A DNA stretch of 64,000 bases, taken from assembly GCA_024137785.1 (NCBI GenBank), contig JAHRHZ010000263.1:37136843-37200842 (forward strand), written 5' to 3'. Source of the DNA: Ginglymostoma cirratum (taxonomy: Eukaryota). Shown here piece after piece: positions 1 to 64,000 of the stretch (positions are counted from its first letter, which is position 1; every line of letters starts with the position of its first letter). Position numbers and translations under genes: made by a program. The notes beneath the pieces are model-generated. The model saw nothing but the letters and a program-made list of their open reading frames with translations, was not told the DNA's origin and searched no databases.

Positions 1-30
1 TGACGTTTCGGGCCTAGACCCTTCTTCAGA
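1..30 (-). ncRNA. Minimal hammerhead ribozyme core at the head of a Penelope-like unit, truncated by the window edge
   Basis: The reverse complement reads UCUGAAGA-A-GGGU-CUAG-GCCC-GAAA-CG-UCA: CUGANGA core, stem II, GAAA and a GUC triplet. The 3' strand of stem I lies outside the window. Confidence 0.6.
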
Positions 31-49
31 AAAATAAGTGTGAGATTCT

Positions 50-355
50 CAGAGGCTGTCATTTAGATGAGACATTAAACTGAGGCTCTGTCTGCCCGTT
101 CAGTTGAATATGTAATAAAAAATCTGACAGCTAAATTGAAATAAGAGCAAGGAATTCTTCTAGTATCCTGGCCAAATTTCAGCTTTCAACCAACACCAAA
201 AACCAGAGTGATAATTCACCTCATTTACTGAGCGAAGGCTCTTATTGTGAACAAATTACCTGCTGCACATTCGAAGGGAATGAATTAGAACGATGTTTTT
301 TGCAACATCCTAATGTATGATGTGATATGATGCTGTATTAGGTACATGTTCATTC
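50..355 (+). mobile_element. Decayed Deu-domain SINE (SacSINE1/AmnSINE1-like)
   Basis: gatgagacattaaactgaggctctgtctgccc...aagagcaaggaattcttctagtatcctggccaaattt...tcaaccaacacc resembles the recalled Deu domain. Confidence 0.65.
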
Positions 356-467
356 TGAATTTCATGTCAGCTTAAATGATATGAACCTTTACTTGTTGGA
401 TTAACACAGATAAAGTGCAAAAGTAACATGGAAGATAGTGAAGAGAATGCTTATCAAAAACAAAAGG

Positions 468-860
468 TCGTACATTTACATAGTGCCTTTTGTGATCGCA
501 GGATGTCACAGGGTACTTTACTTTGAAAGGAAGTCACTGTTCTAATGTAGAATTGTAATTGCTAATTTGCACAAAACAAGCTCCTGCAAACCTCACTGTA
601 ATACAACCAGATAATTTGTTGTAGTGACTTTGAGGGATAAATATTGACCAGGGCTTTTACAAAAACTCCTCTTGCTCTTCTTCAAAATTGTACTGCAGAA
701 TCATTTCTGTTCTCACTAGAAGGTAGAAGAGGTCATGTTCTAATATCTCATCCATTGCACAGGCAGTGGAACATTCCCTCTGTATTTCACCAGAGTATCA
801 TTTCGAAATATATGTCAGATCTTAGAGTGGAAGCTGAGCCTGTAACTCTCTGACAAAGGG
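468..860 (-). mobile_element. Decayed Deu-domain SINE, opposite orientation
   Basis: catttacatagtgcctttt tail; ttgagggataaatattgaccagg and ctcctcttgctcttcttcaaaat are reverse-complement Deu-domain motifs. Confidence 0.65.
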
Positions 861-1099
861 CTAAATACCCTAGCAAATAATAACGGCTAGATCAGGATTT
901 TTACCTTAACTAAATTTGCATTGGGATTTTGGAATCTGGCCCACATTTCTTCTAGATCCAATTTTCATTGGTGGAGGAAAGGGCTGGATTGTGATTTACA
1001 TACAGTGGAAATGCAAACCCATTTGAGGTTTGCTTCCTGCAGTGTGTGACCTATGATTTTTTTTTTTAACAGTAAACATATAAAAGATGGATAAGATGA

Positions 1100-1898
1100 G
1101 GTAGGAATAAGAGCAAAATGGACTATGTTTTAAATGGTAAAAAATTGCAGCACGCTGCTGTGCAGAGGGACTTGGGTGTCCTTGTGCATGAATCGCTAAA
1201 GGTAGGATTGCAGGTACAGCAGGTAATTAAAAAGGAAAATGGAATTTTGTCTGTCATTGCTAAAGGGATGGAGTTTAAAAACAGGGAAGCTATGCTGCAG
1301 CTGTATAGGGTCCTGGTGAGGCCACACCTGGAGTACTGTGTGCAGTTTTGGTCTCCTTACTTGAGAAGGGATACACTAGCACTGGAGCAGGTGCAGAGGA
1401 GATTCACTCGATTGATTCCAGAGTTGAGAGGGTTGGATTATGAGGAGACACTGAGTAGACTGGGATTGTCCAATTGAGACTCATTGGAATTCAGAAGAAT
1501 GAGGGGAGATCTTATAGAAACGTATAAGATTATGAAGGGAATAGATAAGGTGGAGGCAGGGAGGTTGTTTCCACCATCAGGTGAAACTAGGACTAGAGGG
1601 CATAGCCTCAAACTAAAGGGAAGCAGATATAGGACTGAGGTCAGGAGGAACTTCTTCACCCAAAGGGTTGTGAATCTGTGGAATTCCCTGCCCAGTGAAG
1701 CGGTTGAAGCTACCTCACTGAATGTGTTTAAGGCAAGGCTAGATAAATTTTTGAACAGTAAAGGGATTAAGGGTTATGGTGTGCGGGTGGGTAAGTGGAG
1801 CTGAGTCTCAAAAAGATCAGCCATGATCTTTTTAAATGGCAGGGCAGGCTCGAGGGGCCAGATAGCCTCCTCCTGCTCCTAGTTCTTATGTTCTTATG
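1100..1898 (+). mobile_element. 5'-truncated CR1/HER1-type LINE (ORF2 C-terminus and 3'UTR)
   Basis: ORFs 1118-1477 and 1484-1804 encode QRDLGVLVH, LYRVLVRPHLEYCVQFWSP, RRMRGDLIE and FFTQRVVNLWNSLP, broken by a small insertion near 1470. The element ends in (TTCTTATG)2. Confidence 0.93.
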
Positions 1899-2044
1899 TA
1901 AGTTCTGTCAAGCAACCAAGTTATTTAAATCCCCTGACCATTAAATTTTAAAAAGTTTGCAATGTTGCATGTTTGAAAAGAACTAGCACTTTCAATTCCA
2001 ACAGCTGTTTGTTGACATAACGCTAAAGGCTATCATTATGATGC

Positions 2045-2162
2045 TGTGGAGGTGCTGGTGTTGGACTGGGGTGGACAAAGTCAGAAGTCATACGACACCA
2101 GGTTCTAGTCCAACAGGTTTATTTGAAATCACAAGCTTTCAGAGCGCTGCTCCTTCATTACA
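2045..2162 (-). mobile_element. Penelope-like terminal-repeat fragment with a degenerate hammerhead (AAGCTT type)
   Basis: The minus strand reads gUAAUGA-A-GGAGC-AGC-GCUCU-GAAA-GC-UU-GUGA, followed by AATAAA. Confidence 0.55.
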
Positions 2163-3999
2163 GTACTGCTGCTGCATGTACTGTTTCTGGCAAAGGTAGG
2201 TCTGACCCTAACTCATACCCAGAAAGTAGATCCCATTATTTAGCTACTTTTCCCCATGAGGGGTGCAGCAGGTGGGATATTTCTCAGTTCTGCCTAGCTA
2301 CCTTGGAATTCTAATGATCCACTACACACAAGCTGTTGAGTTATACTTCTACAGTATTATTTGTTTCTGGAATGTGCTGTTATTTTTACTTTGTATATAC
2401 TTATGTATCACCGCATGCAAAATAGAATTCTTCCTTATGGTCTAGATCATATTTACTTAATTTCTAGTGTGTACAAATTCTGATATAATTTTTACAGTTA
2501 CGGTTTTATAGTATGAACAATTTCCTGTCATAAGTACTCACTTATGTCATAACTACATAATAATGCTTCCTCCTCTGAAAATGGTATGTACAACATTAGA
2601 CCTCAGACGGAAGCTCTAATTAGGAGCTCATTTGTTTACTACCTACATAGATAAAAGGTTGTTGTATTTGCAGAATAGGTACTTAGGAAAAGGAAAAGAA
2701 TTTAAATAGACTCAATATAATCAGTTGCCATAGACAGCTATAAGGCTGCATCTACAGAAGATAATTAAATATTCTGCACGCTTAATGAAAGGAAAATTAG
2801 CCTTTTTTTTCTCCTTTAACAGTCTGAATAATTGCAACTTCCCGAAAGAATTATTGTGCAAAGCCCGAAAGGGGAGCAGTATACTGCGTGAGTAGGAATT
2901 AATAGTTGATTAATGAAGAAATCTGCCAGGACCCTTTGAATATGGTTTTCATTCAGTCTTCAATCTTGTGTACTTATTCATATTGTCATTCAATACAATA
3001 TTGATTCTCAATATTGCAGGGAAAGCTTTCTCCATTTGTAGAGCTCTGGCAAAAAGATAATTAAATACGACCAGCTATGTAACTTTTACAAAGGGCCAAA
3101 TGGCCTGTGTATAATAATCATTCAGTGATCTTGTAGATCTTTCACTTTGGCAGAGAGGACAAGAGTGGCAGAGCACATTTCCATGGGTACATGCTGAAAC
3201 GGTCGTTCATCTTGCATTAGCCTGGGCAATAAGCACTTGGTAGAAATCGCAGCTAAGTCTGTTCCTGCACCAAATGTCCACACTTACAAATGTTTTGGCA
3301 GAAGCTCACCAGTTAGTTATCACGAAAGGGAGCCTTGGCTGATCATCCCCCTCTATAGTCAGACGCTAAAGCCATTGGAATATTCACAGGACCAGTCTTG
3401 CAGATTAAGTAAATGAGCATAGATGAGAGGTCAAAACTAATGTTTAATAGATTTAAATTGTTTACCAACTACCATAATGACCTCCAATATACCATTCCTG
3501 ATCGGGTAAGGAGTAAAAATGAAAATCTGGGTATAAGTTGCATTTATCAGGACATTGGCAGGAATTTGCTTGCACTTTCAAAGTCTGCAATTGAGGATAG
3601 AAAACAGTCTAGTTATCCAACTTGATGAATTAGTAGGTCATTGATTTAAATGCAGTGATTCATTGCATAATACACATGATTTTGACTGAACCATCACGGA
3701 GACCAATTCATACAGTCAGAGGAGAATTATTATGGCACGGAAGGAGGACATTTAACTTATCAAGTCTAAGCTGGCTTCCTGTAGAACTATCCAGTCAGTC
3801 TCATCCACCTGTTGCAGCTCCAGCTATTTCCCTACCATTCCCATTTCCTTCTGAAATCATTGATCATCGACATTGGCAGCCTTCTCATACAAAGTGAATT
3901 CCAGCTCATTACCATTTCATAATATGAATGTGAATCACTTTTTGGGACGGATTGATGGCAAAGTTAAACAATTTATAAATAAATTACTGTAGAACCCAG

Positions 4000-4085
4000 C
4001 AAAAACAGTAATTCCTGGAGAAACTCAGCAGGTCCGGTAGCACCTGTGGAGAGAAAACAGAGTTAATGTTACAGGTCCAATGAAT
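4000..4085 (-). mobile_element. Penelope-like short unit (partial)
   Basis: aaaaacagtaattcctggagaaactcagcaggtccggtagcacctgtggagagaaaacagagttaatgtt matches the other copies in the window. Confidence 0.6.
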
Positions 4086-4982
4086 GATTGTAACTTCTAA
4101 TTCTTTCTTAAACAATTCCTGCTTTTTTTTTTGTCTCCGCTGCCCTGTCTAGAACTTTGTTCCGCATGTTGATCCTGTTTCCATGAAGTGTTAAGAACAA
4201 TGTATAACTTCAAGTTTAATTTCTATTTTGCATTTTGCATGTTAGGAAGGGGACACTCATTTTTTAAGATTTAGTTTCCTGGGCTTGATGTTTAAAGTCT
4301 GGAGTCTTTTTTTGTATACATGCATTTTAGTAAGGTTTTACAACCCTAGAAGTGAGGAGCTGGATAGTAGTTAGTGCATTAAAAGAAGGTAAGAGAAAAT
4401 TGTGTTGTTGCCTGTTGGCAGGGATGCAGGACATACAGAAACAGGAAAATCTAAAAGTCAGTCGGTACATGTTTTGGCAAGGATCTAAGTATTAACTCTC
4501 CAGTGAAAAATTCGACAGAACAGTTGGAAGCTGAGTTTAGAGAACTTGTGTTCACTCTGTAGTTAAAATAACAGTGAGTTTAATTTGCAGTTTGGTTTAG
4601 GTTCTTTTTTCAGGTGTCTCAGGCAGAGAAACCAGCTGAAGAAAGAGTACCGAAGGAGCTATGGAGTGGAGATGGGATGAGTATTCACTGGGGCTTTGGT
4701 TTTTGGAAGGTCTGTTTGTACTAAACGACTGCTTTCAGTGCAAGGGCTGCTCTAATATGTTGGAACTCTGGGAACTTTCCTATTGACATCATAAGACTCT
4801 GAAACATTGAAACAGGAATAGGCCGCAGGACCCTGAACCCGTTCCAACATTTATTAAGATTATGGATGACCTTCTATGATAATGGGGTATTCGAGATGGG
4901 ATTGTCAATAACAGAATTTGAACCTATGCCCCCAGATTATTAGCATTGGGATTACTGGTCCAGCCACATTACCTCCTGCTCC

Positions 4983-5068
4983 TATGATGCTGCTGGGCTT
5001 GCTGTGTTCATCCAGCTCCACACCTTGTTATCTCGGATTCTCCAGCATCTGCAGTACCTGTTACCTCT
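4983..5068 (+). mobile_element. Penelope-like short unit, 3' part only
   Basis: gatgctgctgggcttgctgtgttcatccagctccacacc...ccagcatctgcagt belongs to the same subfamily as 45777-45981. Confidence 0.6.
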
Positions 5069-5472
5069 CACCACTATGCCATTGTCTGCTCTGGACAATG
5101 CAGTGTGATCTGATAGGCGGGGCTGTAATAAACGACAGCAGTGAGAATAATGCTATCAAAAAATGTGAGAAGGAGAGGTGAGAGGTGTGAAGTGGCTGGT
5201 CTATAGTAGAAATATGGGACAGAATCTGAATCAATGGAAGCAGGTATGGGATAAGATTGTCAGAACATCTCCCATTCACTGTCTACTGCCATCATACATT
5301 CCATTAATAGTTATAAATCTGGAGTTGGAAAAGGGAGAGGAACTTGGTAAAATAATAAACATAATGGAAGTGATATTAAGTAAACTGTGGTCGGGCAAAT
5401 TTCCAAGTCCAGATGGGCTTTGTCCTGGTGTCTTAAAAGAGATTGCTAGTGAGTTAGTGGAGGTACCTCAGT

Positions 5473-5790
5473 GGGCAGCACAGTGGCTCAGTGGTTAGCA
5501 CTGCTGCCTCACAGCACCAGGGACCCGGGTTCGATTCCACCCTTGGGCAACTGTTTGCGTGGAGTTTGCACATTCTCCCCATGTCTGCATGGGTTTGCTC
5601 CGGTTTCCTCCCACAGTCCAAAGATGTGCAGGCTAGGTGGTTTGGCCATGCTAAATTGCCCACAGTGTTTAGGGATGTGTAGATTAGGTGGGTTATAGGG
5701 GGATGGGTCTGGATGGGATGCCCTGAGGTTCAGTGTGGACTTGTTGGGCCAAAGGACCTGTTTCCACACTGTAGTGATTCTAAAAAAAAA
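5473..5790 (+). mobile_element. HE1-type V-SINE, copy 1
   Basis: tRNA head with A box tggctcagtgg and B box ggttcgattcc; V domain ggagtttgcacattctcccc...ccacagtccaaagatgtgcag; HER1-like tail; ends in an A run. Confidence 0.9.
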
Positions 5791-5796
5791 ATTTTA

Positions 5797-6112
5797 GGGC
5801 AGAAAGGTGGCTCACTGGTTAGCACTGCAGCCTCACAGCGCCAGGGACCCGGGTTCGATTCCACCCTCGGGCGACTGTCTGTGTGGAGTTTGCACATTCT
5901 CCCCGTGACTGCGTGGGTTTCCTCCAGGTGCTCCAGTTTCCTCCTACAGCCCAAAGATGTGCAGGCCAGGTGGATTGGCCATGCTAAATTGCCCACAGTG
6001 TTCCGGGTGTGTGGGTTATAGGGGGATGGGTCTGGGTAGGATGGTCCAAGGGTCGGTGTGGACTTGTTGGGCTGAAGGGCCTGTTTCCACACTGAAGGGA
6101 CTCTGTGATTCC
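5797..6112 (+). mobile_element. HE1-type V-SINE, copy 2, tandem with copy 1
   Basis: Same head, V domain and tail (gggctgaagggcctgtttccacactg...ctctgtgattc). Confidence 0.9.
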
Positions 6113-6649
6113 GTGAGGTGCTGTGCTGTGGATGTCAACTTTACACAAGTGCTATCAATGATGTAGATGAGGGGAGTGAAAGCATGGTAGCTAAATTTAT
6201 ACAAGATTTCAAGATAAATAGGAGACTATGTGGTGAAGAAGACATAAGGAAGTTGCAACAAACAGGAAGAACACCTAAGGAGGTTGCAGGTAGATGTAGG
6301 CTGAGTGAGTAGGCAAAAATCCGCCAGATGGAGTGTAATTGAGAAAATATGAAGTTGTTCACTTTGGCAGGAAGAATTTAAAAAACCGCTATTTTCTCAA
6401 ATGGAGATAACCTGTACAATTCAGAGGTGCAGAAAGATTTAGGTGTTGTGGCACATGAGTCACGAAATATTAGTTTGCAGCTCCAGCACATAATCAAGAA
6501 GGCTAAGAAGATGCTATCTTTAATATGAGAGGAATTGAACACAAAAGGAAAATGTTATGCTTCAGTCGTACAGGACATTGGTGAGATCATATCTTAAATA
6601 TTATGTGCCATTTTGGTCTGCTTGTTTAAAGAAGGATGTAAATGCCATT

Positions 6650-6890
6650 GTTGTATTTTGGAAATTTAAACGCATTTAATTAGGTTTGTTTGGTATAAAA
6701 ATTTGGCAACAGCAATATTGACCATGAGACCTTAGGATTGTCATTAAATCTCACCAGGTTCATTAATGTCCTGAAGGGAAAGAAATTTGCAGTTTCTTGC
6801 CTGGTCTGGCCCAAATGTAACTCCAGACCCACAGAAATAAAGTAGACTCTTAACAGCCTTTTGATAGCCCTACCAAGCCATTCACTCAAT
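6650..6890 (+). mobile_element. Fragment of tRNA-derived SINE family 2
   Basis: ttcattaatgtcctgaagggaaagaaatttgc...tggtctggcccaaatgtaactccagacccacag core, shared with 38950-39288. Confidence 0.55.
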
Positions 6891-6959
6891 TATTAAGAAC
6901 ATAACTCACCCTACCCTCTCTCAAATAAAACCAAGAAAGTAAGTTGTGAAAGGATACAA

Positions 6960-7315
6960 ATATACTCAAATGGATATAGATAGGAGACAAAGATCTAGCA
7001 AGTGATGTATAATGTGAGAAAATGTGAAATTGTCCATTCTGGTATAAAGAATGAAAGGGAAGCAGATTATCTAAAAGGTGAGAGATTGCACAGCTCTGAG
7101 ATGCAAAGGGATCTTGGAGTCTCAGTGCATGAATTGGCAGAAGGCGAGTTGCGGGTACAGCAAGCAATGAGGAAAATTAAAGAATGTTGTTTATTGGATA
7201 CAAAAGAATGGAAGTTATGCAGGACTCAGAGATTACATCGAAGGTGCTGGGAACTATATGGGTCTCCTTATATAAGGGATAACGAAATTATATTGGAAAC
7301 TGCTCAGAGAAGGTC
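6960..7315 (+). mobile_element. Decayed CR1 RT fragment
   Basis: MYNVRKCEIVHSG..YLKGERL..EMQRDLGVSVHE. Confidence 0.7.
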
Positions 7316-8398
7316 AGCACCACACCTCCCTGTGACCTTGAGTTGAAAAGGACGTGGTGAATGATGGCCAGAAGAGAGGGTCAGCAACAAGGGCAGGTGG
7401 AGGTTTCCAACAGGTAACCCCCTCCCCATTGCTGGGTCCCTCAATTGGAAACTGAGTGCCTTTGAAAGAAGAAATCTCTTCCCCAGGAGCCTGTAATCAA
7501 ACATGTCCCAGGATTTCCTTGTCAAACTCCCTACAAGGCAACCATCTCTAACTGTCAATGCAGGCAGCAGTGGGATGAGTCCCTTAAGAGGTCATAACAT
7601 CCTCATTTAAGTGCCTCAATTGGTAATGGGCCAGGTTAGCTTACCACTGGCTTTCCCACCATGCACTTAGTTGAGGTGGAGAAACCTGTCAGCTGATTAA
7701 TTTCTCCAGTGTTATCAAATGTGCCATCAAGTGGCGGGGAGAAGATTCAGGATTGTGCAGGGTCCAGTCTAAGTAATGGCAGATTCTGTCAGATTGGGTC
7801 TTTTAGCAAATTAAGGCCCACGTTGTCAAGCATACATTTCCTGTAAGTGTTCCAACTTGCTTGCCACTCAAATGTTCTAATGGATAAGTATGCCCAATGA
7901 CTTGCCGTGACAAATGTCCAAGATGGTTTATTTGTTACAAATAAATAAATAGTACAGCTGTTAGAGACATTCGGCCAATGATGTCTTTTTCAGTAAAAAT
8001 ACATCCAGCTTTGTTTCCAGTGGATGATATGACCTGGAGCTTTTGATTGGATTACTACCCAGTAACTCACAGCTGGTCAGTATTGTTACGAAGGAGTGTT
8101 AGCAGTTAAAGATATTTTTTCTTATGTCCTGTCTTTCTCGAGTTTCTGGGTCAGTCATTTTTAAGCCTCAGTGGGCCACACATGGTGTGAACTTTGGGCT
8201 CAGGATTCAATCTTTCATCTTAACTCTGATCCTCCCACTCCTTCTGCTCTGGATAGGGGTATAGACAGCCAAGACAGCTGGCTACTGAAACTTTAACCAC
8301 ATGGATAGCAGAAGAATTCCCTGAATCCCGAGCCAAAAAAGAAATAATGTGGATTGCAAACACATTGTTCACTGTTGGCAGTTCTGTTCCTTGGAACA

Positions 8399-8533
8399 GT
8401 TCTGAAGAAGAGTCATACTAGAATTGGAAAGTTAATTCTGCTTCTCTTTCCGCAGTTGCCGTCAGACCTGCTGAGTTTCTCCAGCATTTTCTGTTTGTTC
8501 CAGATTTCCAGCATCCACAGTATTTTGCCTTTA
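8399..8533 (+). mobile_element. Hammerhead-headed Penelope-like short unit (degenerate)
   Basis: Starts gttCTGAAGAagagtc and continues agacctgctgagtttctccagcattttctg...ttccagcatccacagtattttgc. Confidence 0.65.
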
Positions 8534-9450
8534 TAATGGACCATATATTCCCTAAGTTGAACCAGTGATCTCGTACTCCCAGCACAGGTGTGCAAAGTGG
8601 AAGCAAGCGTTTGTGAACTTGAACTTATCAAAAACTGCTCTGCCCATATACCATGTTGCACTCATCATGCCAGAAGATGCTTCAGTTTCCCAGTTACAAA
8701 TGTCTTGATTTCAAATTTCTCATCCATGGTCACTCCGTGGTTCAAGGAGGCAGCTCATCACCACCTTATCAAGGGCAACTAGAGACAGGGAATAATTGCT
8801 GGTCCAGCCAGTGATGCCCACATTACACAATCGAATCAAAACCGAGTAACTAAAAAGCTTTTCCAATCTCCTGCAACCCTCCAGCTTCATGAGATCTTGA
8901 TATAACTCCAACTGCAGAAGCTTGCACATCCCCGAATTGAATCGGTCTGTCAATGGTGGACATACCTTCAATACATTTCCAAGTTTTCTGAAAGTTGGTG
9001 GATGAGAACGTGTTTCAGTATTATTGGATGAAAGTGCTTAAGGGCCTTACCTGGATTCCCAGTCTGCACTCGGTTAGCTCATCATGGAGAGAGCAGAGTT
9101 GGGATATGACAATTGGCTCATATTCCAAGAGATGGGAATCTTGTTGTTTTCTTGCCACAACTTTGGCTAACTTTTGACAGTGTGCTTGTGCCATGAAACT
9201 TAAAAACAGCATGACGTGGAATAGGCAGCTGGATTTCAAGTGAGGTTTGGAATTGGATGCATGTTCCACTGTTAATAAACAGTGCCACAATATTGATGCT
9301 GTTGAAAACTGTCTGACATCAGCCATTTTAAGAAAAATGGAAAAGAAAAGGAATATGTTTCTGTGCAATTTCAGTGCATAATGATAGCTGATTTGCTGGT
9401 TACCCTTACTACCATTGATGAATAGTTGGTGTGATATTTGTCTTTGACAG

Positions 9451-9633
9451 GGATATATGAGGCCTCTGAAGCAGCCAGAGAATTCCTGTATCTGTGACCT
9501 GGCCCTTGTAGATGATATGTTCTTCCAGATTCCGGAAATCCTGGAGCACCATGAGAAGTTTCTGGAGCAGGCTCATCAGTGTGTCCAGAACTGGCATGAG
9601 AAACAGAAAGTGGGAGACCTGATGATTGAAACA
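9451..9633 (+). CDS. ARHGEF17: Internal coding exon of an ARHGEF17-type RhoGEF (DH domain): GYMRPLKQPENSCICDLALVDDMFFQIPEILEHHEKFLEQAHQCVQNWHEKQKVGDLMIET
   Basis: Acceptor tctttgacag ends at 9450 and donor gtgagt starts at 9634. The exon is 183 nt, phase 0/0. The peptide matches recalled vertebrate ARHGEF17 (GYMQPLKQPENS..CDP.LVDEIF.QIPELLEHHEQFLEQV..C.Q.WH..QKVG). Confidence 0.93.
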
Positions 9634-11349
9634 GTGAGTACTGTACAAAACAACATGGCTTCCAAGTAAAGAACTGATTTTTGCTAAGCTTGAAGGGGGT
9701 GGCGGGGTGGTGGGGATGCAGGGGGTTGGAAGGAACTTGGACACCATTTACTTTATTTATTCCTACAGCTGTTTCTCCTTCATATAGCAAGTCTGAAATG
9801 ACCTGCAGCTGATTGTAGGGCAGTCTTGGAGAACAAGACATGTTACACGTGCAGAGCATTTGATCAAAGTACTTTGCTCCTGTGAAGACCCAGTGAGTAT
9901 ATTTCAATGAAAGGGTCAACTTAACTTGTTACCCTATTGACACAAGGCAGGAATCTGTGTTTCTTACTGGCTGAGACACGTTCCAGTGTGTTACATAATG
10001 CAGTGGGATATACATTGGTGTGAGCATTTCAAACATAGGAGACCAGGATTCAACATGTTTTACAAAGAGTTAGCCTTGAATACGCTTTAGATTGTTTGTA
10101 AATTTGCAAGTTGTAATACAACAACTCACATTTCGATAGTCTTAAATGCAATAAAAGGGCTTAACAGAAGCACTAATTGAACAAAATTGATCCTAAGAGA
10201 CAAATAGTTAACTAATGATTTATCCTGTACCCCTGTCTTCCGCAAAAAAGGTTGATATACTTTGAAGGCTTGAGCATTATACCGGTTTTTCTGTAGAGTT
10301 TGATGTATTCTTGACCAGACTATTTTTCTAACATAACATTTTATCCTTAAATGGCTGTTACTACTGAAAAAATGTTGAAAATCAGCATACTGGTAAATAG
10401 ATTTGGAAGTATTAGAAGCTACAACAAAACCTCAAGGTTTACATTACTAGATCAATAAATGTGATTATGGGGTTCAAGTTTTTCAAGTTTAATATTAATG
10501 GTCTTTAACATGTTAGATTAAATATGTCTGTTTTTCTGTATTCCAAAAAACATTTTGCCAAGGACGGTGCACCTAACCTCCTGACCTGACCAGGGAGAAT
10601 AAATGTGGAAGAATAGCGAAGAGAATGATCTTCATTGAGAGTCATAGAGCAGGAAAAATAACCGAAAATGCTGAAGAGATTCAGAATAAGATGCAGGCTT
10701 CCTTTGCTCTTTTTCTTCATTCAGTGAACGCGAAAGGGTATTTATTTTTTGGGCGTATTTCTTCCATTTTTCAAAATAAAGATGAATGCCCTTAATATAG
10801 ATTTACCTGGCTCGGATCACAGTTGTTCTTTTCATGTGTTCCTTAGATAAAGGGATGTCTTTCAGAATCACTTCAAATACTGCTAAGGAAGAATCTCCTG
10901 TGAAACTCCTTGGGCTGTCAAACACATAGTTGACCACCAGTGGTGTAGACAAGGTGGAGCTACAGCTCACATTGATGAAAATGGGGTTTACGACTGCTAT
11001 TCACTAATATTACCAGTCAAAATCCTGGGGAGATCAGTCTTCAGGTGAAGTAGTGTTAGAAGGCAGGAGACATTTGGATTTAGGCATGTAACTGTAGTTC
11101 AGTACCCATTTTAAAGTCATACATTTAGATGTATTACACTTATTCCCAGTGTAAATCCTATGTCCATGCTCCTTCAATGCTTTCTTGTCTGCACTGCAGT
11201 GCTGCTTTATTGCATGAGAGTGTAACTGGAGTTTGTTGAAACAAGAAGTTAAGTGAAAGAGGGAGGAGGTAATTGAACTTTCCTTTTCTCTTATTGGTGA
11301 GTACTTCTGTTCTTTAATGTCCAAGTCAGGTCTTAGGGGATTTGGTGCC

Positions 11350-12055
11350 TAATGGGAAAGAGGAGAGAGCAGGGAAGGACACTGAGAGTGAGCAGGAAAT
11401 AAAAATCAGGGCCAAGGCTTGAGGCCTACACACTCTCCTGGGAGCCCAGAGAGCGAGACAGGAGCCAGCAGAGGAGGAGACTCAGGGATCAGAAACAGTG
11501 AATAAAACAAAGGGGCATCACAGGAAAAGACATAAGTTCATTGGTTAGTAAGTAACCGTTAATTTGAATACCTATTCTAAGTTGCTTTCAGATTAGGGGT
11601 AAATTGGGGAAATATTTTACAGTCTAAAAACCTAAAGATGAGGAGGAAATTTAAAAATAGATTTTTAAAACTAATTGAATAATTTGGAGTTCCAGAGCCA
11701 GGTAATGTGTTACACCTGCATAACATGGGTACAGAGAAACCGCATCTGTAGCAGCATTGGTTGCTTGAGGAACTCTGGTTCATCGTTGATGAGCTGGAGT
11801 CTGAGCCTTGAACACTGTGACACATCAGGGAGGGGGAGGAGTTATCTGGATGCTGTGTTCCAGGAGGCAGTCACACCCTGTAGCTTAAGTACTTCACAAT
11901 TGGCCAGTGGTCAGGGACAAGATGGTGTGACTACAAGTGAGGCAGGTAGACGGACCTTGAATTTAGCACTGGAGGACCTTCAGCTCTTGACCTAGTACAA
12001 GTCTGAGGTACTTGCTCCCTGTGTGCATGAGGAAAAGGACTGTCAGGAGGTTGGG
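11350..12055 (+). mobile_element. CR1 LINE 5' region / ORF1 remnant
   Basis: Frameshifted C-x2-C...ICS motif followed by LEEL..VDELESE..HIREG.SYLDAVFQEAVTP, typical of the fish/shark CR1 ORF1 N-terminus. Confidence 0.6.
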
Positions 12056-12059
12056 CAAG

Positions 12060-13508
12060 AAGTTAGAGGATTGGAAAGCCTTTAAAAACCTATAAAGTCA
12101 ACTGAAAGGGAGGAGAACTTGAAATATGAGGGTAAGCTAGTTAGTAGAAGATTGCAAGAGTATTTTTAAATGTGAAAAAAGGTAAGAGAAAGGCAAATGT
12201 GGACATTGGAATTTTGGAACATGAGGCTGGAGAAGTAGTAATGGGGAACAAAGAAACGGCAGAGGAAATGACTAGGTACATTGCATCAGTTTTCATGGTG
12301 GAATACATCAGCAGCATACCAGAATTTCAAGGCAGTCAGGGGACAGAGGAGAGTGTTGTGGTCATCAATAAGGAGAAGGGAGTGGGGAAGCTGAAACGTG
12401 AGAAGGTGGAGAAATCACTCACATCAGATGGTTTACACCCCAGGGTTCTGAAGGAGATAGCTGAGGAGATTGTAGAAGCATTGGTGGTGATCTTTCAGCA
12501 ATCCCTGGAGTCAGGGAGGGTCTGAGAGGACTGGAAAATGGCTGACATAACGCACCTATTTTAAAAAGGGAGGGAAGCAGAAATTATAGGCCAGGTGCTA
12601 TATAAATTATAGCACAGGTGGTCATTGCTAAGATTTTAGAAACCATTGTTAAGGTCAAGATTGTGGGATATTTGAAAGTGCATGGTAACATAGGGCTGAG
12701 TCAGCACAGCTTCATCAAGGGGAGGTCATGCCCGATAAATCTCTTAGAATTAGCAAGTTAGACAAAGGAGAGACAGTGGACGTGATCTATTTGGATTTCC
12801 AAGGGCCTTTGACAAAGTGCTGCACTGGAGACTGCTAAATAAGATAAGAGCTCATGGTGTTAGGGGTAAGGCATGGACGGATAGAAGATTGACTGATCGA
12901 CAGTTAGGAAGGTAAATGCAACGTTAGCGTTTGCTTAAGGGAACTAGACTACAAGAGCAGAAATGTACTGCTGAGGTTGTATATGGCTGTGGTTAAATCG
13001 CATTTGGAATATTGTGAGCAATTTTGGGCCCCATATCTAAGGAAAGATATGCTGTCGGTGGGGGTTCGATGGAGGTTTGGAAGAACGTTTCTAGGAGTGA
13101 AGGGCTTGTCATTTGAGGAGTGTTTGAGGACTCTGGGCCTGTACTCGATGGAGTTTAGAAGGATGAGTGGAGTGGATCTGATTTAAATGAATATCGAGCG
13201 GGCTAGATGGAGTGGATGCAGAGAAGATGTTTCTACTAATGTGAGAGGGCACAGCGTAGTGAAGGGATGACTTGTTAAAACTGAGATGAGGAGGAATTTC
13301 TTCAACCAGAGGGTGGTGAATCTTTGGGACCCGTTGCAACAGGAGGCCAAGTAATTGAGTGTCTTTAAAACAGAGATTGATAGTTAAGGATCAACGGATA
13401 CGTGGGGAAGGCAGGCGAATGGGGTTGAGAAACATATCAGCCATGATTGAATGGCGGAGAAGATGCAATGGGCCAAATGGCTTAATTCTGCTCCTGTGTC
13501 TTGTGGTC
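12060..13508 (+). mobile_element. Decayed CR1 ORF2 and 3'UTR
   Basis: DGLHPRVLKEIAEEIVEALVVIFQQSL and HLEYCEQFWAPYLRKD motifs; 3'UTR with gggccaaatggctt. Confidence 0.85.
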
Positions 13509-15599
13509 CATTTTTATAATGAACAATCCATGTAGCTATCTGTTAGTTCAGAACTTGATGATTTTCTTTGAAGTTTTTCATCGTGCACTCAGGACAATCA
13601 AGAGAAGAATACAAATGATTGTCGGTCAAGCTGACAGTGTGGCGCACTTGTTCATGTGCAAGTTACACATGTTAATATACAGGGCTCCGTTCTTTGCAGA
13701 CAGGAGGACCTTGTACATGCACTGCACCTATTTCAACTCGACAAATAGGTCATAACTTTGGTTCATTTTTCAGGCCAATGCCATGACCAATCAGTCAGCC
13801 ATCCTGGTTTAAAATTTACGAAGCTTGGCTGTAGGCTGTCAGTCACCATCTAACTGTTGCAATGTGCATAGCAATTTTTCTACCAATCAGAGTCCACTTG
13901 TCAAACAGTCAGCACTTTCCTCTCATACAGTATAAATGTTCTTTTCTCCTTACAATTGTATTTCTTGCAAATTGTCCTGATAAATTCAAGCCAAAGAGTT
14001 TCAATAAAATGTGTCTTTTTTGCAGCAGTACTGAAAAATGCCAATGTAAAATCTCAATCCAGCAGTGGTTGTACTCCAGTGTGATTGGTTCACACTGGCA
14101 GTTTAATTGCAAATGTCATTAAGAGATCAGGAGATAAAAGGGAGAGGAAAGTAGTGGTAAGATTGAAAATAGGTATTATATTTGTGAAAACTTTGTCCTT
14201 TTTCCACCAAGTGGTTTCATATTACTGCAAACTGGGAAGAGCTGCACAGATTTGGCTCAATTGAGGGCTTGGTTGAACATTATGATGAACATTCTTCTGC
14301 TTTCAGCAATAAAATTCAGTTAGCATAGTTATTTCTGAAGGTTAGAATGCCTGTGGAAGTTTTGCAGTCTAGTAATTGCAAATCGGCATTGCTGAAATGA
14401 AGCAGCCTCTGCCTTAAGAGTGAATTAATTTATCTACTGCAAGACCATCTGTGCAGTTACGGGTGAAAATGTATCTGTCAAGGCAACAGGTCTGCATCAA
14501 TTCCTTTAGAATGCTATCTCCAGTTTTGAGATTGCTGTTGGTACCAACACCACAATTTGAAACAGGCAGAAGCTGCACAGCAGCAAACTCAATTTGAAAC
14601 ACTTTCATTCTTTTGCTTGAGGACTAGGATATCAAGATTTGCTAATTGAATCCACATCTGGATCTGTGGCATTTAATGTTCATTAGATTTTTATACTTTG
14701 GGTCTTTCCTGCAATGTTCTTCCATGTTTGACTACCCTATGGTTTATTGGGAAGGGAACTACTGCTGCAGCATTAGCTCTGCCAGGCCTTTTTATCAACC
14801 ATATCTTGAAGACCATATTTATCTGTTCTGCTATTGCTGTGTTCCGGACAAACAACACACAAATTGACTGCCATGCTTCCTACTTTACAGCATTTTCAAG
14901 CACTTAATTGGCTGTAAATTGCTTTAGGACATCCTTAGGCTAGTTTGTTCTTTCCTTCATCTGGAAGAATGCTGGATAGAAGCTGTGTTCCCATCTGACA
15001 GCCTGCACACATCTGCATTTTCTAACAGGTGAACAAACCTCACTTTTACATATGGCTCAACTATGTAGGTGGCCCTCTTGCCAATAGAAGCTGGAATGGC
15101 AGATGTGGTGCCCCTCCTGGAGTAAATGTTACACAACAGCTAGTATCTTAGAGCATCAGTGCATAGTACGAGAATAAGGTAAGTTCTGAGCCAGTGCCCA
15201 GGACCCCTTACACTGCTGATATCTTAATCTCAGACCTATCACCTTGGTAAAATGATTAGCAGGTACACGTCATTTCTCTACAGGGAGGAGGAAATAATCA
15301 AGGGCAGGTCTAATTACTGAGCTGCCCTGATGACCTGCTCAATAGAGCAATGGCAGTAACTCACCTGTCTGCTATCCCGGTAGTATATGGGATTGGGAAC
15401 AGAAAATGGCAGGAAAAATGTGGGTTCATGCCTAGTGGTAAGAATTCAATTAGCTCATTAAATACAACTGTCTTGTCCTAGATAAATTTATGAAAGGAAA
15501 TGAAATATCTGTGGTATGTGTCTGCAATTGGGTAAACCTGGTGTGTTATTGCCAACAGCTATGTTCAATCCAGAAGACACACTTTGGCTTCCAAAGTGA

Positions 15600-15690
15600 A
15601 AAACTCTGGATTCTGGAAATAAAATCAGAAACTGTTGGAAATACTCTGCAAATGGATGGTATTTGCAGAGAGAGAAATACAGTTAACGAC
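15600..15690 (-). mobile_element. Penelope-like short unit (old, partial)
   Basis: tctggaaataaaatcagaaactgttggaaatactc...gagagaaatacagttaacg. Confidence 0.5.
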
Positions 15691-15804
15691 ATCATTAAAA
15701 AGATTGAAAACCTGTGGACTCTTAGTCATTAAAATCCCGATTGTTCAACTCTTCAACATTGCATAAGACCAAATGAAATAGTGACTGGAGTAGGCTGTGC
15801 TACT

Positions 15805-15976
15805 GAATTTATCACTGCCTGCAAATGTTAGCCAAAATATTCAATAAGCTCTCCACTCCTGATTGAAATCGTAATATAAAGTGAACACGGTCCAATGGTC
15901 CTTCGAATCTGAAGTGTAGGCACCTCATGGAGATACTGAAGGGCATTCATCACTTGTTTGAAGTATGATCTGGAAG
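15805..15976 (+). repeat. Direct repeat of about 170 bp, copy 1 (copy 2 at 16850-17021)
   Basis: ttagccaaaatattca..ctcctgattgaaatcgtaatataaagtgaac..gaatctgaagtgtag.cacctcatggagatactgaaggg occurs twice at an offset of 1045. Confidence 0.9.
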
Positions 15977-16849
15977 ATTGCTCCATTATTCAACAATATC
16001 ATGGCCATATCTCTCCATCAACTTCACTTTCCTGCCCTTAATAAGAGCTTAGGAAATAGGAGTGACCGGTTGGCCCCTTGAGCCTCCTCTACCCTTCTAT
16101 AAGATCCTGACTGATCTGGTTGTGACCCTGGCTTCACTTTGCTGCCTGCTCCCCATGACCTTTGACTCCCTTGTAAGACTGAAAATCTTCCTCATATCTC
16201 TTGGTTTCCTTTATGCCCAAGAATCTGTTGATCTGTGTTGAATAAACTCATTGTCTGAACACCCATATGCCTTTGGAGTGACAAAATCCAAAGACTCTCA
16301 GTTCTCTGAGTGAAGATATTTCTCTTCAATCAGTCCATGTTTGAACCAAGGCTGCAATGAGGTCAGGAGTTGAGCGACCCTGGCAGAACCCAAACTGGGC
16401 ATCATTGAGCAGATATTGCTGAGCTATCACTCCTTGATAGCATTACTGATGACACCTTCCATCACTTTACTGATAATTGAGAGTAGACTGATGGGACAGT
16501 GCTGCAGAGGTGATCTGCACAATGCACTGCACAAATTCAGCTTGCAAAAACCCATGATCACCAGATTCGAATTCCATTTGTTTTTAAAATTTGCGTATCT
16601 TTCTTTAACTGCTCTCCCAACCCACTTGTAATCATTTATTTTGCTATCGAAAAGTTCAAATGAAATTAGAAATTAGAAACATAATATTGCTGTTAACTGT
16701 TTAGCTTGTTAAGTCTGAATATTGCATGCCAAAGCATCCCTTTGACATAGCATCAGATTTAAACTGTCAAAGCGATTGGGGAGGAATATGCCACAGTGAT
16801 AACGAGACTACTGTGGGCAGCTTTCTTCCAGGACAATAACAAGCACCTT

Positions 16850-17021
16850 AAATTCATCACCGCCCACAAATTTTAGCCAAAATATTCAGTAAGATCTCTA
16901 CTCCTGATTGAAATCGTAATATAAAGTGAACGTGGCCTAATCATCTTCCGAATCTGAAGTGTAGACACCTCATGGAGATACTGAAGGGTATTCAGCACCA
17001 GTTTGAAGTATAATCTGCAAG
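16850..17021 (+). repeat. Direct repeat of about 170 bp, copy 2
   Basis: Matches copy 1 at roughly 80-85% identity by eye. Confidence 0.9.
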
Positions 17022-17127
17022 TCTGCACATGTAGCTGGAACAGGTACAATGGGCTGATCAGCCTCCATCCGTCCTGTCTCATCCTATGACTCTGATTTTA
17101 GAAGAAGAGCAGAAACAAGTATGACTA

Positions 17128-17420
17128 ACAAAATCAGAAATTGCTGGAAAAGCTCAGGAGATTTGACAGCATTTGTGGAGAGAAAGCAGAGTTAACATTT
17201 CAGGTCCAGTGACCCTTTTTCAGTCCTCCAGCAATTTCTGATTTTTGTTTCTGATTTCCAGCTTAGGCAGTTTTAAAGTTTTTTTTAAAATCGAGTTCTG
17301 AAGAATGGTGGCTGAACACAAAACATTAACTCTGTTTTCTCGCTACAGATGCTGCTTCTGCATTGCTGAGCTTTCCAGCAATTTCTAGTTTTGTTTCTGA
17401 TTTACAGCATGCACCATTTG
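17128..17420. mobile_element. Compound inverted and tandem Penelope-like units with degenerate hammerheads
   Basis: A minus copy (17128-17223), a plus 3' half (about 17227-17285) and a plus full copy starting gagttCTGAAGA at 17293. Confidence 0.7.
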
Positions 17421-17840
17421 GATTTTTTCTTTAAATCAGATATAAGTACTTTCATTAATACCTTATGACTTTTTTTCTCCATATGAGATTGTGCAGTGTC
17501 ACTAAGGACTGACAGATATTTGCTATAGTACAGGTATAAAGCTCCTGTACTTTGTGGTTAGCAAGTGTGAGGAATTGCTCTGTCATCACTAGAATTCAGC
17601 TGGCTTCATCTTGTGGCAGTAGTATTTGGCAACATCCAAACATTCCCACAATATCAAAGTTAAACTGAAGAGGAGATGCTGCAGTTGGAAACATTGTAAC
17701 TGTTCCTGGAGCAAGATCCATCATTATTTAATAACAGCTGGACCAGAGACCATGACAAAATGAGAGAAAAAATAATGTATGCAGGTATATCTCCTCAGCT
17801 CAGTTTTGGCTGATGCAAAAGGCAAATCAAAGTCAACTTT

Positions 17841-18169
17841 CATAGAATCATAGAATCCCTACAGTGTGGAAACAGGCCCTTTGGCCCAACAAGTCCACAC
17901 TGACCCTCAGAACATCCCACCCAGACCCATCCCTGCAACCCACCTAATTTATACATTCCTGAACACTGCGGGCAATTTAGCATGGTCAATCAACCTAGCC
18001 TGCACATTTTTGGACTGTGCGAGGAAACCGGAGTACCCAGAGGAAACCTACGCAGACACGGGGGGAGTGTGCAAACTCCACACAGACAGTCGCCCGAGGG
18101 TGGAATCCAACCCAGGTCCATGGTGCTGTGAGGCAGCAGTGCTAACCACTGAGCCACCGTGCCACCCCT
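17841..18169 (-). mobile_element. HE1-type V-SINE
   Basis: (CATAGAAT)2 tail, V domain and tRNA head (ctaaccactgagccaccgtgccaccc) on the minus strand. Confidence 0.9.
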
Positions 18170-18339
18170 AATCCATATTTTCATAAAATTCTGGTGCAAT
18201 TGCATTGCTAATGATGGGAAGTAGCATAGATCAAAAGATTGGACTTCAACAGGCATCGATCATGGGGAATTTACCATCTTCAGAAATAAGCCTGTGGCTT
18301 CTATTGGCAGAGGCAATTAATTACAAGATCAGTTGCTTT

Positions 18340-18580
18340 GTGAATCAACTGTACTTCCAAAGTCAATGTGGAATTCACTATCCTAGAGTGCTGTGAATGA
18401 CATAACATTGAATATATTTAAGGAGATGGACAGCTTTTTAATTGTTTGTAATTATTTATGAGTTAATTGGTTATGAGGAATGGCCAGGAAAATAGAGTTC
18501 AGGCCAAGATGAGATCAGCCGTGACCATATCAAATGGCGGAGCAGGCTGAATTGCCTGCTCCTGCTCCTAGTTCTTATGT
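18340..18580 (+). mobile_element. CR1 3' end
   Basis: tgtggaattcacta...gatcagcc...cctgctcctgctcctagttcttatgttc. Confidence 0.7.
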
Positions 18581-18799
18581 TCAGCTTAACAAGATGAAAC
18601 CAATGTGTATGAGGAACATCCTTGGATCTAGTTTCAGTCATAGGAGAGTACGACGAGTGCACCAGCTCCTGATTTTTACAGCATTAAGGCAGGCTCCGCC
18701 AATCTTCATGAAAGAAGTGCACAATTAGTTGAATGTTGCCAGGCAACTGAATATTTAATTTTGTGGGAGAATTTAGAATTAGAAGCGTCCAAAGTGATT

Positions 18800-20400
18800 T
18801 GAACAAAAAGCAGTACAGTACAGGAAAAGGCCCTTCGGCCCACCAAGTCTGCGCTGACACATGATGCCTTTCTAAACTAAAAAAAACTTACTGTCTCTAC
18901 ACAGTCCGTATCCCTGTATTCCTTGCCTATTCATGTATCTGTCCAGATGCTTGTTAAACATTGCTATTGTATCTGTTTCTACCACCTCCTCTGGCAGTGC
19001 ATTCCAACCACTTACCACCCTTTGTGTAAAAAAAAAACCTGCCTCTCATATCTCCTTTAATCTTATCCTATTTTACCTTAAACCTATGACCCCTAGTAAT
19101 TGACATTTCTACACTGGGAAAAAGACTGACTGTCTATTCTATCCATGCCTCTCAAAATGTTATAAACTTCTATCATATCGAACCCCATCCTTTGATGTTC
19201 AAGTGAAAACAAACTAAGTTTGTCTAATCTCTCCTCGTAGCCCTTCAATGCCCTTCAAACGAGGCAACGTCCTGATAAACCTTTTTTTTCTGTACCCTCT
19301 CCAAAGTCTACACATCCTTCCAGTAGTGTGGTGACCAGACTGAAAGCAATATTCCAAATGTGGCCTGACTAAAATTCTATACAGCTGCAGTGTGATTTGC
19401 CAATTTTTGTACTCTATTTCCCGACCAATGAAGGTAAGCATGCCATGTGCCTTCTTGACCACCTTATCCACTTGTGCTGCCGCTTTCAGGGAACCGTGTA
19501 CCAGTGCAATCCCTCTGTATGTTAATGATTTTCAGGATTCTGCTATTTACTGTATACTTCCCTCCTATATTAGAACTTCCAAAATGCATCTCCTTGCATT
19601 AGTCTGGATTAAATTCCTTCTGCCTTTTTTCCACCCTTGTCTCCAACCTATCCATATTCTGCTGTATCCACTGGCAATCATCCTCATTATCCGCAGCTTA
19701 AATCTTTGTGTCATTCACAAAGTTACAAATAAGGCCAACTACATTCTCCTCCAAATCATTCATATATTACAAATGACAGGGGTCCCAGCTCTGATCCCTG
19801 TGGAACACCACTAGTCACAGACCTCTAGTCAGAAAATCACACCTCCACTGCTACTTTGTATCCCAGAAATTTTCTCCCTTACCTCGCTCAGTATTCTTGT
19901 ATAGATCCTATCAGGTTCTCAGGACTTGTTTGGCTTAATGCTTATCAAAACACTGAACACCATCTCCTTTTTTATAGTGACTTGACCTAGAATATCAACG
20001 TACCTCTCCCAAGACTCACCATCCACTGTGTCCTTCTCCTTTGTGAATACCGATGTAAAGTATTTGTTAAGGACCTCACCCACTTCCTGCAGCTCCAGGC
20101 ATAAATTCCCTCCATTGTCCTTGAATAGGCCTGTCCTTTCCCTAGGTACCTTCTTGCTCCTTGCACATGTATAAAACGCTTTGGGATTTTCCTTAATTTT
20201 GTTTGCCAAGGACCTTTCCTGGCCCCTTTTAGCCCTCCTAACTCCTTGTTCAAGTTCTTTCCTGCATTCTTCATATTCTTTGAGGCTTCTGTCTTCAGTT
20301 TCCTCAACCTTATGTATGCCTCCTTTTTCTTTTTGACTAATCTCACAATTTCTCTTGTCGTCCGAATCTTGCCAACCTTATCCTTCATTTTCAAAGGAAC
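18800..20400 (-). mobile_element. CR1/HER1 LINE ORF2 remnant with an internal deletion
   Basis: Minus-strand ORFs encode KIKENPKAFY, EVLNKYFTSVFTKE and LYRILVRPHLEYC. The 3'UTR ggcccttcggccc hairpin lies near 18830. Confidence 0.88.
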
Positions 20401-20409
20401 AAATTCTCC

Positions 20410-20665
20410 AAGAGAATTTTTCTCTCATCTTTCTCTCATAGAGGGTTGTGAACATTTTGAACTCATTTCCTCAAAAGGTAGTGGGAGTAGATTCTTTGAA
20501 TATATTTTTAAGGCAGAAGTAGATGGATTCTTGATAAGCAAGGGGTTGAAGGTTATCAGGGTAGGCTAGAATGTGAGGTAATCTGATCAGCAATGATCTG
20601 ACTGAATGGCAGAGCAAGCTTGACAGGCCAAGAGATCTACCTTGCTCCGAATGTGTATGTTTATA
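20410..20665 (+). mobile_element. CR1 3' end
   Basis: tttaaggcagaagtagatggattcttgataagcaagggg (FKAEVDGFLISKG) followed by the 3'UTR. Confidence 0.7.
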
Positions 20666-21849
20666 TGCTGCACCATGAAAGGCCAAAAAAAGACTTGCGT
20701 TTACGTAGTACCCTCCATGGCACCCTTCTTGACGTCAAGACTACTTTTCAACTCATAAAGCACATTTGATGTGTAGTCATTTCAATAATGTGACAGCCAT
20801 TGTGCACAAAGCACGATCCCAGTATCAACAGTGAGTAGGTGACTTTGACACCTTTGACAACATTGACTCGAGGAATAAGTATTTGCTTGGGCATTGTGTG
20901 GAGACCGCCTACTGTTCACCATTTACAAACACGTTTGGGGACATCATGTAATGAACTGAACTAGTGTCCACAGGTAATGTAAGTGGGCCTGTCAGAAAAC
21001 ATCAGCTCAGGTCCTTTGCATCTGAGGGTACTGTTGAGCATGATAGACTCAGTTGAAGCAACACTTTCCTCCTGCAACCTGGCAGCCCTGGGTCAGACTT
21101 GTGTGATCTAGATTTCTGATTGATAACTTCCACAGTGGATTCATTAGACCCAAGAGGACCCTTTCTTAAATGGAGAAGATATTTCCATTTCCTCCACTCC
21201 GGAGATTCTCAATGAGAAACCATAAATAGTTAATGCACATTACATGTTCTGTTTGATGGTTTCAATTCTTGCCAATCGAAAACAGAGCCAAGATCACCCA
21301 AGGTTTCTATCTGTGATGAATAAGATACCGTTGTATGGAGCAGGAATCACATCCAGCCTCCAAGCCCAAATTGGCATTATTTCAAGTTCGACCATTGCTC
21401 CAAGGGAAGGTCAGCCCCATATTTCTCAAGAGTAGAAGGTTTTTTGGTGGGTTCTTGCTGCATTAATGACTGCTGGTAGATTGTAAGTGACTAGTTGACT
21501 TGTTGCAAGTTGTTCACTGAAAATCTACTTTTTTTTTGCCAGATGCCAGCACTAATCAAGGCGATGATGATCAGTATCAGGGACAGGCTTGTTCCCTCCA
21601 GATCTTACCGATGTTTCACTAGTTTTCTTCTGACCGTAGGAGCGCTCTGATATTGCAACAGTTGGAACGTAATCTTAAGATTATAAGATCTTAAGATCAT
21701 AAGATCTTCCAAGGATAGTTACTTATTTTGGACTGTGCACCTCTCACTTTTCCATGGGACTGTGTTAAAGCTTTTTAACAGTTTTGAGGTGGTACACAGA
21801 TGATCAAAATTATTTCATGATCAAAATGAAATAAATACTTTTATTTGGT

Positions 21850-22935
21850 TGTGAAATGTGATCATGGCTGGCAAAGCCAGCATTTATTGACCCTCCTAAT
21901 TGCCCTGGAGAAGGTGATGATGAGCTTCCTCCTCCAACTATTCTAGCTGTTACAGTATAGAGACACCACAGTGATGCTGGGAAGGGAGTTCCAGGATTTT
22001 GTCGCAGCGACAGTGAAGGAACAGTGATGTATTTGCAAGCCTGGTTGTTGAGTGGCTTGGATGGGAACTTGCAGGTAGTGATGTTCCGTAACATCAAACA
22101 TCCTTATCTGTCGGGGTAATAGAGGTCAGCGTTGCTGTAGCAACATTGATGAGTTATTGTAGGGCACCTTGTCAGCTAGACCAACTGTGCATTGGTGGAG
22201 AAGGGAATGAAAGTTGATTGTGGTGGATGTGGCTAATCAGATAGGTTGCTTTGTCTTGGATGGTGGTCATCTTATTGAGTGTTGATGGAATTGCATTCAT
22301 CTAGGCACATGTGAAGTATTTCATGGAACTCTTGAACTGTGCCTTGTAAATGATGTGCTGGTTTTGAGAAGTCAGGAGGTGAGTAATTTGATGCAATATT
22401 CCTAGGTCTTGTAGCCATTGTATTTATATGGCCAGATATATCATCTTTCCCTCTCTGCCACTCTGAGACAGATTGTTGGTAATGGGGAATTCAGCAATCG
22501 TAATGCTGTTGAATGTGAAGAGATGATGGTTAGATTTTCTCTTGTTGAAGATGATCAATGCCTGACATTTATGTGGCACGAATGTTATTTGCCACTTCTC
22601 AGCCCAAACCTGGATATTGTCCAGATTTTGTTGCGTTTGAATATGGAGTACTCCAGTATCTGAGGAGTCACAAATGGTGCTGAATGTTTTACAAACATCA
22701 GTAAACATTCCCATTTCTGACATTATAATGAAGAGAAGGTCATTGAAGAAGCAGCTGAAGATGAATGGGTCTAGGACACTACCCTGAAGAACTCCTGCAG
22801 AGAAGTCTTGGAGCTGAGATGACTGACCTCCAACAACCACAACCATCTTCCACTGTGCCAGCTATGACTCCAACCAGTGAATAACTTTCCCCGATTTTCT
22901 TTGACTCCAGTTTTACTAGAGCTCCTTGATGCATT
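21850..22935 (-). mobile_element. CR1-group LINE family B (RT and 3'UTR), decayed
   Basis: VVVGGQSSQLQDFSAGVLQGSVLDP..EMGMFTDVC..LDNIQVWAEKWQITF; tail ccagcatttattgaccctcctaattgccc. Confidence 0.82.
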
Positions 22936-22944
22936 TTCACTGAG

Positions 22945-23110
22945 ACCTGGGTGTCCTTGTGCACCAGTCACTGAAAGTAAATGTGCAGGTGCAGCAAGCA
23001 GTAAAGAAGGCAAACTGTATGTTGGCCTTCATAGTGAGAGGATTTGAGTATAGAACAAGAATGTCCTGCTGCAATGATCAGAGCACTGGTGAGAACACAC
23101 CTGGAATGTT
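22945..23110 (+). mobile_element. Short CR1 RT fragment
   Basis: DLGVLVHQSLKVNVQVQQAVKKANCMLAFIVRGFEYR. Confidence 0.75.
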
Positions 23111-23662
23111 GTTTGGCATGTCCATAGGGGCCCTCACCAACTACTACAGATGTGCCATTGAATGTATACTGCCTGGGTGCATAATGGCCTGGTATGGCAA
23201 CTGCTCTGCCCAGGACCATTAGAAACTACAGAAGGTTGTGTGTGCAGCCCAGACCATCATGGAAGCCAATCTTCTATCCATGGAATCCATTTACACAGCT
23301 CGTTGCCATGGAAAGGCTGCCAACATCAAAGACTCATTACCGGGGTATGATGTTCTCCTACAACCTCTTCTGTCAGGCAGAAGATACAGAAGCCTGAACA
23401 CACACACCAGCAGGTTCAGGAACAGCTTCTTCCTGACTGTTATCAGACTGATGAATGGACTTTCTAGCCTCAAATAACGCTGATCTTGCTAACATTGATC
23501 TCGCCTAGCGCACACCCTGTGCAATGTAACCTGTATGCCTCTAAGTTTTTTTTTCACCCTATGATCTGTATGTCCTTGCTTACTTTGATCTGCATGTTAT
23601 GCTCACAAACAAATCTTTGCAGTGTACTTTGGTACATGTGACAATGAATCAATCAATCAATC
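23110..23662 (+). mobile_element. Rex1/Babar-type non-LTR retrotransposon, 3' end
   Basis: LTNYYRCAIECILPGCIMAWYGNCSAQD and LQPLLSGRRYRSLNTHTSRFRNSFF are Rex1 C-terminal motifs. The element ends in an (AATC)n tail. Confidence 0.8.
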
Positions 23663-25791
23663 CTGAAATATAAAACATCTTGATGAGGTTGTCACTTTAG
23701 TGGTTTGTGGTTCATTTTGTTTCCAGTCACCTGCACTAAAAATGAGTTATGACCGTCCCAAATCACTTCACATTAACCTCCCTGTGTTTCTTGTCTGTCA
23801 GCAATGGCTGATTGTGGTCATCAGTAATATTGTAGAAGAGGTGGGAGATGGGATTGTTTCAAATGAGACCAGCAGTCATAATTAAACTGTAGCTGTGCAG
23901 TGTTGTCAGGTCTCACAATGGTGTCACAAGGCTTGTGGTTTGGTCACTATATTTTGGGAAAGATCACAATATCAAAGTATTCCTTGATGAGCTCACAAGT
24001 ACAGTTTTTCCTCCTTGTGACACTGGATTGACATGAGTTACAGCATGACATTGCTACTCTGCAATCTACAGCCTATTGCTTCCCTTACCCCCAGCCTCTT
24101 CTTCCTACACCATTACAGTCTTTCCCACTCAGTACAGCTCTGCCTTTATGTTTTTGCCTTTGCTAGTCAGTATACCTCCAAACAAGGCTCCGTGCTATGA
24201 TCTTCCTGTTCTGCCTCCCATTATGCTCTGCTGACAATTCTGCTCATCTACCTGTCTCCAGTCTAGTCAGCCAAGTGCTGTTACTCACTTTCTCTTTGCT
24301 CTTTATTCTGGCTTTGCAGTGTTGCCCACTCCCTTTCTCACACCAGTACTTGCAGGCCGAAGTCACTCATTCAACATTTTTCTGCACTTGGCTCCACTGT
24401 TGTGGCTCAGTATGGCTCTGAGGTAGTTCTCTACTTCTCCCCCACACATGGTTGCTACCTATTTTGACTCCCTTCTCTCTCCTCTCAATGGCCTGTTCTG
24501 TCTGTCTGTCTTTGCTCAGTGCTGCTTTACCCCTGGCCTTGCCAAATCCGATAGCAGCAATAGTGGCAGGTTCATCACATGACCTGTCCTTTGATATTGA
24601 CTTGGTGTCACTCTCCTGCCATTAGTTCCTGGCTCACCCATTCAGAAGGTGCCCAGCCATCCCTTGCCAGCAAGGCAACAGGATTCTTAACTCTCCATCA
24701 GAAAGCCATTTCTCCTATTAACATGATGAAACAATTTTGTTTTAACAGGAAGAATTGAAAGGTAAATTAATAGAAATGCTCATGGCCTTCTGACTTTTCT
24801 CCGAGGTTGTTCACTCCAGCGTGCAGGATAATAGTTTGAATTCTGGGAGGCTTTCCAGGACAAACCTGGAGAGTTGACAACCTTATTAATAGTCTGTTCT
24901 CTTCCTTTCAGTCCCGCTCTCTGGTATTATTAAAGAATTAACACAGCTGCATTCCACAACAGGCATGCTTTCACAACCAAGCTGCAAGTCTGCTGTCTAA
25001 TCCGTTTTGCATTAACCTTTCAACAACAACAAAAGTAGACTCATGATGTCTTTCAAGCAAATGTTGGTGCTGATCTGAGCTGCCAAGTTGGGATAAGAAC
25101 CAAAGCCACTGATTCTTGATTTTTGGACTTCATTATGGAATGCAATCCCTAAAACCACCGTTTAAAAAAACCTGGAATCCAAGTAATACATATGGAATTT
25201 CACTTATTCAGTCACAGTGAAGCTGTGGCCCCAATAAAGAGTTTCATTTGAAAGAACAGTGGGGGCAAGAAAGGTTTTGGGCGGGGGGGGGAAGATGAAT
25301 AGAGCAGAAGGCAAGCTGATGGAAATAAGTATGCGATACAATGATCTGGATCTGTTTTAGCTATGCATTAGACAATCAGTCATTATTAGCACTGTATTCA
25401 GCAAAACCAGAAATCTTCAGTTTTAAAATAAAGCATACAAATTAATACATGCGCACACTCTTCTCTTTCTCTTTCTGTTCCTCAGCAATAATGCTAGAAC
25501 CCTAAAGCCTACATGTGTGCAACCACGTGTAAAAATTTACACATAAAAGTTACACATTCAATTGAACAGTCTGTGTGACAAAACATTATTTAGGGGGCAT
25601 ATGGGTCAGAGTGGAAGGAGGACATTCAGGTCAGATGACACTCTTGATTATATGTTTTGTGAATCCCAGCATGTTCGGTCTTCAAGTTCCTTATCAGTGA
25701 TTTACTTCCGGTTTCTCAAATGTGTTGCCTTATTTTCGAAACGTCTCCGACTCTTATAAGATGCTGTTCTGTGGCACCAGCTTCTCCCATG

Positions 25792-25890
25792 CAAAAATAG
25801 AAATTGCTGGTAAAACTCAGCAGGTCTGGCAGCATCTGCGGGGAGAAATCAGAGTTAATGTTTCAGGTTGAGTGATCCTTCCTCAAGAAC
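25792..25890 (-). mobile_element. Hammerhead-headed Penelope-like short unit
   Basis: ...cagagttaatgtttcaggttgagtgatccttcctcaagaac ends at the degenerate CUGAGGA core. Confidence 0.65.
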
Positions 25891-27214
25891 ATTTCCTATG
25901 TTGGCTTGTTAATGTGATCATACTTCATGTTGAAGGTGCCATTTTTTTGAATGAAGTTAAACATCACTGAAACAAATGATCTGATCATTTAAACTCGCGT
26001 GATCTTGAAGGATACACCTTTTTTTTGTTGGATATGTGCCTACTTTACAGCAGTGAGCATGCTTGAGAAAGCAGTTGTGACCTGGGATTCCCCCTTAGAA
26101 TGTGGAAAGAGACTTTTTAATGTGTTCTTTCCTCCTTGTCAGAGCTTCCTTGGCTGTTCTAGATCAAACTTTCCTTTTGGCTTTTCATTAATCTTCACAG
26201 AAATATCTAGAAACAAAAACCAGAATCAAGATTCGTCAGCATAGATTTCAAAATAGAAGGTCACCAGTCTTTCTGAATTATTTGAAGAATATGAAGATTT
26301 GATAATGGGAAATGTGAGTGATCAAACATATTTTTGATTTTCAAAGGCCTTTAGTTGGGCCCACCACAAGGGTCAGAGTAGGTGAAGTCAGGAGGTATGT
26401 ATCAGAATGGATAGCAAGCTAACTCCAAACAGAGGGTCAGAATTGAAGGTAGCTGATGATATGACCATGATTAGGAACAAGGTATGATTTTTCTGTCGTC
26501 CCACTGCTTCACAGGTCACAACATAAATTTAAATGTTTTACACAGTTCCCAATGTGGGTGTCCACATGTGTTCTTTATATTAGACTGACAGTAAAGATCC
26601 ATTAACCAGGTTTCTTCAACAAACACGAAAGTATTGACTTATTATGAACAATACTTATCGAATGGCGATGGAAAAAGTTTTGGCACACTTTATTTGTAAA
26701 ATGAAAATATATGTGTTTTACCCCTCTAAGTAAGCCAGAACACACACATACAAACACTGTGTACACATGGGCGTTAAGGAGGAGAAATGTATTCCCTTCT
26801 GCAGAGATTCACAGTAAAAACACATTTCGCCCGTCGGTTTTAGTTCTTGAAAGCAGAAAAGGGCCTATGTGTGAAATGCTGAGACATCTGTCAGTCTGCT
26901 GATCTTGCACAAAAAGACAGAAGTCTCCAAATGCAAGCAGATGCTTCTGAAATCTTTGCTAACACAACGTGTTCGTGAAGAAAAATATTGGGTATCATCT
27001 GGATGATATTCAGGAGGACAGCCATCATTCACATGAGATCAAGACACCAAAAACCACACTGAACCCCACAGCAGAAGCTTTCTCAGTACCAGGAGAGCAA
27101 GGCTTTCCCCAGGCTAGCCACCAACTGAAAAGTCCAAGCAATTTCCAAAGCAAAAGCTGCAATCTGACAGTTGTAAACCTAGACAGGGGTCAGCAGTAAA
27201 GAATCAGTCATCTG

Positions 27215-27955
27215 ACTATAAGGCTTAGGAACAGAAAAGGCTATTTGGCCCATTGAGTCTCCTCCACCATTCAATGAGATCATAGCTAATCTGATCATCC
27301 TCAACAATAAAAGCAGAAAATGCTGGAAGAAGTCAGTAAGTCTGGCAGCATCTGTGGAGAGAGAAACAGAGTTCAGAGTTAAATTTTCGAGTCCATTTTG
27401 ATGGTTCGTTGGGCTCCCTCAAATCCACTTACCTGCCTTTCCCCAAATCCCTTAATTCCCTTACTGATTAAAAATATGTCTATCTCAGCCTTGAATGTAC
27501 GTAACAGCCCAAACTCTATAGCCCTCTCCAGTAAAGAATTCTACATGTTAACTGCCATCTGAGAAAAGAAATTCATCCTCATCTCTTTCTTAAATGGGTG
27601 ATGCTCTGAAATTATGCCCTCTGATTTTAGACTGCTCCACAAGGGGAAGCGCATCTACCTTGTCAAATCCCCTCAGAAGCTTACATGTTTTAATAAGGAC
27701 ACCTCTCATTCTTCTGAAATCCAATGAGTATAAGCCCAAACTACTCAACATCTCCTCATGGGAAATTCCCTCTATACACAAGATTAACCTTCTCTGAACT
27801 GCCTCCAGTGTCATGTAAATCTTTCCTTAGATAACGGGAACAAATTTGTTCATAGTGCTATGTATACTTTTAGCAAGACTTCCCCATTTTTATATGCCAT
27901 TCCCTTTGAAATAAAAGCCGGCATCCAGTTTGCCTTTCCTTTTACCCACTGAACT
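27215..27955 (-). mobile_element. CR1 3' fragment interrupted by a Penelope-like unit (about 27305-27415)
   Basis: Minus ORF LGLYSLDFRRMRGVLI; cctcaa is repeated on both sides of the insert. Confidence 0.78.
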
Positions 27956-28059
27956 TGGAAGGTAGCTTATCACAAGACAAGTTTAAAAAGTTCCATTGTT
28001 CCTTTATTGACCATTTGAAAAAGAAACAATCCAAGCCCACAGAATTTGGTAAATATGAA

Positions 28060-31000
28060 GCCACTGTAACATTTCAACAGGCAAAAGATGGGCAATGGTG
28101 CCCTGCAAGGATCAGTATTGGTTCTGCTGTAGTTCACGCTTTATATTAATGATGTGCACTTCGAATTTGAAACACAATTTCAAGATTAAGTGTGAGATGA
28201 TGCATTTTGGTAGGAAGAATAAAAAGGACATGAACTGCTTTAGTATTAAGAATTTAAATTGGGATCATGATCAAAGCAATTTAGATAGAGGGGTGACTCT
28301 TAATTAAAGGTGGCATTAGGATAAGACAGGGGATGACTTAGGTTGAGGAAACCAGGATATAGAAGTGGTTTGGATAGAGAAATCATAAAGCCACGAAACC
28401 ACTTCTGGGAGATGCGTACCGACCTCTGAACAGTATCCAAAAGATATGCTGGAGTATAAAGGAAGCTATAATGGGAGCTTGTTAGAAATACAGGGATAAT
28501 CATGGCAGTATTGTAGTCCATAGAACATTTGGAAAAGGTGGATGCTGAAAAGTAACCTAGAGGAGGAGCGCATAAAAAGTTTTTTGGGATGGTTTCTTAG
28601 AACAGCATGTTCTGCAACCAACCAGACAGCAGGCTATATTAAACTTGGTTTTACCCAATTAGATTGGATTATTTAATGACTTCACAGTGAAGGCGTGTCT
28701 AGGTAGCAATGATTATATTGTGATTGAATTTTACTTCGAGTTTGAAGAACAGAGGAGTACATCCAAGATTGGTATATCTCACTTAAATAAGTGCACTTAA
28801 AAGGGTTTGAGAATATAACTAATGTGAACAGGCATATTAGTTTAAGGGATAGGTCACTTGAGATGCAGTGGCTTAGTTTTAAGAGATATGTCAAAATAGA
28901 CAGAATAGATACATTCAAATGCGATTGATTAAATGGATCGATCAACCATGTGTAGTTAACTAAAAATAATCAGATTTTAAACATAAAGCATATGAATGTG
29001 TAAGGATCAATGGTATCTCAGAAGCAAGGACAGAATATACAAAACAGTAAAGATTAAAAAAAGAGAAGAATTACAATTGAAGAGAAAGCTAGCTAGAAAT
29101 ATAAAATCAAATAGTAAGAGTCTATAGATATGTAAAAAAGAAAAGAGTTAACAATGTGAGCATGGGTCCTGTAGAGAGAGAGTCTGGGGAATTAATACTG
29201 GGATAGAAAGGGAGAACGGCAGATGAATTGAACAGGTATTTTGCATCACTCCTCACTGTATAATATGCACATACATAGGTCTAAATTAGGAAATGGAAGG
29301 CAGGGAGGAGCTCAAGAAAATTACAATCATTCAAAAAATGGTACTCAGCGAATTATTGGAGATACAAGCTGACAGCTCCCTGAATCCTGATGGACTTCAT
29401 CCTAGGGTCGTAAAGCATGGCTAGTGAGGTAGTTGATACATTGGTTTTGATTTTTCATATTTTTCTGACAGGATTATGTGTGAAGAATGGTAAAGATGGT
29501 GAATCCTCAAGTTTTCCATGAGCACGTCAAAAGTAAAAGGGTCATAAAAGGAGTAGGGCTGATTAAGGGTGATAAAGGACATTTACATAAGGGGAGGCAA
29601 AAGGCATGATTGAAGTTTTAAATTAATAATTTATATTTCTGTTTAACAAGGCAGTAGATTCTACCCAGACCATGGTGACAGAGGAGGAAATACCATCATT
29701 AGAAGGGTTCAGAATTGATAAGGAGGAAGTGTTGGATAAACTCATGATACTAAAAGTTGACCAGGGACCAGGACCAGATGAGATACTTCCAAGGACACTG
29801 AAGGGAGAAAGAGTGGAAATGACAGCGGGACTGTCCGTAACCTTTCAGTCTAGACTCAGGAGATGTGAAAGGACAGTAAAATTGCAAGCATCACAGTTTT
29901 GTTCAAAAACGGTTGTACGGACAAGCCCAGCAATTACAGAATAATTTAACTGGTGGCGGTTCTAGAAATTATTTCTAGAAATAATTATTGAGTATAATTA
30001 ATTATCACATGATAAAAGGTGGGTTAGGTAGGATCCAGCATGGAATTGTAAATTGTGTAAGTAACAGAAAAGATCAATGAGGGTTAATGAGGCATTCATG
30101 AATGTTCAAAAGACTTTTAATACAGTGCCACACAACAGAAAAGTTACAGTTCATGGAAAAAAAGGGACAGTAACGGAATGGATACAAAATTGGCTAGATG
30201 ATATGAAACAGAGAGTAATGGTTACTTGATATTTTGGGGCTGGAAGAAAGTTTGTAATGGAGTTCCCCAGGGGTCAGTATTGGCACACTTACTTTCCCTG
30301 ATATAAATATTAATGATCTGGATCTTGGTGTGTAGGGTACAGTTTCAAAGTGTACAGATGATATGAAACTTGGAAGTATTATAGGCAGAAGTAAGACAGT
30401 GTAGAACTCCAAAAGGACATTGATAAGTTGGCAGGTGAAGTCTAACATAGAGAAGTATGATGTGATACATTTTGCTAGGAGAAACATGGACAGAAAGTAT
30501 AAAATAGAAGATACAATACTTAAAGGTGTGCAGGAGTAGAAGTAAAAGGAAAAGGCAGGAGAAGGATGATAAATCATAATTCTCATTGGATACCTAGCAC
30601 AGTCATGATGGGCCGAATGACCTCCGTCAGTGCCATAACCCTTTTTGATTCTGAGAGGTTCAGGGAAAGTAACGTTATAGAATAATGAAAGAATAAAATA
30701 GCAAATGCAGCACCTTTGTTCAAAACGGAAGGAAGACAGGAAAACACAAAACTACGGCCAGTTAGCTTACCGTTTGTACCTCTGTCACAAGGAAAAGGTT
30801 AGAATTAATTATGAAAGACAGGACACTTAGAGAAGTTTGAGCTAATCAGGAAGAGTCTGCATGGTTTTATGAATTGTGTCATGGGCTCAGTGTCACTATA
30901 TTGGCATGGACCAAGATTGGCCAGTCACAGGAAATAGAGAGTGGGCATAACTCGTAATTTCCCGGTTGATGAGTTATCATGAGTGTTGTGTCAGAGTGAT

Positions 31001-31490
31001 CGGTATTGGTGGATCTCAACTTGTCACAATTTTATGATTTATTATAAGGGACTTCGATGAAGGGACTCAATACGTGGTGACCAAATTCACTCATGATGAA
31101 GATAGGTAGAAAAGTAAGTTGTGAAAAGGACAGGGATGTACTTAGACTAAGTGGGTGAGCAAAATTACGGCACATACAGTGCTGGAAAATGTGAAATTGT
31201 TCATTTTGGACAGAAAAATCAAAAAGAAGTATATTATGTATTTAGTGAGAGTTTTTAGAGCTCTGAAGTACAGAGGGAATTGGGTGTCCTCATGAATGTA
31301 TCATAGAATGCTGGTATGTAGGTCCAGCAAGTTATGAAGGAAGCTAATAGAATATTTGTGTTTATTGGGGAATTGAATACATAAGTATGGAGGTTAAACA
31401 GTTAAACAGAGGGTTTTGTGAGACCTCAGCTGGAGTAGTGTGCACAATATTGGTCATCTTATTGAAGGAAGGATGTGAATGCATTCCCTT
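28060..31490 (+). mobile_element. Cluster of old, heavily decayed CR1 fragments (endonuclease and RT parts)
   Basis: KCEMMHFGRKN, LMILKVDQGPGPDEILPRTLK, ggagttccccaggggtcagtattgg (GVPQGSVL) and cagagggaattgggtgtcct (QRELGV). Confidence 0.7.
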
Positions 31491-33004
31491 GCACACTCAG
31501 TGCGACCGATATCTGGAAAGGGTTGCCAAGTGGTTGAGGCCTGGAGATGGGACTGATTTAAAGAATAGTTTTATTGGGGAAGCAGTAAGGTTAGTAACTG
31601 GATGGATGAGAGAACATGAGGTGAAGAACTTTCTTAAAACTGAGCTTAGCTCTTGATTAACTCATTGCAACTTCCTGGCTGTTGTAATTTTACGACATTG
31701 TGAAGCTTATATGGCAAATTGAACTGAACATGCAGAAAGTCATGTAAAATTGCTGTGAAATACTCCTCTGTATACACTAGCTATTGTGCCAAATCCTAAT
31801 ACTAAGGATAAGAAGCTCCTCTGAATTGGACAATGCAGTGTGCCAGAAAATTTTCCCCCCCAGTCTGCAGGGAGGTCTTTACAGGCCATTGAGGTTTGGC
31901 TCTTGCCTGGGATTACTTCATAATCAAGTTAAGTATTAAGGTTCAAGTGTACTAGGGACAGAAATCTTTAAAAGGAATTGGCACAAGGCAATGTAGTGTG
32001 TTAGCTCAAGATGTAGATATTTAATAAATATATTACATGTACACCACATATTAATCCCATTTGACTGAAAGCAGTCAGTACGGACTTGATGGTATGTAAA
32101 TAAGGATCCCCAGCAGTGCTGCCTTTTTAAAAAATCCACTTATTCACTCACTAAATGCTAGTGATCAGGGATTGAAAATATTTTTATTTTGGCAATGCGT
32201 TGTGTGTCAGGCTGTGAAAGGGCAGCTGAAAGGGGCCTTTTTTGTTTGACAAAATGCCTTGTCCCCAACTGAGAAAAGGCATCCTCTGAAGCAACAAAAA
32301 GATTAATTTCACTTCCATACCAAAACATTACACTGGCTGTTGCTACTTTATGCTGAATGGCATGGACAGTTTGCCCTATCTGTCCATTAAGATCTGAGCT
32401 GAGAAAGCCATAGATACTTAAGATTCAGACACACTGCACATGAAGTTCAGAGCAGGAATAGGACTTTCAGCCTGGACCAGTTTGGAATTCAGAGTCTTGA
32501 GGTGGATAGATAGAGCCAGAGTTACCCAGAGCTGTTCATCAAGAAAGGAAACAGAATCATGGTCAGAATATAACTGCTGTTTCGGCGCAAACTCCGAACT
32601 GGCAATGCAGCACATGGAGAACCCCAGCTTAAATCCCACTGGGAAGGTTAGGTTTAAGGTCAGTTTGGGACATTTGTGGGAATTAGTGTGTCACCTAGTC
32701 ACACTGATAGACAGAACTAGAAGCATATTCCAGACCCTGAAGAAAAATTAGAACCTTCTAGTCTTCAGTTTCTAAGGGAGAAATGGCAGATTCTTATTCA
32801 TAAAATTGTCCCATTCCCAACAAGTATTAGGCATTCTTAAAGATTCCATGGCATCTTTCATCTGGTGAGGTATCCACTGCGGCCTTATAACTGTGCAGTT
32901 GGAAGAATTCTGCTGTATTCCGGTAACTGCAACAAGCCCACTTCCTTGAAAGATTGGAATTGATGAGCTATTGACTTTAGCACAAAAAGAGACCTTTAGT
33001 TTAT

Positions 33005-33350
33005 TATTACTTGGAATGTGAGTGTCACTTATAAGTCCAACATTGTTTTGCTCATCCCTAACCGAGTGGCTATTTTGGAGAACATTTGAGAATCAACCCC
33101 ATTATTGTGGGTCTGGAGTCACATGTAGGCCAGAACACAGCAGATTTCTTTCCCTTAAGAATATTAGCAACCGGGTGGAATTTTACGGCCATCTCTGCTA
33201 GTTTTCTCTTCACCATCACTGAGGTTAGCTTCATTTTCCAGATTTGTTCCTTCAATTTAAATTTCTCCTGTTGTTTAGGTAGGATTTGAACCCTTGGCCC
33301 CAGCATATAAGCTTGGGTCTCGAGATTAGTGCTCCACTGATATCACTGCC
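33005..33350 (-). mobile_element. tRNA-derived SINE family 2
   Basis: tgtgggtctggagtcacatgtaggccaga core; ggatttgaaccc is the reverse B box. Confidence 0.65.
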
Positions 33351-33554
33351 AGGCCTGTCACCAGTGAATGTGTTGTAGTCTGGTTTTGAAGTTCTGAAAC
33401 AGAGAAGTAAAAGCTTTGCCACTCCATCAAGCATTCTAGTTAGTCCTGAGGTCGATATGTATACTGGATAGGAAGCGGTCAGAGAATCAATGCTATACAG
33501 TATAAGCAGTATAGATTTTATCGTGGTTGGCTTTGATGGTTTTCAACTTTATTC

Positions 33555-33830
33555 ATTTAGAGGTTGCTGGCTAAACCAGCATTTATTGACCAAACCTAAT
33601 TGACCTTGTGGTAGAGAATCACATTCTTAAACCACTGCTGTCTGTCAGGTGTAGGGGCACCCACAATGCTGTTGAGGACGGAGTTTCAGGATTTTGGTGA
33701 ACTATCCTTGAAGGAATGGTGAAGAGGCCTTGCAAGTGGTGGCGTTCCATGTGTCTCCTCTCCTTATCTTTCTGGGGAGCGGTGACTACAAGTTTGTCAG
33801 GTGCTGTCAAAGAAATGTTGACAAGTTGCT
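33555..33830 (-). mobile_element. CR1-group family B 3' end
   Basis: ccagcatttattgacc...ggagtttcaggattttg. Confidence 0.55.
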
Positions 33831-34499
33831 AATGGTGGATGCAATTTTAAATGGCAAGTTACGAGTATCACATATAAAATGTATTGGAATAATGTTGAAA
33901 TCGCAAACTTGGTGTGAAAATCACCACATTCATTGCAGCGTTGTGACTGGGCTATAAAGATTAGTAAGAGTGTTGGAATAAAAGTCGTGAAGGTAACTTG
34001 TCAGGTTCATCAGTCAAACTTTTGACTTGAAATAGCATAAGCCCTTGTTATGGAGGAAGTGATGGGTCAAGTGAGAGGAAACATTAGCTTTGAAACAGGA
34101 AGACATTAAATGATGTTGTTTTCCTGCTGTTTCCCTAACACAGCGAGTATCTGCGAGCTAACAGCGCAGAACCATTAACTCAAGTCCTGAGTGCTGTAGG
34201 AATCCTGGTAATGTTGCGGTATTATCAGAACACTGAAGAAGTAATAGCTTCAGTCTAGGGGTTTCAACCAGCGCCAGTCTGTGAGAAAAAATGTCTGTGA
34301 CCTCTCCTACACTTGGGTGAAAGATGAGAACTGTGTTGCCTGTGCATAAAGGTTATATTTTTAGATCTATAATTTCATATTAGAGTCTGTACAAGGCAGC
34401 TCTTAAGAGAGGCTTTGCAAAAGCTATACTTCCAGTTCTGCACCACCACCCAATTTTCTCTCTGCAGTCTGGAATGAGAGGTGTCTGTTATGCTGGGAG

Positions 34500-36450
34500 G
34501 CTGAATAAATTCGTCCGATGTTCCCTGGAGTTCAGAAGAATGAGAGGCCAGTCCATTGAAACCATAAGATACTGAAGGGAATTGACACCAAGAAGGTCCT
34601 TCCACTGGCTAGTGATCCAGAATATGGGAGCATAGTTGGAGGATAAGGGCTCACTCATTTAGGACTTAGAATAAAGAACAAAGAACAAAGAAAACTTACA
34701 GCCCAGGAACAGGCCCTTTGGCCCTCCAAGCCTGTGCCGATCCAAATCCACCTTCTAAACCTATCGCCCAATTCCTAAGGATCTGTATCCCTCTGCTCCC
34801 CACCTACTCATGCATCTGTCCAGACGCACCTTAAATGAATCTACCGTGCCTGCCTCTACTACCTCTGCTGGCAACGCGTTCCAGGCACCTACCACCCTCT
34901 GTGTAAAGTACTTTCCGCGTGTATCCCCCTTAAACTTTTCTCCTCTCACCTTGAACGCGTGACCCCTCGTTATTGAATCCCTCACCCTGGGAAAAAGCTT
35001 ATCTCTATCAACCCTGTCTATACCCTTCATGATTTTGAAGACCTCAATCAGGTCCCCCCTCAATCTCCTTTTTTCTAATGAAAACAATCCTAACCTACTC
35101 AACCTCTCTTCATAGCTAGCACCTTCCATACCAGGCAACATCCTCGTAAACCTTCTCTGTACCCTCTCCAAAGCTTCCACATCCTTTCGGTAATGTGGCG
35201 ACCAGAACCGTACACAGTATTCTAAATGTGGCTCAACCAAAGTCTTGTACAATTTTAACATGACCTGCCAGCTCTTATACTCAATACCCCGTCCGATGAA
35301 GGCAAGCATACCATATGCCTTCTTGACCACTCTATCCACCTGTGCAGCCACCTTCAGGGTACAATGGACCTGAACTCCCAGATCTCTCTGCTCCTCAACT
35401 TTTCCCAAGGCTCTTCCGTTTACAGTATAGTTTGCTCTAGAATTAGACCTCCCAAAACGCATCACCTCACACTTGCCCGGATTGAACTCCATCTGTCACT
35501 TCTCCGCCCAACTCTCCAGTCTATCTATATTCTCCTGTATTCTTTGACAATCCCCTATGCTTTCTGCTACTCCCCCAATCTTCGTGTCATCTGCAAACTT
35601 ACTGATCAGACCACTTATGCCCTCTTCCAGATCATTTATGTATATCACAAACAACAGTGGCCCCAGCACTGATCCCTGTGGAACACCACTGGTCACCTTT
35701 CTCCATTTCGAGAAACTCCCTTCAACCATTACTCTCTGTCTCCTGTTGCTCAACCAGTTCTTTATCCACCTAGCTAGAACACCCTGCACACCATGTGACT
35801 TCACTTTCTCCATTAGTTTACGATGGGGAACCTTATCAAACACCTTACTAAAGTCCATGTAGATGACATCTACAGCCCTTCCTTCATCTATCAACTTGGT
35901 CACTTCCTCAAAGAACTCTATTAAGTTAGTAAGGCATGATCTCCCCTGCACAAAACCATGTTGCCTATCACTGATAAGCCCATTCTTTTCCAAATATAAA
36001 TAGATTCTATCCCTCAGTACCTTCTCCAGCAACTTTCCCACCACTGACGTCAGGCTTACTGGTCTGTAGTTACGTGGAATATCCCTACTACCCTTCTTGT
36101 ACAGGGGGACAACATTAGCAACTCTCCAGTCCTCCAGCACTTCACCTGTGTTTAAGGATGCTACAAAGATATCTGTCAGGGCCCCAGCTATTTCCTCTCT
36201 TGCCTCCCTCAGCATCCTGGGATAGATGAGGGGAAATTTCTTCACTCAAAAGGTTATGAATCTTTTGAAATCTCTATCTCAGGAGGTTGGGAATGTTACA
36301 TTATTAAATATATTTAAGGCTTGGACAGTCAGATTTTCTTGTCCCGGGATCAAGGGAAATGGGGAAGAGATAAGAACATGGAATGGAAGCCCCAGACTAG
36401 TCACAAATAAATGGTAGAGCAGGTTCAATGTGCCTTAGGAAGGTTGGGAA
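34500..36450 (+). mobile_element. Older CR1 3' fragment (34500-34669 and 36226-36450) split by a younger inverted CR1
   Basis: tttaggacttaga joins gatgaggggaaatttcttcactc to restore the FRT-EMRGNFFTQ motif. Confidence 0.75.
34670..36227 (-). mobile_element. Young 5'-truncated CR1/HER1 LINE with a near-intact RT coding region
   Basis: In-frame ORFs 35496-36245 and 34761-35492 are separated only by TGA-CAG (a W codon mutated to stop). They encode NYRPVSLTS, QHGF, GVPQGSVLGP and KFADD. The tail is (TTCTTTG)n. Confidence 0.95.
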
Positions 36451-38882
36451 ATGGAGGGGTGGGGGGCGGTCCCCAAATGTTGATTTTCTGGTTTATGAAC
36501 ACTTGTACTTCCATACACAATCCCATATAGGGGTGTAATTTTAAAGACCTGATGTGCAAACATTTCTCATACTTATGAACAGCTGCTTTACATTCCGACT
36601 CGGACAAATTGACTTGCAAGTGGACACCAGAATGGAACCTGTTGCAACCGAGGGACTGCTTGTATTCCTGTTCCTGTCTCTTGTATTTTTATGTCTTCTG
36701 AACTTTGGGTTCTTGAAAGCAACCCCTTCTGTCTGGTGTTCTGGGATAAACATTGGAGAGACAGGGAAATATCAAAGCTGTCGGGTCTGGGCCTCTCCTG
36801 CGCACCACCTAACAGATAGTTACAAAGAAAAGAGTTGTTTATAAGGCAACTTTCACACTTTCAGGACTTGCCAAAGCACTTTCCAACCCATCACCTATTT
36901 TGGAAATACTGTCACTGCTGTAATTAAAACTGCATCAACCAATCAGTGCACAGTAAGTTCTTACAAACTGATGGAATATGGCCAGGTTTTTTTTTTCTTG
37001 AGGCATCCGTTATGGAGTAAATGTTCTTCTTCATCTGGTGGAATGGGATCCTTTATATTAACAGGATAGTGTAGAGAGGGCCCATTGAAGTAGGTTGTCT
37101 CTGTGTTTGCTGCAGAGAGATCACAACTGGTGTAAACATTCCCGTGTCAGAGAAAGACTAGAAATCCCTCCCTCCCCCAAAAAAAAATGCTGTAGAGGTT
37201 AGATCAGTAAAACAATTTCAAATTGATCTGGTTTTGCTGGACAAAGATACTGAGGATTACATAACTGAGGTTGTTAAATGGACTTACATTACACATCAAG
37301 AGAAATCTTAACTGATTGGTGGATCAGATTCAAGGGGCTGAATGGCTTACTCCTGTTGCCATGTTCTTAGAAACTGCAAAGTTGGCACTGGAGGCTTTGA
37401 CTTTGTTTCAGCAGTGAAATAGCCTCCTGACCATTATTGTCTTACTCTCATCACAGCATGGCCCAAAGCCAGGGACACCAGGGGGTACCTGCACCACAGA
37501 CAATCAGGAAATAACATGAGAAAGCAGGAGAACATAGCAGCTGGCCTATTTGAAACCACATTCAGATCAGTAAAAGCTTGTTCTGCAGAGATTCTCTCAT
37601 ACGACCACAGAATGTATGTGGATAAATTTGGGTTTCTACTGGAACTGAAACTAAAGTCAGACAAATCAAAGACTGTCTTATTGTCTTTTATGGAACTGTT
37701 TACATAGAAAGCCCGTGGGGAAAATCCTGCCTGGGATCTATTTCCTTCTCTTATAGCTTCACTAGTGCGCCCTCATGTGGTGATAATTATAAGCAGAAGC
37801 TGAACCTTATTAGATTCTCAGTGGCGTTGATATTAACATTGTATACAAAAATGGGTGGTAATGAATTGCAGCCTGTTTTACATCACTCCCTATTCTTACT
37901 TCAGTTCTCTCCACTGTGATATAGAATGGATATGTAAGTGGAATTTCATATAGAGAAGTGTGAAGTGATGCATTTTGGCAGAAGCAGCACGAGGTATAAT
38001 ATATACTTAATATCCTGAAGTTATTGAGTGTGAAAGCAGGAAAGTTATGCTGAACCTTCGTAAGGCTTTGGTTAGTCCACAACTAGATTATTGCATTTAA
38101 TACTCTAGTTGTGGCTGCACAGTTTAAGGATAGAAGGGTCGATGAGAATGTGTAGAAGAGATTTATCAGAATGGTTCCAGGAATGGGAGACTTTACTTAC
38201 CTTGGAAGGTTGAAAAGGTTTGTGTTATTCTCTTTCGAGCAGAGGACATTTGATAGAAGTGTACACGACTACTAAGAATAAAGTGCTGGGGAAGCTGTAA
38301 GGTCTGAAGGTGGATAAATCACCTGGACCAGATGGACTGCACCTCAGAGTTCTGGAGGAGATAGCTGAGTAGATTGTGGAGGCATTGGTGGTGATCTTTC
38401 ACTGTAGTCAGGGAGAGTCCCAGAGGACTGGGAAGTGGCTAATGTAACACCCCTATTTAAGAAAGGAGAGAGGTAGAAGATGGGAAATTATAGGCTGGCT
38501 AGCCTGACCTCGGTTATTGGTAAGATTTTACAGTCCATTATTAAGAACAAAATTACGGAGCACTTGGAATTGCTTGGTAACATAGGACTAAGTCAGCATG
38601 GTTTCACAAAGGGAGGTCATGCCTGACAAATCTATTAGAATTCTTTGAGGAGATAATGAGCAATTTAAACAAAGGAAAGCCAGTGCATGTGATCTATTTC
38701 TATTTCCAGAAGGTCTTTGACAAGATACCGCACTGGAGGCTGCTAAGTAAGATGAGAGCCCATGGTGTTTGGGGCAAGGTACTGGTATAGGTAGAGGATT
38801 GGCTGACTAGCAAAAGTCAGAGAGTGGAGATATTAGGGGTGTTTTGCAGGATGGCAGCTGGTGATGAGTGGAGTTCCACAGG

Positions 38883-39318
38883 GACAAAAACAGAAGTTAC
38901 TGGAAAAGCTCAGCAGGTCTGGCAGCATCAGTGAAGAAAACGCAAGAGTTTTTTTTTATTCATTCACGGGATGAGGGTGTCGCTGGCCAGGCCGCATTTA
39001 TTGCCCATCCCTAATTGCCCAGAGGGCAGTTAATTGTCAACCACATTGCTGTGGGTCTGGAGTCACATGTCGGCCAGACCAGGTAAGGATGGCACTTTCC
39101 TTCCCTAAAGGGCATGAGTAAACCAGATAGATTTTTCCAACAATCGACAATGGATTCATGATCATCATTAGTCTCTTAATTCCAGGTATTTTATTGAATT
39201 CAAATTCCATCATCTGCCGTGTCAGGATTCAAACCCAGGTCCCCAGAACATTATCTGGGTCTCTGGATTCACAGTCTAGCGATAATACATTCCGGGTTCG
39301 GTGACCCTTCCTCAGAAT
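38883..39318 (-). mobile_element. Hammerhead-headed Penelope-like unit with a 10-bp TSD, itself split by a SINE
   Basis: TSD gttccacagg at 38873-38882 and 39319-39328. The unit halves are 38883-38950 and about 39288-39318. Confidence 0.8.
38950..39288 (-). mobile_element. tRNA-derived SINE family 2 whose tail is shared with CR1-group family B
   Basis: T run and attcattc tail, catttattgcccatccctaattgccc, a conserved core and the reverse B box ggattcaaaccc. Confidence 0.8.
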
Positions 39319-40469
39319 GTTCCACAGGTGTCAGTTTTGGCCCAGAACTATTCACGTTATACAGCAACAGACAGGATGAAGGAACTGAGGGCATTGTTGC
39401 CACATTTGCAGATGACACAAAGATAGGTGGAGGAACAGGTCATATTGAGGAAGCAGAGAGGCTGCAGAAAGACTTGGGCAGGCTAGGAGAGTGGACAAAG
39501 AAATGGCAGATGGAAAGCAATGTGGGAAAGTTTGAGGTTATGCACTTTGATAGGAAGAATGAAGGTTCTGCGTTAACATGCAGGTTCACTTGGCAGTTAG
39601 AAAGGCAAATGCAATGTTAGCGTTCATTTTGAGAGGGCTAGAATACAAGAGCAGGGATGTACTGCTGAGGCTGCATAACCTGTGGTCAGACCGTATTAGG
39701 AAAATTGTGAGCAGTTTCGGACCATATATCTAAAGAAGGAGGTGCTGGTGTTGAATGGGGTCCAGAGGAAGTTTACTGTAATTATCCAGAGAACGAGGGG
39801 CTTGTCGTATGAGGAGCAGTTGAGGACTCTGGGTCTGTACTCAAAGGAGTTTAGAAAGATGAGCAGGGATCTCACTGAAGCTTGCAGAATACTGAGAGGC
39901 CTGGATAGAGTGAACGTAAAGAAGACGTTTCCACTAATGGGAGAGAGTAGGAACTGAGAGCACAACCTCAAAGTGAAGGGACAACCCTTTAGAACTGAGA
40001 TAAGGACGAATTTCATTAGCCAGAGGGTGGTGAATTTGTGGAACTCATTGCCACAGGAGGCTGTGGAGACCAAATCGTTGAGTGTATTGAAGACAGAGAT
40101 ACCTAGTTTCTTGATTAGTAAGGGGATCAAGGGTTACGGGGAGAAGGCAGGATAATGGTATTAAAAAACATAACAGACGTGATCGAATGAAGGAGCAGAC
40201 TCGGTGGGCTGAATGGCGTATTTCTGCTGCTGTATCCTATGGTCTTATGGCAGGCTTAGATAAGGTAGAGAAGAAAAATCTGTTCCCACTAGCTGATATT
40301 TCATGAACCGGAAGACAAAGATTTAAGATTTGGTGGGGTGAATATGAGGAGGAACTTCTTTGCACAATGAATGCTAATGATCTGGAATTCACTGCTCTCA
40401 AACATGATGGAAACTCAAACTGCCATTGCTCCAGAAAGAAATAATCAGACAGGGCTACAAAGATCAACT

Positions 40470-40590
40470 AAGGGCTCTTGTGGTACAGTGATAGTGTGTC
40501 TACCTCTGAGCCAGACGACCCAGGCTCAGGTCCCAACTGCTCCAGCAGTGGGTAATAACATCTCTCAACAGGTTGATTAGAAAATATACC
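40470..40590 (+). mobile_element. Short tRNA-derived SINE inside a CR1 tail
   Basis: gggctcttgtggtacagtgatag is A-box like and ggctcaggtccc is B-box like. Confidence 0.45.
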
Positions 40591-40834
40591 AAAAAGAAAT
40601 GTGGACCAGTCAGGAGAGGCCACAGGGCCTCCTTTTGTGCTGCAAATTACTCTCTGACTTTGGGTTTTGCAGTGATTCTCTTCCCTTTCCTATTGCAGCT
40701 TTTGGCATTTTGGGAACAGATGAGTCCTGTCGATGATCTATCTATGTGCACCAGGCAGCCATCATTGAATCTCCCCCTCACTTCATTCACTTTGGCAGGA
40801 GTAGCTGCCTAACTTCCTGTTGTACAAAATTAGA

Positions 40835-41270
40835 AAGTAATTATCATGATGCTGAGGGGCTGGAGAAGCTGGAATTGTTTTTTTCAGAACCAGGAACGTG
40901 AAGGGAAGATTTGTGTAGAGGTGCTGTAGATAATGTGGGTTTTGTTGGAGTTCATAGGGAGTAACTGTTTCCACTTTCAGGAGGCTCAATGATCTGAGGA
41001 CATCAATTTATGATCCTTGGAAATAGAAAGGAGGTCAGGAGAATTTATTTTAGGCAGTGAGTTCTTCCAATGTGGAATGAACTGCCTCATAGGATTGTGG
41101 AACCAGATTCAGAAGCAACTTTCAGAAAGGAATTGGCTAAATCCTTTAAGTGGAAAGATTTTCAAAATGATAGAGCTCAGACATGTGACTAAATTGATAA
41201 CTCTTTGAAATATGGTCACAGACACAATGGGTAGAATGGCCTCATCCTGAGTTGTATACTTCTTCGATGG
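40835..41270 (+). mobile_element. Old CR1 3' fragment
   Basis: ctggagaagctggaattg..gggaagattt..tgtggaatgaactgcct..tgggtagaatggcctc. Confidence 0.6.
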
Positions 41271-41650
41271 CTATGGTGCCTGTATGTATTCAGAGGCCAA
41301 ATATTTAACTGTGCAGAGCTTCCTCCTGTTTATCTTAGCCTTTCCCCTTTTCTTCCTAATGGGTAAGGAATAGGACCCTACATCCGAATGATATTCTTGA
41401 CTGATGTGAAGGTGGCCTGTATGGGATGCAAAGATCCATATTTCCTGCAGCTTCGTCTGAATGGTTAACCCAAGGTTCTGATGTACCTTTAGTGCTGAAG
41501 AGACTTTTTCCACTTGCCAGTCTAGTCTATCAATCCCACGCATGCATGTATATGACATTAGCATTTGTTCCCCATGATGAATCTAATTGTTTCAAAGTAG
41601 TTACACAATGTATTGTGTCACTTCCATTAATAACTGTATTCCTTTTGCAG

Positions 41651-41767
41651 TTCTCCAAGGATGTACTGGCCAATTCGTATTCTGCATACATTGATAACTT
41701 TCTTAATGCCAAAGAAGCTGTGCGACTGGCCAAAGATGCAAAACCAGCATTTATTAAGTTTTTGGAG
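41651..41767 (+). CDS. ARHGEF17: Next coding exon of the ARHGEF17-type DH domain: FSKDVLANSYSAYIDNFLNAKEAVRLAKDAKPAFIKFLE
   Basis: Acceptor ttccttttgcag and donor gtaagg at 41768. The exon is 117 nt, phase 0/0, and continues the previous exon in frame (recalled human FSKDVLVNIYSAYIDNFLNAKDAVRVAKEARPAFLKFLE). Confidence 0.94.
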
Positions 41768-41789
41768 GTAAGGACCTTGGTTAGTTCTG

Positions 41790-42030
41790 CAGCAGGATTG
41801 GGAGCAGATTGATGTGGATTAGTGATGGAGCTGGAAGTGGATCAATGTGGATTAGTGAAGGGACTGGAAGTGGATCGTTGTGGGTTAGTGATGGGACTGG
41901 AAATGGATCGATGTGGATTAGGTTTGGGGCTGGAAATGGATCGATGTGGATTAGTGGTGGGGCTGGAAGTGNNNNNNNNNNATGTGGATTAGTGATGGGG
42001 CTGGAAATGGATCGATGTGGATTAGTGGCT
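41790..42030 (+). repeat. 33-bp minisatellite containing a 10-N assembly gap (41972-41981)
   Basis: Unit approximately gatgtggattagtgatggggctggaa(g/a)tggatc, at least 6 copies; it gives the 11-aa periodic ORF at 41809. Confidence 0.9.
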
Positions 42031-43343
42031 GCTACGATGGGGCTGCTATGGGACTAACTCAGTCATTGTGTGTCAGTAGGTGGTGGGGCTGACTCAGTCT
42101 GAGGCTATAACTATCTGCCCCATTTGGAGCAGAGTTCGTAATGCCTCTGGCCAGTGACAGTACTTAAAAAAGAGGACAAGAAGGGGCAGGTTGGAAATGC
42201 ATGGAGTTGACTGAGTAATGGAGTTGGTTGGAGGCAGGATTGATTTGGGAATAAGGTGATTCTGACTTCACCATTGTACATTTACGACATTACAAGCTAC
42301 AACTGGCTGGGTATTCATGGCTGTTGCAGGAATCTGGTGGTAGGTTCACTCCTGGGTAGCAAACACACCCCAGTGCCAACCATCTACTGATTTGCACTTA
42401 TGAGCATGTGTAAGCCTGAAATACAGAAGGGATGGATCAGCTAGGCAATGTATGGTCCAGAGGTGGGTGACAGGATGGAGGAGATAACATATTTGGGAAG
42501 GTGCTGTGAGTTGGCCAGACCTGGCAATCATTGCTGTGGCTGCTGTCTTTGAATGATCTTTATAAAGGAAAGATTCCGCAAATCTCAAATTGGCCAGGGC
42601 ATCTGTAGAGCTGGAAGCCAGGGCAAGGTAGAAAAGTGTTAGGATTATTAAAATTCATTTGCTGGGCAATGGATTCCCATCATTCCTAGCCCTGCCTCCC
42701 ACCCAATAAGCAAAACAAGATGGAGCATAAAGACTGACTGGGACAGAATTCCCCTTCTCCTGGTGTGGTGGAATTTCTCCGTGTCCTTCGAGAGAGATAT
42801 ATCTTCCTGGTCCTGAGGACAGTGCCTTGAAGGTAGCACTGAGAGGAGATTTTGGAATGAGGTGAGCTGGTCAGTGACACAACCTTGTTGAAAGCACGTT
42901 GCCATGGGTAATGGCTATCCTCCCTTCAGTAGCGGGTAATTAATTTGAGTAATGAAGTGCCCTGTTTTAGGCTGATCAGAAATTGACTGACTCCATGCTA
43001 ATTTTAAAGCCTGCACGTAGCTGGTCTGAGGTGGAGGGAAGGACGAGATCCATGAGACCTCATTTCCTGACTACAAGCCTGCTCCCTGTCCCACCAGAGC
43101 AGCATGGATCTGTGGTGTGCAACTACATCTGTCCAACCCATCCAGGAAAACCCTTCATTGACTGCCTTTGGCAAGATGGGCATCCTGGCAACAAATGCAG
43201 AAATGGATTCAATAGTGATTATTTGTGAGAAGTGTAAGATTCCATCCACCTTGTGATTTGTGAATTGTTAATGTGTTGTTACAAGGCATTGTGAGGAAAC
43301 TGATACTCCTCATACTCGAAGAACAAGGTTAAGAGAGTGTGTA

Positions 43344-43557
43344 AAAACCGAAAGGACTGCGGATGCTGTAAATCAGGAACGAGAACAGAAGTTGCTGGAA
43401 AAGCTCAGCAGATCTGGCAGTATCTGTGAAGAGAAATCAGAGTTAATGTTTCACATCCAGTGACCCTTCAGAGGACCCAAAACATTAAGTCTGATTTTTT
43501 TCTTCACAGATGCTGCCAGACCTGCTGAGCTTTTCCAGCAACTTCTGTTTTTGTTCT
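43344..43557. mobile_element. Palindromic Penelope-like element with inverted arms of about 80 bp
   Basis: The arms at about 43375-43452 and 43478-43557 are near-perfect reverse complements, and the centre is made of truncated hammerhead cores. Confidence 0.8.
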
Positions 43558-43579
43558 AAAAGGGTGTATATTTAAAGTG

Positions 43580-43875
43580 ATCTGTAAAACAAAAACAAGG
43601 GTGAAGTGAGGAAAAGATCTAAAAACTTTTTCACTCAGCAAGTAGTCAGGGTGCATTGCCTGGAAGTGTGGTGGAGGCAGATTCAATTGAGAAATTCAAG
43701 AGGGCATTGGGTGATTATTTGCATAAAAATACGACGCTCAAATTCCTTCATGTTCAAGGTTCTGGGTAAAAGTAGGATTAGCTCACAGTAATGATGCTCA
43801 TTTAGTGAGGCAGAGCCAGTACAGTGGGCAGAATGCCCTCTTTTGTGTGCCATGACAATTCTGTGATTCTGTGAA
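43580..43875 (+). mobile_element. Old CR1 3' end ending just before the exon acceptor
   Basis: KNFFTQQVVRV remnant, gtgggcagaatgccctc hairpin and ttctgtgattctgtga tail. Confidence 0.7.
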
Positions 43876-43893
43876 CTTTTTCTTATGTCGCAG

Positions 43894-43986
43894 CAAAGCA
43901 TGAGGGAGAATAAAGAGAAGCAAGCACTGTCTGATTTAATGATCAAACCGGTTCAGCGAATTCCCCGATATGAACTTCTGATAAAG
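43894..43986 (+). CDS. ARHGEF17: Next coding exon of the ARHGEF17-type DH domain: QSMRENKEKQALSDLMIKPVQRIPRYELLIK
   Basis: Acceptor tttttcttatgtcgcag and donor gtaaga at 43987. The exon is 93 nt, phase 0/0, and contains the DH signature LMIKPVQRIPRYELL. It is too short to appear in the ORF track. Confidence 0.95.
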
Positions 43987-44351
43987 GTAAGAAAGTGTAA
44001 GATCAAAATTGAAAAACAGTATAAAAAGGAAGCCAACTAACTTAGAAAATACTGACGGCTTAATGCAAGCAGGAAATTGCATAATATAGTACGGATGGCA
44101 GAATATGACAATCTCAAGGTTTAATTATTTGTATGTATGTAAAACGAAATAATATTTTCAGCTTGAAGTATAATTTCGAACATTTGGAACATTCACTTTC
44201 TGGGTTATCTGCCTGAATGGTGTAGTGCAGGGAATGTAATGACAAGGAGTGGGACTTCAGCCATTCTCCAGTATTACTTACTCCAGCACAGATGTCAGCT
44301 CCTTTATTGACATTCATTGACTTTCATCTTCAGCTTAAATGAGCAGCTTGG

Positions 44352-44705
44352 GGAGATGATACTGTTGTGTTAATGTCACTGGATTAATGGCCCAGGGTAA
44401 TGCTTCAGGACAAAGGTTGAAATCCCACCATGGCAGCTGTTGGAATTTAATTAATAAATCTGGCAGGTAAAGCTATTTTTGGCAATGATGACCATGAAAC
44501 TTTCATCGGCTGTTGCAAAAACCCTCCTGGTCCACGGATGTGCTTTTGGAAAGGAAGTCCTAGACTTTAGCGAGTCTGGCCAACATGCGAGTTCTGAAGC
44601 AATGTCATTGACAGCCCTCTGGAGTGACCGAGAGAAAGCCAGGGCTGTTTACAACACACGAAAGAATGTTATAAAAGCTTACCAATGCGCTTGGTGAGTG
44701 ACATT
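44352..44705 (+). mobile_element. tRNA-derived SINE family 2 (decayed)
   Basis: taatgtcactggattaat..ggttgaaatcccaccatggcag..ggaaaggaag..gtctggccaacatgcgagttc. Confidence 0.55.
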
Positions 44706-45409
44706 CTCATGAGAGGCTGCTGGATTACAAAAGTTTTGAAAATTGCTTTCAGAAAATCCCAGAAGGAGCATTTGTGTTGTGATCTCTGCTTTCAAAGTGG
44801 AGGGAGCGAGTGTAGGTGAGTTTGTTGTCTTGAGATTATTTCAGCCTTTCAGTTCAATGCTAAACCCATGCTCTGAAATTGCCAGCTCAGGGATGTTGGC
44901 AGTGCAGCAAATATTTTATGTGTTCTGCACCAACATTTTTCAGAAGATTTATTTATTTCCCCCACGACTGTTGTTAGACTCCAGTTGTACTAATTTTAAT
45001 GGAATAATTTATAAATCTGGAAGCATATTTTGCAAGGTTTATCCTGATGGATTGCTTCTTTGTATGAGCAAATCTTGTGCCAACTGTGAGGTGACCTGCA
45101 GTAACTTTGTACTGTAACACTGAGATGTAGCGCACCCTCTAATAACAGGGAAACATTTTAAAACACTCCAGCCTGGATTATCTGCTCACCACCCTGTGAT
45201 TTGCTGAGATTAACTGTATTCCATGGGTAATCACAGGCAACTTGTAAAAGAAGCCGAAAATCCAACAGCCTCACTGTAACTAATGCCTTTACTGTGACAA
45301 GCCAACATATACCACCTCTCATGTCCTGTCCACTGATCTTAATTAATACACTATTGGTGGTGTACCTTTAATTCCCTAGGTTTCAAACTCAGAAATTCCC
45401 TCCCTAAAA

Positions 45410-45565
45410 CTTTCTGCTTTCTTCCTCTGCTCTGCTTGGTTCTTTCCTTCCTGTCTCACCATCCTTCCCTTTCCTCCCTTCCCCACTCTTACTCTCCTGT
45501 TTTCCTCTTTTCTTCCTTCCTCACTCCTTCCTTTTTTCCTTTCTGTTTCTTGTCTGTCTCTCCAC
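45410..45565 (+). repeat. Pyrimidine-rich low-complexity tract
   Basis: Almost entirely C and T for about 150 nt. Confidence 0.7.
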
Positions 45566-45776
45566 CTGTTCTAATACCTCATGTTGTGTGATATAAAAAT
45601 GTTTGCCAACACTGTGAAGCTTCTTGGGACTTTTTACAGCTTTAAAGGTGCTTTGTAAATGCAGGCTGCTGTTTGTTGCTCACTTGCTATTGAGGTAAAC
45701 ACTATTGTTATTGCACACACTTTGTGAAGCTGCTAAGGATTTCATGGAGTCAGTCAAAGAAATAATTCAGTGTGCT

Positions 45777-45981
45777 TTATTCAGTACAGTGCGGAACTGG
45801 AGGAGCACAGCAGGTCAGGCAGCATCAGAGGAGCAGGAGAGTCAACGTTTCGGGTTGGGAGCCTTCATCCTGACCTGAAACATTGACTTTCCTGCTCCTC
45901 TGATGCTGCCTGACCTGCTGTGTTCATCCAGCTCCACACTGTACTGACTCTGACTCCGGCATCTGCAGTTCTTGCTATCTG
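45777..45981. mobile_element. Palindromic Penelope-like element with an 11-bp TSD
   Basis: TSD ttcagtgtgct at 45766-45776 and 45982-45992; inverted arms at about 45782-45855 and 45872-45948. Confidence 0.85.
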
Positions 45982-46414
45982 TTCAGTGTGCTCTGCGCAC
46001 CAAAGCCACAACACTGAGATATTTCAGCAACCACTTCTAATTAAAGAAAAGTAGTTTTGTGTGCTTGGAATGATTTTGTTCATGCGTCGGCATGTGCCTT
46101 TACTCAGAAGTGTCGACCTGTTTAGATCTGTTACTGTAAGTTACACCATTTACCAGTTTCGAGTTTATGTTAAGTGCTCTTCCAGGCACAGCAACACTGG
46201 TGACATCTCGAATTGGTCCCAATATTTTAAGTGGGTGTGGGGCTAACTCGGATTTAATTTAATATTAGCATATCACAGAGAGTAAGACACCCTTGTGGAA
46301 GTGCTAGATATCGTTCTTTTGTCTGCAGCTAATTGTACATCTTCAATATTTCTGGAGAAGAACTGGAACATACGATGAGATGAACCTAGATACGAGGGCT
46401 AACTCCTTGGGATT

Positions 46415-46790
46415 CTGGTGGTACATTGGTAATATTACTGCACTAGAATCTAGAAGTCTGGACTAATGGTCTAGAGGCATGAGTTCAAATCGCATTATGG
46501 AAGCTGAGGAAGTTTGTAATCAATAGATTCGTAAATATAAAATAAAATGCTAGTTCCATTAATAATGATCACGAAACGACTGGATTGCCATTAAAAGTAC
46601 ATTTCTATTGGCTGATGTTCTTCATGGGAGGAAATTAGCCATCCTTTCCTGGTCTGTTCTAAACATGACTCCAATACCACAGGGGATGTGATTAAGTCTA
46701 ATACGCTGTGTGACGCAAGAAGACAGTTCAATACCAGCTTTTTAAGAGTAATAAGGGATGGGCAATAAATCACATACCAGAAAGCAAAAG
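46415..46790 (+). mobile_element. tRNA-derived SINE family 2 (decayed)
   Basis: ggtggtacattggtaat..gagttcaaatc..gggatgggcaataaat. Confidence 0.6.
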
Positions 46791-46853
46791 AAAGATCATA
46801 TGTAGATTATTTTAGCGATTGATTTGTGTATGAAGACAGAATGAAGACAAAAT

Positions 46854-46945
46854 TTCTGAAGAACGTTCCTGACCCGAAACATCAGCTTTCCTGTTCCTCT
46901 GATGCTGCCTGGCCTACTGTGTTCATCCAGCTCCACACTGTGTTA
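46854..46945 (+). mobile_element. Hammerhead-headed Penelope-like short unit
   Basis: ttCTGAAGAacgttcctgacccGAAAcatcagc followed by ctctgatgctgcctggcctactgtgttcatccagctccacac. Confidence 0.7.
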
Positions 46946-47039
46946 ATTAGGAAATCTAGTTTTGGTCTTACGTGTTTATTTTTCATCAAACTACTTTTTA
47001 ATGTAACCCTGCTTTAATACTAGAAAGTTAACATACCCT

Positions 47040-47445
47040 CAGAAATTCATCAAAGATTCATAGACAGCACCTTCCAAATCTACATAAAAACCAGAAGAAC
47101 TGCAGATGCTGGAAATAAGAGACAAAATCGGAAATTGTTTCCAAACCCACGACCTCTTCCATCACGAAGGGCAAGAACAGCAGATACATCGGAAAACCAC
47201 CACCTGATAATTTCCCTCCAAACTAATCACCATACTGAGTTAGAAATAGCCTGCTGTTCCTTCACCGTCACTGGGTCAAAATCGTGGATTTCTCTCCCTA
47301 ATGACATTGTGGTTCAACCCACAGCACGTAGACTGCAGCAGTTCAAGAAGGCAGCTCACCACCACCTTCTAAGACACAACTAGGGGCAGGCAATAAATGC
47401 TGACCCAGCCAGCAACTCCCACCTGCCATGAATGTATAAAAAAAT
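47040..47445 (+). mobile_element. CR1-group family B 3' end with a small Penelope-like insert (about 47085-47137)
   Basis: SFTVTGSKSWISLP..QQFKKAAHHHLL, then ggcaataaatgctg and an A tail. Confidence 0.75.
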
Positions 47446-48820
47446 TCCACAAAGTTAAAACAACAATAGAGCAGCACAGTAACATTAAGTATATAATTAT
47501 TAAAGCTTGCATATTCAACATAATAACATATTAGTGTGAAAATCTGCATTTTAAAGCATGCTTTTAAATTTTATTGTTTGATATATTCAACAGTCTATTA
47601 CTTCATCTGAGCCACCCCTGCTCATGGTCTTGACCAGGAAGGAGCAGATATTAATGACATTCGTATTTGCATTCAGTATTACTAATCGATGTTTCCCTAA
47701 AGATTTATCTTGGCATCATTGGATTGAATGTGCGATGAGCCAAATAAATATCTAACATACCACTGAAGCTTTGAAATGATACAAAATAATATTTATAGCC
47801 TAGAGGATGCAGTTTCACACTACACTGCTTTAAAACAAAATGGATTTAATTCACAAAAGTAAACAACTTGCGTGAATGTGGAGCTTTGCTTATCCCGTTT
47901 CAAGGCTGGACTTTGTGTAGAAAGTGGAGTGTTTCCATACAGCTTAGGATACACTGGCCATTGACATTTCACCCAAGCTCTCCATGTTCATTAGTGACAT
48001 TGGACTCAGTGAGGTTCCTCTCTAGTATGATCCCCATACACACTGTAATAATCTCCCGCCCTCCCTCCCCACAAACACACACTGCTTCCCTAACCCCACT
48101 CCCCCCTAGAAATGCTGGAATTAGTCCCTTTCCCCACACTACACACAGATAATTAGCTCTTTTCCCAACCCACCCCCTCACTCCCAAATACAGTGGCAGA
48201 TCTAGAGGGACGGTGCTCCAACTATGATACCCCCAGTTTGGAAACTACTGGGTTAGGGAGTTGTCTGTCGTTATTCTACAGCCATTGAACTAATTACGGA
48301 ATGAGATTGTGATATCTCTGGACCTCTGGTTCTGCCTTCGTGCAAGTTAAAGTACTCAGTTTTAAAAATCATTAATTGATTAACCTGGCAACAGTTTTTT
48401 GGTCTAACTTGGGCCTATGAGATAGAACTAAATTTATTTTTGGATTTCTCACTCCTCAACAATTGTATCTAGCTCTTTAATAGATTAGTCTGCTTTCCCT
48501 GTGCACTATCATCCCAATTGCTGAGCTCCTCCTCTACCCAATCTGACAGATATTCACCATATCGTATGGGTTCAGTTCTCCTGTAGCAGAATGCCAGCCT
48601 TATCCTTGTATTCCAACCAGATTTTCCTCCGTGAAAACATGATCAACTACGTCATTAAAAACAAGTAATTGAAGATGAATATGTTGTCACACACTACACC
48701 TCGGCTTACCAAGATTGTTAACTTAATTCCTGGCTGTTGGACTGATCGGTTTGAAAGGAACTGTCGGAAATTTGCCTCAAATCCAATTGGATTCAGCAAT
48801 GTTTCAATTAAGACTTGTAA

Positions 48821-49223
48821 GGTAAAGTCACCATAGACTTACTGGGCCACGGGGCTGCTCTCTCATAATAGAGAGAGGTGACTCATTGTGGTTTAACCTG
48901 ACGGTCATCATGCCACAGGTGAAGGGAGAGGTTGAGAAGGAGAGTCTGTTTCGTGGTAACCTCAGCTTGTGGGGCATTTAGGCCATGTGGTTGGCATCAG
49001 TCTGCATAGCAATGCTGCATCACAAGCAACCCCTTTGTAAAGCAGAGTGATGCCAACAGCGTGGGTTCAATTCCTGCTCTGTCTGAGGTTACCATGAGGG
49101 ACTGTCCTTCTCAAATTCTCCCCTCACCTGACCGCATGGTGACCCACAGGTTAAACCACCTCAAATCATCTCTCTCTAATGAGTGAGCCGTCCCATAGTC
49201 CTCAAATTTACCTTTACCTTTAT
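48821..49223. mobile_element. Head-to-head pair of tRNA-derived SINEs (tails outward) inside one 13-bp TSD
   Basis: The left half is the reverse complement of the right half (ggttcaattcc B box, gaggttaccatg, caggttaaaccac, (TTTACC)n tail). It is flanked by ttaagacttg(t/c)aa. Confidence 0.75.
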
Positions 49224-50219
49224 TTAAGACTTGCAAAACTTAACACAATGCAGTGTATGAAAAATAGTTTACAGAACTAAACAGAAAGTATGTCACAGTT
49301 TCTTTTCAAGACAGAAGTGTGTGTCTTGATGAAATGTCTTAGGTCTGTTCTTTGAATCCTGGGATGTTATCCATCACCCCTCCCCTCAGGACTTCTGGAC
49401 TGTAACAGCCTGAATATTAATTTTTTTAAAAAAATTAGAAATCACAACTATACACCGCCTAATCCAATCAAAATGTAACGTACTTACTTCCTTTGTTCCT
49501 GATCATGTTCTGTCCTGCCAGCATTGTAGCTGAGGTTGGTTCTAGATTAAGAACAGGAGTCAGTTTGCTCTCTGCACAATGGCTGATAACTATGACAGTT
49601 TGTTAGTTATAAGTGATATTGTTAAGCTTTTGAGCAAATTAACAGTTTTACAGAATGCACAGTGAAACATAAGCTCATAAACGTGCAAGGATTTGAAACA
49701 AAGTGCATCTATGTGAGGAGAGTCTTGGCCTTTAAAAGCATGGCTTTAAAATGAGTGATTTCACAGAAACTGAAGAAGCACAACAGTCTAGTGTCTACTG
49801 AAACCTGATCTCTAATTGTCAGACTGAAGCCGTTGATGTCTCCAATGTGAAATTAGTTCCAGCAAGGAGTAAAGCCCCTTGTTTAATATCTAAGACTAGT
49901 TTGGAAATAGTCCAAAAGAATGTGGTGACAGCATTGAACAGCCTTTCTGCCTTTTTCGATTCACTGCAACAATCCCATTGTTTGGTAGTTGAGTTTCTTT
50001 CCATCTCTGTTGTCCACTCTATATTTCCTATGATAAATGATGTAATATGCAAAAGACCTTTAATAAATTCGTGATATTTAAGAATTTCTGTCAGGCATAT
50101 GGTGTTCCCCTAACTCAACCAGGGTGAGGGAATCAGCAATGTGATCCTTTTCAAATTAAACCATTTTGTTACTTGACTCTACCCACAGTTTGCTTTCTTT
50201 CACAAAAAATAACAACAAA

Positions 50220-50340
50220 ATACTGTTAATTTGATACTGTAGATTTGAAATAAACAGAAATTGCTAGCAAAACTCAGCTCTGGCAGCACCTGCAGACAGT
50301 GAAACAGAGATAATGTTTCAGATCCAGTTCAAGATTCTTC
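50220..50340 (-). mobile_element. Penelope-like short unit (decayed)
   Basis: aacagaaattgctagcaaaactcagctctggcagcacctgcagacagtgaaacagagataatgtttcag. Confidence 0.6.
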
Positions 50341-50349
50341 GGCATTTTC

Positions 50350-51790
50350 AGTGAATTGGAGCACTCTGCAGTTGGGGTCATACCTGTCACAAAAGAAGAT
50401 GTTGTGATTGCTGAAGGTCAACCTCCTTAGGCTGAGGGCATCTCTGCAAGGGTTCTCCAGGTCGCTGTCCTCAGCCCAAACATCTTCAGCTGCAATATTA
50501 ATGCTCTTTCCTTCAACGTGAGTTCAGAGATTGGGATGTTCATTGATGTGCTCTCTATTCATTAAGAGAATGTGGGCAGTGAGGCTTAGTACATTTATTG
50601 CCTATCCCTAAATGCTCTTGAGAAGATGGTGTTGAGCTGCCTTCATGAGGCTCTGCTGTTTGTGAAGTGTAGGGGCACCCACACAGTTACTGGTGAAGGA
50701 GTTCAAGGTTTTGGATCCAGGAATTAATATATCCTCAAGTCTGGATGGTAAGTGTTTTGGAAGGGAAATTGCAGATGGTAGTATTTGCATGTATCTGCTG
50801 CCCTTGTCCTTCCAGACGGTAGTGGCCATTGCTTTGTAAGATGCTGTCTAAATATCTTTTGTCAATTTCTGCAGTAAATGTTGTAGCTGGTATGTACTGC
50901 TGCTACAGCTGTGGACGGAGTGAATGTTTGTGGATGTGGTGTCGCTCAAAAGGGCTGCTTTGTCTTGGATGGTGCCTGGATGATGTTGAACTTCTTTAGT
51001 GTTGTTCGAGCTGCACTCATCCAGGCAAGACATAACCCGTCACGCTCCTGACTTGTGTTTTATAAATGATGGACAGTCTTTGGGAAATCATGTGATGACT
51101 TACTTGCTGCAAGATTCCTAGCCCGTGACCTACTCTTGTAAACGCAGTATTTATATGGTGAGTCCAGTTGAGTTTCTGATCAATGTTAACCCCTAGGATG
51201 TTGATAGTAGGGGGGAGGATTCATTGATGGTAATGCTGTTCAATATCATGGGGTGAAGCTTCGATTCTGTCTTGTTGGATGTAGTCACAGTTTGGCATTT
51301 GTGTGGTGCACATGTTACTTACCACCTGTCAACCCAAGACTGGATATTGTCCAGGTCTTGCTGCATTTAGGCATGGACTACTTCACTATCTCAGCAGCTG
51401 CAAATTGTGCTGAACATGATGTAGTCATCGGCGAACATTCCCACTTCTGACCATATGATGGAGGGAAGGTCATTGATGAAGCAGCTGAAGATGGTTGGGC
51501 CCAGGACATTACCCTGAGGAACTCCTGCAGAGCTGTGCTGGAGCTGAGATGACTGACTAACAACTAAGAGAACCACCTTCCTTTGTGCCAGTATGACCAC
51601 AGCCAGTGGAGAGTTTTTCCCCAATTCCCATTTCTGCTAGAGCTCCTTGATGTAAACTCTGTAAAATTCAACTCTGATGACAAAGGCAGTCACTCTCACC
51701 TCACCTCTGGAGTTTAGCTTTTTGGTCCATTACGGGACCAAGGTTGTGATGAGGTCAGGAACCAATTGGCCCTGGGGGAGCCCAAACTGT
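50350..51790 (-). mobile_element. CR1-group family B LINE (50555-51790 minus; short plus-strand piece at 50350-50550)
   Basis: SAGVPQGNVLGPTIFSCFINDLPSIIWSEVGMFADD and KAAQHHLLKS. Confidence 0.82.
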
Positions 51791-51794
51791 GAAA

Positions 51795-52257
51795 ACCGGG
51801 AATGGAGGGTTTGAGTTATAAAAATAGGCTGGATAGCCTGGGACTTCTTTCACTTGTGCATGGGAGGCTGAGGGGTGACCTTATGGAGGTTTTTAAAATC
51901 ATGAGGGGCAGAGATAAGGTGAATAGCAAGGGTCTTTTCCCTCAGGTGGGTGAGTTCAAAACTAGGGGGCATATTTTTTAAGGTGAGAGGTGAATGTTTT
52001 AAAAAAGACATGACGGGCATCTGTTTTTACACAGAGAATGGTTCATGTGTACAATGAACTGCCAGAGGAAGTGGTGGATGCAGTACAGTTAGAATATTTA
52101 AAAGACATTTTGATAAGTACATGAATAGGAGAGGTTTGGAGGAAAATGGGCTAAATGCATGCAAGTGGGACTAGTTGAGTTTGGGAACGTGGTTAACATG
52201 GATTAGTCGGACCGAAGGGTCTGTTTCCATGCTATATGGAATGATGCTATGACTCTA
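51795..52257 (+). mobile_element. HER1-like CR1 3' end
   Basis: RLRGDLMEVFKIMRG remnant; ggaccgaagggtctgtttccatgct..ctatgactcta tail. Confidence 0.8.
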
Positions 52258-52914
52258 AGTGTAGTAAAGGTGATAGAGCTGTGTCCTAGTGTAGAAACAA
52301 AATTACAACCTCTGAAAATCTGAAATAGACGTAGAAAATGCTGGAAATACACATTACGTCCGTCAGCTCTCCGAGTGAATACATAGGTTCACATTACAGG
52401 TATATTTTTGTCCCCCCGAACCGTTTTGTTAAAAGTTCAGCAACCATTCATTTTCAATGTTGATGGTCTGGCATTTGTTGTCAGTATTTTCTGCCTTTTT
52501 GATAAAAGTTTTGCAGCAGCCCAGCTACACACCAAGTGAAAAGGAAAATACCACACAACTTGTAGCGATGAGTGCACACTAGAAAACAGGGGCAGCTCGG
52601 CATCACACAAACCGATAATTATCTGTGTGGCTAAGGTGTTTCAGTCCAGCTGCAGAGACTTTCCTGCATGCCAGACAGTCCAAGGTTAACCCCTTGTCTC
52701 CAGGATTAATCATAGAGGCAGTAAAAGGATATTGTGGTTTAATTTTCTCTGAATAGTGGAGGGTAAGTGCTGTTTCACGGTCAGTAGGAGACAGGAAGTC
52801 ATATTGAAACCTCTAAGAACATGTCCAGGCCAGAGCTGAAAACCCAAATCGCCAGTGTGTGGCAGAGAAGTATGTTGTGATGATCCTTTTTAACTTTCAA
52901 AGAAAGGGGAAAAG

Positions 52915-53410
52915 GGGAGGTGATGGTGTAGTGGCCATGTCACTGGACTCGTAGTCCAGGACCCCCAGGCCAACATTTCCGCAAAATGGCTGCTCAGAGA
53001 TCCTGCGTGCACTGCTCAATGTGCCGGCGCATTGATTTCTGCATTCAGAAGTTGCTAACGCACAGAGATCTCGGACATCTGCAAGACACAATAGGAAATT
53101 ATGGGAAGCCTAAGCCTAGCTGGTGTTCTGGAGACATGGGTTCGAATCCAACCCATGGCAGACTGTGGAATTTAAATTCACTTGAAATCTGGAGTAAAAT
53201 GCTAGTCAGATGGGTGACCATGTAACAACCATTGCCAGTTGTGATCTGGCTCCTTCAGGGAAGCAAATCTGCCATCCCCACCTGGTCTGTTTAACGTATG
53301 ATTTCAGACCCACAAACACAATGTGTTTGACTCTTAATTGCCCTGTTGGAAATTAGAGATGGGCAATAATTCCTAGCCAGCAACACCTACATTCCTGAAT
53401 GAATAAAAAT
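52915..53410 (+). mobile_element. tRNA-derived SINE family 2 with an insertion of about 150 bp in its head
   Basis: A box tggtgtagtgg near 52923, B box ggttcgaatcc near 53139, a conserved core and a tgaatgaataaaaa tail. Confidence 0.7.
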
Positions 53411-53462
53411 GAAACTTAATGTCCTTGTGAGCACCATAAAAGAATTTCAGAAGATTTTATTA

Positions 53463-53803
53463 GTGTGGCACAGTGGCTCAGTGGTCAGCCCTGCTGCCTT
53501 ACAGTGCCAGGGACCTGGGTTCAGTTCTAGCCTTGGGTGACTGTCTGTGTGGAGTTTGCACATTCTCCCCGTGGGTTTCCTCCGGGTGCTCCGGTTTTCT
53601 CCCACAGTCCAAAGATGTACAAGCTAGGTTGATTGGCCGTGCTAAATTGCCCAACAGTGTGCAGGCTGAGTGGGTTATCCATGGGAAATGTAGGGTTACA
53701 GGGAGTAGGATAGGGGTTGTATCTGGGAAGGATGCTCTTCAGAGGGTTGGTGTGAACTCAATGAGCCAAATAGCCTGCTTCTACACTTGTATGGATTCTA
53801 TGT
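53463..53803 (+). mobile_element. HE1-type V-SINE
   Basis: gtggcacagtggctcagtgg head, V domain and gattctatg tail. Confidence 0.88.
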
Positions 53804-53864
53804 TTTCACATTTTAAAACTTCTACTGTAACAAACAAGCTAAAAGCGACCTTCATCAAACATTA

Positions 53865-54029
53865 ACTGAAAATGCTGGAAAACCTCAGCAGGAGTTCTGA
53901 GGAAGGGTCACTCAAGCTGAAACGTTAACTCTGATTTCTCTCCACAGATGCTGCCAGACCTGCTAAGCTTTTGCAGAAATTTCTGCTTTTGTTTCTGATT
54001 TACAGCATCCGTCATTCTTTCGGTTTTTA
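53865..54029 (+). mobile_element. Hammerhead-headed Penelope-like unit with a short inverted arm and a perfect 14-bp TSD
   Basis: TSD ttcatcaaacatta at 53851-53864 and 54030-54043. Confidence 0.85.
53892..53931 (+). ncRNA. Minimal type I hammerhead ribozyme motif (stem II partly mutated)
   Basis: GAGUU-CUGAGGA-agggucacucaagcu-GAAA-CG-UU-AACUC has a 5-bp stem I, intact core boxes and a palindromic AACGUU in place of stem III. Confidence 0.6.
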
Positions 54030-55147
54030 TTCATCAAACATTATTTATTTGGTAATTTATGTTCTAAACACTAGAAAAGTGCCATTATTAATCTTTATAA
54101 CTCATCTCTTAATTCCACGTCACATAAATATACACCACAGCTTTCCACAAAATTACAGTCTTTATGGGAAATAGCTGACAGTCACTCTTATCTTCATTAA
54201 CCACTGAGCAGCATTTTCCTTGGTTTTCAGAGAATTCCTGAACTGACGACGTGTAGTACAGTTCCTTCCAGTGGTTTCTTCTCCTGACTTTGCTAGGGAA
54301 GATCCTCTCTGACTTTAGAGTCTCCCACAGGATGTGCCTCTTCGATTGGAAGCTATCTTTCCTCTTGCATTCCACCCTGTAGCTCACTGTAGACCCACTG
54401 ATGACACTTACTGCAGCCTTTTGTCTCTGGGACATGTTTGTCTGTTTCCGTCTAAAAACTGAAAGTCTGTCCACAGTCAGCCCAGCAGCTTCTGCCTTTG
54501 TGAAATAAGGTGTGTTGTTAGGCTGGACTCACAGTAGATCACATGACTTGCTTCAGTCCACTGTTCTACCACACATTAAAGAGACAGACCGAAAACAATA
54601 CCAGGTATAATACCTCTCATTGGTCATAATGTGATTCACGTAGAGCAGGATTTGAGCAGCTTTTCAAGGTTTGCAAAAAGCAAAGCATTCTTGCATGACC
54701 GTGAACATGCCCATGAACTCTGTTCAATGCACCGGGGACTTGTGACTTTATAAGGAAATTGGAAACAGTTTAGATGAAATCGTAAGCATTGGCAAGTATG
54801 TAAATGTGCTTTGCAAAACTATGAAGCAACTGAATTAGTGTCCTCCACACTCCAGAACAAACAGGCCACTAAGACAGCAGAGTCTTTCACAGCTGTGCAT
54901 CTTCAGTACTGTCATCTCTCAGGTCCAACTCCTACCCTGTTGTTAATAACAGGTAGATGTCTGAATCTGTGAAGCAACGGGACGTGGTTTCCATTGTAAA
55001 CATTGCAAAGTTGCAACGTTTGGAATTCACTTCTGTTTCATTTATTCTAATTTCTCTAAATACTAAGTTCCTGTTTATGTAAGATAGATTTTTCTTCCTT
55101 GATGCAGCTGCATATTTACTCCCCTTTCTCACATCAATGGAAACGCA

Positions 55148-55232
55148 AGACACACAAACACACACACAGACACATACAGACACACACACACACTCTCTCT
55201 CTATCTCCCCCCTTCTCTTTCTCTCTCTCTCC
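55148..55232 (+). repeat. Compound imperfect (CA)n(CT)n microsatellite
   Basis: Read directly from the sequence. Confidence 0.85.
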
Positions 55233-55699
55233 ATGAAAGTAGCAGCTCATAAAATTCAAGAGAATTGTAATTTTATGGAAAATCCATGACATTGACCATA
55301 ACATTGGACGGTACTTGGACTACAACAGAAGAAATAAACAGTAGGTACAATATTCACAACTGATTTAATCACTGCAAGCAGGGTTTTTGATAGAATAATT
55401 CGTACTGAAGAAGATCATTTAGCTGTTCAAACATGCACAATGAAATGGATGGACTTTGAATGAGCTAACATATCACCCTCAGGCAGATTTTGCATGCTGA
55501 TTGCATTTATTCTAGCCTCAATTTTAACACAGAGACAATTATGCATTTAGACCAACGAGTCCAGATTTGGCTAGTTCTAATGGATCTTAAGTATGATGTT
55601 TAGCGTTGGTTACTCTACTTCCTATATTGTTGTGTTTCTATGTCTGTTTTAATCAGGAGTCAGTGGAAAATGGTCAAAAGCAACATTTCTTTTTATTAA

Positions 55700-56000
55700 C
55701 CACATACTTAATGCTCTGGAGACTTCAGTTCCGATTCCCACCATCACAATTGGTTGAATTCAATTAATAAAACTCTGCAACTTAGCACAGATCCAGTAGT
55801 GACCATCAAACCACTGTTGTTGTAAAAATTCATCCAGTTCACAGTTCATTCACGGACAGAACATCTGTTGTCCTTATCTGGTTCAGCCTACATGTGGCTC
55901 CAGTCTCACGGGAATGTGGCTGACTCTTCACTTCCCTCTGAAGTGGCCTCGCGAGCCACTCTGTTGTATCTAACCTCCTTAAAAAGTCTGATAAATGAAA
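55700..56000 (+). mobile_element. tRNA-derived SINE family 2 (decayed)
   Basis: taatgctctggagac..gattcccacc..gcctacatgtggctccag..aatgtggctgactctt. Confidence 0.55.
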
Positions 56001-56654
56001 TGAAACCGGATTGGCCAATGCTCACTGCATTAAATTGCTACAGGGCTGCCCGCCAGGATTCTGGTCTGCTTGGCCCATGACTTTTTACCGAGGGAGGCTG
56101 GGCCCTGGCACGCTGTAAAATCTAGCCTATTGTGTTCCAGACTAAAGGAGTAGTGTTATATCACTTGCCAGAGAGAATGAAGAAACTTCAGCTTTATATG
56201 TAAGAATGAAGCAAGGGAACTGATCATTGGGGAATGGGTAGACTCCAAAACCTAGCAAAATATTTATTTACTCACATTTTGTAGCAGAAACTAATGGTAT
56301 TAAATAGAAATGGTAAAGTGCCATGTTTAAATGAAGGTTTTTGGTCTCCTTTCTAAGAGACTGCAGCTCCCCCAACGATTTCCCTTCTTCGGTTGCTGTT
56401 TTAGTTTTGTGAACTCTCTGAGACACATCAACACAGACGAATGAATAGTGATTGAACCATCTCAATCAACCACAGCGCTTTACACAGTCAAAGACCAAGG
56501 CAAACTTTCAAATACAAAACTGCATTTGTCACCTCGACTCTTACAAACGATTAAACTTGTATTTGTAACCTTGCCAAAAATTCAAACTGAAGTATAAACT
56601 AAGCTGCCAGATAAGACAGCAAACGTTTGTCAGTTTTCAGAATGATCTGTTCCA

Positions 56655-57370
56655 GAAATGGAATCGTACAGCAGTAAAACAGAGAAGGCGACCAATTGAC
56701 CCATCAAGTCTGTGACAGCTCTTTGAAAGAGTTACCCCCTCTCCTGCCTCTATTTCCCCATGTCTTTCTCCTTTAATTATTTATCCAATTCCTTATTTGA
56801 TAGTCACTATAGAATGTGCATCCACCTGTCCACCAGGCAAATCATTCCAAAGCCAAACAATTATTACATGAAAACATTTTTCAACTTGTCACATCTGGCC
56901 CTTTTGCCAATCGACTTCACCCAGTACACACTCACTATTCAACCATTAAAAACAGTTTTGCTTTATTTACTCTATCTGATATTTAATGATTTTAAACAGC
57001 TGTATCAAATTTCATCCTCACCTATTCTGCTCTAACTTCTCCAATCTATCCATGAAACACAATCTCTAGTCCCTTGAGCCATTCTAATAAATCACCTCTG
57101 TACATTTTCTATATGTTCTTCCTGAAGTATGATGCCCTGACCTGAGGACAGTCCCTCAGCTAGTGGGTTCTATTGATTCCTGGGTTTCATATAAATGCCT
57201 CCGTGTGTGTATATATATAATGTGTGTACATGAAAGCCCAGGATCCTATGTCTTTAGCAATAACTGTGTTAACCTGTTTTGCCCTCTTCAAAGATTTGCA
57301 AATACACAACGCACAAGTCTCTCTGTTCCTGCACTCCCTTTAACATCGCACCACTTAACTTTGCTGGCCC
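56655..57370 (-). mobile_element. Old CR1 3' fragment
   Basis: ttatccaattcc..aggcaaatcattcca..ccattctaataaatcacctctgtac motifs. Confidence 0.55.
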
Positions 57371-57591
57371 TCTTCAATCTCCCTACCAGAAAACTTCATT
57401 TTCAAGAAGTTTTCATGAAGAAGATAGATATATTTCTTAGGGCTAAAGGGATCAAAAGATGTAGGGTACTAAGTTGGATGATCAGCTATGATCATACTGA
57501 ATGGTGGAGCAGACGAAAGGGCTAGATAACCCACAGCTGCTCCCATATACTGTGTTTCTTTGTTTCTGTTTTACTCCAGTATGTCCTCTCA

Positions 57592-58630
57592 GAGTCATAG
57601 AGTCATACAGCATGGAAACAGACCCTTCAGTCCAACCAGTCCATGCTGACCATAATCCCAAAGTTAACTAGTCCCACCTGCCTGCGCTTAGCCCTTATCC
57701 TTTGAAATATTTCTTACTCATGTACTTATTCAAATGACTTTTAAACGTTGTAGCTGTACCCACATCCACCACTTCCTCTGGAAGTTCATTCCACACATGA
57801 ACCACTCTTTGTGTAAAAAAAAATTGTGCCTCATGTCTTTTTAAAATTTTTCTCCTCTCACCTTAAAAATATACCTCCAGTCTTGAAATCCCCCACCTTA
57901 GGGAAAGGACACCTGCCATTCACCTTATCTACACCCCTCATAATTTTATAAACCTGTACAAGGTCACCCCTTAACTTCGTACACTCCAGTGTAAAAAGTC
58001 CCAGCCTATCCAGCCTCTCCTTATAACTCAAGCCCTCCATTCCCAGCAACATCTTGGTAAATCTCTTTTGAACCCTCTCCAGCTTAATAATATCCTTCCT
58101 ATCACTGGGTGACCAGAACTGGACACAGGACTCCAGAAGAGGCCTCGCCAATGTCCTGCACAGCCTCAACATAACGTCCCAAATCCTATACTCGAAGGTC
58201 TGAGCAATGAAAGCAAGCATGCTAAACGGCTCCTTAACCACCCTATATCTATATGTGACACAAATTTCAAATAATTATTATACCTGAACCCTTAGGCCTG
58301 TCTGTTCTACAACATTACCCAAGGCCCTACTTTTAATTGTGTAAGTCCTGCCTTTGTTTGTTTTACCAAAATGCAATACCTCACATTTATCCAAATTAAA
58401 CTGCACCGCCACCCTTCAGCCCATTGGCCTAATTGATCAAGATCGCTTTGTAATCTTAAATAACCTTCTTCACAGTCCACTGTCCCACCAATTTTGGTGT
58501 CATCTGCAAACTTAGTAACAATGTCTTCTGTATTCTCATCTATGTCATTTATATAAATGACAAACAAAAATGGACCCAGCTCTGATTCCTGTGGAACACC
58601 ATTAATAACATGCTTCCAGTTTGAAAAACT
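57592..58630 (-). mobile_element. HER1-like CR1 LINE (RT C-terminal half and 3'UTR)
   Basis: GVPQESELGPFLFVIYINDID, KFADDTKIGG and LERVQKRFTKML; (ACTCTATG)n tail at 57592-57607. Confidence 0.9.
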
Positions 58631-60019
58631 AACCTCCTGAAATTTCCTCTTGAAATCTTTTACTGTCTCCCTCACTGTTGACCACACTGGATTGATACTA
58701 CATACTATAAATGTACTTGCCATTTCAAGAAAACGCAATACATCCACATAGGCAGGAAACAAAGCACTCTTTCTCCATATTCAGATCTCCCGAGGGAAAG
58801 GTTATTTCTTTACTGTGATGCTGATTATATACAACACAATCGTCATATTTTCAATCAGTTCAAGGCAAACATGTATAAAAATGTAAAAGATCCACCTTTG
58901 TGTGGTGCCTTTGACTCCTCAAGATATTGCAAAGCTGTTCATAGCCAATTAATTGCTTCCTGTAATAAGATCTAAATGTTTTATAGACAAACACATTTGC
59001 CAATCTACAGGCAGTAAGTCAGACAAATTACAAGCAAGAAGCATGGTCAGTTAACTTCTTTAGTAGTGATATTTGGTTTTGGAATGAACATTGTTCAGGA
59101 CACCAAGAGGATTCCTTCTTCCTTTTTGGATTGACTGGATATCTGCAGTTGGTGTGTGAGTTTAGCTTCCAATGAGAAACAAACAATTTCAACTTTTACA
59201 CACGCCATTTGCTAGAAGTATAGCCATTACCATTTACAGTTTCATTTTAGATGGCCTTTGAACCTGCCCAAAACTGACAGGTACCAAACAAATGCCTGAA
59301 AATTAAGATCCTGCCCTTCTTTTATCCACCAGTGCTGACTTCTACAAATTATGGCCAAGAACAATTGAGAAGGTTATTACTAGAGGCTGGCAGCATTAAT
59401 AGATGCTTTTTGCTCAGCCTCCTCACAGCAACAGGGTGGTGCACTCGGAACAGAAACAGGCAGGAGGCTCCCAGCTCTCAGCTGCAGATCGTGTTAGTGG
59501 GATTTTTACATGGTCCTGTCCTTCTAATTCATGGGAAGAGGACCTCCACCCCAGGCACTTTCTGGAAATCTGGAAGGCTTTGTCAGAGTTATCATACAGG
59601 AGTGAGTTAATTCTGTTAGTTAAAATAAGATAGAATATGGCAAGGTGCAAGCTGGCTTGGAATAATTGTTTTCCAGTCTGTATGCACACCCTGTCTCAGG
59701 AATTACCACTTCACATTGTATTAAAACCTCGATAATGGTTTCTGTCTCTCATCCATATTCACTTCAGGCCCATTTTAGGTGCAGTTCATAAACCATGCCC
59801 AGCATCTCTGAAACACAGTGCTTAAACTTCCCCTTCAGTACCAAAACTGGGAGTGTAAATGAGTCCTAAGCAAGGCTTGAAACCACCACTTTTGAAATTT
59901 GAAATACAAGTATTATCACAGGGTCAGGTGGGCACATCAGGCTAGAATTTTTCCAACTAGATTACACTATCAGGATGGCAACCTCAACACAGGCCTCACT
60001 TTACCAGGATAAATAGAGG

Positions 60020-60910
60020 CTTGCATTTATATAGCACTTTCCACCTCCACTGGATGTCTGAAGGAGGAGACGCCTGTGCACAGAGGATTTACCAGGATGT
60101 TGCCTGGCCTGGAGAGTTTTGGTTTTGAAAAGAGATTGGACAGACTGGGATTATTTTCCTTGAAGCAGAGGAGACTGAGGGGGGACATAATTGAGATGTA
60201 TAAAATGTTGTGGGGCATTGACTGGGCAGACAGGAAGAAACTTGTGCCCTTGGTGGAGGGATCATTGACCAGGGGGCATAGATTTAAGGTAAAGGGTAGG
60301 AAGTTTAGAGGAGATGTGAGGAAAAAGTTTTTTAACTCAAGAGGTTGGCGAGAGTCTCAAACTCACTTCCTGGTAGACACAAAAAGCCTCACAACATTCA
60401 AGAAGCATTTAGATGTGCACTTGCGAAGCCAAGGCATATGGACCAAGTGATGGAAAATAGGTTTGTATAGGTAACTGGTTGTTTTGACTGGCACTGACTC
60501 AATGGGTCATTTTTTTCTGTGCTATAGATCTCTATGGCTCAAAGTGCAGAAACAGCCATTGATGTACTTCATGAAGTGTAATCACTGTTGTAATGTAGGA
60601 AATCCAGTCGTTAATTGGCATTCAACAAACTCTCATAAACAGTAATGTAATTCTTATCAGATAATCTACTTATCTTTAAGGGGTTAACTGAGGGATATAT
60701 TTTGGCCATGACACCAGGGATAACTTCATTGCTAGGGCATCTTGTATGTTCAGCCAAGCAGGCAGATGGTGTCCTGGTTGAACATCTCGTCTGGAAGATG
60801 GCATCTCTGACAGTGCGGCATTCCCTCAACACAGCAGAGGAGTGTCAGCCTTGATTCTTTAAACATGATTTTCAACACAGAATCTTGTGACTCAAGATTG
60901 AGTGTGCTAT
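60020..60910 (-). mobile_element. Deu-domain SINE split by a CR1 insertion
   Basis: Tail ttgcatttatatagcac...ggatgtct resumes at caaagtgc near 60540; it includes gagggatatattttggcc and aacatctcgtctggaagatggcatctctgacagtgcggcattccctc. Confidence 0.72.
60062..60539 (+). mobile_element. CR1 3' fragment nested in the Deu SINE
   Basis: FTRMLPGLE..RLDRLGLFSLKQRRLRGDIIEMYK. Confidence 0.82.
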
Positions 60911-62304
60911 GAAATCCTGTTGAGTTTGCTACAAAATGGACCACGGCTGACACAAGTTCAAAGTGGAGAATGGAAAACATAATTTATGGGAATATTTCTT
61001 TTGGTTGTCGAAATACTAATTATGATTAGAAAATGCTGAGAACATGCAACCAGCCCTTCAGAGTCTGACAAGAGAACAGCCAGGAAGGAGTCCAATTTGT
61101 TTTATATGTTTTAGATGCAGTGGGGCTTGTTTCTGTTTGCTGTGTGTTCTTGCTTTCCTTTACCAAGTCTGTGTGTAATGTGAAGCTGACTGTAGTTATC
61201 TTATTATTGAGGAGTGATGTTCACAATCAGCTCATGCTGCTTGGCTCAAGGAACTGCAAACTGCTGTTCCCTTAAGCTGCATTGGAAATCGCTTTTTAAT
61301 GTGGATTTATATTTTTTCACAGCTGCTTTAAACCAAATTCTAGGTTTCACAGTTGTCTCACACACTTTATAGCGTTTGTCAGAATTATTTTTTGTGCCGT
61401 TAACCATGATATAAACATTGTGATGTTTGGTGATTATGTTGTGCAATAGCCTGTTTGTGGTTTTAGAAGCAGGAGGCCACTCACTATCCACCCCATTGTG
61501 TTATGAATGCTTGATGAGGCTCAATTCCAGTTGTAAGCTACAGATATTTGAACTCTCAAGCATCTCGTCAGTGATGCCAGCTTGTGGCTTTTTTATGTTT
61601 TATTGGAGAATTACACATTTTTTTTGTTTTGGCAGGCCATGATGGAAAAACTGGACCTAGCAGTCCAAACCATAAATGGCTTCATGTCAGCACTGCAGCT
61701 AAAGATAGTCTAGTGTTACTGAGCCATTCAGAACCTGAACAAGTTCGGGAGAGTACACCCCCTTGGTTTGAAGTCCCCTGGCCCTGTACCCACGCTACTT
61801 TCCCATGAGGCCGCATTATGATGTGCCTAAGGCTTTTAGCTGTGCACTCTCAGTTGATATTGAATGGCACTTCTGTTCTGCTCTTTGCTCCTGTTTTCAG
61901 CTCACATGCTTTACCTATCACAGTGGTCCATCAACACCCTCTGTAAACGCATACTGAAAACTTGGGGTCGGACTTTCCCTTCCTCAATCAGGACAGGATA
62001 CAGGTGGGATTTGCAAAAGCACAGGCAGCCTGGAAGTCAACGCTAACTCTGCTGACAGAACTAGGACTTGGGGGTGGCCAATAGGGAGTCTTGAAGTCAG
62101 GAGAGAGCTTGTAAACTGACTTCCTGAGTTTTTTATGTAGGTTGCCAACCACCAAGCGATCTCTGAATCTGACCAGCTCCAACATGGTTTAAACAGCGTT
62201 AAAAAGGTTTGATAGAAAAACAGGGCATGGTGTGGGTGACAAAGAAAAGCTACTGAACAGCAATGAGATGTTCTGGATCCTGAGTGAAATACAAACACCA
62301 AACA

Positions 62305-62428
62305 ATTCTGAAGAAGAGTCATAGCGGACTCAAAAAATTCATTTATTTCTCTCTGCCAGGCCTGTTGGATTTCTCCATCTTTTTTGGTCTTTGTTTCAGG
62401 TTTCCAGCAACCGTAGTATTTTGCTTTT
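62305..62428 (+). mobile_element. Hammerhead-headed Penelope-like short unit
   Basis: CTGAAGA-A-GAGTC-ATAGCG-GACTC-AAAA: stem II is intact and GAAA appears lost by CpG decay. The family tail follows. Confidence 0.6.
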
Positions 62429-62579
62429 AATTGAGCATCATATTTCCACCCACACCATCCCCCCACCCCACGGCTCCTGCTACCTGCACGAGTTTGATTG
62501 CTGCCAAAACCTGCGTTTTTCCCTTACCATGTAGAATGCTGATTGGCTGAAGCACAGCCTGAAGGCTTTTCACTGGGCC

Positions 62580-63050
62580 TTGATGTGGAGGATGCAGAGG
62601 AGATTTACCGGAATGGCACCAGGATGAGAGGTTTCAGATCCTTTTAGTTTAAAGCAGTTCGAACTGTTCTCCTTGGAGCAGAGAAAGATAAAGCAAGGTC
62701 TAACACAGTGGTGTTCAAAATTGTGAAAGGCCTGAATAGAGTAGCTAGAGAAACTGTTTTCATAGGCAGAGAGTCAGTAGCCAGTGAACATGCATTTCAA
62801 GGCATGTGGAAGATGAGGACTTCTCTTTCCTAACTCAGTGGGTTGTTCTGATCTGGAATGCATGATCTGAAAGGATGATCGCAGCAGGTTTAGTAGCAAC
62901 TTTCAAAAATAAATAGGATATATACTTTGAAAAGGAACATTTCCCGGGCAATAGAAAAAGAATGGGCTCTTAGGGCTAATTGGATCTTGTCTCCGAGAGC
63001 GTACCGGGGTATGAAGTGTGAGTGGGCCCTTTCTATGCCATTTTATGACT
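62580..63050 (+). mobile_element. Old CR1 3' fragment
   Basis: gcagaggagatttaccggaatggcaccagg..ctccttggagcagagaag..atctggaatgca. Confidence 0.6.
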
Positions 63051-63699
63051 GGGACAAAGGCAATGGGGCATGAGTTTATGGGGGTTGGTGATGATGGACT
63101 GCTTAACCCCACTAACTCAGAAGGAAAGTCGGCAGTTAGCCGACAGACTGAGAGGAACCCCGCCCTGCAATCCTTCTGTGCTGTGAATGGGATAAAGTGG
63201 TGTGGATTGGGAATTCAGTCCCTCCCTTTGGAGCTGCCGGCTATGCTGATTGGCTAGTGGCTCCAGTAGTCCCAACAGTGCCAGGTGCTTGGTCATTGGC
63301 AGTTGTCGGGGCAACAGTAGGCAGGTCCAAATGCGGATGGTTGTGCATGGTGGGGGGCAGGTTGAATTATTGGACAGAGAGGGTTTGGCCACTGTAGGGA
63401 GGGGGCAAGTTAAGGGTGTGGAGGGAGTTTGATAGAGCAAGCAGATAGGAAGGAAGAGGAGAGTACTGTCTTTTGTGGGCCCCCTGTTCAAAGGACATGA
63501 ACCCCCATCAAAAATGAACCACCCACCTTTTTCTTGCCCTTTAAAAAAGTTTAAAAACTTAAAACTTGAAGATAATGGGCTGCCCATTCCCTGTCCACCT
63601 GCCCACACCAACTATATTTTGGCATGGGCGGCATAACAATCCATCATTAAGAAACATAATTGACCCCGAGTTATTTATTTAGACATGAAGAATGGGTAG

Positions 63700-64000
63700 A
63701 AACATAGGAATTAGGAGCAGGAGTAGGAAATTTAGTCCTTCAAGCCTGCTCGGCTGTTTAACACAACCACGGCTGATCTTACCCTGGCCTCAACCCTACT
63801 TTCCTGCCTGCTCCCCATAACCCTTTATCTCTCTTTTCATCAGAAACTTATTTATTTATTTCTTGAGTCTGTTTGTTGACTCTGCCTCCAATGTACTCTA
63901 GCGCAGTGAGTTCCACAGATTCACACCTTCTGAGAAAGGTAGTTTCTCCTCATTTCAATTTTGAACCTCCCTCCTCTCACTGTATATCTATGACCTCTTG
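63700..64000 (-). mobile_element. CR1 3'UTR and ORF2 end, running off the window
   Basis: aacataggaattaggagcaggagtagg..cagtgagttccacagattcac (the NLWNSL motif on the minus strand). Confidence 0.75.

Follow-up and report, generated by a model that had tools for sequence, protein, structure and literature searches.

Short repeats headed by a hammerhead ribozyme motif recur along the window, i.e., the whole stretch of 64,000 nucleotides of the Ginglymostoma cirratum genome that was analyzed. The question they raise is whether they constitute an independent non-autonomous family, retrozyme- or SINE-like, as the initial annotation proposed, or belong to a larger element. On sequence comparison, the units are the terminal repeats of two autonomous Penelope-like element (PLE) families of the Neptune type, with reverse transcriptase (RT) and GIY-YIG endonuclease, in the same genome; the Neptune-type assignment rests here on features, namely the ORF, the linker and the layout of the pseudo-LTRs (pLTRs).

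Positions within the unit are numbered from +1, the A four bases ahead of the CUGA box. All 16 sites listed previously were recovered by profile searches and blastn over the window, the profile searches giving 22 arms (Table 1). The units fall into two families, A, with GUU as the cut triplet, and B, with GUC. At least eight copies had been described as having their 5′ end at the hammerhead box, and eight do so, i.e., at 32 (+2), 8398 (+1), 17293 (+1), 25890 (+2), 39317/8 (+3/+2), 46852 (+1), 53893 (+1) and approximately 62303-62306, while the remaining window copies begin within the unit, at +5 to +39 (single copies or longer arms). The three clean target-site duplications (TSDs), of 10, 11 and 14 bp, were likewise found, and a fourth, doubtful one flanks the copy at 4000. 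The sites at 38883 and 39318 are the halves of one copy, which an insertion of about 335 bp has since parted. The window showed no tandem array of the unit. Neither was any PLE RT or GIY-YIG sequence, in line with the earlier remark that no such ORF accompanies the units, although copies joined to the ORF do exist elsewhere in the genome (4.36 Gb, with about 1 million unit arms by extrapolation).

Table 1. Units and target-site duplications in the window.
Position	Strand	Feature	Evidence
1..32	-	Head of a family B unit, +2..+33, truncated at the edge of the window; core of the minimal hammerhead and stem II both intact	profile search
3998..4083	-	Family A unit from +16, short-type 3′ end	profile search
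4974..5068	+	Family B unit +39..+133, tail present, hammerhead absent	profile search
8398..8534	+	Older family A unit +1..+138, hammerhead decayed	profile search
15599..15688	-	Decayed family A unit +31..+127	profile search, E 8e-4
17127..17288	.	Two family A arms inserted head-to-head: +5..+101 on the minus strand, +81..+142 on the plus strand	profile search
17293..17434	+	Family A unit +1..+142, immediately after the 17127..17288 hairpin	profile search
25792..25890	-	Family A (A2 subfamily) unit +2..+99	profile search
27301..27394	-	Family A unit +21..+106	profile search
38883..39318	-	Single family A unit, head 39287-39318, rest 38883-38950; 10-bp TSD 38873-38882/39319-39328	
43342..43556	.	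Two family A arms inserted head-to-head: +10..+137 with long end on the minus strand, +16..+102 with short end on the plus strand	
45777..45981	.	Two family B arms inserted head-to-head: from +7 on the minus strand, +22..+131 on the plus strand; 11-bp TSD 45766-45776/45982-45992	
46852..46952	+	Older family B unit +1..+102	profile search
47084..47137	-	Fragment of a family A tail	blastn only
50207..50328	-	Decayed family A unit +18..+140	profile search
52292..52401	-	Weak family A unit, absent from the earlier list	profile search, E 0.002
53865..54029	.	Two A2 arms inserted head-to-head: a short one from +68 on the minus strand, +1..+139 from 53893 on the plus strand	
53851-53864 and 54030-54043		14-bp TSD of the 53865..54029 insertion	
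62303..62432	+	Older unit of family A covering about +1..+140; decayed core, stem II GAGUC/GACUC	

The link to autonomous parents does not favor an independent family, since A1, A2 and B each have copies joined to the 3′ UTR and to GIY-YIG or RT sequence. The B unit follows GIY-YIG in at least 14 of the 15 top loci, the fifteenth showing it by eye; of 20 loci with A-type GIY-YIG ends, most lead on to the A unit, and 9 of 20 loci with TATA-bearing A2 copies continue into RT or GIY-YIG sequence. A 714-aa frame contains RVT_1 and GIY-YIG, and Atlas neighbors show both at 0.98. In two loci (L046 and L047) a C-x4-C-x2-C motif lies ahead of GIY-YIG, fitting the CX2-5CxxC linker between RT and endonuclease, and both loci have an inverted end and a TSD of 16-17 bp. 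In three others (L204, L206 and L226) the unit stands ahead of the ORF, with tandem junctions. Since the units match both the 3′ ends of the elements and the stretch just before the ORF, which begins near +170 in family B, the repeat is present at both element ends. No sequence shared beyond the tail was found among 59 A tails.

A separate SINE-like lineage is not borne out for family B either, as short copies have no clade of their own and are interleaved with long ones on the tree (17 label changes against 19.0 when shuffled, with 104 of 500 shuffles as low; 96 columns and three well-supported branches, hence of low resolution). In family A, 97% of the copies are short (72 of 74 hammerhead-headed copies have no upstream sequence), as against 52% in B.

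The non-random 5′ boundary suspected in the initial annotation was confirmed: 61 of 168 copies start at −5 to +7 against 56 over +8 to +60 (p=6e-15), in a sample of 120 preset regions with 43% of the sampled bases missing and bias thus possible. The 35 young B copies divide into 20 with a start at or above −82 and 15 with one at −1 to +42, leaving −81 to −2 empty; of 30 consecutive exact-match A copies, 19 start at −1 to +4. The edge is sharp, at −1 to +3: these 4 nt are where about one third of all copies end, a share that rises to a majority in family A. The boundary lies some 33 nt upstream of the cut site (+33/+35) and not at it, unlike that of a retrozyme unit, which the cleavage site delimits. 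A second pile at the cleavage site was considered and rejected (15 of 168 copies in +30 to +38; 1.7 starts/nt against 1.4 just upstream, not significant), though a minor class is possible there.

In the parents, the boundary lies 29-31 nt below a TATA-like box, and this spacing makes it likely that the boundary is a transcript start. The box itself sits outside the unit. Genome-wide, it is found at the parent's spacing in 61 of 914 A2 heads, and about 29,000 of some 56,000 intact B heads have the upstream box, the patterns behind these two B counts differing by three letters. The B box, TATTTAT, is weak and defines a putative promoter; the TATA and initiator of family A are more canonical. As for RNA reads matched to family B, taken from all runs except X10-X14, a small share, 2,409 loose ends fall at +2, and 10 of the 15 joints listed lie within 4 nt of it; in these runs, which are fragmented and similarly deep on both strands, no read start was seen at +1, nor was there, among the sites listed, one where many molecules begin. 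An extra G from cap copying was first suggested by matches to a query that itself had GG there and was not borne out later, −1 being a G in 11% of A copies and 25% of B copies. The CAG and branch-like motif of family A made a 3′ splice site another candidate; it was rejected, since +2 is still present in 83% of A stubs and +1 in 58%, and an AG is missing from family B.

The description of the units as Penelope-like with a minimal hammerhead proved correct, the parents carrying CUGANGA, an extra base, stem II, GAAA, a palindromic helix III, NUH and a short stem I; the motif was called from sequence by comparison with the minimal form of PMC4209133. An Rfam scan gave no hammerhead family at E<=5, only sub-threshold matches to miRNA-like hairpins. 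Stem II had been said to vary while keeping its pairing: GAGUC/GACUC, which marks an older subfamily, is a true two-sided change, but GGGUC/GACCU represents CpG decay of GACCC and not covariation. The stem I pairs differ between A and B, yet three to four are kept in each. At least 60,500 exact intact motifs exist genome-wide, whereas within the window core and stem II are both retained in just one copy, at 1-32 (by eye). The ribozyme core of inserted copies decays: of 44 short A copies, 15 no longer have the catalytic G12, about the rate of CpG sites overall (37%). Non-CpG sites of the core are less changed than downstream ones in short copies (8.9% against 14.4% in A; 5.3% against 8.7% in B), which could reflect constraint, though the downstream figure is inflated by subfamily differences. 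Predicted two-strand minimum-energy folds are not the hammerhead dimer; among the fragmented family B reads, none was listed as ending at the cut site. Folding of the 40-nt head is not more stable than that of shuffled sequences (z −0.4 and −1.5), and the tail gave no conserved RNA structure, with a weak consensus, two-sided changes in 0 of 6 pairs and single folds at z −1.5 to +0.4.

At the other end, copies stop at two points about 35 nt apart, at about +100 and at +135-140, and the repeats are very common, with a length of 100-140 bases; they occur singly, head-to-head or as two-piece composites. In 59 of 67 classifiable head-to-head insertions a short-ended arm is joined to a long-ended one (50% expected, p=4e-11). 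Hairpin seams are unique, save for 3 of 100 that are near-identical and differ at the junction letters. Re-amplified hairpins were rejected, with just two seam pairs, one locus common to both, among the 100 insertions. One-strand A-to-G scars were also discarded, the five candidates being confounded by subfamily differences.

Full-length elements starting at +1 were sought and none was found, since all 11 ORF-entering copies examined with the +1 boundary (10 of 10 fetched, plus L212) proved to be composites, in which a 5′ piece of 215-1,480 nt is followed by a second unit. ORF-start copies number 1,714 in all. In eight of ten checked, one TSD candidate of 10-17 bp surrounds the whole insertion. 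The composites point to run-off followed by a template jump, and show that their templates also carried the ORF start. None was found in family A.

Taken together, these data make it probable that the units, terminal repeats of two families composed of the hammerhead and a downstream stretch of 100 or 135 nt, are dead run-off copies, produced when RT primes inside the element RNA and falls off its 5′ end. The +1 position would be a Pol II start set by the TATA-like box, in which case an uncleaved hammerhead would head the transcript. The two 3′ end points would correspond to the pair of sites at which RT is known to start in the Anolis element, and the use of one start site per DNA nick would give rise to the head-to-head pairs. 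After run-off, the enzyme may either integrate the stub or jump to another point of an element RNA; stubs, having no TATA box, are predicted not to re-amplify. More tentatively, a retrovirus-like "strong-stop and jump" might be at work in PLEs, with priming at the 5′ repeat, run-off at the capped end and a jump to the 3′ end that would regenerate the pseudo-LTR. The approximately 1 million stubs would then represent transfers that failed, the composites would result from jumps to element RNA that was truncated, and hammerhead cleavage in the 3′ repeat could leave an overlap of 32-34 nt guiding a seamless jump.

An independent family, with its own transcription and copied by the Penelope protein, would fit the near absence of long copies in family A, the A2 heads that have a TATA, the internal promoter of D. 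virilis Penelope (PMC2377424), with which a unit starting at +1 could be transcribed, the three near-identical seams and the lower change of the core. We consider it very unlikely, given the ORF-linked copies in every subfamily tested, the interleaved B tree, a boundary off the cut site, the decay of G12, the absence of tandem unit arrays from the window, and seams that are otherwise unique, the three similar ones differing at their junction letters. Somewhat less improbable, though still unlikely, is that stubs were made in trans from solo repeats, 5′-truncated copies that kept the TATA box and would act as non-autonomous sources of products still dead. The numerous B copies with the upstream box would offer such sources; the more canonical TATA and initiator of family A, together with its higher share of stubs, make this possible mainly for that family, and host DNA flanked by pLTRs and mobilized in trans has been reported (PMC3846280). 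Against it, the composites hold element 5′ region that is absent from solo repeats, and the Anolis protein required ORF sequence downstream of its start sites (PMC11167929).

The boundary could also be structural, i.e., a stop or resolution at the base of stem I on a longer template, or the hairpins could self-prime on antisense RNA (PMC3846280). The coincidence of the edge with the 5′ strand of stem I, and the fact that neither an RNA start nor a cap signature was found, speak for a structural stop. Nevertheless, RT, which moves 3′ to 5′, pauses before a stem rather than after it, and would do so near +38; stem I has just 3-4 bp in a head that folds no better than shuffles, about half of the B copies cross the boundary seamlessly, and the parents have their TATA-like box at start-site spacing. 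Under self-priming, in turn, one would not expect each seam to be unique and the two arms to have different end points, and we regard this whole explanation as highly improbable.

If the run-off origin is right, the ends of about 1 million insertion products preserve the steps of replication, namely a template with a fixed 5′ end, a single RT start site for each DNA strand and jumps after run-off. The composite series may explain how PLEs build their end repeats and, if true, the strong-stop jump would answer the origin of pseudo-LTRs and partial tandems: pLTR regeneration and tandem formation were left unexplained in the account of PMC2377424, and the steps after initiation were left unvalidated in that of PMC11167929. 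In annotation, these abundant short repeats are to be classed as by-products of PLEs rather than as a new SINE or retrozyme.

Among known systems, the endonuclease-bearing PLEs of the Neptune clade (Craig et al., 2021, PMC8557442) have, as here, RT followed by GIY-YIG with a CX2-5CxxC linker, a hammerhead in the pLTR, frequent 5′ truncation, partial tandems and an adjacent inverted copy. Their 30-40-bp tail, at one end only, is quantified here as the short-plus-long pairing; their 5′ truncation comes with no fixed stop in the description consulted, whereas a single 4-nt edge is found here. Poseidon of Anolis carolinensis (PAc; Frangieh et al., 2024, PMC11167929) shares the two internal RT start sites that define the tail and a hammerhead at the junction of pLTR and ORF, although its ORF begins inside stem II; cutting and extension take place on both DNA strands, with uncleaved RNA as the main template. 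The account of PAc consulted gives no 5′ run-off point, one start site per strand or jumps, and its supplementary figures may show a 5′ pile-up. A transcript start within the pLTR, likened to the one proposed here, is described for Drosophila virilis Penelope (PMC2377424), whose internal promoter differs in being TATA-less and containing an intron, and for Adineta Pen2a (PMC3846280), with a putative TATA and initiator.

The minimal type I hammerheads of metazoan PLEs (Cervera and de la Pena, 2014, PMC4209133) have the same core boxes, the extra base between A9 and G10.1, the G10.1-C11.1 pair and the palindromic ACGU of helix III. The copies described there, like these, are mostly single or on opposite strands, "probably related to truncated PLEs"; some 4,000 motifs are given for coelacanth and 9,000 for Xenopus, well below the count of exact motifs in the present genome; the circular template proposed there does not fit copies stopping at +1 as the source of stubs. 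Finally, animal non-LTR retrozymes (PMC7229834; bioRxiv 10.64898/2026.07.22.740005) are also short, non-coding and pLTR-related, with a type I hammerhead, but they form tandem arrays with one hammerhead per unit and yield cleaved monomers and circles. The units described here, unlike retrozymes, are dispersed, have their start upstream of the cut site and are linked to parents that carry an ORF.

The hammerhead-bearing units of the window, 100-140-base terminal repeats of Penelope-like elements (PLEs) and shorter copies of them, belong to two homologous families, A (GUU cut triplet) and B (GUC). They are numbered here from +1, the A lying four bases ahead of the CUGA box; 0, where used, is the base preceding it. 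All 16 sites of the initial annotation were recovered, as 22 profile hits and one piece found by blastn only, and its other observations were confirmed: eight copies begin at the hammerhead edge (+1 to +3), three have clean target-site duplications (TSDs; 10, 11 and 14 bp), and PLE coding sequence (RT or GIY-YIG) is absent from the window. Decay is seen in most copies, and an Rfam scan of the window returned no hammerhead.

Compound units and other repeats of the window
Positions	Strand	Feature
17127-17434		Three-arm compound: hairpin insertion, about four bases, then a second complete unit from +1; no TSD found
38951-39286		Later insertion (~335 bp, A-rich end) splitting a family A unit nearly at the hammerhead cut (+33/+35), most likely because an AT-rich target was hit by chance
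25890; 53893		Copies of subfamily A2
48861-49181		320-bp imperfect inverted-repeat element unrelated to the units, MITE-type in appearance; top Rfam match MIR5638, far under its threshold
41807-42027		Tandem repeat, 33 bp x 6.5 copies, around the sole N run
5473-6116; 17840-18186; 53463-53653		Different SINE-like repeat, presumably resembling shark HE1 V-SINE
34761-36245; 19919-20377; 58307-58780	-	LINE reverse transcriptase ORF fragments, presumably CR1/L2-like

Copies were sampled across the genome (4.36 Gb, 289 contigs) in 120 stretches of 10 kb placed on round-number coordinates, 678,884 of whose 1.2 million bases could be read. Scaled up on the assumption that the readable part represents the genome, the 203 matches (187 usable, 168 with a 3' end beyond +90) give about 1.3 million arms and 1.1 million insertions; hammerheads that are exact and intact total 55,772 in B and 4,766 in A. 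Among the 168 copies, 34 start above -60, 13 in -60..-6, 61 in -5..+7, 30 in +8..+29, 15 in +30..+38 and 15 in +39..+70, so that the proposed non-random 5' boundary stands (-5..+7 peak versus +8..+60, p=6e-15). TSDs were called in 18 of 95 single copies, against 9 of 468 shuffled pairings, and seven of those 18 begin at -3..+2. None of 35 young B copies begins between -81 and -2. Of 30 consecutive exact-match A loci, 19 begin at -1..+4 (one locus carried a misalignment flag, one was masked). At base resolution, the match to the parent is about 0.95 at +3, 0.83 at +2 and 0.5-0.6 at +1, reaching background by -2; 30 of the loci compared here were chosen on +2..+25 and are hence blind to later starts. 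Of 32 short copies that start at +2, 20 have a T just before it, perhaps from an untemplated A added at run-off.

Upstream of +1 the parents have TATAAA (A), beginning at a distance of 29 nt, or TATTTAT (B), at 31 nt, together with a further motif across +1; from consensus motifs, we take these to be TATA-like and initiator-like. The box accompanies 61 of 914 A2 heads genome-wide (three of the 61 apparently by chance) and 29,026 of about 55,772 B heads. RNA reads of family B (run X21, 44,674 reads) have the same edge over many loci, with 2,409 loose ends at +2 and mixed flanks; neither an RNA start nor a cleavage site is shown in these reads.

The parents themselves were reached through GIY-YIG (150 scored among 22,577 candidate places; 15 loci retrieved): in 14 loci, some 450-850 nt further downstream, the hammerhead pattern is present, and in the fifteenth the unit was seen by eye. 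One locus, L047, combines in a single 714-aa frame RVT_1 (under cut-off), GIY-YIG (over cut-off) and a C-x4-C-x2-C linker, in agreement with the Neptune clade as described in PMC8557442. Among the matches listed, a second GIY-YIG end runs into an A unit at the majority of 20 loci, and 9 of 20 TATA-bearing A2 loci have a protein match. L046 and L047 are laid out as known for PLEs, with an inverted end, a truncated body, the other end and a TSD. In three B loci (L204, L206, L226) a unit also lies ahead of the ORF, the match continuing to the locus end at +2,734; lying both before the ORF and after GIY-YIG, the unit is therefore terminally redundant. These three loci also contain a short upstream ORF (+50..+140) from a tandem ATG within the B unit, the main ORF starting near +170. 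Elsewhere, B units sit within A elements (L023, L068, L072), and B was therefore active after or alongside A.

The proposal that the units are an independent, ribozyme-headed mobile family was not borne out, as parents with an ORF exist in the same genome and short and long labels mix in the B tree (26 short and 31 long copies, poor resolution; 17 label changes versus 19.0 when shuffled, 104 of 500 shuffles being as low). A change at the catalytic core base G12, part of a CpG, occurs in 15 of 44 short A copies and in 3 of 19 short B copies; 8 of 45 and 10 of 19, respectively, retain the full set of 11 core positions. Non-CpG core sites in short copies have fewer changes than downstream sites, a comparison confounded by subfamily differences that counts against a purely neutral reading. 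Pairing of stems I and II is retained across subfamilies, which points to selection on the source elements.

The 3' ends of units cluster near +94-104 and +133-143, resembling the tail set by two RT start sites in PMC11167929. Head-to-head insertions (100 distinct) pair a short with a long arm in 59 of the 67 classifiable cases (50% expected; p=4e-11). In 71 of the 100 the further arm begins at -8..+7, and nearly all seams are unique. The most economical account of pairs and seams would be two cDNAs, one per nick, each from its own start site; self-priming on antisense RNA is the alternative proposed in PMC3846280.

Exact matches to the B ORF start number 1,714 in the genome; 37 of the first 40 are unmasked, starting at -2..+3 (10), further upstream (5) or at +7..+156 (22). 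Downstream sequence excluded the ten as full-length elements: each is a composite, in which a 5' piece stops between +215 and +466 and is followed immediately by a second unit, begun within 4 nt of +1 in eight and carrying 75-150 nt of UTR in two. A TSD candidate of 10-17 bp encloses the whole composite in eight (one is masked, one has none). Locus L212 is built alike, with a 5' piece of about 1,480 nt, and RNA reads contain joints of this type (+2 back to +409). The ends of the 5' pieces (L377-L386, L212, L202; read joints) fall into two clusters, +215-290 and +410-470, even where the other piece has UTR; the clusters may mark the points where short transcripts terminate, or entry points held by protein. 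The downstream sequence of these ten copies and L212 showed no full-length element with its start exactly at +1, and no composites of the B type were found in family A. Since composites hold the ORF start, the template carried it, and the simplest account would be that the enzyme runs off, jumps onto element RNA and runs off again.

A literature search that included shark genomes, but extended neither to subscription journals or supplementary figures nor to Dfam or Repbase, found no paper on a fixed 5' run-off edge or such composites. Truncated PLEs are already known to leave minimal hammerheads singly or on opposite strands, and inverted ends, tails on one side and promoters in the pseudo-LTRs have likewise been described. 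The units are a real and non-random trait of elements already known, and no new mobile family; their value is mechanistic, as the fixed edge, the short-plus-long rule and the jump composites bring open questions of PLE replication within reach of experiment.
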